Made by a program: the position numbers and the translations under genes | In this document: positions 1 to 64,000 of the stretch, piece after piece | Position numbering within the stretch: position 1 is the first letter of the stretch | How the letters are laid out: every line of letters starts with the position of its first letter | IMG/VR virus record: IMGVR_UViG_3300013121_000047 | Location: 32,001-96,000 of that record | DNA: 64,000 nucleotides | DNA from: a virus | Lineage: Duplodnaviria; Caudoviricetes | Strand: one strand, 5' to 3' | The notes under the pieces: model-generated | What the model saw: only the letters and a program-made list of their open reading frames with translations | What the model was told of the DNA's origin: nothing | Database searches by the model: none

Positions 1-285
1 TCTGATAAAAATTTGACTATTATCCACATAACAAGTTATAACCAGTTTTCCATTTTTAAGAAAGAATAAAAATTTAGGATTATATATTAATAAACCTGTA
101 TATGGTACGCCAAAATGATTTTGGTAAATTTTTGATATACAAACATCGCTATTACCCATTGCTGGTAATATTCCTATTATTCTTGATTTTGTTATTGGAG
201 ATTCATATACCTTAAAATAACATGTTTCATTTTCTCCGTCTACAAATTCACTGTGCTGTATTTCTTTCACAAGGTTCAGTTTCAT
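1..285 (-). CDS. Hypothetical protein, member of the small paralog family (3' end runs off the window; not in ORF track)
   Basis: Manual translation from ATG at 285 is open to position 1: MKLNLVKEIQ...IYQNHFGVPYTGLLI, matching the Y-x3-(F/Y)G(K/V)P(F/Y)(T/S)G motif of the neighbouring ORFs. Confidence 0.7.
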   Translation of the reverse strand, partial: MKLNLVKEIQHSEFVDGENETCYFKVYESPITKSRIIGILPAMGNSDVCISKIYQNHFGVPYTGLLIYNPKFLFFLKNGKLVITCYVDNSQIFIR

Positions 286-761
286 TTAAACAACTCCTCA
301 AAGTTTTCTATTTTTATTTTAACTAATTTAAGATTTGGGTCGATAAGATAAAAATCGTTCTCTAGTGACCCATTTTCTTTTGCTCCTAATTGTTCTGGAT
401 AAGAAACTATTTTATCTTCGGATAAAAAGGTATCAAAACTTCCATATTTTTCCGAGAAAATTTTATTATTTAATGAAATTAAATTTTTCCCTGGATTCAT
501 TGGTTCTAACTTTTCTGAGTTTAAATTTTTATGCCAAACAATAAAGACACTCTCAGTAAAAATTTTTATCTGATAAATAAGTTCTTTACCAGAAAGAAAA
601 CTGATTATAGTGAATCCCTTTACTGTTTGTTCAAATGCCATGTAAGGTTGACGAATAATCTCAAAATCCATTTTAGAATTTTTTATGAAAACCAGCGCCA
701 TATCAGAATCTGTTTCATACATGTTGTAGTTTTCATTTTTCTCTATCGCTTTTATTTCCAT
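282..761 (-). CDS. Hypothetical protein, small paralog family
   Basis: ORF track 282..845; probable start at ATG 761 (MEIKAIE) to avoid overlap with the upstream gene; C-terminal FLSEDKIV...LENDFYLI motif. Confidence 0.65.
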   Translation of the reverse strand: MEIKAIEKNENYNMYETDSDMALVFIKNSKMDFEIIRQPYMAFEQTVKGFTIISFLSGKELIYQIKIFTESVFIVWHKNLNSEKLEPMNPGKNLISLNNKIFSEKYGSFDTFLSEDKIVSYPEQLGAKENGSLENDFYLIDPNLKLVKIKIENFEELFK

Positions 762-768
762 TTTTATT

Positions 769-1269
769 TTAACTTTCTTTAGGATGTAGCAATTGAAATT
801 TATATTCAATTCCATCGCTATTAACAGAAAAAAGTTCATGCTCAATTTTTGAATCTATTATTTCTAAACAGAAAGGAATTTCTTTTATTCCTTTTTCTGT
901 TAAAATCATTCGATAACTTATTCCATCCTTTGCAATCTGAACGCCTAAGTCAATAACCGCTTCTGGGCAAAACATTACACTTATTTTTGGCAGCCAGATT
1001 AAAATCTCATTTTTATAATGAACCAAATCAAATTCACAGTCTCCATTTCGAAAATATTTAATCCTTGATTTCAACTCTTTTAGATATCCAGTAAATTGTT
1101 TACCAAACATATATTCGTAATCACTTAATATGGCGAGTTGATTATATATCAAATTTTTTGGCTCTAAAATTTCTATTTCTTGATTTACATTCCATAATAC
1201 TTTAAACGTTTTTGGTTTCCATAATTTAAATGTTGCAGATTCTCTTGCTAGAGCAAATTTTTCCATCAT
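769..1269 (-). CDS. Hypothetical protein, small paralog family
   Basis: YEYMFGKQFTG and ILTEKGIKEIP motifs. Confidence 0.75.
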   Translation of the reverse strand: MMEKFALARESATFKLWKPKTFKVLWNVNQEIEILEPKNLIYNQLAILSDYEYMFGKQFTGYLKELKSRIKYFRNGDCEFDLVHYKNEILIWLPKISVMFCPEAVIDLGVQIAKDGISYRMILTEKGIKEIPFCLEIIDSKIEHELFSVNSDGIEYKFQLLHPKES

Positions 1270-1612
1270 TCTTACTTTCTATTATGTTTTCAAAACTAAT
1301 TTGAGCACTAAAAGTCTCATAAGTTTCAAATCTTTCTATTTTAACAATAATTTTTGGACTTATAATCTCAAATGTTTTTTGTGCATTTCCAAGCATATCA
1401 ATTGACTTCAGTATTAATTTCTGATAATCTTGTTTGAAAAGGTGCCCAATTTCTTTATAAGAGGAAAAATTCTCAACATGAAAATCAGAAATGAATTTAT
1501 TTTTATGCCAATCATTCAAAAATTGTGATTCGTAATTTGGATTAAAACTTTTCATCAAGAACAAATTGTTTTCAAACTCAATAAAATACCGTTTTTTTTC
1601 AATTGGTTGCAT
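1226..1612 (-). CDS. Hypothetical protein
   Basis: 128 aa ORF tightly packed in a same-strand run; no recognisable motif. Confidence 0.6.
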   Translation of the reverse strand: MQPIEKKRYFIEFENNLFLMKSFNPNYESQFLNDWHKNKFISDFHVENFSSYKEIGHLFKQDYQKLILKSIDMLGNAQKTFEIISPKIIVKIERFETYETFSAQISFENIIESKNDGKICSSKRICNI

Positions 1613-1615
1613 TAT

Positions 1616-2194
1616 TTAAAATTTTCTATCTTTTATCTGAAATCTTGGCTTAATTTTGTTTAACAAACTTACTTCAAAATAATCGTAAAACATATTTGGC
1701 GGTAATATTATCTCTACAATTCCTTTGTCAGTTAAAAACTTTTCAAACTTTAGTTTGTTTTTTTCAATTTCACCTAAAGAAATAAAAGTTTCCTTGTGTT
1801 TGTTATATTTTTCAAATGTAAACCATATCTCTGTATAGAGACTTTTATCTAAACCATGCCAAATTAGTTTTCCATAATCTGAAACAATAGATGGCATCGA
1901 CTTTTCCGATATTATTGATTGTCCATTAACATGATGGAACCAATTAACGCCTGCGCCTCCATCTGAATTAAAACCACAAAATACTTCAATTATTCCTGAG
2001 TAGCCTATTCCATATAGGCTTAAATAAACTGCTTTGGCTTCGTCAATTTTTTTCAAAGGAAAATGTTCCTTTATGTTTTCAAAATTTAACATTAGATAAT
2101 TGTTTGAATTTTGATCTTGATAAAGAGAGTATTCTTTTGATAAAGAATTAATAAATTTTAGCCAAATTTCATTTGGCATCTTCGCTAATCTCAA
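1616..2194 (-). CDS. Hypothetical protein, small paralog family
   Basis: YLSLYGIGYSG and LGEIEK...FLTDKGIVE motifs. Confidence 0.75.
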   Translation of the reverse strand: MRLAKMPNEIWLKFINSLSKEYSLYQDQNSNNYLMLNFENIKEHFPLKKIDEAKAVYLSLYGIGYSGIIEVFCGFNSDGGAGVNWFHHVNGQSIISEKSMPSIVSDYGKLIWHGLDKSLYTEIWFTFEKYNKHKETFISLGEIEKNKLKFEKFLTDKGIVEIILPPNMFYDYFEVSLLNKIKPRFQIKDRKF

Positions 2195-2651
2195 ACTTGT
2201 ATTCGAATTCGGATGAATTTATATCATAAGAAAATAGATCTGATTCAAAAGTGGTTTCAGTTATTTGAAAAAACGGTAACTCAATAATTCCATTTTCACT
2301 TAAAAATTTATTCATTCGAATATCACCTTTGTATTCAAAGTTAAGAAAGATAGATTTTGCGTAGAGTTCTAATTCATATATTCCAAAAAAATTTTCAAAC
2401 GTAGGCTTACCATTCACATGATAAATTGCGTATTCAGCTATTCCACTATTATATTTCATAATTGTGTAAACAAATCTATCATTAAGACAAGAGTTCTGAT
2501 AACCGCTAATCCTTATACCAGAATAATTTCTTGGCAATGAAAATACTTTACCGTAAAAAATATTTTCTTTATATGAACTATATTCACAATGACCTTTTTT
2601 ATCAACAAAAAATTTATATTTTTCTTTTTCCATTTTATCCTCAAAATTCAT
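2169..2651 (-). CDS. Hypothetical protein, small paralog family
   Basis: FLSENGIIELP...FESDLFSY...EYKFEI C-terminal motif. Confidence 0.75.
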   Translation of the reverse strand: MNFEDKMEKEKYKFFVDKKGHCEYSSYKENIFYGKVFSLPRNYSGIRISGYQNSCLNDRFVYTIMKYNSGIAEYAIYHVNGKPTFENFFGIYELELYAKSIFLNFEYKGDIRMNKFLSENGIIELPFFQITETTFESDLFSYDINSSEFEYKFEISEDAK

Positions 2652-3134
2652 TTATATATTTTTTTATTTTAATTTGAAAGTCTTTATCACTAACATAAAA
2701 AAATTCATTTTCGATAATGCCGTTTTCAATTTTAATTTCTTCTGGAAGTTCCATAATGCCATTGCTGGTTAGCCAAGAGTTATAAACTCTGCCGTTAATA
2801 TCTGAACTCAAAGAGTCTAAGTTGATAAAATCATCACACAAAAAAAATAATACATGTTACTTTCATTTTTTCCTAAAAAAGCAAGCTTTCTTTCTTTATT
2901 AATTGAATAAATTTCTTTTTCATTTTTATAGAAAGTTATGTCATCAATCCAATCTGTATAAGAATAAAAACCTGTATATGGTTTTTTGTACTCATTGTAA
3001 TATACACTAAAAATATCCCTTATCGAAAGAGATAGATCTGTTTGATATAGAAAACAATTCCCTTTACTACTTTCCCAAAGTCTAAAAGGTTTATTTATTT
3101 TGAATTTTACTTCAACTAAGTTGTCGGTTGTCAT
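2641..3134 (-). pseudogene. Small paralog family member split by a -1 frameshift at a T8 run (ORFs 2817..3134 + 2641..2841); may be a sequencing error
   Basis: N-part carries YYNEYKKPYTG, C-part carries WLTSNGIMELP; one extra T in the homopolymer at 2840-2847 joins them into a ~165 aa protein of family size. Confidence 0.7.
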
Positions 3135-3138
3135 TACG

Positions 3139-3579
3139 CTAACCCTTTCTGTTTTGTAGTTTAATCAATATTATTTTAAGTAACTCAATTGTTCTTTTTG
3201 ATGGATTACTGGTTAAAAATCCACAATTCTTTTTAAGTGAATAAGGTGGAATTTTTCCGTTAAATTGTTTAACTGTTATATCGATAATTTTTCCATCTTT
3301 TTTAGATAAAAACCAATGTGTTCCGCCGCAAAATTTAACATAAGAAGGTGTATATAAATTAGTTTGTTTTGTTAAATGATAAAAAGCTTCTGAGGCAACA
3401 TAACAATGCCCAGCCAATTTATTGCTATTTCCTTGATACTTTTTCTTTCTTAGATTATCTGAAAGTGATCTTTTTATTAAAACTATAATCTGACTTTCTG
3501 TTGGCTTAAATCCATTTTCATTTATTTCATATAAAATTTGCTTGATTAATTTTTTACCAAAGTTCTGTTTTGGTTTCAA
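3139..3579 (-). CDS. Papain/transglutaminase-like Cys-His-Asp triad protein (YunG-like pattern)
   Basis: GHCYVASEA...THWFL...IDITVKQF; TTG start with AAGGAG Shine-Dalgarno. Confidence 0.6.
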   Translation of the reverse strand: MKPKQNFGKKLIKQILYEINENGFKPTESQIIVLIKRSLSDNLRKKKYQGNSNKLAGHCYVASEAFYHLTKQTNLYTPSYVKFCGGTHWFLSKKDGKIIDITVKQFNGKIPPYSLKKNCGFLTSNPSKRTIELLKIILIKLQNRKG

Positions 3580-3591
3580 ACACTGTTCTCC

Positions 3592-4209
3592 TTAAAAAGA
3601 ATCTGTACGATATATATTTTTAATAGAAACCTTTGCGTTTTCATTTATTTTTTTAGCTTCTTTTTCTGCTTCGGCAATCGCCAACATTATTTCGGAACCA
3701 TTAGCAGCTTCAAGATGTGATTTTTTTTGTTTGGTAATTCGAATATAGCGTGAAACAGAATAAAGACCTTTGTCTTCAATAGAATTGAATTTTAACAGCA
3801 AATATGCTGCTGGCACTAATGTGGTAAAACATCCATCAGAATAAAATACTGATGTTTTTGTTCTGGTCATATAGATCTCAAACTCGCCCCAACGCTGCAA
3901 ACACTTAACAAGTGCATTTTGAAATACTATTTCACTGTTATCAACATTCATTTCTTTTACAGTCGTTTCAGGAATTTCTCCAATTTCTTGTTTTGTTTTC
4001 ATATCAAAAACCCTACAAGAGTAAGACAAGAATAATGTTTTCGATAAACTTTCAAGAGTTAAATTGATCTTATTTTCTTCTTCTTCGAACTCTACCCATT
4101 TATTATATTCGGTATCCTCTCCTGCAAGAAAAACTAGTTTTTGAAGTTCTTCTTTCAAATGTTTTATGTCTTGAGGTTTTGGTTCTAGATATATTCTATA
4201 TTTATTCAT
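3592..4209 (-). CDS. Hypothetical protein
   Basis: 205 aa ORF, ATG start, no recognised motif. Confidence 0.7.
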   Translation of the reverse strand: MNKYRIYLEPKPQDIKHLKEELQKLVFLAGEDTEYNKWVEFEEEENKINLTLESLSKTLFLSYSCRVFDMKTKQEIGEIPETTVKEMNVDNSEIVFQNALVKCLQRWGEFEIYMTRTKTSVFYSDGCFTTLVPAAYLLLKFNSIEDKGLYSVSRYIRITKQKKSHLEAANGSEIMLAIAEAEKEAKKINENAKVSIKNIYRTDSF

Positions 4210-4240
4210 TTTTTATCCGATTTATAAATTAATTTTCAAT

Positions 4241-5185
4241 TTAGTCTTCATTTTCTATAAGAAATTTATTTATAATTTCTTCAACTTGTTCTGGTTTCAA
4301 TTTAGAACCAGAAACACGTGGACTTCCGCCAATTAAATCTCCACCTCCCCAAATATCTTTAGTTGAAAATTCTGTTCCATATTCTGCCACATTTAATACT
4401 TTGTAAAGTCCAATTATATCAAAATTTATAAATGGGGAAGATTTTCCAATTGTATAGGTATATGTTTTTTTGTCATTATGTTCTCTTACTGAGATAAAAG
4501 CCGTAATTCCATCTGAGATCATACCTACTCGGCTATGTGAACCATTTTCTTTTACAAGTTTCCAATTTTTGCCACCGCCAAAAATCTCATATGAGAAATC
4601 CATTTCAATTGATTCTGCATTTCCATTAATAAATGCCATTATTCGCCTTTCAACATCAGAAATAATTTCTCTGTATTCAGTTTCATTTTTTTTATTTAAA
4701 CCACCATTTAAACGAAATGTTCGATATGGACTAAAAACCCATGCGAGTTTGTGTAATGAATCTAAATCTACAGGAAATGGATAAAATCCCGATGTTGAAT
4801 CTGCCATGTCTTCTAAGTGAACAAGTTTATTCACTTGTGGATTCATAGAATTACTTACAAGAAAGTGATTTTTTAATAAAAACCAAGAAGTGCAAACATC
4901 TTCATCGCAGTCGTTTACAAAAACATTTGCAACCGCACCTGTTTTTTGTTTAAATGTGGAAAACAATCCTTGTCTAATAGCAAGTAACACTTGTGCACAG
5001 GTTGCCCTTGTTGCCAATCTATTAACTTCTTCGTGATGATTAAAATTTAAATATTTACCGATAGAAGTATATCGCGGTCCTGTATTAACATAACCATCAA
5101 GGGCAATAGAAAACTCTGGTTTTGTTTTAATAAACTCTTCCCAGGATATTGGAATTTGACTTGGTTCAACTATTAATTTGATCAT
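4241..5185 (-). CDS. DHH-phosphoesterase-like protein
   Basis: IALDG, NFNHH, NDCDED, EDMAD acidic/His motifs and C-terminal WGGGDLIGGSP. Confidence 0.5.
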   Translation of the reverse strand: MIKLIVEPSQIPISWEEFIKTKPEFSIALDGYVNTGPRYTSIGKYLNFNHHEEVNRLATRATCAQVLLAIRQGLFSTFKQKTGAVANVFVNDCDEDVCTSWFLLKNHFLVSNSMNPQVNKLVHLEDMADSTSGFYPFPVDLDSLHKLAWVFSPYRTFRLNGGLNKKNETEYREIISDVERRIMAFINGNAESIEMDFSYEIFGGGKNWKLVKENGSHSRVGMISDGITAFISVREHNDKKTYTYTIGKSSPFINFDIIGLYKVLNVAEYGTEFSTKDIWGGGDLIGGSPRVSGSKLKPEQVEEIINKFLIENED

Positions 5186-5790
5186 TTTACTTTTCTTTCA
5201 TATTCTTGTCGTGTTATGAATTTCGGTGCAATGTTAACAATTCTATTATCATATTCAAACATAGAAAAAATAGAATGGGTTTGTTCAATAAAACAAGCTT
5301 CAACAATCCCTTTGTCTGTTAGAAACCTACCGATTCTATATGGCATAGATCTGTTATCTTCCACTTCTCCAAGAAATATAGAATTATATAAAAACCTATT
5401 ATATTCCCATGCGCAAATTTCATGTTCTAGCAGTTTTTCTTTAAAAAAATAAAACAACTTTATTATTGAATAATTCCAAGGATTGTGTAAAAGAAAAATA
5501 TCTTCTGTATTTCGGCAAGAAGAATTTTTGGCAAAAAACCAAAAATCTCCATATTGATTTAAGTTTTGAACCATACCAGAAAATGGTTTCCCTATCTTAT
5601 GTTCATAAGCTTTAAAGATTTCATTTTCCAAATCATTTACATATTCTTGAATTGTAAACCGATAGTCATCAGATCCACCAGAACAAGCATAAATTAAAAA
5701 CTCGTATCCATCTTTGTTTTTATATAAATCAAGATTCCTATAAATTCTTGGTTTAACCAATTCCAAGATTTCTGTTTCCTTGCTTAGCAC
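5182..5790 (-). CDS. Hypothetical protein, small paralog family
   Basis: AYEHKIGKPFSG and FLGEVED...FLTDKGIVE (9-residue identity with 1616..2194). Confidence 0.75.
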   Translation of the reverse strand: MLSKETEILELVKPRIYRNLDLYKNKDGYEFLIYACSGGSDDYRFTIQEYVNDLENEIFKAYEHKIGKPFSGMVQNLNQYGDFWFFAKNSSCRNTEDIFLLHNPWNYSIIKLFYFFKEKLLEHEICAWEYNRFLYNSIFLGEVEDNRSMPYRIGRFLTDKGIVEACFIEQTHSIFSMFEYDNRIVNIAPKFITRQEYERKVK

Positions 5791-5840
5791 CCACTAATCA
5801 TACACACTGTTTAAACGGTTGTAAAGCAGCAAGTTTAAAC

Positions 5841-6488
5841 TTATGCGCCATAATCTAAAATAACAAGACTTCCATCGGCGCGAAGCCCCCAATTATCTTC
5901 ATGAAAATCATCTGCATTCATTTTGCAGTTATTTAACTCATCAGATAAATTTTTACCCCAAGAATTTAACTCTATTTCAAGGCCACCAGACAAAGCATCG
6001 CCGATTGCGTATATTGCTCTGTTGGTGGTCATTAGAGAAATAAATTCAAAAAACTTTTCATCAGAACCCTCTAGATTTTGAATTAATAGTTTTAAAATTT
6101 GTTTATTTGATAATCCAGTTTGCACTTTTTCACAAATTATCCAAAAATAATTTTCTTTATCGAAATCATAAATTTTTGTAAAATATTCATCAGAAAAACA
6201 ATTTGACTTAAGTGTAATTTCGGCTTTGTTTTGATTCACTCCTCCAAATATACCTTCGCCATCTTTTGCAACTTTAACAATAAATTCAGTTCCTGGGATG
6301 TCATATATTATTCTTCCATTTCCTTCTGCTATTTCCACAAATCCATGAGCTTTAGCCAAAAGCTTGAATTTAATTCTTTCTGGAAGATCCATGTGCTGAT
6401 TCATTTCTTGCCTTATCAAATCTCCATACCTCTTTGCTTCAGGATTTGAAGTTAATGCCATTTCAAATATAATTGGATAAAGTTTCAT
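5841..6488 (-). CDS. Minimal protein-kinase-like enzyme
   Basis: G-loop EGNGRIIY, IVKVAK lysine, QNKAE helix-C Glu, catalytic loop DFHEDNWG, ILDYG (DFG equivalent). Confidence 0.75.
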   Translation of the reverse strand: MKLYPIIFEMALTSNPEAKRYGDLIRQEMNQHMDLPERIKFKLLAKAHGFVEIAEGNGRIIYDIPGTEFIVKVAKDGEGIFGGVNQNKAEITLKSNCFSDEYFTKIYDFDKENYFWIICEKVQTGLSNKQILKLLIQNLEGSDEKFFEFISLMTTNRAIYAIGDALSGGLEIELNSWGKNLSDELNNCKMNADDFHEDNWGLRADGSLVILDYGA

Positions 6489-6569
6489 ACCAATTAATTA
6501 TAAAAGAAATTTATGGCCAGAATTTTAATTTCAAATCAGCAATCGAAACATCTAATATGAGCCTTTTAC

Positions 6570-7118
6570 TTATTTCACCATAATATTATTAACATATAAC
6601 CATTGTTTTTCTAACGGAACACTGGTCGAATACTGTATGTTATACATATTAACAAGAGAAAAATTATTTACAGTATTTGAAATAACTTGGTTACAATATG
6701 ATGAATATCCATTATAAAATAATGTTCCAACCATAGTACCAACAGTAATATTTGATGCGGCAACTTCAACCCCTCCAGTGACATAAAGAATTTGCGAATT
6801 ATTACAATATAAACTGTAGTTTCCATACGGCGTTGAAACAACAATCGTTCTTACGTTTTCTTTTCCAATATAATTTAAGGCTACTGGATTATTAGAATCT
6901 ACTGGATTAGTAAATTGAGTTGGTTTTTCTTGCGGTAGCGGCCTTTGCGTCGGTGGCATTATAGCAGGTGAAGAATTTGCTCCCCAATACCTTGTATCGC
7001 TTTCAATAGTTGAATTATGCGAATTTATATTATATAATGGTACCGTTTGTACTGTATCAATAGGATTACTATTATACGTTGCAAACATAAGAACAGGTTG
7101 ATTTGATGTTAATGCCAT
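6570..7118 (-). CDS. Protein with degenerate Hint-like C-terminal domain
   Basis: SLYCNNSQILYV (block B-like), VAASNITVG, MYNIQY...WLYVNNIMVK (block F/G-like, lacking HN). Confidence 0.5.
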   Translation of the reverse strand: MALTSNQPVLMFATYNSNPIDTVQTVPLYNINSHNSTIESDTRYWGANSSPAIMPPTQRPLPQEKPTQFTNPVDSNNPVALNYIGKENVRTIVVSTPYGNYSLYCNNSQILYVTGGVEVAASNITVGTMVGTLFYNGYSSYCNQVISNTVNNFSLVNMYNIQYSTSVPLEKQWLYVNNIMVK

Positions 7119-7168
7119 TTATTTTCCTTGTATCTAAATATAGATACGCTGACCATATAATCATTTTT

Positions 7169-7435
7169 TTAAATTAAAATATCCAAATACTGGTCATAAA
7201 TTTTCGTACGTGAACAGATATGTGGTTTAATAAATTTTTTATCTTTTAAAATATATTTTCCTCTATATTGAACAGTAGTACTGTTGCACATGTCGTTAAA
7301 TCTACTTCTTGTATTTACACTTTCTCCAACAGATTTAGCCCAACCGTTGAAGTTTGTAAATGTGTATTCTTCACCAGATTCGATATTATAAACTGTAAAA
7401 ACAGTCTTAGGTTTCTTATTTTCGTTTTTTGCCAT
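7169..7435 (-). CDS. Small NUMOD1/IENR1-like DNA-binding protein
   Basis: Likely start MAKNEN at 7435; VYNIESGEEYTFTNFNGWAKSVG...YRGKYIL resembles the homing-endonuclease accessory HTH. Confidence 0.45.
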   Translation of the reverse strand: MAKNENKKPKTVFTVYNIESGEEYTFTNFNGWAKSVGESVNTRSRFNDMCNSTTVQYRGKYILKDKKFIKPHICSRTKIYDQYLDILI

Positions 7436-7551
7436 GGCTCCATGGTACGGTCCCATTACCCAACAAACAACAAGCAGAAGAATTTTTGCTTTTGTCAATA
7501 TAAAAAAGTTTTTAAACGCAATAATAAAAACCTGCCCAAAACACAAAAAGA

Positions 7552-7584
7552 AAAAGTCTCACTAGATTTCTCTAGGAGACTTTT
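7552..7584 (-). terminator. Rho-independent terminator downstream of the major capsid gene
   Basis: Minus strand AAAAGTCTCCTAG-AGAAAT-CTAGTGAGACTTTT followed by TCTTTTT, 40 nt past the MCP stop. Confidence 0.8.
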
Positions 7585-7623
7585 ATTTACAAGACAGGTT
7601 TTAGATGGAACCTTTTAAACCAC

Positions 7624-9525
7624 TTATATGACGTTCATGTCGAGAACTGTTATTACGCTGTAGAAGGATGGATTTACCATTTTCATCCCGTTACGGGTCA
7701 TTAGACCTCTACGTGGTGTAAAGTGTTCGGTATCATAAACTGTTGGTGTGAGAACCAATGGAATATAAGGAGCGAACACGAAACCTGATTCAAGGAATCC
7801 TGATCCTTTGAGACCGATGAGGATTTTGTTACGTGGGAAGTATGGATCGCGGTAAACAGTGAAACGACCAGCGATTGTTCCAACTGATTCTGCACCGACA
7901 CTCATTTGATCTGAAACTTGGCCATTTCCGTCAACTTTGTAGTTGGCTTTGTAACCTTGTGTCGCTTCAAGAATTGTGCTTACATCTGGGCCACAAACAA
8001 TGAAGTTACCTGAGCCGCGAAGTGTTTTGCGGTGAATTTCATTTGAGCAGTCGATGATTGTTTCGATGAGTGTTTCGTACCATTCTCTAACAGTTCCAGT
8101 GAATGCTGGACCCGCTGCGAGAGAGGCAGAACGTAATACTTCAGAACCTGTTTGTTTGTTAACGAATTTACCTGGAGCTCTTGACCAGTAGTATCTCGCG
8201 GCTTTCGCTTCGAGAAGTAATTGGTTAAGAATTTCGCGGTCGATTTCGAGAGTAACCATTTCTGAAATGATGTTGGTTAATTCAGCTTCAACATCCATTG
8301 AATAAAACGCGGACAAATCCTGTGCCATCTCAGGACTCCAGCGAGCGCGAAGTTTTCTTGCTTGCGCTGTAACAGCTGTTGATTCAATTTTGATTTCAAC
8401 TTCTGGAATCGCTGGTGTTGGTGGTGTTGCGAAATCAGATTCAAATGGAGAAAGTGTAAGTGCACTTCCATCTGTGTTAACAGTAAGAGAGTCACCAATT
8501 GCAGCAGACATTGTTACTGGACCTGCTGGTACTGCACCTGTATTACTTACAGCAACAACGAAAAGTACGTGTGTACCATTCAAGTGATCTGGTGTAAATG
8601 TTGAGGTAAGGTAGTTCCAGTTACCGCGTTGGTTAAGTTTACGGAGGTTTTTAACTGATTGGCCACCTTGGTAGGTAGAATCCCAGTTGGCAACGCCGTT
8701 AGCTGTTGTGAAACCAACGATAGCAAGTTGATCTACCGCACGAAGGTCAGCTCCTGGAATCTTTGTGAGAACTTCAGAAGATGAAACGAAGGCAAAGCAG
8801 TAGTCAAGGGCCGCGTTTTCAACATCTGTTGAGATTTTAGAATCATAGTCGATCCAACGAGCATTTAATCCAGTAACTTCCGCCGCTGTTGCAACTGTAT
8901 CTGCTGCTGTCCAAGAAGTACCTGATGCACCGAATGCACCGATGTCTGGAACAACTACAGTTGTTGCTGACTTGTGAACTTTTGAGAAACCAGTGTTTAC
9001 GTTATCATACATACCACCCGCCGCGTTTGTTCCGCTACGAATATCGGCACCTGATGGTGAACCGAAAAGTGATTGTCCTTTTTTGTATGTAGAGGCTGTG
9101 GCCGCATCACTTAAGCTTAAACCAGCTGTTCCACCAACGTTAGAACCATATGAGTAATCCATGTAGAAGATAAGTCCTGATGGAAGGCTCATTGGTTGAA
9201 CTGAAACTAATTCATTGGAAATTAATCCAGCGAAAAGTCTACGAACGATTGGGAACGCGATGGAAATAAAACCAGCAACCTGACCACTAGAAGCGAGTCC
9301 TGCTCCGCCTAATGAAAGCGCATTCGCTTCCATAAGAACTTGTGGGTTACGGATCATTTCAGCCGCTTGGTTTTCGAGCAAGCGCGCCATTTTTTGTTTC
9401 GCACCTTTGCTATTAAAACCGTCGAGTAAACCGTAATTGGCCCACTTATCGACTAAACGATCGTCCATTCCACGATTTGGATTAAGTTCTAAACCTTCTG
9501 ATAATTGTTGTAATGTAAAAGACAT
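7624..9525 (-). CDS. Major capsid protein, T4 gp23-like
   Basis: LLENQ, PIVRR, VSVQPMSLPSGLIFY, ARKLRARWSPEMAQDL, EIDREIL, FAPYIPL, FTPRRGLMTR motifs; LME/A maturation site at residue 66. Confidence 0.97.
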   Translation of the reverse strand: MSFTLQQLSEGLELNPNRGMDDRLVDKWANYGLLDGFNSKGAKQKMARLLENQAAEMIRNPQVLMEANALSLGGAGLASSGQVAGFISIAFPIVRRLFAGLISNELVSVQPMSLPSGLIFYMDYSYGSNVGGTAGLSLSDAATASTYKKGQSLFGSPSGADIRSGTNAAGGMYDNVNTGFSKVHKSATTVVVPDIGAFGASGTSWTAADTVATAAEVTGLNARWIDYDSKISTDVENAALDYCFAFVSSSEVLTKIPGADLRAVDQLAIVGFTTANGVANWDSTYQGGQSVKNLRKLNQRGNWNYLTSTFTPDHLNGTHVLFVVAVSNTGAVPAGPVTMSAAIGDSLTVNTDGSALTLSPFESDFATPPTPAIPEVEIKIESTAVTAQARKLRARWSPEMAQDLSAFYSMDVEAELTNIISEMVTLEIDREILNQLLLEAKAARYYWSRAPGKFVNKQTGSEVLRSASLAAGPAFTGTVREWYETLIETIIDCSNEIHRKTLRGSGNFIVCGPDVSTILEATQGYKANYKVDGNGQVSDQMSVGAESVGTIAGRFTVYRDPYFPRNKILIGLKGSGFLESGFVFAPYIPLVLTPTVYDTEHFTPRRGLMTRNGMKMVNPSFYSVITVLDMNVI

Positions 9526-9571
9526 AATTTATATTTTTCTCCGAGTATCTATATTACTATTTAGTGTCCAA

Positions 9572-11524
9572 TTAGCCATTTTTCTTGTTAGCTACTAATT
9601 CTCTAAATCTGTCTGCTGAACCGATCACAATTTTATCAGCCGCTGTTCCAGGTTTAACTGGTTTGCGAGAGACTGATTCATTAAGAGAATCAGTTTTTTT
9701 CTCTGTTTTTTTAGCAGCTTCTGCTTTCGCTTCGCTTAATTGTTTTTTAATTCTACCATAAATACGTTTTGCATCTTCAGGATTTTTTGCTCTATCAATA
9801 TATTCAACAACTAATTCTTTTTGTTTCTTTGATAGTCCGTCATAGTTTGCGAAAACTCTATTTATGTATAAAGAACGTGCCGCAACAGTTTCTAACTCTT
9901 TGGCATATTCTTTGAGAGATTTGACTTGTTTTGATTCTTGAAGACTTGATGGGGTTTCTTCTGGTGTTTTGGTTTCATCCATATCCCAATCTTCATCCAT
10001 CGATTCATCTTCGTCCATAACAATTTCAAACATATCTTCTTCATTGAGATCTTCATCACCTGAAGAAAGAGTCATGTCATCTTCGTCTCCGTCAGAATCT
10101 ACAAGATCAACTTTTGATCCCATATCTGAATCGGCTCCGTCAACTTTTCCATCTGTTGTAATTGTTATTGTAGTTTGTCCGCTAGAACCTTCCATACCAC
10201 CGCATTCGTCCATTTCTTTTTGGGCAGCGGCAAGTTGTTCCTTAAGTTTTTTAACTTTTTTGAAAGCTTCAACTTTTTTAGCTTTTTTCGCGGCTTTGTC
10301 ATCTTTTTTGGAAACTTTTTTACTTTCCATCACTGAACTTTCGCCAGCGCCAAGCATTTCATCCATTTCTTTTTCAAGAGCAGCAATTTCTTCATCGAGA
10401 CTTGAATCAGAATCTGAAGATTCTACTTCTTCTGTAGCGTCTTCTTTCAAAAGTGATTCGTCTTCTTTCGCCTTGTGTTTAAAAGGAGCTTGTTTACCTC
10501 TTTCGGGGTCTTCTAATTTTGGTTTCGAAGCAGCAGCCGCACCTTTTCCTGCTTTATCAGCAGCTTTATCTAATGCGTCGAGCGGTTCAGAAACTTTTTC
10601 TACCGTGCCATCATCTCCGAATCCTGTTTCTAAAGATTCGAGAAGGCCATTTAAAAATGATCTTGTTTTTGGATGAACTTTCATTATGTGATTTCCTTCA
10701 GTAATTTTTTGAGTTCTGTGATAACTATTGTACAATTTTTCAGAATTCTGAATTAACTTATAAAGATTTTCCATTTTTAATGATAAAACATCAAAAGATG
10801 TCTCTCTAATCTCTTTTAAATCTTTCATGTTTTCTAATTCAGAATAAGTTTCAAGCAACTTATAAGAAAAGTCAGAAACTTCTTTTAATCCAATTTTTTT
10901 AGAAATAAACATATTGGCATATTCATTTTCCAATACACCAATTTTGTCTCTGGCTTCTTGAAGTTTTTCTGGATTAAATTTTTCAGCAGGTTGAGTTTCA
11001 GGAACAGTTTCTGTTGGTGCTGGTTGTTCAACAGGAGTAACTCCTACTTTTTCCTCTGGTTGCGCAGGAGGGATTTCCGCAGATCCAACTTCAGGTGTTT
11101 CTAATGGTGGCGTACTTTCTGGTGCTTGAACTGGTGTTTGTGTTGGTTGTGGTAATCCACTTGGACTTGAAAAAAGTGATTCAAACGAAACAATTACTTT
11201 TCCGTCAGCGTCTGGTATTGGCATCGTTGCATTTCCGCCAACTGGTGTTATTGGAGCACTGAAACTAGTATCAACTGGTTCTGCTGATTTTTCAGCAGGT
11301 ATTTCAGATTTCTCTGCTGAATCTGTTGGTGGTTGCTCTTGCGAAGCCCCCAAATCTAGTGACTCAGGTTCATCTTGTTCAAATAGAAAACCTTCAATTT
11401 CTTGCTCAACCATTTTTTCAATATATGGTTTGTATTTTTTTAATACATCTGTTTCGACTTCTTGTCTTAAAACCTCTTTTAGTTTTTTACTGTCCGCAAT
11501 AGCTTGTTCGTAAAGTTTTGACAT
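9572..11524 (-). CDS. Prohead core/scaffold protein
   Basis: Immediately upstream of MCP; acidic, low-complexity, coiled-coil; many (L/I)-x-E protease sites (LFE, LQE, LLE, LKE, LNE, LSE). Confidence 0.75.
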   Translation of the reverse strand: MSKLYEQAIADSKKLKEVLRQEVETDVLKKYKPYIEKMVEQEIEGFLFEQDEPESLDLGASQEQPPTDSAEKSEIPAEKSAEPVDTSFSAPITPVGGNATMPIPDADGKVIVSFESLFSSPSGLPQPTQTPVQAPESTPPLETPEVGSAEIPPAQPEEKVGVTPVEQPAPTETVPETQPAEKFNPEKLQEARDKIGVLENEYANMFISKKIGLKEVSDFSYKLLETYSELENMKDLKEIRETSFDVLSLKMENLYKLIQNSEKLYNSYHRTQKITEGNHIMKVHPKTRSFLNGLLESLETGFGDDGTVEKVSEPLDALDKAADKAGKGAAAASKPKLEDPERGKQAPFKHKAKEDESLLKEDATEEVESSDSDSSLDEEIAALEKEMDEMLGAGESSVMESKKVSKKDDKAAKKAKKVEAFKKVKKLKEQLAAAQKEMDECGGMEGSSGQTTITITTDGKVDGADSDMGSKVDLVDSDGDEDDMTLSSGDEDLNEEDMFEIVMDEDESMDEDWDMDETKTPEETPSSLQESKQVKSLKEYAKELETVAARSLYINRVFANYDGLSKKQKELVVEYIDRAKNPEDAKRIYGRIKKQLSEAKAEAAKKTEKKTDSLNESVSRKPVKPGTAADKIVIGSADRFRELVANKKNG

Positions 11525-11577
11525 TTAAATTCCCTTCTAACTACTTTATAATTTTTAATTATTCTTTGAAATTAAAA

Positions 11578-11605
11578 AGCTCATACAGATATAACCATAT
11601 GAGCT
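11578..11605 (-). terminator. Possible weak terminator/hairpin
   Basis: AGCTCATA-N12-TATGAGCT inverted repeat followed by TTTT on the minus strand. Confidence 0.4.
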
Positions 11606-11634
11606 CTTAATTTTGAGAGTTTAAAATAAGAAAA

Positions 11635-12141
11635 TTATTCGTCTCTATTAATGAATGTGTTTCCAGAACCATTTCCTGGCCCATTTGTTTCACCTGGAGG
11701 TGGCGCAACATATTTTGCGACGTGTGGAGATACTAATCCATTTCCAATGAAAGCACCGCGACTTCTAGATTTTATTCTAATTGTTGCTTCTCTTCCTGCC
11801 TCTGGAGTTGTTCTAGGATCAAATGGAACAACTGGGTTTGCTATGTTTGGGGCAAATGGTGTTGCTGGCTTGCCAGCTCCACCAACTTCAACTTCGTCAA
11901 AGTTAGGTGTTCCACTGTATTTTCTATCAACTAATCCAAACATATATCCACCATCGTTGATAAAGTCTCCTTCTAATTCAGGTGGAGCATAAAAAGAATT
12001 TTTAATTGCTTCATCTGTTAATTCTCCATTATATAGTGGAGAAGCTGCAAAAACAATTTTTGCAGCTGTTGTATCGGCTGCACCAGCTCCAAAGGTTGTT
12101 GCTGGTACTTCTCCCAAATATCCTGGTTTAATTCTTGGCAT
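11635..12141 (-). CDS. Hypothetical Pro/Gly-rich head-module protein
   Basis: 168 aa, AGGA RBS, lies between protease and scaffold genes. Confidence 0.65.
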   Translation of the reverse strand: MPRIKPGYLGEVPATTFGAGAADTTAAKIVFAASPLYNGELTDEAIKNSFYAPPELEGDFINDGGYMFGLVDRKYSGTPNFDEVEVGGAGKPATPFAPNIANPVVPFDPRTTPEAGREATIRIKSRSRGAFIGNGLVSPHVAKYVAPPPGETNGPGNGSGNTFINRDE

Positions 12142-12157
12142 TTTTTATTTCCTAATA

Positions 12158-12709
12158 TTAACTATTATCTAATGTGTTTTTTAATGGATGTTTAAATGCT
12201 ATTTTTGCAAGAGGGTGCATTTGCTGTTGTGGAGCTTGAGTTTGTTGAGGAATTCCAGTTCCATATGGAATATATCCTTGTGGTGGAGCTTGAACTGGGT
12301 AACTCATTTCGTTTCCTGTGTATCCAATTTGTTGATTTCCATTGTTTGCTACTGCGGTAAAAGCAGGATGCCCTGTTCCTTGGCCAAAAAATGGTTGTCT
12401 TTGGTTCATTTCCATGCTCATCTGTTGAGGATTTGTTACTTTGGCGGTATCAGCAAAAATAGCCTCTAAAACATTTTTCTTTGCTGGGTCGTTCCCCGCT
12501 ACAGCACTCGCTAAAGTAGAAATATGGTTTGTTACATTTGGGTCTAATCCATATTTTCCTTGTGCTTGATTTTGCACAGTTCCAGGAATTGCACCAGCAT
12601 TAAACACACTAGCAAGTTCACCATTCGCAACCATCTCCTTAATCAACTCTTTTATCATGTTTTTCAATTCAGCACGGCGCAGTATCACTTTATTTTCTTT
12701 TATATCCAT
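12158..12709 (-). CDS. Hypothetical Gln-rich head-module protein
   Basis: N-terminal ELKNMIKELIKE motif; Q/P-rich C-terminus. Confidence 0.65.
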   Translation of the reverse strand: MDIKENKVILRRAELKNMIKELIKEMVANGELASVFNAGAIPGTVQNQAQGKYGLDPNVTNHISTLASAVAGNDPAKKNVLEAIFADTAKVTNPQQMSMEMNQRQPFFGQGTGHPAFTAVANNGNQQIGYTGNEMSYPVQAPPQGYIPYGTGIPQQTQAPQQQMHPLAKIAFKHPLKNTLDNS

Positions 12710-12710
12710 C

Positions 12711-13430
12711 TTATTCTTCCTTTTTGTTAATCTTTTTTGCCATCTCTAAAAGAGTATTGTAATGAGAATTTTTAATTTTTTTATTTTCGTTCATTGAAAT
12801 TTGAAAATCTTTTGATTTTAAATTTTTAGATTTTTGCGTTGGTGTATTAATCTTATCTTCCATAAAAGCTTTTGGTGTAGAAGGTTCTGTAACAATATCC
12901 CAACAAATGATATGTAAATCATTCCCTACAACATCAGCGACGATTCCTTCTGGAAGTGTTTGTCGATTTACTGATCCCATCGCTCTAGAAGAAATCCCAA
13001 TTTTTCCTCCTGTTTTTAGCGCACCTCGTATTTTTTTATCTTCTTCTGTTCCAGGGAAAATAACAATTTCACCATAAACAATATCTTCTTCGAGCCAAAT
13101 TTTTCTAAACCTAAATGCAGCGTGCTTGAATTCGACAACTTCACTATCTTTATGATCTAATTCACCGTAAGCCATTCCAGTTTCAACTTTAGTTTTTATA
13201 TAGTGTTCAAGTTGAGGAACCAAAACATTTCTTGGATATACCCTTCCATTTTGATTTAAAGTATTACAACGTTGAATAATTCCAGATAAAACTAAAGCTT
13301 CGTTATATGAATCTAAATTGGATGCATCCAAACTTTCGTTTAGGGAAGTTTTTGCATTTTTTAAATCAAAAACAAAATTTTCTTTTAAAAGAATTTTCTT
13401 GATTTTTTTTTGAGTATTTTCTTTTTTCAT
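12711..13430 (-). CDS. Prohead protease, T4 gp21-like
   Basis: NQNGRVYP, GELDH, GISSRAMGS, WDIVTEPSTPKA motifs. Confidence 0.95.
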   Translation of the reverse strand: MKKENTQKKIKKILLKENFVFDLKNAKTSLNESLDASNLDSYNEALVLSGIIQRCNTLNQNGRVYPRNVLVPQLEHYIKTKVETGMAYGELDHKDSEVVEFKHAAFRFRKIWLEEDIVYGEIVIFPGTEEDKKIRGALKTGGKIGISSRAMGSVNRQTLPEGIVADVVGNDLHIICWDIVTEPSTPKAFMEDKINTPTQKSKNLKSKDFQISMNENKKIKNSHYNTLLEMAKKINKKEE

Positions 13431-14266
13431 TCTTTAACCTCGCCGCGATCTGCTCTTAAAATATCCAATACTCCTATGAAAAATGTGCAATGACTATCAC
13501 AAGGAACAGGATCTAATGACTTTATTTCTTCTAAAAGTTCTTTATAATTTTTCTTATTTCCTATTTCTAAAATAACTTTTTCTTTAACGTTTATCAAAAG
13601 CTTAGAAAGATTTTCTTTGTCATCTATGATAAAGGCATTTAAAATATTTTTCTGATCTTCATTTAGAAATTTAGAATATTTTTCTTCAAACTTTTGGTGC
13701 ATAATTTTAGCTATAAGCTTACTATCTTTTTTAATATCTTCCTGTAAGTTAATAGGTTTTAAAACTACATTATTTTTAGATGGTGATGTTAAAAACGAAA
13801 TTAAGTTATCTTCAAGAAAAAGTGTATTAAACTTTGTTTCACTTAAAGTACCATGCCAACTGTTTAACAGTGTTTGTATCGTTGCAATTTCTTTATAGTT
13901 CTCAATATACTGATTAAAAAATAACCCGTCTTTATTTATTTGTTTGTTTATTTCATGTATAAGATTGGTTTTTTCATTTTCAAGTTTTGAGCTATTAAGT
14001 TTTTGAGTTTCTTTTTTTATCTCATCAACAAAACGTAAAGCTATTTCTTTCGAAACAAAAGAAGAGTTTAGTATTTTTTTAAATAAAAAAAGTTCTTTTT
14101 TTATTTCACTTTGTTGATTAAAATTTTCTTTAATTATTTTTTTTATTAAAGAAATTTCATTAACATTATTGTTGATTGTTGCCTTTGTTAGTTTTTGAAC
14201 TAAAAAGTCATAGACTAGTCCAACATTTCTTTTTTTGTTGTGTGGTACTTTAGTGTCTAAATTCAT
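13427..14266 (-). CDS. Hypothetical head-assembly protein between portal and protease
   Basis: 279 aa helical protein, HNKKRNVGLVYDFL N-terminus, gene position. Confidence 0.6.
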   Translation of the reverse strand: MNLDTKVPHNKKRNVGLVYDFLVQKLTKATINNNVNEISLIKKIIKENFNQQSEIKKELFLFKKILNSSFVSKEIALRFVDEIKKETQKLNSSKLENEKTNLIHEINKQINKDGLFFNQYIENYKEIATIQTLLNSWHGTLSETKFNTLFLEDNLISFLTSPSKNNVVLKPINLQEDIKKDSKLIAKIMHQKFEEKYSKFLNEDQKNILNAFIIDDKENLSKLLINVKEKVILEIGNKKNYKELLEEIKSLDPVPCDSHCTFFIGVLDILRADRGEVKE

Positions 14267-14326
14267 TTTTAACCTTATATCGATATTTAACTATTAGATT
14301 GGTAATCGTTTTTAAAAGTAATATAC

Positions 14327-16405
14327 TTATCCTTCTTCATTTGTTGTAATATTTTTACTTATTAGTCCATAAAATGGTTTAAAGTCACTTTTTTCTTTTT
14401 CAATCTCAATCTCAATTTCCGATTCCTCAACTTCTTGTTTTTGTTTTGATTCTAAAAGAAATTTTTTGTAGTTTTTTAATGAAGAAACAACTTCTTTGTA
14501 AATGCCACTATTTGGAATTTTATTTTGAGCACTGTCTTTAAAACTTTCTTTAATAAGAGAAGTATAATGTTCATCTACTTCCTTCAATGTTTCAAAATTT
14601 GTTTTCTGTGATGTTATCATATTCATTCCAAAATAAGGATTTATAATTTGTTTATTAAAATTTGATGTTTTAATAAGTGATGGAAATAATTTCGACGGAA
14701 CTGAGTAGTTTGGATTTACAGGCATTTTCTCATTTGGTAAATTTACTTTTACAACCTCAGATTCTTCTACATCAATTTGAGGAACACGATTTAAATCTGT
14801 TGCTAAAGTTTCCTGATTTTGTATTTCTGCTGGTGGAGTTTGCATTAAACGACCATTTCCTCCTGGGACATCATAATTCGATGGATCAAATTGATCAGGT
14901 TCTTGTCCAGGTTGTGTTTGAATTGGTTGTAGTGCTTCGAAAGTTTTATTTCTAATAGTATCTTGTTCTCTACCTAAACGTATCCTTATAATATCTGCAT
15001 CATTAAATCCAAAAATTTCTTTTTGAATGACCTCTTCATCTACATGTGGTAAATCTTTTGCTTTTCCTGCAATGTCAAGTTTCTTTTCCCAAAGTTCAAG
15101 TTTCTGTAGAACTGCTGCCGTGCTAGGATTTGTTAGTTTTAAGTTGAAATTGACTAGATCTTCGCCGTCGAAACCCTTGGCGTAAAGGTGTATAGTTGCC
15201 ATTCGTTTCAATTCCGCGATTATTATTCGTTGAATTACAGAGACAGTTTTTGAAAACCTTATATCTTGTGCAGATAAGTTATTTTTACCTACAGCTTCAT
15301 CGTATCCTAAAAAGGCGCGTGGCATTTTCAGTGCTGCCGTTAGTTGTTTGTGAACGAAAGCAATATCATCGACTGCCGTTTGATGTGTAGCCCCTTCCAA
15401 AGTTTCAACTTTTGTTAAAGAGTCTCTTCTAATCGGAATAAAATAATTTTCTAACATGGAAGAAGGATTCCATCTATAATCTTGTCTTCCGTCATTATTA
15501 GAAACAATACTTTTTGCGTTAAAAGATTCTTCCACTTTTTTCATAAATGGATCTACAGCATTTGGATTTATCCCAGTAATGTCAATAAAAAATAATCTCC
15601 TAGCTGGGGATCTTACAATTCTATATGTTAACATCGCATCAATTAACATCATAAGAACTCGATACGGTCTTCTTGCGCCATCCAACCAACTTGTTCCATG
15701 TGGTCTATACGCATCATTTGCAAGTAATCGAAAATTTGCAACTTGAAAATTTTCTAAGTATGATGAATTCTGAGAAGAAGGATTTTGAATATTTGGGGTA
15801 GTAATTTTATACCTAACTGCATGTGGATCATTTTTATCAAATTTCTCTTGACGCTCACAATCTGGTGCTGGAATTTGCTCTATGTTTATAATTCCTTCTC
15901 TTTCTCTAACATCCAAAAACAAGAAGAAATCTCCGAATTTTAACATACTTCTGACCCAATATCTTAAGTCAGAATTTAATTTACAAACATCGAAAAATAA
16001 TTCTTCTAAACTTTTTCTAATTTCAATTGAATCTGTTTCTATGTGTAACATTTGATCATTTTGATCAACGGCACAAATTTCATCGGCCAAACCATCAAGA
16101 GCTGTACCACACTCAGATGATTGAGCATCCATGTCAATATATTCTCTATAACGATAAATTCTATCATAAACCCCAAAGTAACCCATACCAACAAATCCAG
16201 AATAACTGTGGCGATATGCATTATAACTTGGATAACCTATATTTCCGTGCAAAGCAAGTTCTTGTGGTGTTGCTAAATTTGTATAATCCAATCCTTTTAT
16301 CTTTCGATTAATATTAACACCAGAACGAAAAAGATTTGTTACTCTTTTGTAAAAATCTAAAGTTCTTTTTATTGCATCGTCGTTATTTTCTTTTGAATCT
16401 GACAT
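14327..16405 (-). CDS. Portal protein, T4 gp20-like
   Basis: YRIVRSPARRLFFID, MLENYFIP, ETLEG, DDIAFVHKQL, ALKMP, DIRFSK motifs. Confidence 0.95.
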   Translation of the reverse strand: MSDSKENNDDAIKRTLDFYKRVTNLFRSGVNINRKIKGLDYTNLATPQELALHGNIGYPSYNAYRHSYSGFVGMGYFGVYDRIYRYREYIDMDAQSSECGTALDGLADEICAVDQNDQMLHIETDSIEIRKSLEELFFDVCKLNSDLRYWVRSMLKFGDFFLFLDVREREGIINIEQIPAPDCERQEKFDKNDPHAVRYKITTPNIQNPSSQNSSYLENFQVANFRLLANDAYRPHGTSWLDGARRPYRVLMMLIDAMLTYRIVRSPARRLFFIDITGINPNAVDPFMKKVEESFNAKSIVSNNDGRQDYRWNPSSMLENYFIPIRRDSLTKVETLEGATHQTAVDDIAFVHKQLTAALKMPRAFLGYDEAVGKNNLSAQDIRFSKTVSVIQRIIIAELKRMATIHLYAKGFDGEDLVNFNLKLTNPSTAAVLQKLELWEKKLDIAGKAKDLPHVDEEVIQKEIFGFNDADIIRIRLGREQDTIRNKTFEALQPIQTQPGQEPDQFDPSNYDVPGGNGRLMQTPPAEIQNQETLATDLNRVPQIDVEESEVVKVNLPNEKMPVNPNYSVPSKLFPSLIKTSNFNKQIINPYFGMNMITSQKTNFETLKEVDEHYTSLIKESFKDSAQNKIPNSGIYKEVVSSLKNYKKFLLESKQKQEVEESEIEIEIEKEKSDFKPFYGLISKNITTNEEG

Positions 16406-16439
16406 TTTATCTTAATAAATATTTAATATTAAACAAAAA

Positions 16440-16970
16440 ATGTTAAATTGTACCAGTTTGTTAACCTTGGAGCCGAAATATTGTGATGATGAAATTCAAA
16501 TAGAAATTAAAAAGGCTATACAGGTTTGTAATCTTTTTGTAGAGGAAAAAAATCAAAACTGGCTTCATTTTCGTTGGGTAATTTGGGAAGAAATTTGTAG
16601 ACTTATGCCAATAAAAACAAAACAGCCCATTTGGCCATTTGGTAAATTAGTTTACTACAATAAACGTTTTATTTTTGGTGACTTAGATATTTGGTTAGCC
16701 CATTATTGGAATAAATTAAATGGCGGTATTCTATGGATAGAAAACTCATATTTAAAAGAATACAAATATAAGCCAAAAAAAATACCAAAGATGTCGAAAA
16801 TAAAAAAAACAAAACAGAAAAAGACATTTTCTACATTTAATAATTTTTTACATTCAAAAGACTATACTGCAGCCAAATATTTATATTTGTTAAAAGAAGA
16901 AAAAAAATATGCAAAAGAAAAATCTAAGAAATCCAAAAAAAGAAAATCTAAAAATGATAAAATTATATAA
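16440..16970 (+). CDS. Hypothetical protein
   Basis: 176 aa, Trp-rich core and basic C-terminus; divergent from the portal gene. Confidence 0.55.
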   Translation: MLNCTSLLTLEPKYCDDEIQIEIKKAIQVCNLFVEEKNQNWLHFRWVIWEEICRLMPIKTKQPIWPFGKLVYYNKRFIFGDLDIWLAHYWNKLNGGILWIENSYLKEYKYKPKKIPKMSKIKKTKQKKTFSTFNNFLHSKDYTAAKYLYLLKEEKKYAKEKSKKSKKRKSKNDKII

Positions 16971-18105
16971 TTTTATTTTTGAAGAATATGGCGACGATAT
17001 TGGAGGAGGAGGCTATTCAGATTTTTCAGCATATGGTTCAATTGGAGGTGGAGGTGTTGATATTTTTAAAAAAACATTTGTCGACCCATTTTTTGACATT
17101 TTCAAAACAGGTCAATATGCAGTAGAAAAGGCAACATCTTCAATTTTTTATTTTGCAAAAAAATTACTAGTTAATTTTCCAAGATTATTTTCACCTTCTA
17201 AGCCTCTTATATTTGATGAAATTAGAGACCAAGAAAAAGCTGCCTTTGCTAGAATGGACAAACGATATTCAGAAATTTTACAAAGAAATGCTGAAGCTCT
17301 TGAAAATAAAGATTTTAAATTAATTTTATTCTTATTGAATCCTAAAGCTGCTCTTGGTATGAAACTATTACAAAAATCGCCAAAAGCAGCATTCAATATA
17401 TTGAATACTTTTTCTGGTAACAAGTTACAGGACTTGATTTCGGACATTAAATCGGCATATTACGCTCTTCCAGCAGTACAAAGAAGAAATCTGCGTGTTC
17501 AAAAATATATTGAAAAATACAAAGAAGATGACGAAAAAAACAAAAAACATTTGCCAAAATCAACTGTTCCTGATGGTGCTGGTTATATGAGTTACGGAGC
17601 AGATTATCGCTATTCAACAAATAACGGAAACGAGGATTTTGTTCAAGAAAATGCGGAAAATTATGAACCAACAGAAAAAGATTTTCTTGAAGCAGGTTTG
17701 TTGTATTTAGAAAAAAATCCACAGAAAAAAGCGGAATTGTTTGGAGATGTCATAAACCAAATACAACCTATTGGAAATCAATTATTTGAATCGCTAATAG
17801 CTAAATTTCAACAAGTGAAAAACGCATCCTCATTAGAAGATTATTCTAAAATAACTGGTGCTAATTTATCTGTTGCAAAACAAGAAATGGATAAAATTAT
17901 AAACGAAGAGTTACAAAAACAAAAAGACGTTGACAAACAAAAGGTTGCAGATGCATATAAAAAAATGAAATCAATAATTGAACCACAACTTCTTGATTCA
18001 TTAAAATCTGATTATTTTTCTAATTTAAGTCAAACTATTAAACCAATAGTAAGTTCGCTTACCCCAGAACAACAACAAAAAATAAAAGAATTGTTTACAA
18101 AATAA
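16954..18105 (+). CDS. Hypothetical protein, putative internal head protein
   Basis: Probable start MIKLYNFIFEE at 16954; helical body. Confidence 0.65.
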   Translation: MIKLYNFIFEEYGDDIGGGGYSDFSAYGSIGGGGVDIFKKTFVDPFFDIFKTGQYAVEKATSSIFYFAKKLLVNFPRLFSPSKPLIFDEIRDQEKAAFARMDKRYSEILQRNAEALENKDFKLILFLLNPKAALGMKLLQKSPKAAFNILNTFSGNKLQDLISDIKSAYYALPAVQRRNLRVQKYIEKYKEDDEKNKKHLPKSTVPDGAGYMSYGADYRYSTNNGNEDFVQENAENYEPTEKDFLEAGLLYLEKNPQKKAELFGDVINQIQPIGNQLFESLIAKFQQVKNASSLEDYSKITGANLSVAKQEMDKIINEELQKQKDVDKQKVADAYKKMKSIIEPQLLDSLKSDYFSNLSQTIKPIVSSLTPEQQQKIKELFTK

Positions 18106-18134
18106 TTTTTCTTTCATATTATTTGTTCTATAAT

Positions 18135-18404
18135 ATGAAAGAAAACACACAAGGGGTTGATTCACAACCGTCATCTGTAACAGAACTCGAACCATTAGTA
18201 AAAGAATTTATTTCAGAACTAAAGCGTATTGATTCTGAAATTGAAATTTTAACAATTGATCGAAAAGAACTTTTTGAGAAATATTCTGAAAAAATTGATG
18301 TGAAAACGTTAAAGCAAGCAATGCGTGTACAAGCTATTAGAGATAAAGTATCACGAAAAGATACGTTTGATACCTTTGTATCCATATTAGAAGGAGATAT
18401 ATAA
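18135..18404 (+). CDS. DsbA(T4)/GapR-like dsDNA-binding protein
   Basis: LVKEFISELKRIDSEIE...DRKELFE...IDVKTLKQAMR coiled-coil pattern; probable start MKENTQ. Confidence 0.65.
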   Translation: MKENTQGVDSQPSSVTELEPLVKEFISELKRIDSEIEILTIDRKELFEKYSEKIDVKTLKQAMRVQAIRDKVSRKDTFDTFVSILEGDI

Positions 18405-18793
18405 TGCCAAGAAAATTTGATCCAAAAGCTAAAAGAAAAACAATTCCAGAAATACTTTATCAAAGTGATAGTAAAGAAAAAGTTATAAATCCAATTCCTT
18501 ATATTGAAACAGATAAAACAGATCCTATGCCAGTAATGTTATTTGTAGAGGAAGTTTACAACACTGGAGAGGTTGAAGTTGGTGACGACGGCAACCCTTC
18601 TCCAATTTATGAATTTGAAATGCATCAGTTCCTCAACATGAAAGTTCTTAAAGATGTTTTAAATACAAAACAATACGATAAAGTTCGCGTTGCTCTTGGT
18701 ATGGAAACAATGCAAAAAGCAAAAGAAAAAGGAGAAAAAATAATAAGTGCTGTTGAATCAGCCATCGCGAAAAAAGAAGGTGGAATAAATTAA
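18404..18793 (+). CDS. Hypothetical protein
   Basis: TAATG translational coupling with neighbours. Confidence 0.7.
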   Translation: MPRKFDPKAKRKTIPEILYQSDSKEKVINPIPYIETDKTDPMPVMLFVEEVYNTGEVEVGDDGNPSPIYEFEMHQFLNMKVLKDVLNTKQYDKVRVALGMETMQKAKEKGEKIISAVESAIAKKEGGIN

Positions 18794-19197
18794 TGAAACT
18801 TCATGTAAATACTGTTGAAACATTGTTGAACATTATCAAAAACCTTGGAGGAAATCAGAATAATGTTAAACTTCACGAAAGGTTATCTGGATTTGCGTTA
18901 AGTGTTTACATTAAAAAAGATGGGACACCTATATTAGTAGAAACTGAAAGATTAATTCAAGAGTTTAGAAACATTGGTCAAATGGAACCAGTTGTAAGTT
19001 ACATGTTTATGCACGAAAGCGCAGTAAACCAAATCATAAAATTCGAAGAATTATATGGAGGTTATGCCAATGAAACAAAAATGAATAATTTATTGTCAAA
19101 TTTGGATTTCACTCCATACGACAGAAAATATTCAAATGATACAGTATTAGTGTTAACAGAACATTATATCAACGCAATTGAAGGAACAAATAAATGA
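18793..19197 (+). CDS. Hypothetical protein
   Basis: Coupled start/stop, 134 aa. Confidence 0.7.
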   Translation: MKLHVNTVETLLNIIKNLGGNQNNVKLHERLSGFALSVYIKKDGTPILVETERLIQEFRNIGQMEPVVSYMFMHESAVNQIIKFEELYGGYANETKMNNLLSNLDFTPYDRKYSNDTVLVLTEHYINAIEGTNK

Positions 19198-19655
19198 AAA
19201 ATTTGGAAATTGGTCAAATTTGTTATGTGATAGATGAAGAAAAAGGACCACGGCCAGTGATTGTTGAGGAATTAATTGAACGTAAATCTAAACATGGAAC
19301 AGAACTTTTTTATGTTTTTTTGGCTGGCCCGCCTGGAAATCGTCGCCAAATAACCGAACAAGAACTCGGAAATGTTCCATTTTACGCGACAATTGAAGAA
19401 GTGAAAGAGCATTTGCAAAAATTCGCTATGTCTTGGATAAAAACACAGTGCGAAACCGCAGAAAAGTTAATGCATGACTGGTATCCTGATATTATCAACC
19501 CAACAAAACAACAGAAACAATCTACTGGCAATATTTTTGATGAACTTTCCGAAGTCGCTTCTACAAGTGAAAAAAATAATGTTTCTGAACAAAACGACGC
19601 CCCAGAAATAAAAATAGTGAAACCAAAAGGAAGACCTTCTATAAGGAAAGAATAA
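19194..19655 (+). CDS. Hypothetical protein
   Basis: ATGA overlap, GGA RBS, 153 aa. Confidence 0.7.
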   Translation: MKNLEIGQICYVIDEEKGPRPVIVEELIERKSKHGTELFYVFLAGPPGNRRQITEQELGNVPFYATIEEVKEHLQKFAMSWIKTQCETAEKLMHDWYPDIINPTKQQKQSTGNIFDELSEVASTSEKNNVSEQNDAPEIKIVKPKGRPSIRKE

Positions 19656-19658
19656 AAA

Positions 19659-22312
19659 ATGAAAATAACTGATACCTTATTAAACAAAGCTCACCAAGAC
19701 GTTGTGTTTGGAGATAAAGGACAAAAAGAATTATTGAAAGGTGCCGAAATTTTATATCGTGCAGTTAAATCAACAATGGGTCCATCAGGGCGCAATGTTA
19801 TTATCGACAATGGAATTTCTCCGCCTTTTATTACAAAGGACGGGGTTACTGTTGCGAAAAATATTAATTTAAAAAATCATTTACAAAATATTGGCGCAGG
19901 ACTTGTAAAAGAGGTTGCATTAAAAACAAATGAATTAGGTGGAGATGGACCGCAACCACTATACTCAAAAATATTAACCCCAACAGGTTGGAAAACTATG
20001 GGTGATATAAAAATTGGAGATACAATTTGCGGAACTAATAACACTTTTCAAAAAGTTCTTGGTGTATATCCAAAAGGAAAAAAAGAAATCTATAAAATAG
20101 AATTTTCTGGTGGTCAATTTGTAGAGTGCTGCGAAGATCATTTATGGAGTATAGTAACAAATACTGGTAAAAAAAAGACAATTACAACAAAAGAATTATT
20201 TCAGTCTGGTGTTGTTTTTTATAAAAAAATACTAGATGCCATAAATTCTATGTTCCAAATACAAGTGTTGAATTCGCAGAAAAAACAAAACTAAAAATTG
20301 ACCCATATACTTTAGGTGTGTTGCTTGGTGATGGCAGTTTATCTATGGGGAAAACTTCTGTCGAAATTTCAGTAGGTTTAAACGAAGAATATATTCTAAA
20401 CAATCTTATTTTACCAAAAAACAATAAAATCAACAAATCTTTTTATATGAAAAAACATTATATAAAAGGAAAAATAGGTAAAATTAACAAGTATCATAAT
20501 GGAAAAGATATAAAAGATTTTTTACGTGAATTAAATTTATTGGGAACATATAGTCATACAAAATTTATTCCTGATTCATATTTATTTTCTTCAAAAAAAT
20601 CTCGTGAAGCTTTATTAAACGGCTTAATCGATACGGATGGTTATATAAATAACAAAAACCTTTTTGAAATTTCCACAGTAAGTGAACAGTTGAAGAATGA
20701 TATTGTTTTTTTATGTCGTAGTTTAGGAAAACAGGTTTGTGTTACAGAATATGCAAGAAAACCAGGCAGCGCATTTGGAACAAGAAAAATTTATCGAATT
20801 ACTGAGCTTAAAGGTCGAAAATATGGAATTCAAATAAAGTCCATAAAACCAACAGGATCATTTACTGAAATGCAGTGTATTAAAGTAAGTAATTCTGATT
20901 CGTTGTACATTACAGACAATTTCATTCCAACACACAATACAACAACCGCGACTGTTTTGGCCTATCATTTATTTAATAGTGGATATAAATTTTCTGCTGC
21001 GGGACGCAATGCTATCCTTTTAAAAAAGGGTATTGATTGGGCAACTGATGTTGTTATCAAACGGCTAAAAGAAATTTCAACAGAAGTTAGAAACGATGAA
21101 GATATCATCTCTGTTGGAACAATTTCAGCAAATGGTGACAGAGAAATTGGAAAACTTCTTTGCGAGGCTATTAAAAAAGTTGGAGAAGATGGAATTATTA
21201 CTGTTGAAAAAGCTAAAAGTGTCAAAACTACGTTAAGCGTAATTGATGGTTTAAATTTAGATGTTGGTTACATTTCTCCATTTTTCGTAACAAATCAAGA
21301 AAAATTAACTTCAGATTTAGAAAATCCACTCGTATTGGTAACAAATAAAAAGATTTCAACCAAAGAGCAACTTATTCCTGTAATGAAAATTGCCAATGAA
21401 AAATCTAGATCACTTTTAATTATTGCAGATGAAATAGACCAAGAACCACTTCACATGTTATTAACCAATAAAATGCATGGAGCGGTAATTTCTTGTGCTG
21501 TCAAAGCTCCATCTTATGGCGATAACAGAATTGATATATTACATGATATTTGTCTTATAACAGGCGCAACCTGTTTTGATGCTGCGCAGTCAATTCAATT
21601 GGAAAAATTAAAAGAAGAACATCTTGGTTCATGCGAAAAAATAGTTGTTTCTAAAATGTCAACCACTTTTTTTGGACTTGGAGAGTCTGTTAAAAAAGAA
21701 CAAATTGATGAAAGAGTAAAAGAACTCAAGCAAGTTTTATCGATGCCCGTAGAGGGCTTGGATGACTTAAAAAGAAATAATGTTAAAAAACGACTTGCTA
21801 AACTTGCTGGTGGCATTGCTATCATTCACGTTGGCGGCTCAACAGAAGTTGAAATAATAGAGAAAAAAGACAGAGTAGATGATGCCTTAAATGCAACACA
21901 AGCCGCAGTGCAAGAAGGAATATTACCAGGCGGTGGAACTGCTCTTTTTTATTGTTCGGAGTTTTTAAATGAAAAAATTTCAAAAAATGAAGAGGGGTTA
22001 AGTGAAGATGAAATTTTTGGTGCAAAAATTGTTTACGAAACTTGTAAAGCTCCCTTGAAAGTCATTGTTGATAACACAGGAAAAAATCCAGAAGTTGTTA
22101 TGGATCATATTTTAAGAACAACCAATTCCTTAAACTATGGATATAATGCGTTTACTCATACATATGAAAACTTAATAGACAATGGAGTATCTGATCCTGT
22201 TAAAGTAACAAGATATGCCCTTGAATTTGCAAGCTCTGTTGTAGGCTTGATGCTTACTTGTAACTGTGTTATTATGACGCCAGAAGAAGAAAGAAACGAA
22301 ATAGAGGAATAA
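19659..22312 (+). CDS. groEL: Chaperonin GroEL (97 aa N-extein + 457 aa C-extein) interrupted by an intein; frameshifted within the intein
   Basis: TMGPSGRNV, ITKDGVTVAK, GDG/TTTATVLA, ISANGD, RLAKLAGGIAII, DDALNATQAAVQEGILPGGG, DPVKVTR; exteins sum to 554 aa. Confidence 0.93.
19950..20938 (+). mobile_element. Class 3 intein with LAGLIDADG homing endonuclease, inserted in the GroEL GDG|TTT motif
   Basis: Starts PQPLYSKILTPTGW (Pro1, no N-terminal nucleophile), block B CCEDHLW, LGVLLGDGS and LNGLIDTDG endonuclease motifs, block F MQCIKV, ends FIPTHN before Thr+1; 989 nt, one base short of 330 codons. Confidence 0.92.
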
Positions 22313-22318
22313 AAAAAT

Positions 22319-22639
22319 ATGGAAAAAGTAGTACTTGGCAGACGCCAATTAGATAAAATTATTTTAGAAAAAATACCAGTATATAGCGCAAGAATGGATG
22401 GAGAAAATGTTTTTGTTGATCAAGGAGGACATGGATTTTTAACAGTTGCTGGAGGTATTGACTCTGGAGAAGTAGGCACAATCGCTGGTTCTCCAATTAA
22501 AGTTTATAAATCAACTTTAAAAATGATAGACAAAAGTGAAGTGATGGCTGGTAGTGAAACTACAAGCGCCTTTCCAGTATATTTGGAAAAATATAGACAA
22601 ACCGTTTGGGTTCCTTCAGATTTTGTTCATATGATTTAA
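22319..22639 (+). CDS. Hypothetical protein
   Basis: 106 aa directly after groEL; N-terminal QLDKIILE motif; no GroES signature recognised. Confidence 0.65.
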   Translation: MEKVVLGRRQLDKIILEKIPVYSARMDGENVFVDQGGHGFLTVAGGIDSGEVGTIAGSPIKVYKSTLKMIDKSEVMAGSETTSAFPVYLEKYRQTVWVPSDFVHMI

Positions 22640-23181
22640 TTTTGATATCTTTGTTTTAAAAGATATATATTGGTTTCATGTGATTCTAAAATTGTACCAA
22701 GAGTTTGTTCTAGTCCTGGTGTAAGTAATTTAACTGTTTTAAGTTGTTCAAATATTAGTGTACAAAGTGCCATAAAAAACAATTCAGCTTGATAACTTGA
22801 TTTTACTGTATTATCGACATTTAACTCTGTTTTAAATTTGTCAATAAATTTTGACAAATGATTCGTCTGTGGAACAAGACAAACAAATTCGGTTGTTGCT
22901 AGTCCAACAATTTTTTCTGCCAACTTATCAATTTCAGCATCAACAGATTCATATAATCTCATAAACAAAAGGTGATCGCCATACGATTTATCACCACTGG
23001 AAATCCAATGATTTTGTTGATGTATTAAAGATACTGCACGAATTGAACTTAACAGAACTGGCAATTCTGCATACTGTGTGTTTCCATACTTTTTCACTTC
23101 TTCTGATAAGAAAACTCTTGCAGAATTTTTGTAATCTTCTTCTGGCGAACCAAAAACAAATTTAGATATTGAAATTGACAT
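22636..23181 (-). CDS. Dps/ferritin-like protein
   Basis: HQQNHW-x2-SG-x4-GDHLLF-x2-LY...DKLAE ferroxidase-centre pattern. Confidence 0.85.
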   Translation of the reverse strand: MSISISKFVFGSPEEDYKNSARVFLSEEVKKYGNTQYAELPVLLSSIRAVSLIHQQNHWISSGDKSYGDHLLFMRLYESVDAEIDKLAEKIVGLATTEFVCLVPQTNHLSKFIDKFKTELNVDNTVKSSYQAELFFMALCTLIFEQLKTVKLLTPGLEQTLGTILESHETNIYLLKQRYQN

Positions 23182-23216
23182 AACGATAATTATGTCTTTA
23201 ACTATTTATTATCGCC

Positions 23217-23624
23217 ATGAGTTATTCATATAATAAAGCAGGAGCGGGTCTAGTTTCAGAATTTCAAATTTCTGGTTTACCATTTGTTACATCAAGTACT
23301 GCTGCTGCCGTTTCTGTTTCTTTTCCTTATGTTACACAATGGATTATGGTTAGGTCGAGCGGTTCAGTTATTACAATGGCCTTTACACCATCTGGATTTT
23401 CTACTGGAAACAATTTCCTTATTCCAGCAAACACCACAATTGGTCCACTTCGGTTACGAATAACCGACCTACATTTTAGTGGATCTGGGATGCAAGTTAT
23501 TGGTGGTTTAACTCAAATTGATATAAACAACTACTTTAAACTAGTTTCCACTGGAGCGCTTACAACACTAACTGGTGGATTGGCTGTTACTGATACCAAT
23601 TATTTTGCTTATAGAGGAATTTAA
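23217..23624 (+). CDS. Tandem paralog 1, putative virion protein
   Basis: FQISGLPFVT, FPYVTQW, LRITDL, GLT, DTNYFAYRGI. Confidence 0.75.
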   Translation: MSYSYNKAGAGLVSEFQISGLPFVTSSTAAAVSVSFPYVTQWIMVRSSGSVITMAFTPSGFSTGNNFLIPANTTIGPLRLRITDLHFSGSGMQVIGGLTQIDINNYFKLVSTGALTTLTGGLAVTDTNYFAYRGI

Positions 23625-23627
23625 AAC

Positions 23628-24023
23628 ATGAGTGTGTACAAAACAGGGCAATACAATGTGCCAAATTATCAAGTTTCTGGTCTTCCTTTTGTAACTTTTG
23701 CTGGCGGACCTATGGTTATTGAATTTCCTTATCTGACACAGTGGATCTTATTGAGAACAACAACCAGTTTAAGAGTTGGTTTCTCTCAAGGAGCACTAAC
23801 GAATGTTAACGATATTAACGGTTTAAGTACATCGTTCGTTCAAATGATTCCATTAAACGTTAGAATAAAAAAACTTTATGTAACAGGCGGAAGTTGTTAT
23901 GTGCTCGCAGGTTTAACAGGAATTGAAAATGGTTTTGAGCTAATTAACACTGCCTCATTAGCTGCGATTTCAGGTACCACCGATTTGGATTCTACAAATA
24001 TTTTTGCTTATAGAGGTATTTAA
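23628..24023 (+). CDS. Tandem paralog 2, putative virion protein
   Basis: YQVSGLPFVT, FPYLTQW, VRIKKL, AGLT, TNIFAYRGI. Confidence 0.75.
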   Translation: MSVYKTGQYNVPNYQVSGLPFVTFAGGPMVIEFPYLTQWILLRTTTSLRVGFSQGALTNVNDINGLSTSFVQMIPLNVRIKKLYVTGGSCYVLAGLTGIENGFELINTASLAAISGTTDLDSTNIFAYRGI

Positions 24024-24027
24024 AAAC

Positions 24028-24456
24028 ATGAGTATAAATCATCCTTTTAGTGGTTATGGATTTACACCAGAATATCAATTATCTGGGCTCCCTTATGTTA
24101 CGGGTGTCTCTCCAACTGACACAAGATTTAAAATTGAATTTCCTTACGTTACCCAGTGGTTTTATTTAAGATTTACGCAAGTTGCCAGATCCGCTTCGAT
24201 ATCATTTGAATCAACAAATGCCTCAACTTTAAACAAAATTAGTTTTGAGGCTTCTTCGGGAAATATGTTTTTTGGTCCATTCTTTTTAAGAATAAAAGAT
24301 CTTAATATAGAACAGACGCATGGAGTTCATGTTATAGCTGGTTTAACTTCAATTCCAAGAGCACGCGCGCCAAGTTTAGTATCTCCAATAAATTCATCTG
24401 TAACGGGTAGTTTATCTGCTGTTGATACAAACTACTTTATTTATAATGGAATTTAA
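24028..24456 (+). CDS. Tandem paralog 3, putative virion protein
   Basis: Probable start ATG 24028; YQLSGLPYVT, FPYVTQW, LRIKDL, AGLT, DTNYFIYNGI. Confidence 0.75.
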   Translation: MSINHPFSGYGFTPEYQLSGLPYVTGVSPTDTRFKIEFPYVTQWFYLRFTQVARSASISFESTNASTLNKISFEASSGNMFFGPFFLRIKDLNIEQTHGVHVIAGLTSIPRARAPSLVSPINSSVTGSLSAVDTNYFIYNGI

Positions 24457-26144
24457 TCTTTCAACAAACAAGAAATCGGAATTCCAAACATTTTTATCCC
24501 AGTAATGTCTTTTTTGTTAGCCAAATCATTTTCCGCATTTTGTCTATTTACCAATTCATTTGAAAGTGAATTTTGGTGCGCATTTATTATGTTTTGATTA
24601 ACTGATTTTGGTTGAATTGACTTTAAAAATATTTCCTCCCAAGAAATTCCATTTTGAGATTGTTTATTTGCACTGAGCCCTGTTGGTTCGTAAACTAGTA
24701 ATGCAAAAGAAAGTGCCATAATGGAGTCATCAAATTTTCCTCTTATTGCTTGTGTCTTTTTGCCATTCCAAATAAAAGTATCTAATTCTTTTGCAAATCT
24801 AATAGAATTAATTCTTAATAACTTATTTCTTAGTACATTTTCAAGTTGGGATAAAAGTTTTTCTCTAATTTTTGGAGAAGTTGTATGACCAGGATAAATA
24901 TTTTCTCTTTCCTCGTCGGTCATTAAATGAAGGTTTTCTGTAATCTTTTCTTCGTAGTAAAGATTTGGATACTTTAGATCTCTTAGTTTTATAGCCGCAG
25001 CAATTCCAATTGAGTTCATTTCATTGATAATTTTTGCAGTGTTATACTTGTATCCGTATTCAACTAAAAGTTCGGCAAATTTATCTGGTGGCATTTTACC
25101 ATAGAACTCTCCAACTTGCTCATCTGTATCCATATCAATTATATGACAGCAAGAATGATCTTCTCCATCTCCACGAGCGATATCGCTTGTAATGATATAT
25201 TTATGATCTTGCTCTGGTAATGTCCAAATCCAAAAATCATTGTTTTTAGCTTCTTCAGAAATCGGCATAGTGATACCAGATTTAATCCATTCAATAGTAT
25301 CCGCATCAAAAAATGTATTTCCAGAACCTTCAAATCCACAACAGTATTCTTTGTCAATTTTTTTAGCATCCATTGACTTAGTTTCATTCTCAAACCATTT
25401 TTCATCTCTATCAGGATGGACTTGCCAAGGCAGTTTTATCGCATGAAAACCATTTATACCAACTTCCTCGCAATGAAGACCAACTCGATCCTTTCTAAGT
25501 TCTCCAGTGTCTGCATTTTTATAAATGTCATAAAACTCATTTTTACCGTTTGGAGAAGAGAAAAGGATTGCGTCGCCGCCAGTTGTAATGGTTGGTCTCG
25601 CAGCTTCCCATATGTCAGAAAATTTCTCGATGTGAGCGCATTCATCAATAATCAATAAGGAACACGCAATACCACGAACGCTTTCTGGTGTTGTTGGTAT
25701 TGCTTCAATTTTTGAACCATTTGTGAACTCGATATATTTAACAGATTCCTTTTCTGTTTCTGTTAATCCTAATAGCCTTTTAATCCAATCTGGAACATCT
25801 TTAAACGCAATTCGAATTTTCTGAATCATATTCTTGGCAGTTTCTAGACGCGTTGCCATTAACCTTATATCTTTGTCCATATGAAACATGGCATACCATA
25901 AACAATATGCCGAAGTAATTGTACTTAGCCCAAGTTGTCTAGATTTAACAACAATATTGTATTTAAATTCCAAAAAGTCATTAATACAATCTTCTTGAAA
26001 TGGATAAAGTTTAAGAGGAATTCTCCCTTTGACTGGGTGCTGTATGTATATATAATTTTTAATAAAGTGAATTGGATCTTCTTTACATCTCTGTAATTCT
26101 TGGAGCTTTAGATTCACCTGAGCTTTTTGCGTATCATTTGCCAT
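24453..26144 (-). CDS. Terminase large subunit
   Basis: LYPFQ, KSRQLGLST Walker A, LIIDE Walker B, SSPNG, nuclease DIARGDGED and DDSIMA. Confidence 0.95.
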   Translation of the reverse strand: MANDTQKAQVNLKLQELQRCKEDPIHFIKNYIYIQHPVKGRIPLKLYPFQEDCINDFLEFKYNIVVKSRQLGLSTITSAYCLWYAMFHMDKDIRLMATRLETAKNMIQKIRIAFKDVPDWIKRLLGLTETEKESVKYIEFTNGSKIEAIPTTPESVRGIACSLLIIDECAHIEKFSDIWEAARPTITTGGDAILFSSPNGKNEFYDIYKNADTGELRKDRVGLHCEEVGINGFHAIKLPWQVHPDRDEKWFENETKSMDAKKIDKEYCCGFEGSGNTFFDADTIEWIKSGITMPISEEAKNNDFWIWTLPEQDHKYIITSDIARGDGEDHSCCHIIDMDTDEQVGEFYGKMPPDKFAELLVEYGYKYNTAKIINEMNSIGIAAAIKLRDLKYPNLYYEEKITENLHLMTDEERENIYPGHTTSPKIREKLLSQLENVLRNKLLRINSIRFAKELDTFIWNGKKTQAIRGKFDDSIMALSFALLVYEPTGLSANKQSQNGISWEEIFLKSIQPKSVNQNIINAHQNSLSNELVNRQNAENDLANKKDITGIKMFGIPISCLLKD

Positions 26145-26162
26145 GGTATATTTAATAACTCT

Positions 26163-26780
26163 TTATTTTTTAAAATATTCAGCTATAAAAAGATCGGGAA
26201 AATCTTTTGGTGATGATATTGCAATAATTTTTCCATATGGGTGAACACTTGGTTTCGCAACCTCAAGGAGATCTTGAAAATTAGGTGCAAACATTATTTC
26301 GTCAAATAAAACATAAGAAACAGACTCACCTTTAAAAGAAGATATTGTAGGCGGAAGAATTTTAATTGAAGCACCGTTACTGAACTGAATCTTGGTATTT
26401 GTTTCATTTTCTAGTTTCAGATATTTCGTAAACCAAGCTGGCAATAAAGTAAGTTGATACTTAATTTTTTGTAGAAGATATTTACCTGATGCAAACGAAC
26501 TAGCACAAATTATTGAAGACGCGCCGAAAAGTACAGCATTCTGTATTGCAAAAGCAATTAAAAAAGAAGTTTTACCAATTTGTCTTTTAGCAAAAAGAAA
26601 ATCTCCTGAAGGAGAATTGTTTATTCTTTCATTGAAAAATTTTTGATAATCATTAAAAATAAATGGTATATTACCTTTAACGGGGTTTTGTAAAAATAAA
26701 CATTCCTTTGAAAAGAGTGAAAGGTCATTTTTATAGTCTTCTATTTTCGTTTTTTCGTTAATAAGATTGATTATAGACAT
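26163..26780 (-). CDS. Terminase-like ATPase domain only (TerL paralog)
   Basis: QNPVKGNIPF, FNDYQ, KRQIGKTS, FSNGASI, VLFDE, ISSPK; ends before any nuclease domain. Confidence 0.85.
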   Translation of the reverse strand: MSIINLINEKTKIEDYKNDLSLFSKECLFLQNPVKGNIPFIFNDYQKFFNERINNSPSGDFLFAKRQIGKTSFLIAFAIQNAVLFGASSIICASSFASGKYLLQKIKYQLTLLPAWFTKYLKLENETNTKIQFSNGASIKILPPTISSFKGESVSYVLFDEIMFAPNFQDLLEVAKPSVHPYGKIIAISSPKDFPDLFIAEYFKK

Positions 26781-26809
26781 AGTATTCCTTAACTATATCA
26801 TAATATTAG

Positions 26810-27253
26810 TTATTTTACTTGGATTAATGCAAAAACTTTAAAAACTGAGGTTTTTTGAACACTATAGATCTGATAGGATAATGGATCAGAAGTTTCTTGG
26901 ATCGAATTATCTAACAATTCGAGCTTTATTTTCTTTTTAGCTGGTTCAGTGTTTTCATTTTTTGAAAGAACTTCGTTACTTTTGGCAATCTCGCTTAATT
27001 TTTCATAATCTTCTTCAATTTTTTTCATCCTTTTTTGAATATCGCTCAAAGCATCTTGTCGCCATTTTCTTTGAAGTTCTAATTTTACGGATTGATGTCC
27101 AGCAGAAACAAACGATTGATGGACAACTTTTATTAAAGTTTCATCGGCAGCTTCAAATTTTATCCAATGAGTGTTTCTTTCATCTTGTCCAGAATTCTGA
27201 GCCAGGGCGTTTGCTAATCTTTGATAAGTTAAATAATTTTTTACCTGTGACAT
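26810..27253 (-). CDS. Hypothetical protein
   Basis: 147 aa ORF upstream of the terminase genes. Confidence 0.7.
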   Translation of the reverse strand: MSQVKNYLTYQRLANALAQNSGQDERNTHWIKFEAADETLIKVVHQSFVSAGHQSVKLELQRKWRQDALSDIQKRMKKIEEDYEKLSEIAKSNEVLSKNENTEPAKKKIKLELLDNSIQETSDPLSYQIYSVQKTSVFKVFALIQVK

Positions 27254-27264
27254 TATGAAAATAA

Positions 27265-27537
27265 TTATTCAAAGTCCACAGATATTTTGTTATTCTTTTT
27301 TCGTTTGTTTATGTATTTTTTAAAAAATTCAGAATTCACATCAACTGATATCTGAGCTTTAATAAAGGTTGTTTCACATAAAAAACAACATTTTGATTCC
27401 TTGTAAGATAAAATATCATCAAATGTTCTCATGGCAAACTCACAAATTGGACAAAAAACTGGTATCACCACATGATTTTTCGGAGCAAACACGTAAAAAT
27501 TTTCTTTGATACTTTCCATAAATTTAATGATAGTCAA
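27265..27537 (-). CDS. Small zinc-finger protein
   Basis: CPIC...CCFLC. Confidence 0.65.
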   Translation of the reverse strand: MTIIKFMESIKENFYVFAPKNHVVIPVFCPICEFAMRTFDDILSYKESKCCFLCETTFIKAQISVDVNSEFFKKYINKRKKNNKISVDFE

Positions 27538-30500
27538 TTTTAGACTGTTTTGTTTCTGCGTTTTGTGAAATCTCTATTATTTGATCCATATACTCTTTGA
27601 GTGATTGAATATGCGTTATGACATATATGGTTTTAAACTTTTCTTTTAGCTTATATAAAAGTTTAACAACATTTCCTAGATTATTTTGATCTAAAGCGTC
27701 AAAACCTTCATCAATTATCAAAGAATCTAATTTGGGGAGCGGCGTAAGTTGCATGAGTGCAGCTCTAATAACCAAAGAAGAAATCATTTTTTCCATACCA
27801 GATGCCAATTCTATAATCCTTGTTGATTTTTCATCTTCGATAAAAATGTCTAATGTATTTACTCCGACCTCGGTTTGAAATTTTAGTTTAAAATCGACCA
27901 CATCAGCAAGGTAATCGTTAATCAATTTATTTATTATTGGCAATTGCGAATTTAACAACATTGCAGGAATACCATTTTTTGAAAATGCATCCAGGATTGA
28001 TTCGAGAAGCTTAACTTTTTTAACTAATTCCTCTTTAGTTTTTATAGAAGACTCAATATTTTCGATGGAATTTTCATTTTTTCCTATCTCCAGTATTAAA
28101 GTATTTAGTTTTTGATACAAGTGTTTCTTGGCATTTATTTTTTCGGTTTTTAGCTCATTTATTCCTGATAAAACAAAAAGTTTTTCGCATTTAGTTTTAT
28201 ACTCTTCTTTTTTCTCTTTTAATTCGGTAACATCATTTTCTAATATTGGAATCAGTTTTTCCTTCTTTAACGAAAGTTGCATTTTCAACTCAGAGCTTTT
28301 TTGTTTTAAACTTTTTATTTCATTTTCCAAATTATTTAAATTTTTCTTTTCTTCATTTAAGAGTAAATTAATACTATTAAATAATTCAACTTTTGCCTGT
28401 GCTTCTTCTTCATTAAAACCTAAGCTAAGAATTTCAAATTCAATATCCTTTAAATCAATTTTTGCTTGGTGCGCATCTTTTATATACACACAACTTGGAA
28501 AAGCATCTCCACACGGAACAATTTCTAGTTTTTTAACTACCTTTTTTGAATTTTCTAGATCTTTTTTCAGTAAAGAAATTTTCGCTTTCAAACTAGAAAG
28601 TTTTCTATATTCCTCTTCAAGAAGTGAAAGTTCATTTTTTATAGTTTCTATCTCTTCAATTTTAAGTTGAAAAAGTTCTTCTTTTTGTTTTAAAGTAGTT
28701 TCTTTTGTCTCTAGTAAAATTTTTAGTGTCTCGCAGTTTTTAATTTCAGTTGATAGTTCCAGCTCTTTCTTTGAAAGAAGAGCTGAAGTTGATATTAAGT
28801 TCTGGTGAAAGAAATTATATTCTTTTATATCTGGTAAATTTTCGATTTCTTCTTCTAATAAAGAAATCTGTTCTTCAGTTAGAGATTTTTCATTAAGAAG
28901 ATCTGCTAAAATTTCTTTTGAAGACGACAAATCTTCTTCTGCTTTAATTTTATCATAATTTTTTAATTCTCCCTTTTTCAGTATATTATATTCTTCGCTA
29001 ACAGAAGAATGAAGTTGTTTAAAAATATCTAAATCCAGAAACCGATTTAATAGTTCTTTTCTGGAAGTTGCGCCTGAGTTGATAAATGAATTAATCTGAC
29101 CCTGCGCAGAAAGTGATGTGAATAAAAAGTCGTCTGGTGTACCTATTATATTTCGCAGTACTTTTTCCGTATCTGTTCTTGATATTGAGTTTTCATTTTT
29201 AAGTTCGTATTGCGAACCGTTTCTATCCAATTTAAATAGCTTTAATGAAGTTGCCGCTTTATCTTCTTCTTCCAATTTTCTGTTCTTATTTTTCTGAATC
29301 TGTTTTTCTATTTTTCTTTCTAAGAGATACTTTTGCCCCGAAACATTAAACAATAATCTCATACTTGCATCTTTTTCTCGATTATTTACAACAAATGCAG
29401 ATTTTACAGGGGCTCTATCTGTTACATTATAAAGTGTAAGCGCTAGTGACCCAATTAGCGAAGATTTTCCGATTCGATTTTTTCCGTGAATACCAACTAA
29501 ACCATTTAATTTATTAAAATTAACTTTATTTTCTTTTCCATAAGAAAGAACATTGTCAAATTCATAGCTTTCAAGCTTTATAATTGCATCTCTTACTTGA
29601 TCGGATATCCCAGATAATTTTTCCAAATTTTCTTCAATTATCTTTTTAGCCTGTTCCTTGTCTATAGATTTATAATTCGAAATATTTCTTTCAATAAATT
29701 TCACATATAATTCTTTAATTTTTTCCTTATTTGTTTTTAACTCTTCTTTTGTAATCGATTCGCCTTGCAAATCTACTGAGTCAACAGTCAACAAAATTGA
29801 ATCGTCTATATCTACTGATTTTGCTCCTAGTTTAGTACAGCCAAAAGTTTTCAAAGAAAGTTTGTCATTATCTGATATTCTTGTGTTGCTTTTAATTCTA
29901 AGTTTCCAACCATGGGAAACCTTGTATTTTTGAACTAAAGATAATGTTACCTCTTGTGTTTTTTCCAAACTTTCTTCAAATGAAACCGTAAGAAAAAGGT
30001 AAGGATTAGGCACTTTAACAAATGATTTACTAAAATTTGTTTTCGACTCAATCTCCCAAACAGTGAAACCTTTGTCTAAGGATTCGCCGAAATCAAGCTG
30101 AGATAGACTTCCTGGATAATGAATCTTTCCATTTCTATCCATATCCTGTCGTTTGTGGATATCTCCTAAGAATCCGTAATCCACTACATTGAAAAAACTA
30201 TTGTCGATATCCGCTTCAGTAGAAGCGATCCCGTTTTCATAAACACACCCCAAAACAGAACCATGAAAAACTGCAATGTTAATTTTGTCTTTTTCAATTT
30301 TAGAAGACAATGGTTTCCATCCATCTTGATCAAAAAGAGAATAGAATAGAAAATTTACATTTTCCTTTTTAAAAGACTCTGATTTCTTATGAAGGTGAAG
30401 ATTTTTTTTATTTAAAGCTTTAATGATTGGAGAAATAGCATCTTCTCTTTGGTCATTTTTCAAATTTCCATCGTGATTGCCTAAAATTATATGAGTTTCA

Positions 30501-30715
30501 GCCACTTCTGCTAAAGAATTAAAAAAATCTACAAGTAACGAAATTGACTCTGGTGTAATGTTTTCAGTTTTAGTGTGAAAAATATCACCTGCTAAAACGA
30601 TACAGTCAACATTTTCTTTTTTTATTTTAGAAAAAAAGTTATCTAAAATAATTTTATTTTCATGAATTCTCTCTTTTCCTTGTATGTGAATATCAGCTAA
30701 ATGTGCTATTTTCAT
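27524..30715 (-). CDS. Fused SbcD/Mre11 nuclease - SbcC/Rad50 ATPase (gp47-gp46-like)
   Basis: ADIH, GDIFH, GNHD, HG, GDIH phosphoesterase motifs; GKNRIGKSS Walker A, coiled coil, ASGMEK signature, LIIDEGF Walker B, VITH. Confidence 0.93.
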   Translation of the reverse strand: MKIAHLADIHIQGKERIHENKIILDNFFSKIKKENVDCIVLAGDIFHTKTENITPESISLLVDFFNSLAEVAETHIILGNHDGNLKNDQREDAISPIIKALNKKNLHLHKKSESFKKENVNFLFYSLFDQDGWKPLSSKIEKDKINIAVFHGSVLGCVYENGIASTEADIDNSFFNVVDYGFLGDIHKRQDMDRNGKIHYPGSLSQLDFGESLDKGFTVWEIESKTNFSKSFVKVPNPYLFLTVSFEESLEKTQEVTLSLVQKYKVSHGWKLRIKSNTRISDNDKLSLKTFGCTKLGAKSVDIDDSILLTVDSVDLQGESITKEELKTNKEKIKELYVKFIERNISNYKSIDKEQAKKIIEENLEKLSGISDQVRDAIIKLESYEFDNVLSYGKENKVNFNKLNGLVGIHGKNRIGKSSLIGSLALTLYNVTDRAPVKSAFVVNNREKDASMRLLFNVSGQKYLLERKIEKQIQKNKNRKLEEEDKAATSLKLFKLDRNGSQYELKNENSISRTDTEKVLRNIIGTPDDFLFTSLSAQGQINSFINSGATSRKELLNRFLDLDIFKQLHSSVSEEYNILKKGELKNYDKIKAEEDLSSSKEILADLLNEKSLTEEQISLLEEEIENLPDIKEYNFFHQNLISTSALLSKKELELSTEIKNCETLKILLETKETTLKQKEELFQLKIEEIETIKNELSLLEEEYRKLSSLKAKISLLKKDLENSKKVVKKLEIVPCGDAFPSCVYIKDAHQAKIDLKDIEFEILSLGFNEEEAQAKVELFNSINLLLNEEKKNLNNLENEIKSLKQKSSELKMQLSLKKEKLIPILENDVTELKEKKEEYKTKCEKLFVLSGINELKTEKINAKKHLYQKLNTLILEIGKNENSIENIESSIKTKEELVKKVKLLESILDAFSKNGIPAMLLNSQLPIINKLINDYLADVVDFKLKFQTEVGVNTLDIFIEDEKSTRIIELASGMEKMISSLVIRAALMQLTPLPKLDSLIIDEGFDALDQNNLGNVVKLLYKLKEKFKTIYVITHIQSLKEYMDQIIEISQNAETKQSKIDYH

Positions 30716-31785
30716 GTTAGTTTTTCTAAAAGTCTTTCTTTTTTTGTTTTTGGATACCAGACAAATTCTTCTACAAATTCAAGTTTATTTTGAATACCTA
30801 ATTCCTGTAATTCCGCATAATCTTTTGCGTTATCATGTTTTATATTTGCTATAATAATTTTTGTACCAAAATCTCGAAGAATACTCAAGTTTTGAGCAAT
30901 TGTATTATATTTTTTTACTTCATTTTTATCCAACGATATTCTTAATATCTCAGGTTTAAATTCAAATAACCATTCACTTAACTTAGAAGTATTCTCTAAA
31001 CTTGAACCAAGAATAGGTATTGTATTTTTATATGGACTACAAATATAATCGAAGGGTCCTTCGACAAGAGTAATTTCTTTTAAAGAAGTGTCAATAAAGC
31101 CATGATTAAATATAATTTTTTTAGCAATAGAAGAATTTGTATACTTGGATTTCAAATCCGAGTCAACAAATAATCTGGCCGTGTAAAAATCAAATTCAAG
31201 ATCGCTATTAATCGAAGGAAATATAATCCTATTTTCCAATAGGAATTTTTCTTTATAATTTTTATACGAATAAAGAATTGATATGTTGTTATCCCATACT
31301 TGTTGTTCAGTCAATTTTCTTTTTTCAAACAAATATTTATTTGCTTTCACAAAAATATTTTTATAGATTGGATTTGTTGGCATTTTTAAAGCTAAAGATA
31401 TTTGTTCTGGTAAGCAGAATTTATTTTCTATCTGAGGTTTATTACCTAAAATAATAGACTCTATTTTTTCTTGAAAAGAAGAACCTGTAATAAAATCTTG
31501 ATTTAAGATTTTTGTTTTATCTTGAAATTTTTCAATATATTCTTTTAATAAAGATTTCTTATAATTATAAATAAGCTTAAATAAATTTCTACTTTTATAA
31601 CCACAAACCCAGCAATGTAAAGCAAAATCAGTTGTTCTTATAACAAGTTTCTTTTTATCATAAGAAAATCCTTTTTTCTCTTTGCATATTGGACAAACCA
31701 CACTAACATTTAATCCAGCATTTGAAGTTTGACAGTCTCCAAAACACCTTTCCAAAAAGTCCAATGTTTCAAGTTTCGAAGGCAT
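30712..31785 (-). CDS. DnaG/gp61-like primase
   Basis: CPIC...HCWVC zinc finger, RIIFPS, SKY, VEGPFD TOPRIM, KDYAE. Confidence 0.8.
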   Translation of the reverse strand: MPSKLETLDFLERCFGDCQTSNAGLNVSVVCPICKEKKGFSYDKKKLVIRTTDFALHCWVCGYKSRNLFKLIYNYKKSLLKEYIEKFQDKTKILNQDFITGSSFQEKIESIILGNKPQIENKFCLPEQISLALKMPTNPIYKNIFVKANKYLFEKRKLTEQQVWDNNISILYSYKNYKEKFLLENRIIFPSINSDLEFDFYTARLFVDSDLKSKYTNSSIAKKIIFNHGFIDTSLKEITLVEGPFDYICSPYKNTIPILGSSLENTSKLSEWLFEFKPEILRISLDKNEVKKYNTIAQNLSILRDFGTKIIIANIKHDNAKDYAELQELGIQNKLEFVEEFVWYPKTKKERLLEKLT

Positions 31786-31827
31786 GGCTAAAATAGATAG
31801 CCAACATATTAGCCATTGGCAACCAGT

Positions 31828-32085
31828 TTAAATTTTCTTAGCGCCTTTACCCTGCACGATGTGGTAGTAACTTGCCCTAGTTTTTCTTTTTAAAGGAGAA
31901 TGATTTAATTTTTCTGATGAAAGATTCAGCTGAAATTCATTGTTTACGACTTTCGTTTCCCAATATATTGCGACATAGCCTTCATACTTTTCATCAAAAT
32001 ATAGGTCAGCAAGAAGTTCATCAATCCCTTTTTCAAGTTGCATACTAAATGTAATAGAAAATTTTTCTAATTTTGATTTTTCCAT
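31828..32085 (-). CDS. Hypothetical protein
   Basis: Probable start MEKSKL inside ORF 31828..32121. Confidence 0.5.
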   Translation of the reverse strand: MEKSKLEKFSITFSMQLEKGIDELLADLYFDEKYEGYVAIYWETKVVNNEFQLNLSSEKLNHSPLKRKTRASYYHIVQGKGAKKI

Positions 32086-32089
32086 TTTT

Positions 32090-32686
32090 TTATTTACCAC
32101 CTTTCGCAATAACATAAGCATCTATCATATCTTTTGCATGTTCTTCATATACTTCTTTTCCTTTATTTGGTCCTGCTCTTAAAATTTTCTTAGGCAGAAA
32201 ATGTAAAACTTCTTTTTGTGAAGCTAAAACAAAATCAAAAACTTGTTCTTTTATCTTTTTTGGTTTCATTTGCGATTGTTTATTTACCTTTTCCGCTTTA
32301 AATCCAATATTTTTTCTTGCATGTGAAACCTGAACTTCTTTTATTTTTGCATTTGGAAATTTTTTCCAAATAGATAAACATATCATTGCATTCATTTTGG
32401 CTAAAGTGAAGAGAGTGTGAGCAGTTGTCGCATGTGAAGCGAAAGCTTTGGCATTTGCTTCAACTCGAAATTCTTTAATTTCATATTGATTTATATTGCT
32501 AATTTTTTCCAACTCTTTTTCAAAGAAAGTAATTTTGTTAAAAAAATTTTCATAGGTTTCTAACTTTTCTTTTGTGAATTTTATTGCCTGTAATAATATT
32601 AATTTCATATCAGAATCGAAAAAAGAAATTCCAACTACGCTTGAGGAAATATCTAGACCAACAATTACTTCTTTTTTTGTGAACAT
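32090..32686 (-). CDS. RuvC-like Holliday junction resolvase
   Basis: VGLDISSSVVG, RVE, KEQV, DMIDAYVIA. Confidence 0.8.
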   Translation of the reverse strand: MFTKKEVIVGLDISSSVVGISFFDSDMKLILLQAIKFTKEKLETYENFFNKITFFEKELEKISNINQYEIKEFRVEANAKAFASHATTAHTLFTLAKMNAMICLSIWKKFPNAKIKEVQVSHARKNIGFKAEKVNKQSQMKPKKIKEQVFDFVLASQKEVLHFLPKKILRAGPNKGKEVYEEHAKDMIDAYVIAKGGK

Positions 32687-33198
32687 TTTTTATACAACTT
32701 TAAAAGTAATTCTTGTCTACTCTGAACGGGTTTGTCAGTCTTCGCTACTTTCTTTTTTTTAATGGGTGCTTTTGTTTTTTTAAATTGATCTTTTTCCTTC
32801 AAGCTAACCCCAAGTTTTTTCTTATATGCGTCAATATCTTTTTTAGTCCAAATTTCATATACTGTATTTTCTAAATTGTTTTTTATATATTGTTTGGCTG
32901 CCAAAGCTTTAGTTTCAACAATTTTAGTTTTAACCCTATCGTCTCTTTTTATTTCAATAATCTTTTTATCCCCATTAGAAAAATGAACAACAAAATCAGG
33001 TAAATAAATTTTAACTTTTTTTCTTTTTTTATTTGAAATGTATGGTATTCTGAGCGACTCATACTCTACTTTGGTAATTAAGCTATCTTCTTCAAACAAT
33101 AAAGCAACATCGCGTTCCCATCCACTTCGATAATTTATTTCGCTGTTGCATTTGGAGATTATTATTTTTCCTTGATAATACCATTTTTTTCTAGCCAT
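32665..33198 (-). CDS. TnsA-N/T4 gp4-like PD-(D/E)xK nuclease (head completion)
   Basis: YRSGWE, YESLRIPY, YLPDF, IEIK. Confidence 0.85.
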   Translation of the reverse strand: MARKKWYYQGKIIISKCNSEINYRSGWERDVALLFEEDSLITKVEYESLRIPYISNKKRKKVKIYLPDFVVHFSNGDKKIIEIKRDDRVKTKIVETKALAAKQYIKNNLENTVYEIWTKKDIDAYKKKLGVSLKEKDQFKKTKAPIKKKKVAKTDKPVQSRQELLLKLYKKCSQKKK

Positions 33199-33226
33199 TG
33201 ATTATATCTCTGCTAGTCTATAAGTA

Positions 33227-33718
33227 CTAATCATTATTTTCTAGGATTTGGGTCACTACACTAAGAGGGGTTGGGGGAGAGGGATTAGTTTCATACTTCT
33301 CTATGGAAGTAATCATAGAGTCTTTGAAGAAGTTAATAGATCTAAACCAATCAACATCTAGAAATGATAGATACTCTATTTCTATCTCCTTTGGAAGACT
33401 AAAGGATTTTACTCGAAATAACATGGTATTATTAATAGTGACCTTTTCCCACATTGAGGATTTTCTAAATCCCTCCCATTTTTCTAAAGCTTTTGGCATT
33501 ATAAATTCGGTATCTTTTATCAGATACCGACCACTAAGAAAGAGTGATAATAAGAGATACAACTCCTCCCCAAATCCACTTCCAATAGACGCAACTCGTT
33601 TAACTTCGAATGCTTTATAAGCAGCATTGTACCTTGAATGTATCATACCAATAATGTCATTATTTAGTAAAATTACTAAACCAGAAACCTTTTCTTTTTT
33701 ATAAACTTTAATTTTCAT
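33227..33718 (-). CDS. Hypothetical protein, possible GNAT-like fold
   Basis: EVKRVAS..GSGFGEELY...PKALEKW resembles the GNAT motif A/B layout. Confidence 0.4.
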   Translation of the reverse strand: MKIKVYKKEKVSGLVILLNNDIIGMIHSRYNAAYKAFEVKRVASIGSGFGEELYLLLSLFLSGRYLIKDTEFIMPKALEKWEGFRKSSMWEKVTINNTMLFRVKSFSLPKEIEIEYLSFLDVDWFRSINFFKDSMITSIEKYETNPSPPTPLSVVTQILENND

Positions 33719-33719
33719 G

Positions 33720-36050
33720 TTAGAATGTCAGTTGAACTTTGTACAAAATAGCATCGCCAGTTTTTTTAATATTTGGTTGCGCTAGCGTAGCTCGACTAAC
33801 AACATTTAAATTATCATCATGTAATAATACCTCACCTATTAGAGTATATTGTGTGTCGTGTTCGTTTTTATTTGAGGTTGCTTTGAGTGCGCTTGACCAG
33901 GAATTATTGCTTGACGATGTATGCTCTAGTGGTCTAGCATAACAATCAATCGTGGTTGTGTAAATGCTAGAGTTTCCCTTGAACGTTATTTTGTACTGCG
34001 ATGCTCCCAACCAGAACAATGTAGGATTTTTAATTAGCACGACTCCTTCGTTGTAGAATATATTCCCGACTGAGTTCCAAGTAGCATTATTTTCGATTGA
34101 GTTTGCTCGATATAAATTTCCTCTACCATCATCTTTCAGAGTTATTGTCACCTTTTGATCTGAGCCTGAAATAGCAGAATCTGTCAATGTAAACGTATTA
34201 GGTTCGATTCTTGTTCCGTAAAACAAGTTTGAAATTTCAAAAATCTTTATATTATTTGAAGAAGGATCTCTAGTTTTTTGCAGAATAGATGGAACAACTA
34301 AAGGGGTTTCATTTAGTGAACTTGTTATTGTCGGATCTGGGCCAACTATTCTATATCCAATAGATGATGTTAAACCATTGTATTGTATGGAAGGTATCCA
34401 CGAAGAAGATATAACTTCTGATAAGTTCACATAGCTGTAATCAGAAGTTATATCATTTCTAAAAAATGAACTTGATAAAGATTCTAACCAAGCAAAATTT
34501 GGAATAAATTTTCCATTATCATTTGGTAAAATTGTTAAATTTCTTTTTAATGCAGACTCAGACAAATATAAAAGCGAATTTGCTGTGGCTGCCGTTGCCG
34601 CAACAATTAAAATTTTAGGAGATAAACCATATAATCTTGGGTATTTGCCTAAAACTAGTTCTCTGGTATGATTTTCTAAATTGATTAAATGTCCACCAAC
34701 CTCAAAAGCAAATTCGGCGCTAAAAGGAGAGTAAGTAGTCCCAGAACGATTATAAAATGGCGTAACTATAATACCGCCATCAAATCCACTTTTGTTTCTA
34801 TATGGACTTTCTTCAGTGAAAAATGGCGGAACATAGAACAATAAACCATCTTCGGTAGTGGATGGCCCAGCGTTGTAAAGATTTTCAATTTCCGTTGTCG
34901 TTAAATATTTGTTAAAAATTTTAATATCATGCAGTTCTGCGTTTAAAGGAAACCTAAAATTAGAAGAAGATGGTTCAGTAAAACCAGAATCGGAATTTAA
35001 TACAACTAAACCATCTTGATATCCTGTATCGTAACCAAAAAATCTAGATGTTCCATTTGATCCACTATTGATTCCTTCATAGTAATTTCCAATAAACAGA
35101 CAATTTGGTCCATCTTGACTAGCAGAGATATAATAGTTTAAGCTAGAAGAAGGTATTACAAATGTACTATCTAAAACGTTATCAATAAGAATTGATCCAC
35201 TTCCTAAACTATATTCAGATGTTCCCCAACGAATTGTAATATTATGCCACGTATCTTTTGATAACGAATTGTCTGAGGTAAACACACAAGTTGTTCCATT
35301 TTCTACAACTTCCGATGGAACCAAACAGGCTTGCTGTTCTAATTGTAAAATAATTCTAAATTTGTCAACATTTCCATTAATGTCTTTACTGGAGCCTGTC
35401 GCTAGAGAAATAGCAATTGCTCCTGAGAAATGTAAAATAGTTCCTGGTTTGTCAAATGCGTAGCGCGGGTTTATCCAAAAATTATAACTAAAAGAGCCTG
35501 TTGGGAAATAAGAAGATGAAAGAATATTTGAACCTGATAATGTTAATTCATTTGGATATATTACAACAGATGAAGTATTAAAATAAGACGAGCTAAAAAA
35601 ATTTAGCGTATTATAATTTGTGTATGCAAAATGAGCTGTTGGATATTCTGGTTTGTAGAAATGATTATAAAGAGAAGATTTAATCATATTTTTTTTATCA
35701 TACTCAATTCCATCTCCGAAATGGGGTGTGTATGACAATATTTCAATCTTTTGTTGATATTTTTGGTTTTGTGGAAGCTCAAAAATATGTTGAATATATG
35801 AGTTTATATATTCACTTTTATTTAAACTAGTTGACGCTTTTGCACGTTTGAGTATGTCATTAATTGAATTAACAGAGCTATTAAATCCAAGTGACTGAGT
35901 TAGATTTACTTTTTCCCTAGAACTTCGTTGATTAAATACATATTTCGAACCAGTTGGACCACTAACCGAAGATGAAATATATGTCACATTTGGATTCAAA
36001 ACTGTCTCGATAATCGAAACATCTTCTTTGTTAATTTTTATGAAACTCAT
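33720..36050 (-). CDS. Baseplate/tail structural protein with LamG-like domain
   Basis: FSYNFWINP, DTWHNITIRW, LFIG, LHDIKIFN; C-terminal IGEVLLHDDNLNVV...AQP motif. Confidence 0.75.
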   Translation of the reverse strand: MSFIKINKEDVSIIETVLNPNVTYISSSVSGPTGSKYVFNQRSSREKVNLTQSLGFNSSVNSINDILKRAKASTSLNKSEYINSYIQHIFELPQNQKYQQKIEILSYTPHFGDGIEYDKKNMIKSSLYNHFYKPEYPTAHFAYTNYNTLNFFSSSYFNTSSVVIYPNELTLSGSNILSSSYFPTGSFSYNFWINPRYAFDKPGTILHFSGAIAISLATGSSKDINGNVDKFRIILQLEQQACLVPSEVVENGTTCVFTSDNSLSKDTWHNITIRWGTSEYSLGSGSILIDNVLDSTFVIPSSSLNYYISASQDGPNCLFIGNYYEGINSGSNGTSRFFGYDTGYQDGLVVLNSDSGFTEPSSSNFRFPLNAELHDIKIFNKYLTTTEIENLYNAGPSTTEDGLLFYVPPFFTEESPYRNKSGFDGGIIVTPFYNRSGTTYSPFSAEFAFEVGGHLINLENHTRELVLGKYPRLYGLSPKILIVAATAATANSLLYLSESALKRNLTILPNDNGKFIPNFAWLESLSSSFFRNDITSDYSYVNLSEVISSSWIPSIQYNGLTSSIGYRIVGPDPTITSSLNETPLVVPSILQKTRDPSSNNIKIFEISNLFYGTRIEPNTFTLTDSAISGSDQKVTITLKDDGRGNLYRANSIENNATWNSVGNIFYNEGVVLIKNPTLFWLGASQYKITFKGNSSIYTTTIDCYARPLEHTSSSNNSWSSALKATSNKNEHDTQYTLIGEVLLHDDNLNVVSRATLAQPNIKKTGDAILYKVQLTF

Positions 36051-36118
36051 TGCACTTAAATATCAATTAAATATATTTGGTATATTATTGAACATATAGA
36101 ATACCAAAATATAATAAA

Positions 36119-37261
36119 TTAATAATCTATTCTAGCTGTAAGCTGCATACTTCTTGTCGCGTCTTTGTAAACTGGTCGGTTTGTTTTACCAATTGCCAAC
36201 AAGTTATTGTTTGCGTCATAAAATCCAACTGAAGTAAACATTACGAATGATTTTTGAATATCTTCTTGTCCTTGTTCGATAACAACAATTTTTCCATTTG
36301 AATCAACATAAGATGGATTTGAGGAATAGTTGAAATTACGATATGGAAGTTGGACTGTTATATATGATGTATTCAACAGTGTTTGGTTTTGGAAAGCTAA
36401 TGCCGTGCCAGACGACGACCCAAAACGAGTTGAGGCAACGTGATCGATAAAATCGTCAACCGACGCACTAACCATCAACTGATTAAAAGTTCCAGAAAAA
36501 CTATTAGAACCCCCAGCTGCTACTGAATCAATTGTCCCAGATATAGATTCCGTAACATTGAAAATTCTCTGTGTATCTAAAACAACAATACCGCTATCTA
36601 GATACAGTAATCCTACTGGATAACTTGTGTTGCTACTATCTACGATTGTGGAATATGCTCCACCAAATCCAAATTCTTGATTTGTTGACGATCCTACATC
36701 TGAATATATTTTTTCACCAGATGCCGCCCCACTTATATAATTTGAGGAAGTTAAAAATTTTATTACAAAAGTTTCACGCTTAAATCTGTCTCTATGAAAC
36801 AAACGTTTAAATGCCAAAAATAGAGGTTCTCGAATTGTTATTGTGGAAGCTCCACTTACCACACTGAATTCTGAGTCTGCATTCCCAAGTAATTTTTGAG
36901 CCATTTGTCGGTATCTATCGATTTTTTCTCTCATCATAAGTGACTGAGATGGAAAATATAGCTGACCAGTTGTAGTATCTGTATAAACAAGAGAGCTTGT
37001 TACAAGCGCTGAACTTACAGCTAATCCAAATGTTATATCAAATGTTGGGTTTGCAGTTGGTAATGTAAAATCTTGGTCATAAACTGTTTGATATAAACTA
37101 GAAGTCACTCCACTTGAACTTAAAGCACTTGTGACATAGTGTTGATATTTCCTTCTAGAACTTGAAGAAGAAATATCCGACTCTATGAAGTCAATGATCA
37201 TATCAAGTCCATCTGTTGCTGACGTAAAGTCTGAATTTGCTATCTCTTGAAATATTGGCAT
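36119..37261 (-). CDS. Baseplate/tail structural protein
   Basis: VGLLYLDSGIVVL, FNYSSNPSY, TSVGFYDANNNLLAIGKTNRP; paralogous C-terminus to 33720..36050. Confidence 0.75.
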   Translation of the reverse strand: MPIFQEIANSDFTSATDGLDMIIDFIESDISSSSSRRKYQHYVTSALSSSGVTSSLYQTVYDQDFTLPTANPTFDITFGLAVSSALVTSSLVYTDTTTGQLYFPSQSLMMREKIDRYRQMAQKLLGNADSEFSVVSGASTITIREPLFLAFKRLFHRDRFKRETFVIKFLTSSNYISGAASGEKIYSDVGSSTNQEFGFGGAYSTIVDSSNTSYPVGLLYLDSGIVVLDTQRIFNVTESISGTIDSVAAGGSNSFSGTFNQLMVSASVDDFIDHVASTRFGSSSGTALAFQNQTLLNTSYITVQLPYRNFNYSSNPSYVDSNGKIVVIEQGQEDIQKSFVMFTSVGFYDANNNLLAIGKTNRPVYKDATRSMQLTARIDY

Positions 37262-37299
37262 TGTTTATTACTCTGTTAATTATTCTATTTATTATTTTA

Positions 37300-38013
37300 T
37301 TAGCTTGTTTTGGAGATTTGAACTTGAAATTGTTTTGTTGCCCCTGATGCTGTGCCTGTAATGGTTACGTATGTGTTAATAATATTTTTATTATTAATCG
37401 CCCCATAGATTGTAAAATTAGACTCTGGGATACTGTTTACTCCAAGGGTAAATGTTAATTTGGTTCCACCAAGAGAGTTTTCGCCAGCGTCGCGATCGAG
37501 CAAATATCCCGCACGTCTTAAACCATCGATATTATCTGGTCTCCTTCCGACTATGTTTAAAAATCTAGAGTCTAAAGAAATTAAAAATGTTTGATCTCTT
37601 AATTCTGGATCTATTGCTGTTTCTTCTTGAATAGTTTGTTCCAAACTAATTGTTCTTGTTTTTGTAGAGACATTTCCAATGCTAAGAATTTCTGAGTTTG
37701 AATCAAACCCTATCCCCTGTAAAGTTACAATTGGAAGTCTTAGTAAATTTGGATTTGAAATCGATAAACATTTAAATTTTTGAGCGTAAGTCCCATTTGC
37801 CACTCCTTCAAAAACAGGTGTATTTTTTTCTATTTTTTCGACACCTACAGTCCGCCCATATTTTTGAACTAATGAATAATCTACTTCATCGTCCCCAATT
37901 GCAATTTTTGAAATATTAAAAGAACCATCCGCTCTAGAAATAAGTTCTCTTCCTTTAATGGTTAAAACCACATCTAAACTAATATTTGTTGTTGTTGAGT
38001 CTATAATGCCCAT
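37300..38013 (-). CDS. Baseplate/tail structural protein
   Basis: LDVVLTIKGRELI...KIAIGDDEVDY, similar to the tail-collar N-terminal motif. Confidence 0.7.
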   Translation of the reverse strand: MGIIDSTTTNISLDVVLTIKGRELISRADGSFNISKIAIGDDEVDYSLVQKYGRTVGVEKIEKNTPVFEGVANGTYAQKFKCLSISNPNLLRLPIVTLQGIGFDSNSEILSIGNVSTKTRTISLEQTIQEETAIDPELRDQTFLISLDSRFLNIVGRRPDNIDGLRRAGYLLDRDAGENSLGGTKLTFTLGVNSIPESNFTIYGAINNKNIINTYVTITGTASGATKQFQVQISKTS

Positions 38014-38053
38014 ATTGTTTTCTTAAGATAATTAATACTTATTATTATTTACA

Positions 38054-39976
38054 TTATTGTTTTTTGAATAAAGAATCAATTTTTCTTTCTACTGTTTCTT
38101 CTGTTTGTAGATTTTCGTTTAAATTAATTCCTTTTATTCTCTCTGCGTTTAAAGATCTTTTAAGTAGAGTTAAATTGAAAGCTGAGTCTATAGGCTCTTT
38201 TATAATATTTTCTGTTTTGTCATTCAATTGTATTGATAATATTTGTTGTTCTGCTATATCTAAATTAATAAACTGTATTTGGTATGAATTTTTTTCACCA
38301 ATAGCCAATAGGTTAAGTTCATTGTCGGTTTTATTATAAAGTTTTAGATATTCTGGATTAAAATATATTTCTACAGCTTGATGATTTTGGTCTCTTATGC
38401 TATCTGTAAAAGCACTCTCATTTAAATAAATATTAGGATAAGATTTCGGGGCACCAGAAACAGAGATCGGTTCAATTTTAACTCTGTTGAAAATTTTATC
38501 AAATTCAACTTTGTATTGTATTGAATAACCAGAAGAAATTCCATGAGCGTCTATTGACGCAAGCGCATAAATTGCCGATTTTTTACTAGAAAAATCGAAA
38601 TCGTAAAAAATTGTTTTTGGACTAGCAAGAACTTCGACTAAAGTTTCCTCAGGAAATTCACCTGAAAGTTCTTTAACCTCAGAATCATCAAAATTATATT
38701 CCCTTAAAAGTTGATAGGGCTCATATAAAGAATAACGTTTAAAAACTTGAAACTTTTTAATATCCATTTGCGTATTCACTGGGAAATTCCATGAAATTTT
38801 CATTCCTTTTTCTTCTGGAATGTATTTGAATGAAATATCTTGCGGTGGAGGAGGAGGAGAAAATTCTTTGCAAAGTATAGCATTCGCTGTTACGGCTCTA
38901 CTTGCAACTAAAATTCCTAGCGCACTTATCAATCCATTTTTTTCATCTACTGCTTCAATTTCAATATAAAAAACTGACCTAATTGAATAGACGTATGTAC
39001 TTCCGTACTTAACTTCAGTGTCAATATACTGAGCTTTATTGGGGTTTTCAACAACAGAAATTGGATATATTATTTGTGAACCATCTGATTTGAGTTCTGT
39101 TTTTTCTATTATATAACCAACTGATTGGACTATGGGTATATGTGTAGTTGAAAATAACACTCTTTGTGTTATGAAATCTTTAATTTCGAAATCAAATTCA
39201 TCTTGGCTTATTAATGTTGAATTGTTTTGTATTTCCGCTTGTTTTTGTATTTTTTTTGCTTCTGAAAGAAAATCCTGAAATTCATCAATTGTCGGATTTA
39301 ATAAGTTCGTGTTAGCATTGTATTCAATAATATCTCCTAACAACTTATTATTTATTTGGATATCGTTTTTTACTTCTCTTAAAAGTTTTATATAATTTTC
39401 AACATCTAATTTTTGACCATCATTTTTGTAAAAATTTAAACCATAGTCTGAATGACTATAACCAGCAGATATTAATTCTGGTTTAACTGTTTGATCAGTG
39501 TTTTTATTTATAGTTTTAACCACTTCTAATAGAGGTTTGTTGGTTTTTTCATTAATACTTTTTAGTAAAGTTTCACAAAAAAGGCGGATTTTCTTTTCTG
39601 GTGATAAATCTTGAATTTCTAAAACGCTGTAATTGTCATAACTAAAATCATCTTCGTAGTAGATTTGCTTTAAATTATTTTTAATTTTAACGTCTGTTGC
39701 TATTCTTGTGTTGTTTCCTATAATAACTGGTGTCCAATTTAATAAATTATATCTTGGAATTCTTGTATCAAAATCATTTGTTTGTTGAACATCAAAAGTT
39801 TGATCACTTAAATTAACAGAACGAAATCTTTTTGGAATATTTGTGTACAAATAATTTGTACGCTCATCTTTAGTGTAAAAATTATATTGAAATTTTACGT
39901 TAAAATTTGTTGGTTCTTTTACGTCAACTAGTGAAATTTTTTTTGAAGGTAATGTAATTTGTTTTGTATAAGTCAT
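38054..39976 (-). CDS. Structural protein with FN3-like repeats
   Basis: YIDTEVKYGSTYVYSIRS, PPPPPQD, ISWNFP, ASIDAHG. Confidence 0.65.
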   Translation of the reverse strand: MTYTKQITLPSKKISLVDVKEPTNFNVKFQYNFYTKDERTNYLYTNIPKRFRSVNLSDQTFDVQQTNDFDTRIPRYNLLNWTPVIIGNNTRIATDVKIKNNLKQIYYEDDFSYDNYSVLEIQDLSPEKKIRLFCETLLKSINEKTNKPLLEVVKTINKNTDQTVKPELISAGYSHSDYGLNFYKNDGQKLDVENYIKLLREVKNDIQINNKLLGDIIEYNANTNLLNPTIDEFQDFLSEAKKIQKQAEIQNNSTLISQDEFDFEIKDFITQRVLFSTTHIPIVQSVGYIIEKTELKSDGSQIIYPISVVENPNKAQYIDTEVKYGSTYVYSIRSVFYIEIEAVDEKNGLISALGILVASRAVTANAILCKEFSPPPPPQDISFKYIPEEKGMKISWNFPVNTQMDIKKFQVFKRYSLYEPYQLLREYNFDDSEVKELSGEFPEETLVEVLASPKTIFYDFDFSSKKSAIYALASIDAHGISSGYSIQYKVEFDKIFNRVKIEPISVSGAPKSYPNIYLNESAFTDSIRDQNHQAVEIYFNPEYLKLYNKTDNELNLLAIGEKNSYQIQFINLDIAEQQILSIQLNDKTENIIKEPIDSAFNLTLLKRSLNAERIKGINLNENLQTEETVERKIDSLFKKQ

Positions 39977-42900
39977 CCTAAAATCTCCACTGCAACATAA
40001 AATTCATTCATTTCGGTACTATTAAAACTATTAATATATAGTTTATCATTTTTTTTATAAAGTCTATTTTTAATCTGTTCATTTTCCAACACTACTGGAT
40101 TTGTTATTTCAGTATCAATTTCAAATAGGTTTAAATCTATTATGATATTAAAGATTTTATCAAACGTTTTTGGAGAAAAAATTATAGATTTCACGGTTTG
40201 TTTGTTAAGTTCATTAAATACTTTTTTTATTATATCCGCGTTATCTTTTACACTTTGGTTGATAGTTTTATCCGCAATAAGGCTTTCGTAGTTAGTGAAA
40301 CTAATGTTTTGGGTTTGTAAGTATAATCTTAAAAATGAGTTATATTCGTCGGAGACGCTAAAATCATAGTCAGTAAGAGAAAATGCCACCTCGGATAAAT
40401 CCAATCCAGTAGAAAGAATATTGTATTTGTTTAGCAAAAATGATTTTATGGTATTACTAAATAATTCTTCTTTTTGAGTCGGTAACAAAAGCCTATATTT
40501 TTCATTTGACAATATTTCTTGTTTTGATTTTGGAATTAAAGAAACAATATTTTCATCTATAAGCCTTATGAATTTATTATTATTATCGAATGAATCTATT
40601 GGATCTATAGAAGCGTCTTTCTGATAGTTTGCAACACTTAAATTTAGGTCAAAAAGAAACTTTTGTGGTTTAAAAATTAGCTCTTCATCAAGAAGACTTT
40701 TTCTAAAGACATTTATTGAAATTAAATTATTTTCATTTTTAAAATCAACTACTTGTTCTTGTCCACTTGTAACACTTAATTTGTCTAATCTTTCTTTTAC
40801 ATTATCTATAAACCCATTTGGAATTCCAACACTTATTAGTTTCTGTATTGAATTTGTCTTTTTTAAAGATTCATTTACTACAAAACTTATTAGATGGTAA
40901 TATTCATTATCTTTGATAAGATTAGATAATGTAGATTCTTCTTTTAGTTTTGATAAAAGTTTTTTTGATATCAAATATTGTGAAGGGTTTAACAAACTAG
41001 AATTTTGGTTAATTATTTGTTTTTGAGATTCTGTTAATTTTGAAAAAACATTTTCGGTGTACCTCTTAACTTGGTTAAAATTGAATGATATCGACTCAAA
41101 AATAGCTAGAAGATTTCTTATAAAGAAATCTTCGCCTTGTAATGAATCATATATATTTTTGTATTCGGTATAGTAGTAATCGAATTTTCTTAAATATTCA
41201 TTGTCATCAGACAAATATGTTACATCTGCTGGTAATGTATATTGTCCATTAACCGAATTTGTTCCTTGGGTTAGTGGGATAACTATTTCAGTTTGAAACA
41301 CATTTAAATTTTTTGGTAAACCAGTTAAAAACTTTTCTATTGCTTTTTGAGATGCTTTTAAATGTTTTTGGTTATATAAAATACCAAAAATTTTTCCGTT
41401 ATCGATATCAAATTTTATTGATAAAAATTTTCCTGAAATGCTTGAAATTGTTTCAAATAACAAAAGTAAAATATTTGATAAACTTATGTTTAAATAAGAA
41501 CTTGTTGTCGATACGTCACTGCTAAAAAAGGGAGTCGCCGAAGTGTAAAAAACCGAAGAAATATCTAAAAAATCTTTAAATAGATTTGGTTTGTTTGAAT
41601 TTGTTGCCGTGATTGTATCAGTTAAAACTTTAGAAATTAATGCATTAGTTTGCAAAAATACAGAAGAAAATCCATCATTTCTTGGCGGTGGATTAAAAGA
41701 AGCATCGGTATTTAATTGAAGTGTTGAGTTTTCTGTAAGAATTTTTGTAACATATGATGTTATTAAATTAGCAAGATGTATAGCAACATTTTTTAATGTA
41801 GAACTTTGATCGACATCGTTTGTTAATTCTAAATCAATATTTAAACTTGGGAATGTTTTTAAGGTTTTAAGTTCTGTTTTTAATTTTTTATATAGTTCAA
41901 AATTAGATTCTTTAGTTGCTTTAATCATTCCTAACAATAAAACAAATTGAAACAAATATAGTTTTAAAATTTTATCTGTATTCGAAAGATTTATTAAGGC
42001 TGGAAGTATCAAACTTTCAAATGATGAAGAGTTTGTAGAGCTAACACAATATCCGAGTGTGTTTTTAACAGTTTCAAATATGATTTTTGTGATATTTTGT
42101 GGGATTAAATTAAATCCAAGGTCATTGAAATTAAAAATTTCATTATAAACAGAAACTGTATTTGAAATTTTTGATACAATATCATTCCCAAATGTTAGCA
42201 TAGAGAATGTATCCATATTTTTTATTGTATCATTTTTAAAATAAACATTTCCTGGAATATATTTTGACTCGCCATCATCAACTATTGTATTTTCAAAAGG
42301 GAGGACTTTTATATTAGAGTCTTCGGGAGCCGAAAATAAAAGTGTGCCAGCAATTGTCCCAATACCAATTGGTTGAGTAAAAATATCATTTGGAATAATC
42401 CCAATAATATTATCAAATGGATTGAAATCTAAAAATGATGAAAATTTAGAATCTATTGCAGATTTAACATTTGGTTTATTTAAACCTTTTGAGATTCGTA
42501 AAATCCGACCGAAAACATGTGTTGTAATTTTTATACGTTCTAGCAAATTGTTTGGTAAAGAGTTTAAAAAATTAAAAAAGTTATCTTCATTTAAACTTAA
42601 TTTTGGTAACCCGCCTCTAAGTTTTGTCGATAAGCTATTAATATCAAAATTAAAATTATTTGTTTTTGTATAACTTGTATCTATTTTTACCGAATTAACA
42701 TCATTTACTCTATCCAAATCTGTTAAATTCAGTAAATTTAAGCTGTAATTTTCTGACGCTGCCCTTAAATCAAAAAGCATTTGATAAAGAATTTTAGTAT
42801 CGGAAAATGAATTATAAGAATTTTTTGAGTAGTTCATTTTCTGAATAAAAAACTCTTCAATTGACAAAAGATTATTTATCTTAAAAAAGGACTCATCAAT

Positions 42901-43605
42901 TTCTCTAATTTGAAATGCTTTATCAAAAGATTGAAAAATCGTAATAAAACTTTCTGTTAGTTTCAACTCTTCTTCTTGAACTTTTATAAAATCAGAAAAC
43001 TCTTTAGAAATCCTACTATATTCAGCTTTAGTATTTTCATTCGAAGATAATAGCTGTTTTAAATTTTCAATAGTTTTTTCTCTAAGTTTTAATAACTGAA
43101 ATCTATAGTCGAAAAAGTAGCCTAAGTTATTATATTTTAATATTTTTTGATTTTCGAAGATTGACTTAAAATCAGATAATGAGATAATTTCAGGACGCTG
43201 GCTTGCAAATCCTTTTAAATTAACACTTTTAAACTGCTCATTTGCATATGCGTTTACTGGTAAGCTTAAAACATCAGGTTTAAAATATAGTTTTTCAAAC
43301 AATTTTTGTTTTTCAGTTTTTGGCTTATGAGCTGTTTTTATATTAGGATTTAGTGTTGTCGCAAGGGTATTGCCAGAAAGCGAAAAATTACCCGCTGGTG
43401 TTTTTTTCGCATTTTCAATAAACTGCTTATCTAGAATGATATTTCCAGTAGAATTTAAAATCGTTGCAGACAAAATTGTACCAGGATTTGAAGAGGCAAC
43501 TTGAGAGTTTAGTTCTGTTGGCAAAATTGCTTGTGTATTTAAATTTCCAACGTTTGCATTCTCTTTTCCGCTTCGAATAGGAATTCCTGAATTATTTATA
43601 CCCAT
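39973..43605 (-). CDS. Large hypothetical virion protein
   Basis: 1210 aa ORF in the tail/baseplate module. Confidence 0.65.
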   Translation of the reverse strand: MGINNSGIPIRSGKENANVGNLNTQAILPTELNSQVASSNPGTILSATILNSTGNIILDKQFIENAKKTPAGNFSLSGNTLATTLNPNIKTAHKPKTEKQKLFEKLYFKPDVLSLPVNAYANEQFKSVNLKGFASQRPEIISLSDFKSIFENQKILKYNNLGYFFDYRFQLLKLREKTIENLKQLLSSNENTKAEYSRISKEFSDFIKVQEEELKLTESFITIFQSFDKAFQIREIDESFFKINNLLSIEEFFIQKMNYSKNSYNSFSDTKILYQMLFDLRAASENYSLNLLNLTDLDRVNDVNSVKIDTSYTKTNNFNFDINSLSTKLRGGLPKLSLNEDNFFNFLNSLPNNLLERIKITTHVFGRILRISKGLNKPNVKSAIDSKFSSFLDFNPFDNIIGIIPNDIFTQPIGIGTIAGTLLFSAPEDSNIKVLPFENTIVDDGESKYIPGNVYFKNDTIKNMDTFSMLTFGNDIVSKISNTVSVYNEIFNFNDLGFNLIPQNITKIIFETVKNTLGYCVSSTNSSSFESLILPALINLSNTDKILKLYLFQFVLLLGMIKATKESNFELYKKLKTELKTLKTFPSLNIDLELTNDVDQSSTLKNVAIHLANLITSYVTKILTENSTLQLNTDASFNPPPRNDGFSSVFLQTNALISKVLTDTITATNSNKPNLFKDFLDISSVFYTSATPFFSSDVSTTSSYLNISLSNILLLLFETISSISGKFLSIKFDIDNGKIFGILYNQKHLKASQKAIEKFLTGLPKNLNVFQTEIVIPLTQGTNSVNGQYTLPADVTYLSDDNEYLRKFDYYYTEYKNIYDSLQGEDFFIRNLLAIFESISFNFNQVKRYTENVFSKLTESQKQIINQNSSLLNPSQYLISKKLLSKLKEESTLSNLIKDNEYYHLISFVVNESLKKTNSIQKLISVGIPNGFIDNVKERLDKLSVTSGQEQVVDFKNENNLISINVFRKSLLDEELIFKPQKFLFDLNLSVANYQKDASIDPIDSFDNNNKFIRLIDENIVSLIPKSKQEILSNEKYRLLLPTQKEELFSNTIKSFLLNKYNILSTGLDLSEVAFSLTDYDFSVSDEYNSFLRLYLQTQNISFTNYESLIADKTINQSVKDNADIIKKVFNELNKQTVKSIIFSPKTFDKIFNIIIDLNLFEIDTEITNPVVLENEQIKNRLYKKNDKLYINSFNSTEMNEFYVAVEILG

Positions 43606-43609
43606 ATTA

Positions 43610-46003
43610 TTATATAATGATGTTATTAGATGAAATTTCTTGCCCTAAAGAATAATCAAAATAAACAGGCAGCACTGAATAAAACACTTCTCCTGCCTCA
43701 CCGTCTAATAAAACATCATAAAAAATAAAAGAATTTGAATCTGAAATATTATGAGAACTTCCAACAACTGATTTTATACCAAATCTTGTTAAAGTTATTA
43801 TAAAATGGTCAATTTTTTCTAAATTTCCATCAACACTCCATGTTAAGATATTCATAGTCTTGTTTAAGTTTACAGCTTTCACTTCTTTTATGGATGGCAA
43901 AGTTTTAGTAAAATCTGCGTCATATTCAATAACGGCACCAGTTGGTCCAAAAGAATAGTCACTTTCTGAATGTTTTTCTTTGAGTGTATTCTCCGAAACA
44001 AGTGTTCCATATTTTAACACAAATGGATGACGAGATAAGTATGGATAAAAAGAATAAGTTAAATTACGATAAGTCTCTTCCAATTGTAGTTTTGGTAAAA
44101 GTGTAAATGGAGTACGAAAATACGTAAAAATTTTATATTTGTAACTATATCCACTTTCCAACTCTTTTATATTTGTTCTATTTCTTAGTGTAGAGTCATT
44201 AAATTTATTGCTGGATAAAATTCCAAAATCTTCTTCTTGTCCCGTTTGTAAATTAGTACGGATAACCCTATAAACGAAAGATGTTGAAATATCAGTTGAA
44301 TCAAATAAATCTTTGTACAAATCGTATATTCCAAGTAGTTTAAAATTTTCAACAACAAGAGTTATGTTTTTTTGTTCTAAAACTGTTTTGATTTCAAATT
44401 CGACATTTAAAGTATTTGAAATTACTGTATTTGAAGCATTGATAATTTCGCTTGATAAAATATTTGTTTGAATTTCTTTGTTTTGAACAACTAAATTTGA
44501 ATTAGTGTTTACAACAGTACCATCTTTTTTTATTAATTTAACATTATACTCATAATATGAGTCTTTTTTAAGATCATTGTCTTTGAAACTAAAATTTTTA
44601 TTTTGCTCTAGTTTATATGGACCATAAATTAAAGACTCTTCACTTGTTGAAAGTATTTTTTTATATAGTAAAATTGAGAAAGCCTCTGGTTCATTTATCA
44701 CCCCAGAGATTGTGATAGTATTATCACTATTTAATTGATAGCCTAAAACGACATTATACAAATTTTCTGTATTTGATTCTACCGAGTTTTTATTTTCATC
44801 TACGATAACAGAATCAAACAGCACACAATTTTTATCATTTTCATAGTTAGAAAGTGCTCTTAAAATTATCTTTTTGTTAATGGCTTTATTTATTTCTATC
44901 TTTTTTTCGCCGTCAACTTTTCTTAGTTCGTAATTTCCTAAATAAAAATATTTATTATTTAAATTTTTTTTATCTATTTCTTTATAGAAAAAAGAAATTC
45001 CTGTTGCGTTTTCATCATTTTGTTTGACAAATAAAACAATTTTTCCGTCTGAACCCCTTCTATAAAATGAAACTATTTTAGGAGGAAGTTTTGGTGTTAA
45101 AAATATATCTAAATTCTTTTTATGGAAAACTGTTATTTGTTTATTTGCAGTCGGCCGCGCTGCATCATCATACATTTCTATTTCAAAATAAAGTTCATTT
45201 AACGAATTTACTTTATTTTTTTCTAAGATAATGTCCAGATCAATTTTAACAGTTGTTTTATTTATTTTTTCTAAAGTTGTTGTTAGTGAACTATTTGAAA
45301 TTTGTGGAATTTCTTGACGTTGTGAGACTATGTTTTCTTGAACCGAATTTAAATTCTTATAATCAACAAAAATCCCACCAGTAACTTTAGATATATTTTT
45401 AATGCCTTTGGTTTTTATTGCCAACGAAGCAGGATCTATTCCTTTAGAAAGGGCTACTTGTAAATTGTCAGTTATTGTTTGATTTGAAGTAAATTCTGAT
45501 AATTGATAATTTGGTGCTGATTCTTTGATGTTTTTAATTTCTGATAGTGCTGATAAATTTATTTGTGTTTTTTCAACCGAAAAATTATTTTTTTTACTTT
45601 TTTCAATTGCGTCAAAAGACGTGAATTCCATTACAGAAAAATTTTTTGTTAGAATGATATTCTCATCATTTCTAGAAGTATTTTCTTTTCTTGCTGGTGT
45701 TAATTTCTGAATACTTTCAATTATTTTTTTGTTAGCTAATTGCAAACCATTTTTTTTAGTTGGCTGTTTCTGACTTTTATCTAAAACAACATCTGAGTTG
45801 AAAATTGGCTCTAGTGTTGTTTTTTTTGCTTTTGAAATAAAAACTTTGCCATTAAAAGAGTTGTTTTTCTTTGCGGCTTCATTTAGATCTATTTCAAATG
45901 AAATTTTATAAACAACTGATCTATCCGTAACTTCTATAAGATTTGCAAAGGTTGTCTCATTTGTAAAAATAATCGTTTCTGATATGTTATTTATAAATTT
46001 CAT
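43610..46003 (-). CDS. Structural protein with FN3-like repeats
   Basis: FKDNDLKKDSYYEYNV, LESGYSYKYKI, LTWSVDG. Confidence 0.6.
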   Translation of the reverse strand: MKFINNISETIIFTNETTFANLIEVTDRSVVYKISFEIDLNEAAKKNNSFNGKVFISKAKKTTLEPIFNSDVVLDKSQKQPTKKNGLQLANKKIIESIQKLTPARKENTSRNDENIILTKNFSVMEFTSFDAIEKSKKNNFSVEKTQINLSALSEIKNIKESAPNYQLSEFTSNQTITDNLQVALSKGIDPASLAIKTKGIKNISKVTGGIFVDYKNLNSVQENIVSQRQEIPQISNSSLTTTLEKINKTTVKIDLDIILEKNKVNSLNELYFEIEMYDDAARPTANKQITVFHKKNLDIFLTPKLPPKIVSFYRRGSDGKIVLFVKQNDENATGISFFYKEIDKKNLNNKYFYLGNYELRKVDGEKKIEINKAINKKIILRALSNYENDKNCVLFDSVIVDENKNSVESNTENLYNVVLGYQLNSDNTITISGVINEPEAFSILLYKKILSTSEESLIYGPYKLEQNKNFSFKDNDLKKDSYYEYNVKLIKKDGTVVNTNSNLVVQNKEIQTNILSSEIINASNTVISNTLNVEFEIKTVLEQKNITLVVENFKLLGIYDLYKDLFDSTDISTSFVYRVIRTNLQTGQEEDFGILSSNKFNDSTLRNRTNIKELESGYSYKYKIFTYFRTPFTLLPKLQLEETYRNLTYSFYPYLSRHPFVLKYGTLVSENTLKEKHSESDYSFGPTGAVIEYDADFTKTLPSIKEVKAVNLNKTMNILTWSVDGNLEKIDHFIITLTRFGIKSVVGSSHNISDSNSFIFYDVLLDGEAGEVFYSVLPVYFDYSLGQEISSNNIII

Positions 46004-46023
46004 TATTTTCCCTTTATTTTATC

Positions 46024-46998
46024 TTATATAAATACGAAAGTGAAAATATTAATAAATGTATGAGAATTGTTATCATCCAAAAAAATTTTACCTGCGAAAT
46101 AAACATGTCGAGACACTAATGAACTACCATCTTTAAAAACTTGCTCGCCAAAATCGATCAAATCTAGTTTACCTATGTCACTTCCATTTATTTCAAAAAT
46201 TTGACCTAGAATAGTATTTGTTGGGCTTGAATTTGAAAATTCTATCTTAGAATAAGATCCTTTTTCTTTTAAATTATTCAACTCTTTACTTAATTCGGCC
46301 GCAGAGAAACTTTCTTGTTTTCCTAAATTTGGATATATACCAAGCGATTTAGTCTCAGAATCATTTGTTTTTTTATTTATCGGAGGCAGAAATTTATAGT
46401 TTGGAAGATTAGATAATCTTTTGTCTAAAAAAAAGCTCTCAGCTTGATTTATATTACTTTCAAAAATTTCATTTTCAATATTAATTGGACTTTTTCTAGT
46501 TATATCAAACTGGATTGAATTGTTTGAAAGTTTAAATTGTGTGTTTTCATTGTTGAATTTTGGTGAACTTAATAAACGTAAATCTTTAAAATTTTGAAAA
46601 CTTGTACTTAAAATCTGTTTGGCATATAAGCTTAAATTTTCTCTACTTGCTGTAACAAAATTACTCATTGAAGAAAATAAAATTTTTCCATTTGAAACTT
46701 TAAATGTTTCATTTGAACCTGATAATTTTAAAACAAGTGGAATGTTTAGTTTTCCATTGTTATCAACACTGTAAATTATAGTATCCTGGGGCCTTGATTT
46801 TGCTTCGAAATTTAGCCTTTTTGTGTGTAAATCTACAAACGAACCACTATCAAATTGATCCAAAGCTGAGTATGTTAAAGTAGAATCTGAAAATGACGCA
46901 AATTTAATAGAAATCTTTCCATTGGAAAGTTGTTTACGCCCTTCTTCTGTTAAATTTGTATCTATTATTCGTTCTTTTGGATTTAAAAAACCGCTCAT
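46024..46998 (-). CDS. Baseplate/tail structural protein
   Basis: IIDTNLTEEGRKQL...FASFSD, paralogous N-terminus to 37300..38013. Confidence 0.65.
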   Translation of the reverse strand: MSGFLNPKERIIDTNLTEEGRKQLSNGKISIKFASFSDSTLTYSALDQFDSGSFVDLHTKRLNFEAKSRPQDTIIYSVDNNGKLNIPLVLKLSGSNETFKVSNGKILFSSMSNFVTASRENLSLYAKQILSTSFQNFKDLRLLSSPKFNNENTQFKLSNNSIQFDITRKSPINIENEIFESNINQAESFFLDKRLSNLPNYKFLPPINKKTNDSETKSLGIYPNLGKQESFSAAELSKELNNLKEKGSYSKIEFSNSSPTNTILGQIFEINGSDIGKLDLIDFGEQVFKDGSSLVSRHVYFAGKIFLDDNNSHTFINIFTFVFI

Positions 46999-47013
46999 AT
47001 TCTTTTTTCCTTT

Positions 47014-48342
47014 TTATGGTTCGATAAACGGACGCCCAGCTCTATAATAAGAATCATATACTCCACTATCCCTAGTGTTTAGAGAACTTGTAAGATTAAT
47101 TATTCTATCTTCTGATCCACTTAGGAATAAAACTTTAAGCGGATAACTAATAGTTTTTGTTTTGGCATCATACATCGCAGAAAAAAGTCTATTCGAATGT
47201 TTAAATCTAATTTCTCCGTATTGTTTGCGATCAAAAAGAACTTTACTCTTTTCTGGGAATCCTGATTTTAAACCATATTTCCACCCTCTTATAAGAGAAC
47301 CAAAGTAAACTGAAGCCATTGAATAGCCAAATAAAGAATTTTGTTGACTTGTTACAAACTCTCCCAATCCATTAAATCCATCGCCAAACCCATAAAGAAA
47401 CTTTATAGTTGTAGACTGTTTTGAACTGCTAAAAAATAAAGTAGATTCATCAAATGAGACAGAGGCACTTGCGAAAAATGGTTTATCAGCAATAATTCCG
47501 TGAATTGTGCGGTTTGCTGCACTATATCCGTTTCCAGATTCTGGATTTGTTGGAAGTGCACCCGATGGAAACAAAAAAGAAAATATGATATTAAAAGATT
47601 TTCCAAGGGTAGGCGGAAAACTTCCCATATTCCCCCAAAACCCATCAGTTAACGCTACAAATGGAGGAAGTTTTGTTATGGGAGAAATCTCACCAGTTGT
47701 TCCATAAATATTAACCGAAGAATTGTTAGAAATTGAACCTGATACTGAATAAAATAAATTTTCCGCGCTAAATGGTTTTCCTTGTAATCTAGCTGCATTT
47801 CTATATCTTATTTCAAATGGAAATGATTTAATCCATTTATCATTTGAAACTTGTTGACCATTTGAGCTTGTAAGTGTATGTGTTTCAAAACTTGCAACAG
47901 ACGCAGAGTAAGTTCTACAACCAAATACATATTCAAAATTTAAAATTTGCTCAGCGTTTCCTTTAGGTGTATTTATGAGTAAAAGACTTCCGCTATCGAC
48001 TCTAAAAATTTCATTTATATCAGGAACGAAACTATCATAATAAAATTCATTTTCTGAGGTGGCTTCAATAAAACGGTTTGATTTATTTATTAGTGTTAAA
48101 CTATTGGTTATCGCTGTACGAAATTCGGTAAATGAATTTTCATAGTTTTGTGGCAAAATTATAGTTGCTACGGGAAAATTATTGAGCAAAGTGCTTATAT
48201 ATTTAGAGATTGTTACACCTCTTTTTGAATTTACTATTGGCGTTCCTGCCGAACCTTTCTCAACGAGCAGCGCACCAGTTATATAGTTATCAGTATAACT
48301 ACCTCTTAAACTTGCTCTTGAGTGTATATCAAAAAAGGGCAT
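47014..48342 (-). CDS. Hypothetical virion protein
   Basis: 442 aa Ser/Gly/Phe-rich ORF in the structural run. Confidence 0.65.
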   Translation of the reverse strand: MPFFDIHSRASLRGSYTDNYITGALLVEKGSAGTPIVNSKRGVTISKYISTLLNNFPVATIILPQNYENSFTEFRTAITNSLTLINKSNRFIEATSENEFYYDSFVPDINEIFRVDSGSLLLINTPKGNAEQILNFEYVFGCRTYSASVASFETHTLTSSNGQQVSNDKWIKSFPFEIRYRNAARLQGKPFSAENLFYSVSGSISNNSSVNIYGTTGEISPITKLPPFVALTDGFWGNMGSFPPTLGKSFNIIFSFLFPSGALPTNPESGNGYSAANRTIHGIIADKPFFASASVSFDESTLFFSSSKQSTTIKFLYGFGDGFNGLGEFVTSQQNSLFGYSMASVYFGSLIRGWKYGLKSGFPEKSKVLFDRKQYGEIRFKHSNRLFSAMYDAKTKTISYPLKVLFLSGSEDRIINLTSSLNTRDSGVYDSYYRAGRPFIEP

Positions 48343-50028
48343 TTATTTCTTCTCTCCTATATTTACCGTAGATCTTGTGTTTAATTGTTGTCTATTATCG
48401 TATATATGAAATTCTTCGTAGTCAGAAAATTCGTTCATTTTCAAATATGAACCATATAATGTAACTTTAATGTTTTTCGAAATTGAAAAGGTTACTCCGC
48501 TAGCAGAATTCTCTTTCCAAAAATTTACAGAAGCAGCAATCAAGTCAGTGTCTGCCACCAAGTTAATTCTGTCAAAAATTGGAGCCTGAAAGCCAAAGAT
48601 TAATTTATCTTCTGGAAATAAAATGTATGGTGTTTGACTAACTGCAACAGTATTGTACACTGCTGGCATAGTTTCGTTTGGTCCATATGCATTTACTATT
48701 GTGCTTGTTAACGTTGACTGTCCTCCCATTATTTGATAATTTAAATTTCTGGGAGAATAATCTTCTATACCAGAACGTGTTCCGTTTAACGTGGTTAATT
48801 TTTGAGAAAACACTCTATTGGTACCAAGCACATTATCCATAAAAAACATTGTATACAATGAATTAATATTTTTTGTTGGTTGATATGGATATAAACTCAA
48901 TTTACTTCCTGTTACGCTGTAGTAAATTTCTTTTGTTGGGCTAAGCGATTGATTGGAAATAAACAATTCAACATTTCCACTTACCGCTTGAATAGTAGCC
49001 GAACTGCTAGCCACCGTCGCTATCCTTGCAAAAGATACTAAATCTATAACTTGATTTCCTGTTTTATAGTATGACAACGAAGAATTCGTATATGGAGATT
49101 CTGGAGTGCCTGGAAAATTTGAAACAGGAGAAAAAAACTGAAAGTAATTATACGTACTTGGTTTTATAAACAACTCTGAATTTCTTTGATTTAAAATAAA
49201 AAATGTCGAAATTGCAACCGAAGTTGAATCAATAATTAAATTATCTGGAACAGCAAGTTCCATTTTACCAATTTCAACTTCAATTTTTTCTAATAAAAAA
49301 GGTTCAGTAATTGCTGATTTTAGTTCCAAATATGAACTTGAGGTTGCTGCATAAGTATTAGAGCTTGGAAATCCAAATTCGTTAATAGGAAGACCAAGAT
49401 TCAAATATATATCAGAGCTATTATATTTATTTTCTGCTGCTGTGATATTTTTTATACTTGGCCCAAATCCTATTGCTTTATTTGTAAAATAATCGCTAAT
49501 CGTTAACGAGCCGCTAAATAAATCCAATGAATTGCTTGTAATTCCTATATTTTGAAATGTTTGCTGTGTAAAATTGTAATAACCGAAAGGTGAGTCATCA
49601 GATAAATTTGATTTTAAAGAGACTACTCCATTTATGGGGAGTAGAATATCCATTCTGGTTTTATCTCTTAAAGGCTGATGAAATCCAGGCAACTGACTTC
49701 CTGTTAGATAATAAGAACCAGAAAATTTTGTTTCTTTAGTTGCGTCAAACGGAGGATTTGTAGCAGAATTTACTGTATAAAATATTTGAGTTTCTGCACC
49801 AAAAATAGAACGGCCAGGAGCACTAAGAGAAGTTGTCAATTCTCCAAAAATTCCGTTGGCTGTTAAAGGTAAGGTTGTAGGATAATTTATAGAAGCAGAA
49901 ACAAAATAGGAAACAGTTTTTGAGTCATTAAACGCACCAGAGCTGTAAAATGGCATCGTTTCTTTTATTTGTTTTAAATCATATTGATTTAATCCTTTTA
50001 CTCTTGATAATTTTCTAGGTCTGGTCAT
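48343..50028 (-). CDS. Hypothetical virion protein
   Basis: 561 aa Ser/Thr-rich ORF abutting its neighbours. Confidence 0.65.
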   Translation of the reverse strand: MTRPRKLSRVKGLNQYDLKQIKETMPFYSSGAFNDSKTVSYFVSASINYPTTLPLTANGIFGELTTSLSAPGRSIFGAETQIFYTVNSATNPPFDATKETKFSGSYYLTGSQLPGFHQPLRDKTRMDILLPINGVVSLKSNLSDDSPFGYYNFTQQTFQNIGITSNSLDLFSGSLTISDYFTNKAIGFGPSIKNITAAENKYNSSDIYLNLGLPINEFGFPSSNTYAATSSSYLELKSAITEPFLLEKIEVEIGKMELAVPDNLIIDSTSVAISTFFILNQRNSELFIKPSTYNYFQFFSPVSNFPGTPESPYTNSSLSYYKTGNQVIDLVSFARIATVASSSATIQAVSGNVELFISNQSLSPTKEIYYSVTGSKLSLYPYQPTKNINSLYTMFFMDNVLGTNRVFSQKLTTLNGTRSGIEDYSPRNLNYQIMGGQSTLTSTIVNAYGPNETMPAVYNTVAVSQTPYILFPEDKLIFGFQAPIFDRINLVADTDLIAASVNFWKENSASGVTFSISKNIKVTLYGSYLKMNEFSDYEEFHIYDNRQQLNTRSTVNIGEKK

Positions 50029-50904
50029 TTAATATCCTTTTAATCGATTTGAGTATGCTATACTATCAGTACCACAAATGTTATTATAAGAAGAGTATAT
50101 ATCTCTTCCTGCTGGCATTGATTTTATATTAAACTGTTTTCTAATATCGTCATCCCTTGAGTAATCTAAACTGGTTAAAGCATCTAAAAACGTAGCTGAA
50201 ACAGACGGGAAACTGTAAATATCTGCATTGTTTGGTTTTTCAACATATCCAATTTCGCGACGTTTTTCTATAGAACTAAACCCTTGAATGGTTATCCCAC
50301 CAAAAACTTCTTGTCCTGAATCTAGAAATGGTTTTACCGTATCTCCGCTACTATTAATTTTAACAAACTGTGCTATTTTTTGATTTCCATTGTTTATACC
50401 ATCTTTTGGTCCACAATCTACAGATCCATGTATTCCTCTAGAAAAGTAATTGAATTCTAAACTTGGTAAACGAAATGGGATTGTTAAAGGTTCTATAATA
50501 TTTAAATTCTGATTTGGCAACCCTCCGTTTAACTGAATTGGGAAAGGATAATTGTCCCTATTTGAAATAAACGCAACTGGATCAAATCTAATTTCTTGTT
50601 CTTTGTATCCCGCATCAGCTTTTGTTGAGGTAAAGGATAATGGTTGGCCTATTCCGACCATCGTTTCTTCTCGAAACCCATGCTCTAGAATTCCATTTTT
50701 AAGAATTGAACCTGCCCAAATTTTTGGTTGAGAGGTGTTATAGATATCATCTATGGTTCTCAATTCAATTCCTTGTCTTAAATTGCTGGATTCAGAAAGT
50801 TGACTCTGGATTAATGAAGTGCTATAATTTGTTCTATTGACTTTTAACGCAGTATATTCATTAAAAGGAGGATACGGATTAACAGGCAAAAAATTTATTG
50901 ACAT
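50029..50904 (-). CDS. Hypothetical virion protein
   Basis: 291 aa ORF abutting its neighbours. Confidence 0.65.
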   Translation of the reverse strand: MSINFLPVNPYPPFNEYTALKVNRTNYSTSLIQSQLSESSNLRQGIELRTIDDIYNTSQPKIWAGSILKNGILEHGFREETMVGIGQPLSFTSTKADAGYKEQEIRFDPVAFISNRDNYPFPIQLNGGLPNQNLNIIEPLTIPFRLPSLEFNYFSRGIHGSVDCGPKDGINNGNQKIAQFVKINSSGDTVKPFLDSGQEVFGGITIQGFSSIEKRREIGYVEKPNNADIYSFPSVSATFLDALTSLDYSRDDDIRKQFNIKSMPAGRDIYSSYNNICGTDSIAYSNRLKGY

Positions 50905-50905
50905 T

Positions 50906-53900
50906 TTAGAATTTTTTAATTACTCCATTTATTAACTGATTTAAAAGTTGATTTGAATTTGACGCAACGTTTGTTCTGTTTAAGTATTGATTATAAGACA
51001 TATACTGCACTTTAGATCTTTCAAGTAAATGAGGTTGAATAATATAATTTATTCCTTTAAATTTAACATTTTTTGATAAAAGCGAAGTAATAAAATTTGA
51101 TAAAGTTGAATTAAACCACTTATAAAATTCAAAATACGCTTTCAAATTCATTGGCGAAGTTAATCTATCAAAATAAAGTCTCCTTAAAGTTTCAAAGTCT
51201 GGATATTCTGTTGAATATAAATTACTTGGATCACCTAAAATATCATTCAATATTTCATAACTTCCAAACATATTAACAATATCATCATTTAAGACATTTA
51301 CTGGGCTAAAGTCTATGCTAACCTTTGTCGTATCTGCTGGTTGTTCATCCATTTGAAGTTCATAAACTGGTGCGCTTTCTATAAATGGATCGCTATAGTT
51401 TAAAACAGACTGTAAACTTCTAACTCTTACTTTGTTTTCAGTGATGGCTTCATCAAAAGATGAAGCCAGAGAACCAAATCGAATATTTCGTTTTTCGAAA
51501 ACTAAGGAACTTGTTGCAAATCCATAACCATAAAAATGTAAATTATTTTGACTAAAATCTGCCAATGTTATATTTCCATTACTATTTGACCAAGAAGTTA
51601 CTTGATCCATGTCAACTATTGCTCTAATTTTTTCAAAAGAACCAGATTGAACTCTTTCAAATTGGTTATTAATTAGTGGATTATCTGTTCCTATAGACTT
51701 AGGATTTCGAATATGTTCAAGTGTTTCAGATTCTGTTATGTCTTTTGACCAAAATTTAATTTGAGAAATTTTTCCATCAAAATAATTTGTTATGGAAGAA
51801 CTAGAAAGAAGTGACCCTGTAAAAGATGCACTTCCAAAACATAAATAAAGACCAGAAGAAACAAAAGATGAAGAAATTGGTTTATTTGAAAGTAAATTTG
51901 TGTTTACACTTCCCTGGGCGTCGTCATACCATAAAGATTTTGAATAATATTCAATTACTTGGCCTTGTAACTGCTTTCCAATTCTAATAAAATAAGACGA
52001 TGAAAGAGAGGAATTGTTTAATATAGAATCTGCTCGTTGTCGCCCGAAAGAAATATACCAAGGTTCATTATTAAATAAATTAAAAGAACCAGTAAGAGAC
52101 AACGACATTGATTGATCAATTGAAAAATTGCTATTAGGTAAACCTTTTAATATTAAAGAATTTCCATTTGTCGATAAATTGAAAAGAGTTGCTTCTTTAT
52201 TTGAAGCTGTGCAAAAAGTAGATAAACGAGCAAGAGACTGAGTAGTTGAAATATTTCCTGATAAAATATAAAATCCTTCAAAAGTCCAACTTCCAGAAGT
52301 TAAAAATCCATCAGAAGAAATTCCCGCAATTTGTGGATAACCTGGTTCTACTCTAGAAGAAGACAAGAAAGATGAACTAACAGAAGATGAAGAATTAAAT
52401 GAAAGAAAATTAAACTGTTCTTGTCTAACTTCATAAGATGAGTTTAATTTTCTTTGTATTGGTCCACCATATTCTTTAACTTTAAAAAAAGAATATGGTT
52501 CAATTCCTATTGATCGTAAAAATAAATTAATTGAATGCCTGGTTCCTTTAGAATTTAAAATATCATTGGCATTCACAAGAATTCTTCGCCATATTTTGTT
52601 TTGAATTTCTTTTAAAGATATCCCTAAATTTGATGAATATTCTGAGTCAATATTGTTTCCATATAAAAATTGATCAATATCTGAGTTTGGGAAAAAGTTT
52701 GGTAATGATATTCCATATCGTTTTGCAAGAAAATTTAAAAAATAATCTGAAATAATTTTGTTATCATCATATTCTACATGGATAAGATTACCAAATTCTT
52801 TTATAAAAATTTGTATTTCATCAAAAAAATCAGCGGTAGCAAACAATAAGCTGTTCAAAGTTTGGGTTGAGCCAAGCTCAACAGTCTTTGGCAAGGAGCC
52901 AGAAATGGTGTCAACTATATCGCCATCCTCTGTTCCAGAATCTGCCTGATTTTGCCCTTCCATAAAATAATGCGGTGGAATAAGATTTGTTATTAATGAA
53001 GGATTTTCCGAGTCATACAATGAAGCTGTCGTTAATAATAATGAACGTAGCGTTGAAACGGACTCGATATTTGAAAATAAAATTGGATTCAGCTCGGGCT
53101 GTTCGTAAATCAAAGGAGATGTTCCATAAGAACTTGTTGAAAAACTTCTTGATTGGAATGCTCCAAATAAATTATTTGAGCTATAGTCTAAAATTATATT
53201 TTTCGTTGTATTTTCTGGTTCGTTAAATTTATAGTATAATTTTAAGTCAGAATTTTGAAAAACATTTCGTTTATTATTGTTTACAATGAAATTTTCATCT
53301 AATTTCTTGTGCCAAATTCTTAATTCATCAATTCCACCAGTAAGGACAGAAGTGGGAATAAATGTTGCACCATTGTTAGAAAAAGAAGAGCCAGAGAAAA
53401 TTGTTAGATTTGCGTTGTTTATATCTAAATCTTTTATTTCTATTTTCTGACTAGTTGCTTGCTTATAGCCATTTAAATAAAATTCTATTTTATTTTCTCC
53501 ATCAGATCTATTCCAAACGTAGCATATATGGTTCCATAAGCCTTTTTCAATTGAGTTTGAAAGATTTAAAGAAAATGAACCAGAATTTATAGTTAAACCG
53601 ATCGAACAACTTGTTGTTGCTGCACTTGCACTCGACCATAAATTTATTCCATGCGAACCACTCGCTTTTTGTAAAATGATTTGATTTGAATTAGACCCAG
53701 TGGGGAGATATATCCAATTTTCTATACTTAAATCAATGGAGTTTGTTGGGTTTAAAATAGACAGCCCAGATTTATTTATGCTAATTTCTAGATCACCTAT
53801 TCCAGAATAATCTTTTGTTGTTATAAATCCGTTTCCTTCAGAATAAAAATATCCAAAATTATAAGGAAATTCATTAAGTATATATTTTTGATAACCAGAT

Positions 53901-54268
53901 AAAGAGTCTACGAAATTTTCATAGTCTTTTTTTGTTCCGTCAAATGGAAACTTATTTATAATTGTTTTAAAAGCTTCGTTTGTTTTAACTCTTGCAGAAT
54001 TAAAAAAAACATGTTCAGATAAATTTGACCAATCAACATTTAATTGCTGTGTAGAACGAATCCCAGACTCAAAAGGGTCATATCTATACGAAGATGTTGA
54101 GGCAACACTAATATTATCATCTAATAAAAACTGTTGATAAGTTGTACCACTGTTACTACTTTCATCATACGTTTTTGTATCAAAAAAATTAGGTTTTAAA
54201 GTAACCAATATGTTAGCGTTATTTTTGGACATATCACAATTATAGATATTTCCATATATTACTTTCAA
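50906..54268 (-). CDS. Baseplate wedge-like protein with two LamG-like domains
   Basis: IENWIY, WNHICYVW, IDELRIW, LYYKFNE; gp7-like ILNSKGTRHSI; second LamG-like GKISQIKFW. Confidence 0.75.
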   Translation of the reverse strand: MKVIYGNIYNCDMSKNNANILVTLKPNFFDTKTYDESSNSGTTYQQFLLDDNISVASTSSYRYDPFESGIRSTQQLNVDWSNLSEHVFFNSARVKTNEAFKTIINKFPFDGTKKDYENFVDSLSGYQKYILNEFPYNFGYFYSEGNGFITTKDYSGIGDLEISINKSGLSILNPTNSIDLSIENWIYLPTGSNSNQIILQKASGSHGINLWSSASAATTSCSIGLTINSGSFSLNLSNSIEKGLWNHICYVWNRSDGENKIEFYLNGYKQATSQKIEIKDLDINNANLTIFSGSSFSNNGATFIPTSVLTGGIDELRIWHKKLDENFIVNNNKRNVFQNSDLKLYYKFNEPENTTKNIILDYSSNNLFGAFQSRSFSTSSYGTSPLIYEQPELNPILFSNIESVSTLRSLLLTTASLYDSENPSLITNLIPPHYFMEGQNQADSGTEDGDIVDTISGSLPKTVELGSTQTLNSLLFATADFFDEIQIFIKEFGNLIHVEYDDNKIISDYFLNFLAKRYGISLPNFFPNSDIDQFLYGNNIDSEYSSNLGISLKEIQNKIWRRILVNANDILNSKGTRHSINLFLRSIGIEPYSFFKVKEYGGPIQRKLNSSYEVRQEQFNFLSFNSSSSVSSSFLSSSRVEPGYPQIAGISSDGFLTSGSWTFEGFYILSGNISTTQSLARLSTFCTASNKEATLFNLSTNGNSLILKGLPNSNFSIDQSMSLSLTGSFNLFNNEPWYISFGRQRADSILNNSSLSSSYFIRIGKQLQGQVIEYYSKSLWYDDAQGSVNTNLLSNKPISSSFVSSGLYLCFGSASFTGSLLSSSSITNYFDGKISQIKFWSKDITESETLEHIRNPKSIGTDNPLINNQFERVQSGSFEKIRAIVDMDQVTSWSNSNGNITLADFSQNNLHFYGYGFATSSLVFEKRNIRFGSLASSFDEAITENKVRVRSLQSVLNYSDPFIESAPVYELQMDEQPADTTKVSIDFSPVNVLNDDIVNMFGSYEILNDILGDPSNLYSTEYPDFETLRRLYFDRLTSPMNLKAYFEFYKWFNSTLSNFITSLLSKNVKFKGINYIIQPHLLERSKVQYMSYNQYLNRTNVASNSNQLLNQLINGVIKKF

Positions 54269-55842
54269 ACAACTTTAAATCTATAACCTAAATTTTTAAA
54301 GTAAATAGAATTATCTGAACTTGAGTTTTTCATAAATTCAAATTCATAAACTTTATTTTTTATTAAATTGTTCATATCCATATTAAAATATAATCCATTG
54401 TTATCATAAGATAGTTTAGTTGCTGAACTTTCTGTTGTAAATGGAATAACTTCATCTTTGGTATACGCATCTAATACTCTATAATATACGTCTTTACTTA
54501 AAAGTTGTTGTGAAGTTTCAAAACGAGAAAATTTAGTTATAGAACTAGGATTATTTGTTAACAAAACATCAAACCTTACCTGTTGTTGATTTCTATATTC
54601 TTGTTTGAAATTTAAAATTGAGAGAATCAGCGCGTTATCAATCGATCCACCAGAAAAAGTAGAATAGTTTTTAAATTTAAGCATAGGCCCTGCACTAAGC
54701 AGAATTTGACCGTCAGTAGATTTCCAGTATTGATTAAAATAAATTTCTTGTAGACTATTCGAATGGAAAGAAACAAACTCGGAACTATTATAGTCGATAT
54801 TTGCGGTGGAAAAATAGCTACCAGTTTGGTATTTTCCACCAATGCTAAGTTGAGAACCAGAGAATGACTGACTGTAATAAACTATTGACCTAGTATTATA
54901 CGATATACTTTTAGAGTGCGAGGTACTAAAAGAAGTTGTTGTATATGAAATTGATCTAGACGTTATGAGTGTTAATAGTAAACAATTAGACCCTGTTAGT
55001 TCGCTAGCACCAGAAATAAAATTTGAATATGACTCAAATTTCTTATTTTTAATACCAATTTTGTTTGCAAAGTTGAAATATAATTCAGTGTTGTTTTCGA
55101 AGTTCGTGTTATCAAATAGGCAGACTAACTTTGGTTGATATTTTTCTTTGTTTATATGTCTAGATGCAAATCTTTTTACAAAATATGTTTCTGTTCCGTT
55201 TTCAATTGAGGCAGAAAGTGCTATTCGAAATCCATTGTTTTGAATTTGACCAGAAAAAACAGCAGAAACAAATGGTGTAATTTCAGTGTATAAATCTTCG
55301 TCTCCCGATTCAAAAGTTACCTGTTTTTCAAAATTTGTATAAAAGTCAACGTTAGAATCTCCCAAGGCTCCACTTGCATTTGCTCCGCTTACAGACCATG
55401 TAGCAAAAGAGCTTCCATTTTTACTGGAAGTAAGCCAATTAACTGAATCTAAGTCTCTATATTCGATTACATCAAATCCTATTCCTTCAGAAAAACTTTT
55501 GGCAAGCGGATTAACTGTAATAGTAAAATTTGATGGTGTTTGATCTCCGCCATAAATATTTTTTAGTGATAAATAAACTTTAAATGTTGGATCTGTAAAA
55601 TCTAAATAAGAACTCGTTAGGGTCTGTAAGCTAGACAAATCAAAATAAATGAGTCCACGCGAAGATTCTTTCAAGCTTTGACTTAGTGCAGAACCAGTGA
55701 GGCCGCTAACAGCTGTTTCATTGTATAGATAATAAATATCCAAAGAGGAAGCTAATCCAGTATTTGAACGAATTTGTCTCTCACTGTTAATCCACTTGTT
55801 TTGTATATATGCATCTTTTGAAGCTTTTATGATTTTATACAT
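54265..55842 (-). CDS. Structural protein with DNRLRE-like domain
   Basis: ASKDAYI, SRGLIYFDLS, ITPFV, NNGFRI, FASR...PKL. Confidence 0.6.
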   Translation of the reverse strand: MYKIIKASKDAYIQNKWINSERQIRSNTGLASSLDIYYLYNETAVSGLTGSALSQSLKESSRGLIYFDLSSLQTLTSSYLDFTDPTFKVYLSLKNIYGGDQTPSNFTITVNPLAKSFSEGIGFDVIEYRDLDSVNWLTSSKNGSSFATWSVSGANASGALGDSNVDFYTNFEKQVTFESGDEDLYTEITPFVSAVFSGQIQNNGFRIALSASIENGTETYFVKRFASRHINKEKYQPKLVCLFDNTNFENNTELYFNFANKIGIKNKKFESYSNFISGASELTGSNCLLLTLITSRSISYTTTSFSTSHSKSISYNTRSIVYYSQSFSGSQLSIGGKYQTGSYFSTANIDYNSSEFVSFHSNSLQEIYFNQYWKSTDGQILLSAGPMLKFKNYSTFSGGSIDNALILSILNFKQEYRNQQQVRFDVLLTNNPSSITKFSRFETSQQLLSKDVYYRVLDAYTKDEVIPFTTESSATKLSYDNNGLYFNMDMNNLIKNKVYEFEFMKNSSSDNSIYFKNLGYRFKVV

Positions 55843-55844
55843 GT

Positions 55845-57695
55845 TTAAATTGCCGATCCTAAAATATCGTTAGTTTTATACTTTAATTCAAATATTCCAC
55901 CATTCGGAGGAAGAATAATGTTTTTCTTTGTATTTGCATCAAAATTATATGAAACGTTACTATAAGTTCTATCTCCAATCGTACCAGACAAGTTTGAAAA
56001 TTTTATATATTCCAAAGATAAAACACCTACATTATTATAAATAATATTAGTAATCTCAGAAATGTTGATAGGCTGATCAATTTGAAAATTATCAACATTG
56101 AAATATTTTTCAATTTTTTTGTTAATATTTTGGATTATGATTTGTTTATTTTGATTTTTAGCAATATGGACTTGATATTCAATCTTGAAATTTAAAATTT
56201 GTGCGTCTAAAATGTCAAACGAATCTGGGATTACTCTAAATTCATTTAGATATTTGCTTAAATTTTGTTTTAAAGTATCGTTACTTACTGTTAGTGTATT
56301 ATCTGAAGCTTTTGATATGACATATAACAGTGATGAATTATTATTCCATGGATTCGTTCTAATCCCAACTCTAAAAACTCTCCCAAATGAAGATGGCATA
56401 GTATATACTCTTGCAATAACATCTCTGATTTCAACTACTCTCGACTGTGCGGCAGCGAATGCTGGTATAAATGTTTTCAATTCATCAATAGTTAAAGCAT
56501 CAAGACCACCAGAAGCATCTTTTAAATTGTAAACCTTAATCGAATTTTTTACATAATTGGCATTTTCTCTAGAAATAGTTTCTGGAAAATTAATATATAA
56601 AGTATCAACGTTGTTAGATATTGAGTTTGAATTAACATTATGTCTTAAGCCCCCACCATATCGATAAGTTATTGTTACTGTACTATTTGGAACAACTGTC
56701 CCAAGTGTATTAGTTGAAAGTAAATTGTTTGGATTTAATGTTATGCGACCAAATGTTTGTTTTCCATATAAGGGCAAAGCAAATTTTGAAGGTTCTGGGA
56801 TTAAGTCATTATCTGTTGTTGCCGCACTTCCTCCGCCAAAGCGCAATGTAACTAATCCAGTTGACAAACTATTTTGTTTTGTAAACCTATACGGCGCAGC
56901 CTTTAAAAACAACGAGCTTTCAGATTCATCGCTATCACTCTGCAAATTTTCTTGTTTTAAAAACACCGTATCGTTCGCTAAATTTTCGACTTCGTAATAT
57001 TCGTTTCCTTCATTATCCACAACACTGATAATATCGGTTACGTTTTCATATGATAAAGTATATGTTTTAAATGGTTCAAATCCATTAAAAGTAAAAGAGT
57101 CAACAGCAGTTTGGCCAGAGATACATATCTCTGATAATTTCATTGAAAAAAATGTTGGATTATTGCTACTATCTCGCTGGGACACTTCAATAGTCGCTTT
57201 ATATTGATTATTTTTATCTTTTTTTGAAAAGTCTACATTTTTAGTTAAATTAAAAACAATTCCTTGTTTACTTGTTAAAATAGTGCCCTCATCTATTCGT
57301 ATTAAACAGGTTTCATCAACAGAATATCCAAGATTTGATCTAACCGCAGGTACTTCAATTTCAAATGTCACCTCTACAACAGAAGGAGTAGCACCAGTCA
57401 TAGGCACTCTATTATCTCTTAAATGTCTTTCAATATTCCTTGGTTCTACAGCTGTTTCTGGAGAAAGTTCATGAAATTGATGGTCCAAATAAAAAGATTG
57501 CGTGTCTCCAACCATTGAAACAACATCTAAAAACATTCCCATAAAACTCCCAATCGATAAATCTTTTATTTTATCAGAATAATATGTTCTGATATGTTTT
57601 TCCATTTCATTTCTGAATCCTTGGAAATCTTTATTTAAATACGAACGCGCAATAACCTGTTTTAAAACTTCTTTTTTTGATAGATCAGATGACAT
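55845..57695 (-). CDS. Baseplate wedge subunit, T4 gp6/baseplate J-like
   Basis: SYLNKDFQGFR, LRFGGG, YRYGGG, ASGGLD, QSRVV; adjacent to gp25-like gene. Confidence 0.88.
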   Translation of the reverse strand: MSSDLSKKEVLKQVIARSYLNKDFQGFRNEMEKHIRTYYSDKIKDLSIGSFMGMFLDVVSMVGDTQSFYLDHQFHELSPETAVEPRNIERHLRDNRVPMTGATPSVVEVTFEIEVPAVRSNLGYSVDETCLIRIDEGTILTSKQGIVFNLTKNVDFSKKDKNNQYKATIEVSQRDSSNNPTFFSMKLSEICISGQTAVDSFTFNGFEPFKTYTLSYENVTDIISVVDNEGNEYYEVENLANDTVFLKQENLQSDSDESESSLFLKAAPYRFTKQNSLSTGLVTLRFGGGSAATTDNDLIPEPSKFALPLYGKQTFGRITLNPNNLLSTNTLGTVVPNSTVTITYRYGGGLRHNVNSNSISNNVDTLYINFPETISRENANYVKNSIKVYNLKDASGGLDALTIDELKTFIPAFAAAQSRVVEIRDVIARVYTMPSSFGRVFRVGIRTNPWNNNSSLLYVISKASDNTLTVSNDTLKQNLSKYLNEFRVIPDSFDILDAQILNFKIEYQVHIAKNQNKQIIIQNINKKIEKYFNVDNFQIDQPINISEITNIIYNNVGVLSLEYIKFSNLSGTIGDRTYSNVSYNFDANTKKNIILPPNGGIFELKYKTNDILGSAI

Positions 57696-57709
57696 AACAG
57701 TTCTAAATA

Positions 57710-58177
57710 TTACGTTGTAAATAACTCAATTTTTATAAAAGCATTATAAATTTCTAATTTTGGGACAACGAAATTTATAAGAATGTCAACTTTTGTAACT
57801 GAATCATACGCATTTCTGGTTGCTTTTGAACTAAAACCTTTAAGATCAACATAAGGCATATAATCTCGAACTGCTGTTTTAATTCGAGACTGAACTTCAT
57901 ACTCAAAATTATCTACACTTGAGTAATCAAGCACCACTTCTCTTAAATTTGCACCAAAAAAATAACGTCCAAGTCGTTCGCCGTGGTTTGTTAGCAATAA
58001 ATTTTTTAAATTATCTTTAACAACTTCTGCAATATCGGTTGTCGTTTCAAAAAAAGTTTCACTTGAATCACTAATTGCAAGTGGTGTTAAAATTCCAATA
58101 GGAGTTTCGGAAACAGTAGGATTAGTTAAATTTTTTGTATCATAAATTTTATAGCCAACGTTTTCAAAACTTATCAT
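57710..58177 (-). CDS. Baseplate gp25/GPW-like protein
   Basis: NLKNLLLTNHGER...FGANL...YMPYV. Confidence 0.9.
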   Translation of the reverse strand: MISFENVGYKIYDTKNLTNPTVSETPIGILTPLAISDSSETFFETTTDIAEVVKDNLKNLLLTNHGERLGRYFFGANLREVVLDYSSVDNFEYEVQSRIKTAVRDYMPYVDLKGFSSKATRNAYDSVTKVDILINFVVPKLEIYNAFIKIELFTT

Positions 58178-58186
58178 AATAAATAA

Positions 58187-58432
58187 TTATCTAACTTTAG
58201 TAAATTGTGTAAATGTAGGACCAGGAATAGGTACTCCTGCTGGAGCAGGGCACGTAATTGAAGTTGTTATTGTTAACAATCTTAGTCCTATTTGTGCTTG
58301 AACATATTCATCAATGGTTGACGCCAAATTTTCTGCCATTTGTTGTTTTATTTGTTCTGCAGTTTGTTGAGAATCTGTTGGTTCTTGTGATAAAATTCTT
58401 AATAATTTTTGTTTTAGTTCTATTTTATTCAT
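58187..58432 (-). CDS. Small baseplate-module protein
   Basis: MAENLASTIDEYV helix; lies between gp5-like and gp25-like genes. Confidence 0.55.
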   Translation of the reverse strand: MNKIELKQKLLRILSQEPTDSQQTAEQIKQQMAENLASTIDEYVQAQIGLRLLTITTSITCPAPAGVPIPGPTFTQFTKVR

Positions 58433-58434
58433 TG

Positions 58435-60033
58435 TTATTCACCAAAAATTTTCGCTGACTTTGCATCTTCAGGTTTTATTGTTTCAATTTTATTTTTCAT
58501 TTCTATTATTTTAGCTTGTGTCTGAACAGCACCAACTGCACTTGTGCCGATAGCATTCAATGATGCTATTGGAGCAAATGGGACCGCAAAACTTGTTTTA
58601 AATGCGGTGTCGTACAAAGTTGCCATTTGATTAACATGATCTGCCAAAGCATTAAATTGAGCTTTTAACTCATCTATGTGTTTTTTATATATACTCCATT
58701 TTATATAAGGTTCCACTTCTTGGGTTGCTTTCCCGAAAAAAATACGAGAACCTTCTATTTGGATTTTACCTTCTTTGTTTAAGAAAATAAATGATAAATC
58801 TCTATCGGGCTGCCCTTCTTTGATAAGTAATAATGAACCATCAACCCCTGGGTTTTCTGATTTTCTTGCAATAAATCTTAAATGGTCACTTTTTTGGACA
58901 ATATAAGCATTACCATAATAGTTTGATACAATATTTGGCTGTTCTACTTTTAATGTATTTGTTGGATATCGAATTCCTCCAACTACTGAAGAATCAAGTT
59001 TAAAGTAAAAATCTGCTTTTGAATTCATTGAAATATAAAGATGAGAAGCGTCTTTATCGAAATCTATTTTTCCTTCATTTGAATTTTGCTCTCTATTTCT
59101 CTGAAACTCAACCTTATCTGTTTCAAATTTATTAAATTTGTTTTTAACAACTAGTGCTGATGTTTTTTTGGCATCGTTTATTGTGTTATCTGTTTCGCTT
59201 AAAAAATTACGACCCCTACCTGCAACCAACGAAATTGCACCCGCGTAATTCGTCTCAGAAAACTGAGGGCCTTTTGTTAGCGAGTTTGTATTTTTTTCCC
59301 AATAGTCATCACTTAAAAGAATTAAAGTATTATGGGAACCTTGAATAACAAAGTCTTTAGGGCGTTTAAAAAAACGAGGAACTGGTTCATATGTTTGAAA
59401 CTTTGCAGAAATTGACGAATCCCGTATTGTTTTAAATGGATTTTCGTTAGGTGTTCTTGGCTGCAAAGTATAGCGACCTTGCAATCCAGCTCCATTAGGA
59501 AATGCGGGTTGTGTGTCCACCGAAGCGTTACCAGATTCTCTTTTAAATTGTTCAAATCCTTCTTTTGTATTTTTTATATCAAAGGTTCTATCTGAATGAG
59601 TAAAATTCAAATCTTCTACTGCTATATTTTCGTGGGGTCTTGTTAGCCATCTTCCTAAACTTGAACCAAGATATGAATAATCTTCATATATCAAAAATAT
59701 AGATTCGCCAGCTTGAAGTGGAAATTGTATATGACTAGAAAAAAAAGGATAAACAATAACTGATGTTGAGTCAACCATATCTTGTCCATTATTGACTATT
59801 CTTGCCATTACAGACATTGCAGGCATTAAGTCAACAAATTGTTGATTTGCAACACTGGCCTTTATTGCTGTTTTTTCTTGTATAGTTAAAATTCGTGGGT
59901 CAGCAAAAATTTCTTGCACAACTGCTTTAAAAACAACTGGTGGGGCTCCATTTCTAAGCTGTCCAATAAGAGGGCGTCCTGCTTCTCCAACTCCACCAAC
60001 AGTTAGTCTTGAAACGTTAATATTATTAATCAT
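58435..60033 (-). CDS. Baseplate hub/central spike gp5-like protein
   Basis: OB-fold-like YPFFSSHIQFPLQAGESI, DFVIQGSHNTLI, gene position. Confidence 0.55.
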   Translation of the reverse strand: MINNINVSRLTVGGVGEAGRPLIGQLRNGAPPVVFKAVVQEIFADPRILTIQEKTAIKASVANQQFVDLMPAMSVMARIVNNGQDMVDSTSVIVYPFFSSHIQFPLQAGESIFLIYEDYSYLGSSLGRWLTRPHENIAVEDLNFTHSDRTFDIKNTKEGFEQFKRESGNASVDTQPAFPNGAGLQGRYTLQPRTPNENPFKTIRDSSISAKFQTYEPVPRFFKRPKDFVIQGSHNTLILLSDDYWEKNTNSLTKGPQFSETNYAGAISLVAGRGRNFLSETDNTINDAKKTSALVVKNKFNKFETDKVEFQRNREQNSNEGKIDFDKDASHLYISMNSKADFYFKLDSSVVGGIRYPTNTLKVEQPNIVSNYYGNAYIVQKSDHLRFIARKSENPGVDGSLLLIKEGQPDRDLSFIFLNKEGKIQIEGSRIFFGKATQEVEPYIKWSIYKKHIDELKAQFNALADHVNQMATLYDTAFKTSFAVPFAPIASLNAIGTSAVGAVQTQAKIIEMKNKIETIKPEDAKSAKIFGE

Positions 60034-60533
60034 TTTTTCTTTTTAAGTGTGGATTCAGAATTTTTTTTAGGATCAAAAAAATTATTTATCATATTTTCGT
60101 TATCTGTTTTTTCTTTTTCTTCTCTTGCTTTATCTACAAGTTCTGCTAGTTTCAATAACTGCTGATTTGATTTCGTCATAATATCCATATATTTATGCAA
60201 AGTTTGTCCGTGCTGAAAATGCTTATCTTCGTTGTTATATGTTTTTACATACAAATCTAACCAAAGAGCAAATGCATTTTTTCTATCGGTCATTGCATTT
60301 GAATAAATTAAACGCCAAAGGCTAGCTAATCTAGGGTCTAATTCTAAATCAGTTAACAATAGTGTAAAATCTTGCAAACCAGATTTAACTTGAATTTTTA
60401 CATCTTCTGAAAGTTCATCTTCAATATTTGACAAAAAATTTTTTGCTTGAGAAATTTTTTCATTTTCGGAAAATTCTTTTTCTTCGATATCGATTTCCTC
60501 TTCGTTCTGAAATAAAATATCAGTTTCTTTCAT
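60030..60533 (-). CDS. Hypothetical helical protein
   Basis: 167 aa, coupled to neighbours. Confidence 0.7.
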   Translation of the reverse strand: MKETDILFQNEEEIDIEEKEFSENEKISQAKNFLSNIEDELSEDVKIQVKSGLQDFTLLLTDLELDPRLASLWRLIYSNAMTDRKNAFALWLDLYVKTYNNEDKHFQHGQTLHKYMDIMTKSNQQLLKLAELVDKAREEKEKTDNENMINNFFDPKKNSESTLKKKK

Positions 60534-61264
60534 TATATATTTTCAACTTCCCTTTTTGTTTGTTTGTAAACTTTTTTAAGAGTTGAAAGTGTTGTCGATA
60601 ATTGTTTATTATTCATAAGAGTTGCATCTCTTAATAATGAAAGTGCAGTCTTTTTTGTTAAATCATCATACGAATTTATATTTGATATAATCTGTTCAAT
60701 ACTAGCAAGTACAAGTTTTTCATTTTCAGAAGTTGTTTTTCGCTGCATTTCAGCTATTATTTCTTTAATTTCTTGATATTTTTCATTTTGAATCATTGTA
60801 TCTTCTGAAGATGGATCAATTTTGTAATTTTCAATTGTTTCAATTTCATGATTCGTAAATGCTTCTGAATCTTCTAAAGAAATTAAGGAATGTGCATGTT
60901 TTGTTGCCTGCTTTGCTTCTACTATTAAATAATGTTTGGCAACGACGTTATAGTACGAAAATGCTTTAGATCCCTTAGTTTCATCAAACTTTGATATTAT
61001 TTGAAATAATTGGGCAACACATCTATCTCTAAGCTCTTCTTTTGTTTCATAGTTGGTTTTATAATTGTATACATTTATAAGATTTTCAACTAATTTTTTA
61101 AATGGTTCGTAAATTTTATCAACAAAAATTTCATGCTTTTTTTCTATGTTTTCTTCATATTTGAATTGAATCGCAGCTTCTTCGGTTTCTTTTGTAAAAT
61201 AATTGGCACTTGGACCAGAACCAGGTTTTCTTTTTATTATCTTTTTTCCGCGTTTGTTATTCAT
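60533..61264 (-). CDS. Late-transcription sigma factor, T4 gp55-like
   Basis: NYFTKETE, KFDETKGSKAFSYYNVVAKHYL (sigma region 2-like). Confidence 0.75.
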   Translation of the reverse strand: MNNKRGKKIIKRKPGSGPSANYFTKETEEAAIQFKYEENIEKKHEIFVDKIYEPFKKLVENLINVYNYKTNYETKEELRDRCVAQLFQIISKFDETKGSKAFSYYNVVAKHYLIVEAKQATKHAHSLISLEDSEAFTNHEIETIENYKIDPSSEDTMIQNEKYQEIKEIIAEMQRKTTSENEKLVLASIEQIISNINSYDDLTKKTALSLLRDATLMNNKQLSTTLSTLKKVYKQTKREVENI

Positions 61265-61272
61265 TTTTATTT

Positions 61273-61635
61273 TTAACCAATATCTTCCGTAACCTTTGGA
61301 CTACCTTTTATTTTTATTTCGACTGTGGTGTTTATGTTAGAGTTAACCTCTTCTAGAAGTTGAATTACTCTTAATGTTGAATCCCTTGCTTCTTTTATGT
61401 TTTGAATAAATAGATTAAACCGTTCTCCTGCTTCTGGTGTAACAACGAAATATTCATTGTTTAAAATAGCAGTAGCTGCTGAAATACTTTTACTATTTAA
61501 CTCGATAAGTTCTGGAAAGGTATCTTCAAATAAAAAAATTATTCGAGCCATTGTTATAGACTTTTTCCAAAGAAAAAATAAACCAGAACAGAAAAGTAAA
61601 TTACAAATTACGCTAGCAATTAAAAAAAAGAGCAT
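61273..61635 (-). CDS. Membrane-anchored hypothetical protein
   Basis: Hydrophobic N-terminal segment followed by a helical domain. Confidence 0.6.
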   Translation of the reverse strand: MLFFLIASVICNLLFCSGLFFLWKKSITMARIIFLFEDTFPELIELNSKSISAATAILNNEYFVVTPEAGERFNLFIQNIKEARDSTLRVIQLLEEVNSNINTTVEIKIKGSPKVTEDIG

Positions 61636-61640
61636 AAAAA

Positions 61641-62831
61641 TTATGATAAAAATAATTTATCGTAATGTTTTTTAATAGCTGAAAAAGAATATTTTTCTTT
61701 TATAATTGGTTGTAATTCTTTTGCCCACTGTTTTGGCATTTTACTATCTTGATAAAACTTTTGCATTCTGTATTTAACATCTTTTTCGATTGGGTTTGCC
61801 CATTGTGCCCCTTTCATAAAAATATTAGAATCTAATCTGGATTCATGAACGTCCGCTAGTTCATATTCGAATTTTATCCATTTTCCTAAATTTAAAAATT
61901 CAGTATGAGCAGACCAATTTGTAGCTAAAACAGGCAACCCAGCTGCTGCGGCATTTACCCCAGGAATAAAAAAACCTTCTGCGTGTGTTGGCGCAAGTAA
62001 TCCTTTAATTTTTTCATGATTAAAAAGTGAATAAATTTCTTCACTTGAAAGATTACCATGAACAATTGTTATCCTGGGATCTGTTTCAGAATTATATCCA
62101 AGTTCAAGGAGATATTGTTGAAAAGTTAATGCAGTAATACGTTTATCAATATGATTTGCACGAGCATAACCAGTTTTTAACACTAATCCAATGTTTGGAT
62201 TTCCCTTAAATTCTTCAATAAACCATTTTAAAGCAAATGGTATATTTTTTCTGTCATTAAAAGGATTGTTTCCTGTGACTTGTCCAAACATCAAAAAATT
62301 AAAATCAGCTTCAAGGTTAATTTCAATTGGCCTTACCTCTTTTTCAACTTCAAAAACTGGATCAAAGGATTCTGGAATTACTAAAATATCAGTAATCAGT
62401 TTAATTCCTGTTATTTCTGATGTTTTTAAGAATGTATCTCTTGTAAATTCTGATGGAACAACAACTTTTGACATACAGTTTATGGCACGAATCCAATCGG
62501 GGTTACAAATCGTGGTCTCAACACCAGCGGTAACTCCAATGTTTGTTTTTGCTTTTGATGCATCCCACTCATTTGGAAGTTGAACCTGGACAGATAAATC
62601 AAAAATAGATTTATTATCTTTTTCCGAAACCATGGATTGATAAATCCATCCGATTAATCCATCTTCTTGAGCAGTATCTACAATCGAATAACATTCTCCC
62701 CAAGGAGTCAATTCAAATCTTATATCAAATTTGTCTTGGTTTTCATAAAACCATTTCGCTATTTGTCTGGCGTGAACGCCATAACCCGAAGCAATTGTAA
62801 ATGGACCTCTTAAAAGAACTTTTTTTTTCAT
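61641..62831 (-). CDS. GT-B (GT4-like) glycosyltransferase
   Basis: SGYGVHAR, VVVPSEF, RKNI, HAEGF...GLPVLATNWSAH. Confidence 0.9.
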   Translation of the reverse strand: MKKKVLLRGPFTIASGYGVHARQIAKWFYENQDKFDIRFELTPWGECYSIVDTAQEDGLIGWIYQSMVSEKDNKSIFDLSVQVQLPNEWDASKAKTNIGVTAGVETTICNPDWIRAINCMSKVVVPSEFTRDTFLKTSEITGIKLITDILVIPESFDPVFEVEKEVRPIEINLEADFNFLMFGQVTGNNPFNDRKNIPFALKWFIEEFKGNPNIGLVLKTGYARANHIDKRITALTFQQYLLELGYNSETDPRITIVHGNLSSEEIYSLFNHEKIKGLLAPTHAEGFFIPGVNAAAAGLPVLATNWSAHTEFLNLGKWIKFEYELADVHESRLDSNIFMKGAQWANPIEKDVKYRMQKFYQDSKMPKQWAKELQPIIKEKYSFSAIKKHYDKLFLS

Positions 62832-64000
62832 TTTTTCACCTTTGGTTTATTCATTTGAACTCTTTCGAGTGTTTTCTTTGGAGAGTTAAATTGTATCAAT
62901 CCCCAATTTTTTTCTCGAATATCTTCTCTCCAATTTGTTATGGTTTGTTCTAAGCACTCTATCCATTTATTCATAACAACTTCATAATTGAATTGTTTTT
63001 CCGTATGAGCAAGTGCACGTTGTTTAATTGTTTCTTTTTCTTCTGGTGTGAATTTATAAACTTTATATAAACCTTCTGCCATCTCCTTTTTTGAAAAATG
63101 GTCATCGTAAATATATGGTGTGGCTTGCGAACCAACAAGATATCTTTCAACAGGTTCCAAAGCAACACCGTGTTCATTTCCAAATTCATCAATTATTTGA
63201 TCTGTCATTCCACCAGTTTTTAATGCCACTACTGGTTTGCCGATAGTCAACATTGTTCTAATTGTAAGAGAGAATCCTTCAGCTCTTGATACGTTTACTA
63301 ACGTATCGGCAACATTATAAAGTCGATTCATATCTGGAATATCTATTTGTCCAACAGAAAACATTACTCTATCTGATATTTTCAACATTTCCGCAACAGC
63401 TTCAAGATCAGGTCCTTCTGGATCTTTTGGATTTGTATGCATAACTAAAACAGCATTTCGGTGCCCTTCTTTTTCTTGTAATAAATCAAGAAAAAGTTTA
63501 AAACCATGCAAAACATCGGCTGGCATTTTTCTATGAGCATTTCTATTAACCCATAATGTAACAAACCAATCTTTTCTTTCTTTAAGGGCTTCTGCTTTCA
63601 TAGCGGCAATTTCTTCTTTTGGCAATTCATAATACCAATTTTTGGGGAAAACATGCGGCAGGTAATTTACCTTCGCTGGGAATTTATCTTTTAATAAATT
63701 ATATGTTTTCATTGAAATGCAGTTAATAACTTCCGTACTTTCATAAAAGGCGGAGTTGTACTCAGGATATGGATCATTGTCCCAAACATGCCAATACACA
63801 ATTGGACAAATTTGATTTATCTCATCTTCCATTTGCCAAACCCAAATGAATTGTCTAGGGTCGGTAAATAAGACTAAAACATCTGGCCGTTCCGTGATTA
63901 AAAGTTGTCGTAAAAGATTTGGCGTCCCAAATCCATCAACAGGTTTAACAACGATGTCTGGGTGCAATGTTTGTACGTCATAGTTTGGATGTTTCATAGC
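62828..64000 (-). CDS. GT-B (GT4-like) glycosyltransferase, probably 5'-truncated by the window edge
   Basis: TDPR, NRNAHRK, YNVAD, SRAEGF...GKPVV; frame open to the window end. Confidence 0.9.
   Translation of the reverse strand, partial: AMKHPNYDVQTLHPDIVVKPVDGFGTPNLLRQLLITERPDVLVLFTDPRQFIWVWQMEDEINQICPIVYWHVWDNDPYPEYNSAFYESTEVINCISMKTYNLLKDKFPAKVNYLPHVFPKNWYYELPKEEIAAMKAEALKERKDWFVTLWVNRNAHRKMPADVLHGFKLFLDLLQEKEGHRNAVLVMHTNPKDPEGPDLEAVAEMLKISDRVMFSVGQIDIPDMNRLYNVADTLVNVSRAEGFSLTIRTMLTIGKPVVALKTGGMTDQIIDEFGNEHGVALEPVERYLVGSQATPYIYDDHFSKKEMAEGLYKVYKFTPEEKETIKQRALAHTEKQFNYEVVMNKWIECLEQTITNWREDIREKNWGLIQFNSPKKTLERVQMNKPKVKK

What the first reader, a model, noticed from the sequence alone, without database searches (positions are those of the whole stretch)
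19659..22312. Phage GroEL with a class 3 homing intein inserted in the GDGTTT ATP-binding motif
Seen: GroEL reads ...ELGGDG | PQPLYSKILTPTGW ... FIPTHN | TTTATVLA, so the insertion splits the most conserved chaperonin nucleotide-binding motif. The intein begins with Pro (no Cys/Ser1) and has the Trp (DHLW), Cys (MQCIKV) and Thr (PTHN) positions of the WCT triplet. Established: that triplet defines class 3 inteins, which branch through the block F Cys; inteins mostly sit in replication, recombination and terminase proteins. Inference: a chaperonin is an unusual host (I do not recall a described GroEL intein). The folding machine would be inactive until spliced, so splicing could act as a temperature/redox-dependent switch on head assembly.
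Basis: partly seen in the sequence, partly recalled or inferred. Interest (0 to 1): 0.88.

Follow-up and report, generated by a model that had tools for sequence, protein, structure and literature searches.

The report
Self-splicing mobile intein inside phage GroEL
A large T4-like phage carries its own GroEL chaperonin gene, split exactly in the ATP-binding loop by a mobile, self-splicing protein insert (a class 3 intein with its own DNA-cutting enzyme); the insert is real, widespread and apparently undescribed, but this particular copy is broken by a one-base deletion.

Summary
Window 19659-22312 (+) encodes a GroEL. A 330-aa insert at 19950-20938 splits its GDG|TTT phosphate loop, between G88 and T89 in E. 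coli numbering.

- **Fold:** the insert is a Hint domain plus a LAGLIDADG endonuclease. Its sequence matches solved class 3 DnaB inteins and gp41-1 (E 1e-11 to 4e-7). The AlphaFold model has pLDDT 95.7, and its best PDB matches are PI-SceI and VMA inteins.
- **Class 3 signature:** Pro1, His64, Trp66, Cys310, Thr328-His-Asn and Thr+1 are all present. They are almost invariant across at least 103 clusters (50% identity) of metagenomic GroELs with the insert at the same site.
- **Mobility:** presence and absence are scattered on the extein tree. One intein-plus and one intein-free allele have identical exteins. Some intein and extein identities disagree strongly. In one near-identical pair, silent differences pile up around the insertion point.
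- **This copy:** it has A7 at 20223-20229, where six independent assemblies have A8 and an intact 884-aa frame. This genome as recorded therefore encodes no complete precursor.

No searchable paper and no GenBank phage record shows a GroEL intein. This scan already noted it in at least 9 other genomes. The splicing chemistry and the proposed regulatory switch are untested. I rate it a new member of a known kind, of moderate interest.

The parts
19659..19949 (+). GroEL N-extein, 97 codons ending ...ELGGDG. An AAGGAAAG ribosome-binding site lies about 10 nt upstream of the ATG.
   Evidence: Pfam Cpn60_TCP1 profile positions 2-62, E 2.4e-10; sequence
19950..20938 (+). Intein, 330 aa in intact alleles. 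It spans 989 nt here because one base is missing. It begins PQPLYSK and ends FIPTHN.
   Evidence: Boundaries from P0001 residues 98-427. PDB phmmer hits 6riz 1.2e-11, 6rix 2.9e-9, 6bs8 4.3e-7. AF2 pLDDT 95.7. Foldseek top hits PI-SceI/VMA inteins, E 2e-15.
20139..20147 (+). Block B His64-Leu-Trp66 (CAT TTA TGG). Block B position 10 is His and position 12 is Trp, the Trp of the WCT triplet. It is preceded by Cys60-Cys61 (block B positions 6 and 7).
   Evidence: Sequence. His invariant and Trp in 101 of 103 cluster representatives.
20223..20229 (+). A7 homopolymer, the site of the one-base deletion that splits the gene into ORFs 19659-20294 and 20318-22312. Intact alleles have A8 and read FYKKNTRCHK.
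   Evidence: The first and only difference in the 2,655-nt gene against L001-L004, and the only gap in 5-13.6 kb alignments
20318..20338 (+). First LAGLIDADG motif (VLLGDGS), with catalytic Asp128 at 20330-20332
   Evidence: Asp at least 90% conserved in 72 inteins; Pfam Hom_end 7e-8 and LAGLIDADG_3 1e-4
20624..20641 (+). Second LAGLIDADG motif (LIDTDG), with catalytic Asp230
   Evidence: Translation; conservation
20876..20878 (+). Block F position 4 Cys310 (in EMQCIKV), the predicted initiating nucleophile of a class 3 intein
   Evidence: Translation. Invariant in 72 of 72 aligned inteins and 103 of 103 cluster representatives. Aligns with the catalytic Cys of MchDnaB1.
20930..20941 (+). Block G Thr328-His329-Asn330 followed by the C-extein nucleophile Thr+1
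   Evidence: Translation; invariant
20939..22312 (+). GroEL C-extein (TTTATVLA... to the stop codon)
   Evidence: Pfam Cpn60_TCP1 positions 63-488, E 2e-44. The intein-free relative P0013 aligns end to end with solved GroELs, E 8e-139.

Best explanation
The stretch is the chaperonin (GroEL) gene of an uncultured, probably jumbo, T4-like phage. The gene lies in the head-morphogenesis module.

A 330-aa mobile intein interrupts it between the Gly and the first Thr of the GDGTTT phosphate-binding loop. The intein is a Hint splicing domain with a two-motif LAGLIDADG homing endonuclease nested inside it. It belongs to the class 3 intein family that otherwise sits in Walker A loops of phage and bacterial helicases, SNF2 proteins and large terminases.

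**Inferred mechanism, by homology to the Bethlehem DnaB prototype.**
1. There is no nucleophile at position 1 (Pro1). Cys310 in block F attacks the Gly(-1)-Pro1 peptide bond, helped by His64 and Trp66.
2. The N-extein is passed to Thr+1.
3. Asn330 cyclises and releases the intein.
4. An O-to-N shift gives a normal 554-aa GroEL.

Until then the nucleotide pocket is disrupted.

At the DNA level the endonuclease cuts intein-free GroEL alleles during co-infection. Repair then copies the intein in (homing). This would explain its patchy yet wide distribution.

In this particular genome record a one-base deletion (A8 to A7) inside the intein breaks the frame. This copy as sequenced cannot make the precursor. 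The deletion is either an assembly or consensus error, or a recent inactivating mutation.
For: **Shown here**
- Host gene: the Cpn60 profile is split at positions 62/63, and the intein-free relative is a full GroEL.
- Hint homology: phmmer against solved class 3 inteins and gp41-1 gives E 1e-11 to 4e-7. The C-terminal alignment covers ...C-(I/V)-(K/E)-V...PTHN.
- Structure: the AF2 model has pLDDT 95.7 and pTM 0.92. By Foldseek, PI-SceI scores TMq 0.69, and MchDnaB1 and Msm DnaBi1 score TMt 0.81-0.82.
- Signature residues: P1, H64, C310, T328, H329 and N330 are invariant in 72 aligned inteins. W66 and both LAGLIDADG Asp are at least 90% conserved. The same holds in 103 representatives of 50%-identity clusters.
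- Family link: tblastn finds full-length 30-35% relatives in 842 GenBank phage records, in TerL, helicase and SNF2 genes. Cellular and MAG copies read GK|AQPL...THN|T in Walker A.
- Mobility:
  - The extein tree needs at least 14-16 gains or losses.
  - P0020 (intein-plus) and P0092 (intein-free) have identical exteins.
  - Identity is discordant in both directions: extein 68% with intein 97%, and extein 100% with intein 70%.
  - In the 98%-identical pair L009/L010, 8 of 30 gene mismatches lie within -31..+6 nt of the junction. All are silent (P about 1e-6).
  - Mini-inteins of 157 and 185 aa occur in the closest relatives.
  - The intein is more AT-rich than the exteins (GC 0.285 against 0.34).
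- Context: gp23-type capsid, prohead protease, gp20 portal and TerL genes flank the gene.
- Frameshift.

**Inferred only:** the reaction chemistry, taken from PMC2807308 and PMC7664689.
Against: - No experiment shows splicing or endonuclease activity for any GroEL intein.
- Pfam's own intein models score below threshold (Intein_splicing E 0.05 on the full intein and 3e-4 on the mini-intein).
- The window copy is frameshifted, so this genome as recorded cannot express it.
- Five of 103 cluster representatives start with Cys1 while keeping W-C-T. Sequence alone therefore does not fix the mechanism for the whole family.
- The clustering of differences at the junction was significant in one DNA pair. 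In the second it was significant only post hoc.
Confidence: 0.85

Rival explanations
1. In this phage strain the GroEL gene is genuinely dead. The A8-to-A7 deletion is a real mutation. Only a 211-aa fragment is made (GroEL 1-97, the intein N-half and a short out-of-frame tail), and the phage relies on the host chaperonin.
For: The deletion is the only indel in 5-13.6 kb of 99.8-99.9% identical alignments. The record therefore does not look generally indel-prone. JGI's own gene calls on the 185,441-nt contig are also split, into 211 aa and 664 aa. Phage GroEL is an accessory gene, and intein-free and GroEL-free relatives exist.
Against: Six independent assemblies carry an intact frame. Four of them are otherwise identical over all 2,655 nt of the gene. 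No second substitution has accumulated in the gene, so any inactivation would be very recent. Homopolymer length is a classic consensus error. Reads could not be examined, because read laying served only contigs and did not cover the site.
Confidence: 0.35
2. The frameshift is functional. In one version, programmed -1 ribosomal or transcriptional slippage on the A-run regulates precursor synthesis. In the other, the two ORFs form a natural split intein that trans-splices.
For: A -1 slip of tRNA-Lys on AAA AAA A would reproduce the intact protein exactly (FYKKNTR...). The break lies between the N-splicing half and the endonuclease, where natural split inteins are broken.
Against: All other alleles, and at least 100 related inteins, are contiguous. 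The 100 nt downstream fold worse than shuffled sequence (MFE -7.5 kcal/mol, z +2.0). The run is T AAA AAA A, not a canonical X XXY YYZ heptamer. The first in-frame start of the second ORF is a GTG inside the LAGLIDADG helix, with no properly spaced Shine-Dalgarno sequence.
Confidence: 0.03
3. The insert is an intein-like relic that does not splice by the class 3 route. Three versions are possible. It could splice by class 1 or class 2 chemistry. It could stay in the protein as a permanent domain. Or it could be removed at the RNA level as an intron-like element.
For: Pfam intein models are sub-threshold. Five relatives begin with Cys1. One contig from an RNA library lacks the 996-nt insert.
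Against: All catalytic positions are invariant across more than 100 clusters that share only about 50% identity. That implies selection on splicing. The insert breaks the D87/T89-91 nucleotide pocket, so a permanent insert would kill GroEL, yet the exteins stay strongly conserved. The insert-free RNA-library contig has different junction codons (GGG ACA AGT against GGA|ACA ACA) and three further mismatches in the flanks. It is therefore another, intein-free allele (GDG|TST), not a spliced transcript.
Confidence: 0.05

Closest known systems
Mycobacteriophage Bethlehem DnaB intein, the prototype class 3 intein (PMC2807308)
   Same: Both have Pro1, block B His/Trp (His65/Trp67 there, His64/Trp66 here), block F Cys, block G Thr-His-Asn and Thr+1. 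Both are about 330-340 aa, consistent with an endonuclease-sized insert between blocks B and F. Both are phage-borne and sit in an ATP-site loop.
   Different: The host there is a DnaB helicase. Here the host is a GroEL chaperonin and the site is the GDG|TTT loop, which is not a P-loop NTPase fold. Block B position 7 is Cys here and Ser there. I made no direct sequence comparison with Bethlehem itself.
Mycobacterium chimaera DnaB1 and M. smegmatis DnaBi1 class 3 mini-inteins (PDB 6rix/6riy and 6bs8; PMC7664689, PMC6195587)
   Same: There is significant sequence homology (E 3e-9 and 4e-7), including ...C-V-E-V...VPTHN at the C-terminus. The structural match is TMt 0.81-0.82. The Cys/His/Thr triad plus Trp occupies equivalent positions.
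   Different: Those are mini-inteins without an endonuclease. They start with Ala after GK of Walker A, in cellular DnaB. DnaBi1 has a demonstrated Cys48-Cys118 redox trap. Nothing comparable has been tested here.
Class 3-type LAGLIDADG inteins in Walker A of phage TerL, helicase and SNF2 genes (for example Vibrio phage 1.161.O, MG592529.1)
   Same: These are the closest GenBank relatives, 30-35% identical over the full 330 aa. They share the QPLYSK..., CCEDHLW, LLGDGS and THN|T motifs and the same endonuclease.
   Different: Their junction is GSGK|A-QPL...THN|T in a P-loop. The GroEL lineage has GDG|P-QPL...THN|T.
gp41-1 split intein (PDB 6qaz; engineered WCT variant 6riz)
   Same: It is the best sequence hit to the N-terminal splicing half (E 1e-11 and 3e-10, about 31-32% identity). 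It comes from an environmental phage.
   Different: gp41-1 is a naturally split class 1 intein, with Cys1 and with Phe and Asp at the W and C positions. It has no endonuclease.
PI-SceI and other VMA inteins
   Same: They share the overall two-domain architecture, a Hint domain with a nested LAGLIDADG endonuclease. They are the top Foldseek hits (E 2e-15, TMq 0.69) and share Pfam Hom_end.
   Different: They are class 1 inteins (Cys1) in a V-ATPase host, with about 15% sequence identity.

Membership tests
Intein (Hint splicing domain) | Hint fold with splicing blocks A, B, F and G flanking any nested domain | tested here: met
   phmmer against solved inteins, E 1.2e-11 to 4.3e-7. AF2 pLDDT 95.7. 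Foldseek hits to inteins and Hedgehog Hint domains at probability 1.00. Pfam Intein_splicing is only sub-threshold.
Intein (Hint splicing domain) | In-frame insertion in a host protein, whose removal restores a conserved host motif | tested here: met
   The Cpn60 profile is split at 62/63. Removal restores GDGTTT and a 554-aa GroEL collinear with intein-free relatives. In the window itself the frame is broken by one missing base.
Class 3 intein (Tori et al. 2010, PMC2807308) | Non-nucleophilic residue at intein position 1 | tested here: met
   Pro1. Invariant in 72 of 72 aligned inteins and present in 98 of 103 cluster representatives. The other 5 have Cys1.
Class 3 intein (Tori et al. 2010, PMC2807308) | WCT triplet: Trp at block B position 12, Cys at block F position 4, Thr at block G position 5 | tested here: met
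   Trp66, Cys310 and Thr328. Across cluster representatives Trp is present in 101 of 103, Cys in 103 of 103 and Thr in 102 of 103. The positions align with Trp67, Cys124 and Thr143 of MchDnaB1.
Class 3 intein (Tori et al. 2010, PMC2807308) | [quoted passage not shown] | tested here: met
   THN|T. Invariant.
Class 3 intein (Tori et al. 2010, PMC2807308) | Obligate block F Cys nucleophile, two successive branched intermediates, and N-cleavage that persists in +1 mutants | not testable with these tools
   This is biochemistry only. It requires C310A and T+1A mutants and thiol or hydroxylamine lability assays.
LAGLIDADG homing endonuclease (double-motif, intein-borne) | Two LAGLIDADG helices, each ending in a catalytic acidic residue, in an alpha-beta-beta-alpha-beta-beta-alpha core | tested here: met
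   VLLGDGS (Asp128) and LIDTDG (Asp230), both at least 90% conserved. Pfam Hom_end 7e-8 and LAGLIDADG_3 1e-4. Foldseek matches PI-SceI and I-DmoI.
LAGLIDADG homing endonuclease (double-motif, intein-borne) | Site-specific cleavage of the empty allele | not testable with these tools
   Only indirect signs were found: scattered presence and absence, identical exteins with and without the intein, and silent differences clustered at the junction.
GroEL / Cpn60 (group I chaperonin) | Full-length Cpn60 domain with the GDGTTT nucleotide loop | tested here: met
   Pfam Cpn60_TCP1 E 2e-44 for the C-part and 2e-10 for the N-part. The relative P0013 scores E 8e-139 against solved GroELs over residues 15-543. 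Chaperonin activity was not tested.

The most novel reading that the evidence does not exclude
The GroEL intein may be more than a parasite. It could act as a conditional, redox-gated switch that keeps the phage chaperonin off until conditions permit. A redox trap could form between the catalytic Cys310 and the nearly invariant neighbouring Cys60/Cys61 (block B positions 6 and 7), as shown for Cys48-Cys118 in M. smegmatis DnaBi1. Separately, the family contains both Pro1 and Cys1 variants at one insertion site, all keeping W-C-T. That is a natural series for studying how class 1 and class 3 splicing interconvert.
Probability: 0.15. Interest if true: 0.75.

Novelty: new member of a known kind. 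Interest (0 to 1): 0.5.

Why it matters
Class 3 inteins were defined on helicase-like P-loop ATPases: DnaB, SNF2, RecG and TerL (PMC2807308). Finding the same lineage in the phosphate loop of a chaperonin has several consequences.

- It extends their host range to a different ATPase fold.
- It suggests how an intein can jump between unrelated genes through a locally similar Gly-rich loop followed by Thr (GK|T against DG|T).
- The family is large, with at least 103 clusters at 50% identity. It shows every stage of the homing cycle: full-length inteins, mini-inteins, empty sites and possibly immune sites. That makes it a good natural system for studying intein dynamics in uncultured jumbo phages.
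- It offers new class 3 scaffolds, including 157-aa mini-inteins and Cys1 variants, for protein engineering.
- It raises the testable idea that a virus's own folding machine is gated by protein splicing.

For annotation, these genes are currently labelled simply 'chaperonin GroEL', or split into fragments.

Tried and rejected
- **Read-level check of A7 against A8.** Read laying served only contigs. The long contigs were filtered out and the site was not covered, so nothing can be said either way.
- **Exact-pattern scans for the A-run region.** Scans of IMG/VR and of JGI metagenome contigs returned nothing. The window's own record is withheld from these scans.
- **The JGI fragment P0123.** It starts downstream of the A-run and is uninformative.
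- **Programmed frameshift.** No downstream structure was found, so I rejected it.
- **RNA-level removal.** The insert-free contig in an RNA library is a different allele, so I rejected it.
- **Pfam on the separate window ORFs.** This gave no Hint hit. Only the intact intein or the mini-intein gave sub-threshold hits.
- **The 106-aa ORF downstream of GroEL, a possible co-chaperonin.**
  - It has no Pfam or PHROG family.
  - The Atlas features search scored 0.88 or lower and was uninformative.
  - An AF2 model from 4 sequences had pLDDT 41 and was not searched further.
- **Literature.** Phrase and term searches found no GroEL or chaperonin intein. The Magrovirus and Staphylococcus jumbo-phage papers mention both words, but not together in that sense. 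The library lacks most subscription journals and InBase, so absence is not proof.
- **Second intein-plus/intein-free DNA pair (L014/L015).** Clustering in the pre-set -36..+12 window was not significant (P 0.12). Only the +3..+11 stretch stands out, and that is post hoc.
Full report
**1. What is in the sequence**

Two co-linear ORFs on the + strand carry the gene: 19659-20294 (211 aa) and 20318-22312 (664 aa).
- The first reads ...ELGGDG|PQPLYSKILTPTGW... and contains CCEDHLW.
- The second contains LLGDGSL, LIDTDG, EMQCIKV and ...FIPTHN|TTTATVLA.
- Pfam places Cpn60_TCP1 profile positions 2-62 in the first ORF and 63-488 in the second. Hom_end and LAGLIDADG_3 lie between them.

So a GroEL is interrupted at one point of its profile. 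The interrupting piece carries a homing endonuclease. By my recollection of the E. coli sequence, the break is between G88 and T89, inside the D87/T89-T91 phosphate loop.

**2. The frameshift**

The two ORFs are in different frames.
- The database holds an 884-aa protein, P0001, that is 100% identical to both ORFs.
- Four Logan assemblies from four sequencing runs encode P0001 (L001-L004).
- Over the 2,655-nt gene they differ from the window at one position only. They have A8 where the window has A7, at 20223-20229.
- Over 5-13.6 kb the loci are 99.8-99.9% identical to the window, and this is the only gap.
- Two further assemblies of a relative in the same 90% cluster are also intact.

The intact reading is ...FYKKNTRCHKFYVPNT..., which leads into the first LAGLIDADG helix.

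I could not inspect reads. Only contigs were served and they missed the site. Pattern scans found no further copies. The 100 nt downstream have no stable structure (z +2.0). The second ORF has no credible start signal. I therefore reject programmed frameshifting and a natural split intein.

Whether A7 is a consensus error or a fresh inactivating mutation stays open. I put it at roughly 60:35.

**3. The insert is an intein of the class 3 type**

The intein is residues 98-427 of P0001 (330 aa), at window 19950-20938. Its removal leaves 554 aa.

*Sequence.* phmmer against all PDB chains gives these matches:

| PDB entry | Protein | E-value |
|---|---|---|
| 6riz | gp41-1, engineered WCT variant | 1.2e-11 |
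| 6qaz | gp41-1 | 2.7e-10 |
| 6rix | M. chimaera DnaB1 class 3 intein | 2.9e-9 |
| 6riy | M. chimaera DnaB1 class 3 intein | 1.3e-8 |
| 6bs8 | M. smegmatis DnaBi1 class 3 intein | 4.3e-7 |

The middle of the intein matches PI-SceI and PI-PfuI. The C-terminal alignment places EMQCIKV...FIPTHN on ...RCVEV...VPTHN of MchDnaB1.

*Structure.* An AlphaFold2 model built on 72 aligned GroEL inteins has pLDDT 95.7 and pTM 0.92. By Foldseek its best PDB matches are PI-SceI and VMA inteins (E 2e-15, TMq 0.69). The class 3 DnaB mini-inteins cover their full length (TMt 0.81-0.82).

*Definition.* The published class 3 definition is a non-nucleophilic residue 1 co-varying with Trp at block B position 12, Cys at block F position 4 and Thr at block G position 5, plus Thr or Ser at +1. 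The prototype has Pro1, His65, Trp67, Cys320, Thr339-His-Asn and Thr+1 (PMC2807308). Here the residues are Pro1, His64, Trp66, Cys310, Thr328-His329-Asn330 and Thr+1. Every sequence-level criterion is met. The chemistry itself was not and cannot be tested here. That chemistry is block F Cys attack, two branched intermediates, Asn cyclisation and an O-N shift.

**4. It is a large, conserved, mobile family**

*Size and conservation.*
- Of the 120 best 90%-cluster relatives, 78 carry an insert at exactly GDG|T(T/S)(T/S/C/G).
- All 78 start PQ(P/D).
- All keep His, Cys and Thr-His-Asn|Thr, and all but three keep Trp, with Phe in its place.
- Overall identity to the window protein falls to about 40%.
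- An exhaustive HMMER search with a junction-spanning query listed 150 representatives of 50%-identity clusters. About 120 of them match across the junction.
- Re-aligned, 103 are GroELs with the insert. Block F Cys, block B His, His-Asn and Thr+1 are each present in 103 of 103. Trp is present in 101 and Thr in 102.
- Both LAGLIDADG Asp residues are at least 90% conserved.

*Signs of mobility.*
- Intein presence needs at least 14-16 changes on a 117-sequence extein tree.
- P0020 (338-aa intein) and P0092 (no intein) have identical exteins.
- Intein and extein identities can disagree sharply. P0037/P0047 are 68% identical in the extein and 97% in the intein. P0054/P0055 are 100% identical in the extein and 70% in the intein.
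- The closest relatives of the window carry 157-aa and 185-aa mini-inteins without the endonuclease.
- In the 98%-identical pair L009 (empty) and L010 (occupied), 8 of 30 gene mismatches lie within -31..+6 nt of the insertion point. All are silent (binomial P about 1e-6).
- A second pair, and an insert-free contig from an RNA library, differ mainly in the first codons after the junction (TST against TTT).

These patterns fit co-conversion or target-site immunity. Both are expected for an active homing endonuclease. They are not direct proof of cleavage.

**5. Relatives and likely origin**

tblastn of the intein against GenBank phages finds 842 records. The matches are full-length at 30-35% identity and lie in large terminase, DNA helicase and SNF2/DarB-like genes.
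- The best hit, Vibrio phage 1.161.O, reads GSGK|AQPLYSK...VVTHN|T, which is Walker A.
- In GTDB genomes the same pattern appears in DnaB, SNF2-like and PhoH-like P-loops: GK|AQPL...THN|T.

The GroEL lineage (DG|PQPL...THN|T) is thus an offshoot of the P-loop class 3 inteins. It colonised another Gly-rich phosphate loop that is followed by Thr. That step is my inference.

**6. The phage**

- The window lies in an IMG/VR record of 185,441 nt that CheckV rates 51% complete.
- A 78%-identical GroEL sits on a 390,884-nt contig. A jumbo genome is therefore likely.
- Flanking genes are a gp23-type capsid protein, prohead protease S77, gp20-type portal and TerL. GroEL is therefore embedded in the head module. 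This fits the T4 precedent that gp23 needs a chaperonin, which is established knowledge and was not tested here.
- The portal is only 33-35% identical to its nearest cultured relatives, Flavobacterium phage immuto and Microcystis phage Mel-JY01.
- Near-identical DNA occurs in sludge, activated-sludge, wastewater and aquatic metagenomes.

**7. Novelty**

- No GenBank phage record in the 2025 INPHARED set covers the intein-plus-GroEL arrangement. All GroEL hits are insert-free.
- No paper in the searchable library pairs GroEL or chaperonin with an intein as host.
- JGI labels these proteins simply 'chaperonin GroEL'.
- The 2010 survey found class 3 inteins only in helicase-like proteins, mostly in P-loops.
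- This scan's own notes record the same element in at least 9 other genomes, with two follow-ups reaching the same reading. Those are unchecked AI notes. I reached my conclusions from my own calls.

The element is a new host and insertion site for a known intein class. It is not a new kind of element.

**8. The regulatory idea**

M. smegmatis DnaBi1, a homologous class 3 intein, is reversibly blocked by a disulfide to its catalytic Cys (PMC6195587). The GroEL inteins keep Cys60 in 101 of 103 representatives and Cys or Ser at position 61, next to the block B His. A redox trap is conceivable, but I have no evidence for one. I keep it as the low-probability novel case.

Noticed in passing
L012:14789-16888 (-) and L013:10836-12935 (-), compared with window 24453-26144 (-): In a close relative, the large terminase is 699 aa against 563 aa in the window. 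The extra 136 aa sit right after the Walker B LLIIDE motif, and the host sequence resumes with Cys (CAHIEKF). This looks like a mini-intein that the window's TerL lacks.
   Followed up: partly
G000:C1:142768-146007 (locus L007), outside the window: A second, weak Hint match (33% identity, E 1e-6) lies in large minus-strand ORFs. One of them has what look to me like DNA polymerase III alpha-type motifs. They contain several intein-like junctions (...THN|S, ...SHN|S, and segments starting with Cys). The phage probably carries further inteins of another class.
   Followed up: no
window 22319-22639 (+): A 106-aa ORF immediately downstream of GroEL is conserved in that position in distant relatives (29% identity, E 3e-12 to L010). 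It is predicted all-beta with a Gly-rich central stretch. It has no Pfam or PHROG family, and AF2 gave only pLDDT 41. Whether it is a co-chaperonin is open.
   Followed up: partly
proteins P0211, P0217, P0248, P0254 and P0283 (metagenomic GroELs): Five of 103 cluster representatives have the same intein at the same site, but it begins GDG|CQ(P/D)... (Cys1) instead of Pro1. All five keep Trp, block F Cys and Thr. These are natural class 1/class 3 intermediates at one locus.
   Followed up: partly
L016, L017 and L036 (GTDB genome contigs): GroEL genes with this intein at GDG|T also occur on 5-8 kb contigs. The contigs belong to bins labelled an unclassified bacterium, Candidatus Nomurabacteria and Nanoarchaeia. 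The Nomurabacteria bin (0.6 Mb) showed no other GroEL match with my query. Mis-binned phage DNA against a true cellular copy is unresolved.
   Followed up: partly
window 19874-21062, run X18 (plastisphere RNA library): A 200-nt contig joins 19948 to 20945 through GACAAGT. This gives an intein-free GDG|TST allele with only 3 other mismatches. Intein-plus and intein-free versions of nearly the same phage therefore co-exist in nature.
   Followed up: partly
window 6570-7118 (-): Another first-stage note calls this 182-aa ORF an extein-less dead Hint domain. It gave no Pfam or PHROG hit at E 0.001 or better. I did not fold it.
   Followed up: partly
window 26163-26780 (-): A 205-aa ORF directly upstream of TerL also hits Terminase_6N in the precomputed Pfam list for the identical locus L002. 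It is a stand-alone ATPase-domain paralogue, as another first-stage note says.
   Followed up: no

Follow-up and report, generated by a model that had tools for sequence, protein, structure and literature searches.

A selection-maintained, ATPase-core-only terminase paralogue directly upstream of terL in an uncultured tailed phage

Terminases are textbook two-subunit machines, and the large subunit, TerL, is a standard phylogenetic marker for tailed phages. In T4, ATP lies in the cleft between the NsubI and NsubII subdomains, and gp16 regulates the ATPase of gp17 (PMC9958956). So far, truncated terminases have received no more than brief mention in genome papers. Phage CBB encodes two proteins with gp17 domains, a feature that is shared by other Rak2-like phages and was 'considered to be unusual', and a 'truncated large terminase' is likewise present in the Sinorhizobium phages phiM12 and phiN3 (Buttimer et al. 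2017, PMC5259590). In the Rak2-like jumbo phages, the truncated large terminase has been called a hallmark of the group, its function being unknown (Buttimer et al. 2017, PMC5259590; Kim et al. 2020, PMC7760394), while the jumbo-phage survey of Iyer et al. (2021) leaves such short copies unmentioned. The phiM12 record gives the order gp16 (TerS), gp17.2 (196 aa) and gp17, and among ~2,500 GenBank phage records with a gp17-like match, a second match to gp17.2 was found only in phiM12, phiM7, phiM19 and phiN3.

We analyzed a 64,000-nucleotide stretch of viral DNA (hereafter, the window), which comprises bases 32001–96000 of a 185-kb IMG/VR virus record with a G+C content of ~30% that is judged to be about half complete. 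Relatives of this phage were found on contigs of up to 390 kb, which together with its T4-like head genes points to an uncultured group of jumbo myophages. Its major capsid protein (MCP) matches phrog_138 (E = 9e-70), and the same genome carries a truncated copy of this protein (G000, 27325–27807), which aligns to MCP residues 445–575 at 34% identity (E = 4e-17). No DNA-level match to the phage was obtained by blastn against GenBank phages, and a scan of IMG/VR with a single protein found no relative. The closest cultured TerLs, from Microcystis phage Mel-JY01, Flavobacterium phage immuto and Rhizobium phage RHph_I1_18, are only 31–37% identical, and these three phages have no short terminase copy. 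On the minus strand, a fused SbcCD-like gene (1063 aa), a 90-aa open reading frame (ORF), a 147-aa ORF, a 205-aa ORF and TerL follow one another, and the features of the terminase locus are as follows:

26810–27253, minus strand: highly conserved 147-aa gene, in the position held by TerS (gp16) in phiM12-type loci
26781–26809, minus strand: 29-nt spacer 5' of the short gene; its AAGGA lies 6 nt ahead of the start ATG
26163–26780, minus strand: 205-aa ATPase-core-only TerL paralogue, a gp17.2-type 'truncated large terminase'; Walker A at aa 65–72, Walker B with the Glu at aa 157–161, motif C at aa 189–191
26145–26162, minus strand: 18-nt spacer from the TAA of the short gene to the ATG of terL, in frame in the window
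24453–26144, minus strand: full-length TerL of 563 aa, with ATPase and nuclease, intein-free in the window; lysine-shifted Walker A KSRQLGLST

Both terminase reading frames are thus as the original prediction had them, and the ribosome-binding site that it assigned to the short gene is present. The 'TAGTTA box' that it listed beside this site was not borne out, as TAGTTA occurs 30 times in the window against 46.6 expected and is not enriched (TATAGTTA occurs 6 times against 3.2 expected). A promoter and terminator scan of 24000–31500 gave background level only. For the 147-aa neighbor, no TerS identity was obtained from Pfam, PHROGs, Atlas, or AF2 combined with Foldseek. The 205-aa gene fits the published description of a truncated large terminase, or gp17.2, in being an ORF of ~180–235 aa with a partial gp17 domain that lies on the same strand as terL and directly upstream of it.

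The short protein had been described as collinear with the N-terminal domain of TerL, and BLASTP against the adjacent TerL agrees, aligning aa 12–191 to 16–198 at 30% identity over 191 columns (E = 2e-22). Its matches among Pfam, PHROG and PDB profiles lead to gp17 only: PF03237 (Terminase_6N) at 36.6 bits (cut-off 22 bits; E = 5e-9), phrog_2 (E = 1.4e-11) and the PDB profile of gp17 (E = 6e-10). A profile of aa 16–195 aligns to residues 113–292 of T4/RB49 gp17, a range that spans Q143, R162, K166 and D255/E256. All ATPase motifs are retained, as had been claimed: FNDYQ forms the Q motif, KRQIGKTS is Walker A, LFDE is Walker B together with its catalytic Glu, and SSP is motif C. The orthologues have the near-invariant Arg of the RG that precedes Walker B, where the window copy has Lys. 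An AF2 model built from 101 sequences is confident (pLDDT 93.1, pTM 0.90), less so over the last ~15 residues, and its best fold match is the ATPase domain of T4 gp17 (2o0j, TMq 0.83, rmsd 2.6 Å).

The claim that the protein stops soon after motif C also held: it ends 13 aa past SSPK, at the equivalent of approximately gp17 residue 302. It therefore has neither the lid subdomain (NsubII) nor the C-terminal RNase H-like nuclease domain of a complete TerL, and no match to Terminase_6C or to a nuclease was found by Pfam, PDB profile or fold comparison. We conclude that the gene is a stand-alone, selection-maintained copy of the nucleotide-binding subdomain NsubI of a T4-type TerL, with the full set of ATP-site motifs. 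From these motifs, we infer that the protein binds and probably hydrolyzes ATP; having neither NsubII nor the nuclease/translocation domain, it is expected to be unable to dock, to serve as a translocating motor subunit or to cut DNA. A role as TerS, the place of which it takes in some loci, was rejected because the fold is that of an ASCE ATPase.

Orthologues of 200–209 aa were found at the same position in four further lineages (L003/L004, L010, L102/L103 and L099/L100), making five with the window. SbcCD has diverged to 66% identity among these carriers, and the short ORF is intact in all of them, with no stops or frameshifts and with synonymous sites that are saturated across the set. The junction between the short gene and terL is an 18-nt spacer, an 8-nt gap or an 11-nt overlap in the window group and a 4-nt overlap in L098 and phiM12; gaps and overlaps this small suggest co-expression of the two genes. 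As the two ORFs share a frame in the window and lie only 18 nt apart, a misassembly, a frameshift within terL or read-through of a stop codon that fuses the two might produce the same picture. Such an artifact is excluded given that the two proteins are so dissimilar, at only 30% identity, and that the two-gene order is the same in >10 independent assemblies, which also answers the concern about misassembly raised in the original prediction. Read-through in particular was rejected, since the differing frame and spacing in relatives show that it is not conserved.

The most divergent syntenic lineage, represented by L101 and the P0078 contig, has no short gene, and its 147-aa gene abuts terL. 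Its SbcCD is 53–55% identical, and it forms the outgroup by midpoint rooting. The check on conservation in relatives thus gave a divided answer, with the gene intact in five lineages and absent from this one. Either a single gain in the ancestor of the five carriers or a single loss in the sixth lineage would explain the distribution, and in either case the gene is probably dispensable.

Among pairs with unsaturated synonymous sites, dN/dS is 0.17–0.24 for the short gene, compared with 0.04–0.08 for TerL and 0.00–0.01 for the 147-aa gene, and the value for the short gene is the highest among ten neighboring genes. Identity between the window and L099 is 28% for the short protein, 77% for TerL and 67% for the 147-aa protein, and the short gene evolves 4–5 times faster than TerL or the 147-aa neighbor. 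The Q motif, R..GK[ST], hhhhDE and S[ST][PA] are nonetheless present in the window copy and in 15 of the 17 tabulated short copies. The copies of L099/L100 end just past motif C, while that of L010 has an eroded C terminus and has lost the strand before motif C.

These rates bear on whether the gene is a slowly decaying or near-neutral tandem duplicate of the 5' half of terL, kept mainly as a reading frame for translational coupling or expression of terL. Such a history would be consistent with the highest dN/dS of the neighborhood, the erosion in L010, the sister lineage without the gene, the catalytically dead copies found elsewhere (CBB_274 and the L065 short gene) and BLAST comparisons that place each short copy closest to the TerL type of its own phage. 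We consider it unlikely, however, because dN/dS lies well below 1, five lineages show no stops or frameshifts despite saturated synonymous sites, and the catalytic residues were kept while the remainder diverged to 28% identity. On the same evidence, the description of the gene as a maintained duplicate can be upheld.

The original prediction set the canonical GKT Walker A of the short protein against the deviant KSRQLGLST of TerL. This contrast is real, but the deviant form is not special to the locus: KSRQLG[LI]ST, in which the Lys has moved to the start of the P-loop, is common to 70 of 149 TerL N-domains, which form a clade with 99% support. It belongs to an established class of terminase P-loops that deviate in carrying their lysine at the N-terminal end, lambda gpA being an example. 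In 27 full-length members of the clade, the residues corresponding to TerL K67, R69, Q70, G72, D167 and E168 are invariant, which indicates that the ATPase of these TerLs is under strong constraint. The idea that TerL has lost its ATPase and is supplied with one by the short gene was rejected on these grounds, as the deviant Walker A is clade-wide and its Lys invariant.

The same invariance weighs on the proposal that the short protein is a genuine motor subunit, forming mixed rings with TerL at the portal. Homology to a ring-forming ATPase core, intact motifs and the inferred co-expression are what such a subunit would be expected to display. We nevertheless judge this very improbable: a TerL with invariant ATPase motifs needs no surrogate, the short protein is without the NsubII lid and the whole C-terminal domain, and the sister lineage manages without the gene.

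A profile search of 1.84 billion representative proteins recovered many proteins of ~180–220 aa amid ordinary TerLs. PHROGs holds no dedicated family for the short copies, all of which match the TerL families phrog_5989 or phrog_2. In L011, L098 and phiM12, the gene order is gp13-gp14-gp15-TerS(-like)-short-TerL-gp18; in L014 it is TerS-like-short-TerL; and in L017 the short copy adjoins the portal gene. The packaging context of the short copies therefore recurs in unrelated T4-type lineages. Most T4-like loci lack such a gene: in one IMG/VR scan, a short copy was present in only 3 of 80.

In a tree inferred under a site-heterogeneous model, a branch with 98/97 support splits all full-length TerL N-domains from the short copies with live motifs, which comprise the window clade (99/95), a second clade (95/82), P0013 and P0032. 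The dead copy of L065 nests beside its own TerL in this tree, and the L065 short gene also shares its first 10 residues with that TerL. The possibility that the window clade arose within its own TerL clade was not rejected (AU test, P = 0.064), and in BLAST comparisons the TerLs nearest to each short copy are of the type found in its own phage; long-branch attraction in the short-copy tree is possible. Given the AU result and the BLAST affinities, repeated local duplication followed by fast divergence is as tenable as one old family. The great age ascribed to the short gene in the original prediction can accordingly be argued both ways: trees that place it outside all full-length TerLs with 96–98% support would favor it, whereas the AU test leaves room for an origin within the resident TerL clade, and the L101/P0078 lineage has no such gene.

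We tentatively favor a reading in which the short protein assists or modulates the initiation of packaging in an ATP-dependent manner and is not essential, a role that is plausible but far from certain. In this scheme, the protein would be made together with TerL from the packaging operon and would act away from the portal, where it might occupy interfaces normally used by the ATPase core of TerL, with a TerS-like partner, DNA or neighboring TerL subunits as candidates. Evolution 4–5 times faster than that of TerL would be unusual for a core packaging factor. Further points against an accessory role are that the gene is absent from L101/P0078, that the C terminus is eroded in L010 and that the 147-aa upstream protein is not demonstrable as TerS. 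In addition, the dead copies CBB_274 and L065 indicate that ATP turnover is not universally required for whatever a short copy does.

The main rival to this modulator is a conflict protein, in which a mimic of the TerL core would engage host STAND/Avs-type sensors, either soaking them up or binding them without activation, or would poison the terminase of a co-infecting phage or satellite. Fast evolution combined with retention of the ATP-site residues, and dispensability in the sister lineage, are consistent with such a function. Avs1–3 sense TerL by its fold (PMC13581612), and the AF2 model of the short protein aligns to the Avs3-bound terminase chain of PhiV-1 (8dgc_E, TMq 0.71); the second truncated paralogue in the same genome, that of the major capsid protein, would also fit. 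The only tested small phage protein of this kind argues the other way. Ksap2 (Bas60_220), a small, taxon-restricted phage protein that is reported to resemble a TerL ATPase domain, is a trigger of KpAvs2, which it activates and does not block (Bechon et al. 2024, PMC11564622), so a TerL mimic is equally likely to be a liability. Moreover, a decoy has no need of a catalytic Glu or motif C, and the position in the packaging operon is kept across distant lineages. We therefore regard a conflict role as possible but doubtful, and the broader proposal that the live ATPase-only copy is a dedicated conflict protein within a wider strategy that includes the truncated MCP copy as improbable.

Whichever role applies, a recurrent gene that encodes only the ATP core, is under purifying selection and exists in live and dead forms points to an unrecognized layer of packaging control or of phage–host conflict. 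To the scattered mentions in the literature, the present analysis adds a live-motif clade in uncultured phages with genomes of at least 390 kb, measurements of rate (4–5-fold faster than TerL) and a natural lineage that does without the gene. It also carries a caution for annotation, in that a phage with two genes called 'terminase large subunit' does not necessarily have a split or broken terL. Because phiM12 is a cultured phage with a live-motif gp17.2, the question is open to direct experiment.

Compared with known systems, the 205-aa protein has the fold and motif order of NsubI of T4 gp17 (PDB 2o0j, 2o0h and 3cpe). In T4, however, NsubI is never free-standing: NsubII closes the ATP cleft and the C-terminal domain cuts and translocates DNA, and both are absent from the window protein. 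Ksap2 is similar in being a TerL-ATPase-like mini-protein, and it illustrates that such proteins can be read by TerL-sensing receptors. Like the window gene, CBB_274 of the Rak2-like phages is a short jumbo-myophage ORF that immediately precedes terL and encodes an incomplete gp17 domain. It differs in its length (235 aa) and in its tree position among T-type TerLs on a very long branch. CBB_274 has also lost its Walker A Lys (IRGAGLST) and its catalytic Glu (IYDS), whereas the window copy keeps all motifs.

Another close counterpart is gp17.2 of phiM12 (YP_009143010.1; also in phiM7, phiM19 and phiN3), a 196-aa protein encoded on the same strand directly before gp17, as in the window; its annotation is that of a second 'terminase large subunit', with part of the PHA02533 domain. 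It retains an intact Walker A (GKT), Walker B (DE) and motif C, at which it ends in the manner of the window protein, and in the tree it groups with the live short copies, those of the window clade included, across a branch with 96% support from the full-length TerLs. A BLAST search with the window protein did not detect gp17.2, and its nearest matches outside its own clade are 27–30% identical. Orthology between the two would be conjectural, each short copy having its best BLAST hits among TerLs of the type that its own phage carries. In addition, phiM12 has a canonical T-type TerL with a recognizable gp16 TerS upstream, whereas the TerL of the window is of the lysine-shifted K-type. The gene arrangement is already in print, and the window supplies a further member of it that, like that of phiM12, looks catalytically live.

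Ahead of the window in the phage's own record, at G000:C1:27325-27807, lies a 160-aa ORF that aligns with part of the genome's major capsid protein, a 633-aa protein encoded at window 7624-9525 on the minus strand; the match covers capsid residues 445-575, with 34% identity and E = 4e-17. It is the second paralogue in this genome, after the stand-alone terminase large subunit (TerL) ATPase copy, to consist only of a domain from a core virion protein. Another set of paralogues follows directly after the end of terL but is encoded on the other strand:

Window 23217-24456, plus strand: three paralogous ORFs in tandem, with lengths of 135, 131 and 150 aa and mutual identity of 37-39%.

No family match was found for these ORFs. 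Their copy number is five in the related lineage L099 and zero in the contig of the P0078 lineage, which lacks the short copy.

An intein is present or absent in terL when the window gene (24453-26144) is compared with those of relatives carrying the short copy (L003:8627-10726, L004, L010, L099 and L102). A 136-aa mini-intein lies immediately after the Walker B Asp-Glu (IIDE/C...SSN/C) in L003, L004 and L010, and terL is of comparable length in L099/L100 and L102/L103 (698-705 aa); the window gene has no intein and is otherwise 91% identical to L003/L004 terL. Inteins in a terL adjoining a short copy were seen in L003/L004, L010 and three other phage loci, L011, L098 and L065. In the phiM12-like metagenomic phages L011 (4307-6478) and L098 (5600-8581), the intein sits within the Walker A P-loop (SRQAGK/C...SHN/TT). 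At L065:2389-6760, a catalytically dead 225-aa TerL-ATPase copy and the TerL downstream of it begin with the same 10 residues (MPISYEKVKG); this TerL is interrupted by an intein, and a 390-aa TnpB-like gene lies between the intein's two halves.

At the locus L017 (662-4783), a 1,373-aa portal gene with two intein-like insertions adjoins a 193-aa stand-alone TerL-ATPase copy; there is no terL within 5 kb. The window's GroEL-like chaperonin gene (20318-22312, plus strand) is interrupted by a LAGLIDADG-type intein, and because GroEL lengths differ among relatives (554-893 aa), presence/absence polymorphism of the intein is suggested.

In Sinorhizobium phage phiM12, the TerL protein gp17 (L113:1434-3065) has the P-loop SRQSAKTT, with Ala replacing the usual Gly before Lys, whereas its short neighbour, gp17.2, has GKT.

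Follow-up and report, generated by a model that had tools for sequence, protein, structure and literature searches.

A serine motif and an adjacent glycosyltransferase pair that may mark the outer virion proteins of a large T4-like phage clade

The window, meaning the whole 64,000-nucleotide stretch of DNA analysed here, which comes from a giant T4-like phage, carries a baseplate module in which several proteins are packed with the tripeptide [ST][GAS]S, and two GT4-like glycosyltransferase genes do lie on the same strand at 61641-63997, as a preliminary description of this DNA had stated. The locus raises the question of whether the phage decorates its own particle, and at which residues. The motif proves to be ordered, under selection as protein sequence, limited to certain virion proteins and present clade-wide. 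Comparison among genomes suggests, moreover, that it is probably a sugar-attachment site on the phage's own particle.

The motif in outer and inner virion proteins

Motif counts were scored protein by protein against 500 global shuffles. Six outer baseplate or fibre proteins of the window stood above them, with the motif at 2-4 times its frequency in composition-preserving shuffles (Table 1), which bears out the earlier impression of dense motifs in the baseplate proteins; a sheath protein encoded elsewhere in the genome shows the same 2-4-fold excess. Density within the window is highest in the 776-aa protein, whose LamG-like domain matches PF13385 at 4.2e-05, under the cut-off, and the corresponding match in the 1120-aa protein reaches 1e-14 over residues 177-325. 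When a hydrophobic residue is required before the motif, z rises to 3.7 for the 525-aa protein, and the 442-aa protein has 6 copies of this form vs 1.1 (z 4.9). The 561-aa protein has neither a Pfam nor a PHROG match, the PHROG search having returned nothing for any of the motif-rich proteins, and the 380-aa protein is common to Rhodothermus phage RM378, where a weak homolog lies at 116276-117526. A trio of paralogs at 23217-24456, for which the motif had also been claimed, does contain it, at only a marginal excess (6 vs 2.4, pooled).

Table 1. Features of the window, with [ST][GAS]S motifs counted against those expected from shuffles
Feature	Coordinates	Strand	Motifs vs expected	z	Remarks
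776-aa protein with LamG-like domain	33720..36050	(-)	20 vs 4.8	7.4
380-aa motif-rich protein	36119..37261	(-)	9 vs 3.6	2.8
Three large proteins (640, 1210, 797 aa) in the module	38054..46003	(-)	0, 2, 0 vs 0.9, 3.3, 1.9
442-aa motif-rich protein	47014..48342	(-)	8 vs 3.1	2.7
561-aa motif-rich protein	48343..50028	(-)	9 vs 3.3	3.0
1120-aa outer baseplate protein, LamG/ConA-like domain	50906..54268	(-)	24 vs 7.4	5.8
525-aa outer baseplate protein, beta-sandwich domains	54265..55842	(-)	8 vs 4.4	1.7
Inner baseplate wedge proteins: gp6-like (616 aa) and gp25-like (155 aa)	55845..58177	(-)	0, 0 vs 1.7, 0.3		Weak matches to PF04865 and PF04965
GT-B, second GT-B-fold glycosyltransferase	61641..62831	(-)			Overlaps GT-A by ATGA
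GT-A, GT-B-fold (GT4-like) glycosyltransferase, first gene of pair	62828..63997	(-)			Pfam and PHROG matches

When eight rich proteins were pooled, 99 motifs were counted where 12-residue local shuffles gave 45 (z 8.5). The motif in this pool is directional, with T-x-S found 34 times vs 15 for S-x-T (15 expected each) and TSS 15 times vs 2 for SST, and copies with a hydrophobic residue on both flanks number 29 vs 5.3 expected (z 10.5). Since these eight proteins had been picked by motif count, the test was redone on sets fixed beforehand, consisting, for other phages, of all proteins encoded downstream of their gp6-like gene. The hydrophobic-flanked form again exceeded expectation, at 49 vs 4.4 (z 24) in Flavobacterium phage immuto and 17 vs 3.2 in Microcystis phage Mel-JY01. 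When all 8000 tripeptides were ranked without prior selection in 153 non-redundant outer proteins of relatives (98.7 kaa), SGS, TGS, TSS and SAS took ranks 1-4, with z of 37, 23, 17 and 11, respectively; SGS is enriched 4.3-fold and SSS just 1.5-fold. The excess over composition thus held in global shuffles, local shuffles and the tripeptide scan alike, and the preferred flanks extend the motif to [F/W/Y]-[V/L/I/F]-[S/T]-[G>A,S]-S-[W/F/I/L/Y]. Serine codons at the motif follow background usage, which indicates that selection works at the protein level, and 81 of 99 nine-mers are distinct.

Other proteins of the same genome have a different profile. The gp6-like and gp25-like wedge proteins, whose immuto ortholog is annotated as baseplate wedge, serve as motif-free internal controls, and the three large proteins at 38054..46003, for which family searches gave no match, are likewise poor in the motif. 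Portal, terminase, GroEL, the gp6-like and gp25-like proteins and the capsid protein hold 0-4 copies each, which is the chance level and agrees with the scarcity noted before in portal, terminase and GroEL; the capsid-type proteins are not enriched (4 vs 2.7 in the one of 633 aa, 0 vs 1.8 in the one of 650 aa). A genome-wide scan found no enriched protein beyond the outer baseplate, fibre and sheath set, and no avoidance of the motif was found in the other 208 proteins of the genome.

Position on the folds and conservation among relatives

AF2 models were obtained for the 525-aa protein (pLDDT 75), in which Foldseek recognized macroglobulin/FN3-like arrays and one CBM-like domain, and for the 1120-aa protein (pLDDT 69). 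Loops hold 72% of the confidently modelled motifs vs 46% of the background, and a strand end lies within 2 residues of 36% of motifs vs 16-18%. In the LamG domain of the 1120-aa protein, for example, SGS gives a two-residue hairpin turn at 203 and another at 229. Some motifs fall inside strands or helices, and the contexts are mixed (helix caps, loops, strands). In the sheath, none of the 19 motifs falls within the part that corresponds by homology to the C-terminal core of T4 gp18. Overall, the motifs prefer strand-flanked turns and outer sheath domains over conserved inner cores, and, judging from secondary structure and from substitutions, they would be exposed to solvent.

Nearly all of the approximately 100 IMG/VR loci scored are motif-positive; four tips with a weak signal (L064, L065, L073, L095) are short fragments beside positive sisters and were taken as noise. 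At 30-40% identity, motifs are retained at 0.38 vs 0.10 for control tripeptides. Many motif columns are lineage-specific (25/48 and 81/122), and despite this turnover the counts hold at 7-14 per protein in orthologs of the 525-aa protein and 9-26 in those of the 1120-aa protein. No excess was detected in T4, S-PM2, P-SSM2 or phiM12, despite similar serine content, and the motif is therefore not a general trait of T4-type virions. No description of it was found in the literature.

The glycosyltransferase pair and its co-occurrence with the motif

By their sequences, both enzymes are assigned to the GT-B fold/GT4-like group (Pfam Glycos_transf_1 clan). GT-A matches PF13692 (1.9e-09, 38.3 bits, cut-off 27), PF00534 (2.8e-08, 33.9 bits, cut-off 26.4) and phrog_2170 (5.5e-15). 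GT-B matches phrog_2170 over its full length (1.3e-21) and PF00534 under the cut-off (2.5e-4, 21.1 bits), and relatives of GT-B at 45-68% identity have precomputed PF00534/PF13692 matches. Orthologs of GT-A occur in immuto (1e-55), Mel-JY01 (1e-45), the 484-kb phage LR756508 (1e-46) and RM378 (p013, 4.5e-29), and those of GT-B in immuto (1.5e-42), Mel-JY01 (2.8e-40) and, by profile, RM378 (p014, 1.3e-9). The GT-A of one close relative bears an intein at a conserved GT-A site. A search of 5.8 billion proteins with GT-B returned 3070 relatives, all with generic automatic names; comparison with solved structures gave generic GT4 enzymes only, and the chlorovirus glycosyltransferase B736L, at E 0.003-0.009, was too weak a match for use.

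Residues R152, K157, E240-G241 and T261-G262-G263 are kept in 19 orthologs of GT-A, and G16-Y17-G18, R194-K195 and E285-G286 are conserved in GT-B. Both enzymes thus retain Gly-rich or basic phosphate-binding residues and the first Glu of the E-x7-E motif (E240 and E285), which is conserved in at least 95% of orthologs. The second Glu is not among the positions conserved at that level in either, and alignments read by eye place Thr there in the window's GT-A and Asn in its GT-B. From the residues conserved in each, two active enzymes are predicted, and the missing second Glu marks an atypical variant, which does not in itself indicate inactivity.

The two genes are adjacent or overlapping in every case, with a gp26-like baseplate gene on one side and gp25/gp6-like ones on the other; genes for export, a flippase or lipid priming were not found next to them. 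Of the RM378 ORFs, just 16 have homologs in this half-genome, the pair among them, which points to conservation at near-core depth. It occurs together with the motif in G001 (100% complete) and G008 (91%), both of the window lineage, in G047 (100%), and in immuto, Mel-JY01 and RM378, so that 6 of 6 complete or near-complete motif-bearing genomes carry the same adjacent pair. In T4, S-PM2, P-SSM2 and phiM12, both pair and motif are missing. Among genomes complete enough to be judged for GT-B, unlike IMG/VR fragments, motif and pair co-occur perfectly. Two motif-positive genomes without a GT-B match are each 70% complete: G044 has its gp6-like gene ~10 kb from the contig start, with the upstream region cut off (the immuto pair lies 32 kb away), and in G048 a pair spaced as in the complete relative G047 (~98 kb) would lie beyond the contig.

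Only one relative was found to lack one of the glycosyltransferases, and it has lost the motif as well. LR756508 keeps GT-A and is without GT-B and the motif, which means that the pair was not lost as a unit; a second glycosyltransferase of this phage, at 466 kb, was rejected as a GT-B because it resembles none of the GT-A or GT-B orthologs. LR756508 scores negative for the motif, as do its 94%-identical relatives, and 44 of 44 relatives at 39-45% gp6 identity are positive. At columns where 40-100% of those relatives keep the motif, the LR756508 lineage has NQD, KNG, KDP, DDH or DNQ, and its Ser and Thr content is reduced. LR756508 has replaced conserved motifs with ordinary polar loop residues in orthologous proteins, and the folds concerned do not depend on the motif. 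Support for deep nodes in the gp6 tree is low (0.45); the placement of LR756508 among motif-positive relatives is therefore argued from distances and parsimony, and the tree topology is not relied on. The association amounts to about two independent evolutionary events, namely a single gain or shared ancestry uniting RM378 with the aquatic clade and one loss on the LR756508 branch, and further genes may match the same presence pattern. The cultured members have hosts in three phyla, which makes a host enzyme an improbable cause.

Three checks proposed in the preliminary description thus came out on its side: the enrichment exceeds composition, the motifs favour strand-flanked turns and outer domains (with polar residues there in the LR756508 lineage), and the one relative found to lack a glycosyltransferase has lost the motif too. 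The comparative evidence therefore points in its direction, and its interpretation is supported in part.

Competing readings and biological meaning

On balance, we lean slightly towards the motif being an acceptor signal for a phage-encoded serine modification on the outward-facing virion, for which O-glycosylation by GT-A and GT-B is the best candidate. Counting against this reading are the small number of independent events behind the association, the retention of GT-A in LR756508, the three motif-poor large proteins of the same module, the motifs inside strands or helices, the lack of avoidance elsewhere in the proteome and the missing second Glu of both enzymes. The idea that the excess merely follows from Ser/Gly-rich composition, low-complexity runs or a repeat in the DNA is, by comparison, far-fetched. 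The rich proteins do contain 12-15% Ser, and SSS runs are present (e.g., residues 626-636 of the 1120-aa protein), but the excess survives local shuffling, the motif is strongly directional, SSS lags well behind SGS, codons sit at background among diverse nine-mers, and controls of similar Ser content show no excess; the shuffle, direction, codon and control tests have already refuted this idea. An unlikely but more substantial proposal is that the motif is a lineage-specific structural habit, i.e., tight turns between beta-strands in beta-sandwich/LamG-type domains, with unmodified serines and an unrelated enzyme pair. Hydrophobic flanks like those of strand termini, and a gathering at strand ends that includes classic two-residue hairpins, fit a plain turn-forming motif equally well, and by our own reading of the PF13385 match the LamG consensus has Gly-Ser at comparable positions. 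Same-fold orthologs in LR756508, however, carry ordinary polar residues in the motif columns, the motif is lacking in T4, the cyanophages and phiM12, and beta-rich inner proteins (gp6-like, capsid protein) show no excess. Some motif positions are well conserved and the rest of the proteome does not avoid the motif, yet most columns turn over while density is held, the contexts are mixed, and the coincidence with GT-B loss would be left unexplained.

It is also conceivable, albeit rather improbable, that the motif is a genuine recognition or modification signal for something other than these glycosyltransferases, which would then act on another acceptor. Phosphorylation, acylation, another serine modification or assembly-chaperone docking might be involved, and the enzymes might glycosylate DNA, a small molecule or a polymer of the host envelope. 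Their acceptor is putative, LR756508 retains GT-A in the absence of the motif, and phage glycosyltransferases are best known for DNA modification (PMC12619734, PMC13326640). Like the T4 alpha/beta-GT and arabinosyl-5hoC systems (PMC13326640), these are GT-B-fold enzymes encoded by T4-like phages. The known pathways of phage DNA glycosylation, however, need a ThyA-family base hydroxymethylase or hydroxylase as their starting point (PMC13326640), and searches detected PF00303 in G000, G001 and immuto but in neither of the pair-bearing Mel-JY01 and RM378; nor was a homolog of the pair found in T4. The lack of adjoining export, flippase or lipid-priming genes, the position of the pair within the baseplate operon, and the joint loss of GT-B and motif also argue against a different acceptor.

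Under the favoured reading of serine O-glycosylation, the translationally coupled enzymes would probably be produced from the baseplate operon late in infection of the host, in its cytoplasm and at the same time as their substrates, and would modify outer baseplate proteins, fibres and outer sheath domains. As both keep catalytic signatures, they probably divide the work into priming of the serine and extension of the sugar, or else act as a complex; GT-B would be the better candidate for the motif-linked step. For the earlier proposal of an O-glycosylation sequon on the exposed virion, the comparative evidence agrees, while glycosylation itself, and enzyme action on the motif serines, we infer from co-occurrence only. 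The sugar added would have a putative role in shielding, stability or host recognition, and a "glycan shield" is pure conjecture.

Known systems offer partial parallels. Mycobacteriophages Che8, Corndog and Myrna exhibit virion glycosylation (Freeman et al. 2023, Cell Host Microbe 31:1216, via PMC12619734), with glycans placed, in that secondary account, at the C-termini of capsid and tail-tube subunits (PMC12619734). In both cases, glycosyltransferases encoded by the phage are the proposed source of a surface glycan layer on its structural proteins; the present genome has the same combination of phage glycosyltransferase genes and structural proteins with candidate acceptor regions. The candidate sites here differ from the mycobacteriophage ones in forming a short internal motif across folded baseplate, fibre and sheath domains, the capsid not being enriched, and the phages here are T4-like myoviruses that infect Gram-negative bacteria and cyanobacteria. 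A tblastn search of a phage collection detected no match to the two enzymes in mycobacteriophage genomes. GtfA/GtfB, the priming complex for serine-rich-repeat adhesins of Gram-positive bacteria, is likewise an adjacent GT-B-type duo, which adds the first sugar to Ser/Thr of a surface protein in the cytoplasm before exit and forms a conserved core beside which further glycosyltransferases vary (PMC6973325). DUF1975 is the defining domain of GtfA and GtfB, the latter being a chaperone without catalytic function (PMC6973325); both phage proteins, in contrast, retain catalytic signatures, and neither has a Pfam match to DUF1975 at E<=0.01. The adhesin substrates are, moreover, long low-complexity Ser repeats, unlike the discrete hexapeptide in folded domains seen here. 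The O-glycosylation system of Bacteroidota, which is periplasmic, lipid-linked and host-encoded, uses the sequon D-(S/T)-(A/I/L/V/M/T). It resembles the present case in having a three-residue, Ser/Thr-centred sequon on many unrelated surface proteins served by one general system; the sequon is a different one, and the system here would be encoded by the phage and act in soluble form in the cytoplasm, in a clade whose hosts belong to at least three phyla.

The broadest form of the proposal, which we regard as evenly poised, is that sequon-directed cytoplasmic O-glycosylation coats tail, baseplate, fibre and sheath domains throughout a very large aquatic and thermophilic T4-like clade (hundreds of gp6-like loci, >3000 GT-B clusters, hosts in at least three phyla). 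Such a system would consist of a two-glycosyltransferase cassette and a turn sequon, hydrophobic-hydrophobic-[S/T]-[G/A/S]-S-hydrophobic, and would be old enough to be common to RM378 and dispensable enough for one loss with wholesale sequon erasure. To our knowledge, chemical documentation of virion glycosylation by phage enzymes is limited to a few mycobacteriophages and comes with no defined short sequon. The idea can be put to the test directly in three cultured phages (immuto, Mel-JY01, RM378), with the LR756508 lineage as a natural negative control. If correct, it would add a soluble, sequon-directed O-glycosyltransferase pair for folded beta-sandwich turns, with possible use in glyco-engineering. 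If the motif is indeed where the acceptor lies, the sugar-coated proteins and residues of a very abundant group of environmental phages could be predicted by a simple sequence rule, and this would bear on their host recognition, their resistance to proteases and grazing, and their persistence in water.

Motif excess and consensus

Six proteins, among them those that the preliminary description had singled out as packed with the tripeptide [ST][GAS]S, do carry 2-4 times too many copies relative to composition-preserving shuffles; the other clear motif-rich cases in a genome-wide scan were a tail sheath of 1014 aa and a protein of 435 aa, both outside the window. Across the genome's remaining 208 proteins, neither excess nor avoidance is seen. 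When the motif-rich proteins were pooled and shuffled inside 12-residue blocks, 99 motifs were observed versus 45 expected (z 8.5); as the excess persists under this treatment, local Ser-richness does not explain it. The pooled motif is directional, with T-x-S outnumbering S-x-T by 34 to 15 (15 expected for each) and TSS outnumbering SST by 15 to 2, and the form flanked by hydrophobic residues on both sides occurs 29 times versus 5.3 expected. All six Ser codons encode the motif serines at background frequencies, and 81 of the 99 nine-mers around the motif are distinct, so the excess arises at the level of the protein.

Because this motif-rich set was selected by motif count, testing was done on sets fixed beforehand, comprising all proteins downstream of the gene for the gp6-like baseplate wedge protein in other phages. 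Flanked motifs numbered 49 versus 4.4 expected (z 24) in Flavobacterium phage immuto and 17 versus 3.2 in Microcystis phage Mel-JY01, with T-x-S again exceeding S-x-T (52 versus 20 and 29 versus 11, respectively), and an excess was found in nearly all of the ~100 IMG/VR loci scored (gp6 identity 30-48%). When all 8000 tripeptides were scored across 153 non-redundant proteins (98.7 kaa), SGS (4.3-fold, z 37), TGS (3.6-fold, z 23), TSS, and SAS took the first four ranks in that order; TAS was likewise high and SSS just 1.5-fold enriched. The consensus from 1409 instances is [F/W/Y]-[V/L/I/F]-[S/T]-[G/A/S]-S-[W/F/I/L/Y], with charged residues excluded at -2, -1, and +3 and Pro excluded at +3. Neither periodic spacing nor extended similarity was detected around these instances, so the motif is not a repeated homologous module. 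Cys is enriched 2.4-3.7-fold at -4 and -3 and ~2-fold at +4 to +7 in the same 153 proteins (loci L017-L096).

Structural position and turnover

The expected preference for turns is seen in AF2 models of two proteins: the 525-aa protein (pLDDT 75), an array of beta-sandwiches in which one domain is CBM-like, and the 1120-aa LamG protein (pLDDT 69). Of the 25 motifs in confidently modelled regions, loops hold 72% (background 46%); 36% are in loops and no more than two residues away from the end of a strand (background 16-18%), among them two-residue hairpins of the LamG domain. A few fall within helices or strands.

Two adjacent tail-sheath paralogs of ~1000 aa each, 30% identical to one another, are both much longer than T4 gp18 at the N-terminus and in the middle, and the first is motif-rich (13 versus 5 expected). 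None of the 19 motifs of the two falls within the C-terminal stretch of ~300 residues aligned to T4 gp18 residues 344-653, which form the conserved inner core of gp18.

The glycosyltransferase pair and its distribution

The source of the window is an uncultured giant T4-like phage. The window covers bases 32001-96000 of a 185-kb contig of 51% completeness (CheckV) with a GC content near 30%, and a 74-88% identical relative has a 391-kb genome with terminal repeats. A single minus-strand operon spans bases 33720-64000, and its gene order, together with a gp26-like hub gene immediately upstream of the window edge, places both glycosyltransferase genes, GT-A and GT-B, within the baseplate cluster. 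The middle of the fibre module encodes three large proteins (640, 1210, and 797 aa) of low Gly content, nearly devoid of motifs and without a Pfam or PHROG match.

Features discussed (window coordinates unless a record or locus is named; operon genes in order of transcription)
Feature	Coordinates	Strand
GT-A	62828-63997	-
GT-B	61641-62831	-
Three small ORFs		-
532-aa protein		-
gp25-like, then gp6-like	55845-58177	-
Twelve outer proteins (next three rows included)		-
525-aa protein	54265-55842	-
1120-aa LamG protein	50906-54268	-
Three large proteins, middle of fibre module	38054-46003	-
Sheath paralogs (outside window)	G000 19489-22533 and 22636-25644 (L108:7489-13644)	
GT-A ortholog with intein	L001:4560-7226	+
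Mel-JY01 GT-A ortholog	PP395634 83663-84899	
RM378 p124	NC_004735 112985-114136	
phiM12 outer baseplate and fibre proteins	KF381361, L107:21778-34935	

By sequence, GT-A is clearly a predicted GT-B/GT4-type enzyme and GT-B a more divergent predicted one, with no detectable similarity between the two. Catalytic signatures are kept in orthologs of both across 24-54% identity, although in both E-x7-E is missing its second Glu. Without exception the two genes are direct neighbours on the same strand, with at most a very small gap or overlap between them (an ATGA overlap in the window). Immuto, Mel-JY01, Rhodothermus phage RM378 (p013/p014), and the complete IMG/VR genome G047 carry orthologous pairs in conserved order, far from baseplate genes or in unrelated neighbourhoods; in RM378, just 16 ORFs, the pair included, show homology to this half-genome. 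In the 74-88% identical relative, the GT-A ortholog is an 888-aa ORF with an in-frame intein, inserted after about residue 246, right behind the catalytic E-G-F, and carrying a LAGLIDADG homing endonuclease (PF14890 3e-15, PF14528 2e-11); the window copy has no intein. The Mel-JY01 ortholog matches in two pieces, annotated as two 'putative glycosyltransferases', and may be split or frameshifted. RM378 p124, annotated as a UDP-galactopyranose mutase-like gene, might supply an unusual sugar donor in this pair-bearing genome.

The proposed co-occurrence of pair and motif was upheld in six judgeable genomes: G001 and G008 of the window lineage, G047, immuto, Mel-JY01, and RM378, the last with a moderate signal (T-x-S 51 versus S-x-T 23; [ST]GS 42 versus 17). 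Five genomes without an intact pair (T4, S-PM2, P-SSM2, phiM12, and LR756508) all lack the motif excess. About two independent events, not eleven, underlie the association, and deep tree support is low. T4 baseplate, fibre, whisker, and Hoc proteins have 23 motifs versus 25 expected (flanked form, 0 versus 2.2), and outer proteins of the cyanophages S-PM2 and P-SSM2 and of Sinorhizobium phage phiM12 show no excess at similar Ser content. The forward motif has no excess in outer baseplate and fibre proteins of phiM12, where the pattern is reversed (SG[ST] 19 versus 7.5 expected; S[GAS]T 32 versus 15.7, z about 4); this may be a different lineage-specific motif.

Readings of the motif

The uncultured 484-kb phage LR756508 is the sharpest control against the motif being a general way of building such proteins. 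Its gp6-like protein is as near to the clade as that of immuto, and its baseplate region is flat (1 motif versus 1.5 expected); relatives 94% identical to it are motif-negative, while all 44 scored relatives at 39-45% gp6 identity are motif-positive. Where 40-100% of positive relatives have a motif, the LR lineage has NQD, KNG, KDP, DDH, EGS, or DNQ, and its Ser and Thr content is lower too. These replacements indicate that the positions tolerate any polar residue, like exposed loops, and that the serines are dispensable for the fold; judged from these controls, the excess is apparently not just a consequence of how these proteins are built. A lineage-specific turn style, which would account for motifs concentrated in loops, is considered unlikely. 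LR756508 is motif-free despite retaining GT-A and one unrelated glycosyltransferase (a profile search of the whole record found no GT-B), so generic glycosyltransferase content does not predict the motif.

Other roles for the pair can also be weighed. Known routes of phage DNA glycosylation begin with a ThyA-family enzyme (PMC13326640), and its absence from Mel-JY01 and RM378 argues against this role. Genes for export or lipid priming are lacking on either side of the pair. A host enzyme as the cause is argued against by cultured members' hosts, which span three phyla, and it seems rather improbable that the motif serves some other modification or a recognition function. The nearest known system is mycobacteriophage virion glycosylation (PMC12619734) and the nearest mechanistically is the GtfA/GtfB priming pair (PMC6973325); the window system is a member of neither.

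Of the original proposal, then, the motif excess is confirmed and extended to other phages, and glycosylation stands as the best available explanation only, with roughly even chances of being correct. The comparisons made here favour a connection between the motif and this specific glycosyltransferase pair. In ortholog families at 30-40% identity, motifs are retained nearly four times as often as control tripeptides (0.38 versus 0.10), and the majority of motif columns are lineage-specific while the count per protein is kept up. Such retention, with columns turning over at a steady number, would fit selection for many sites.
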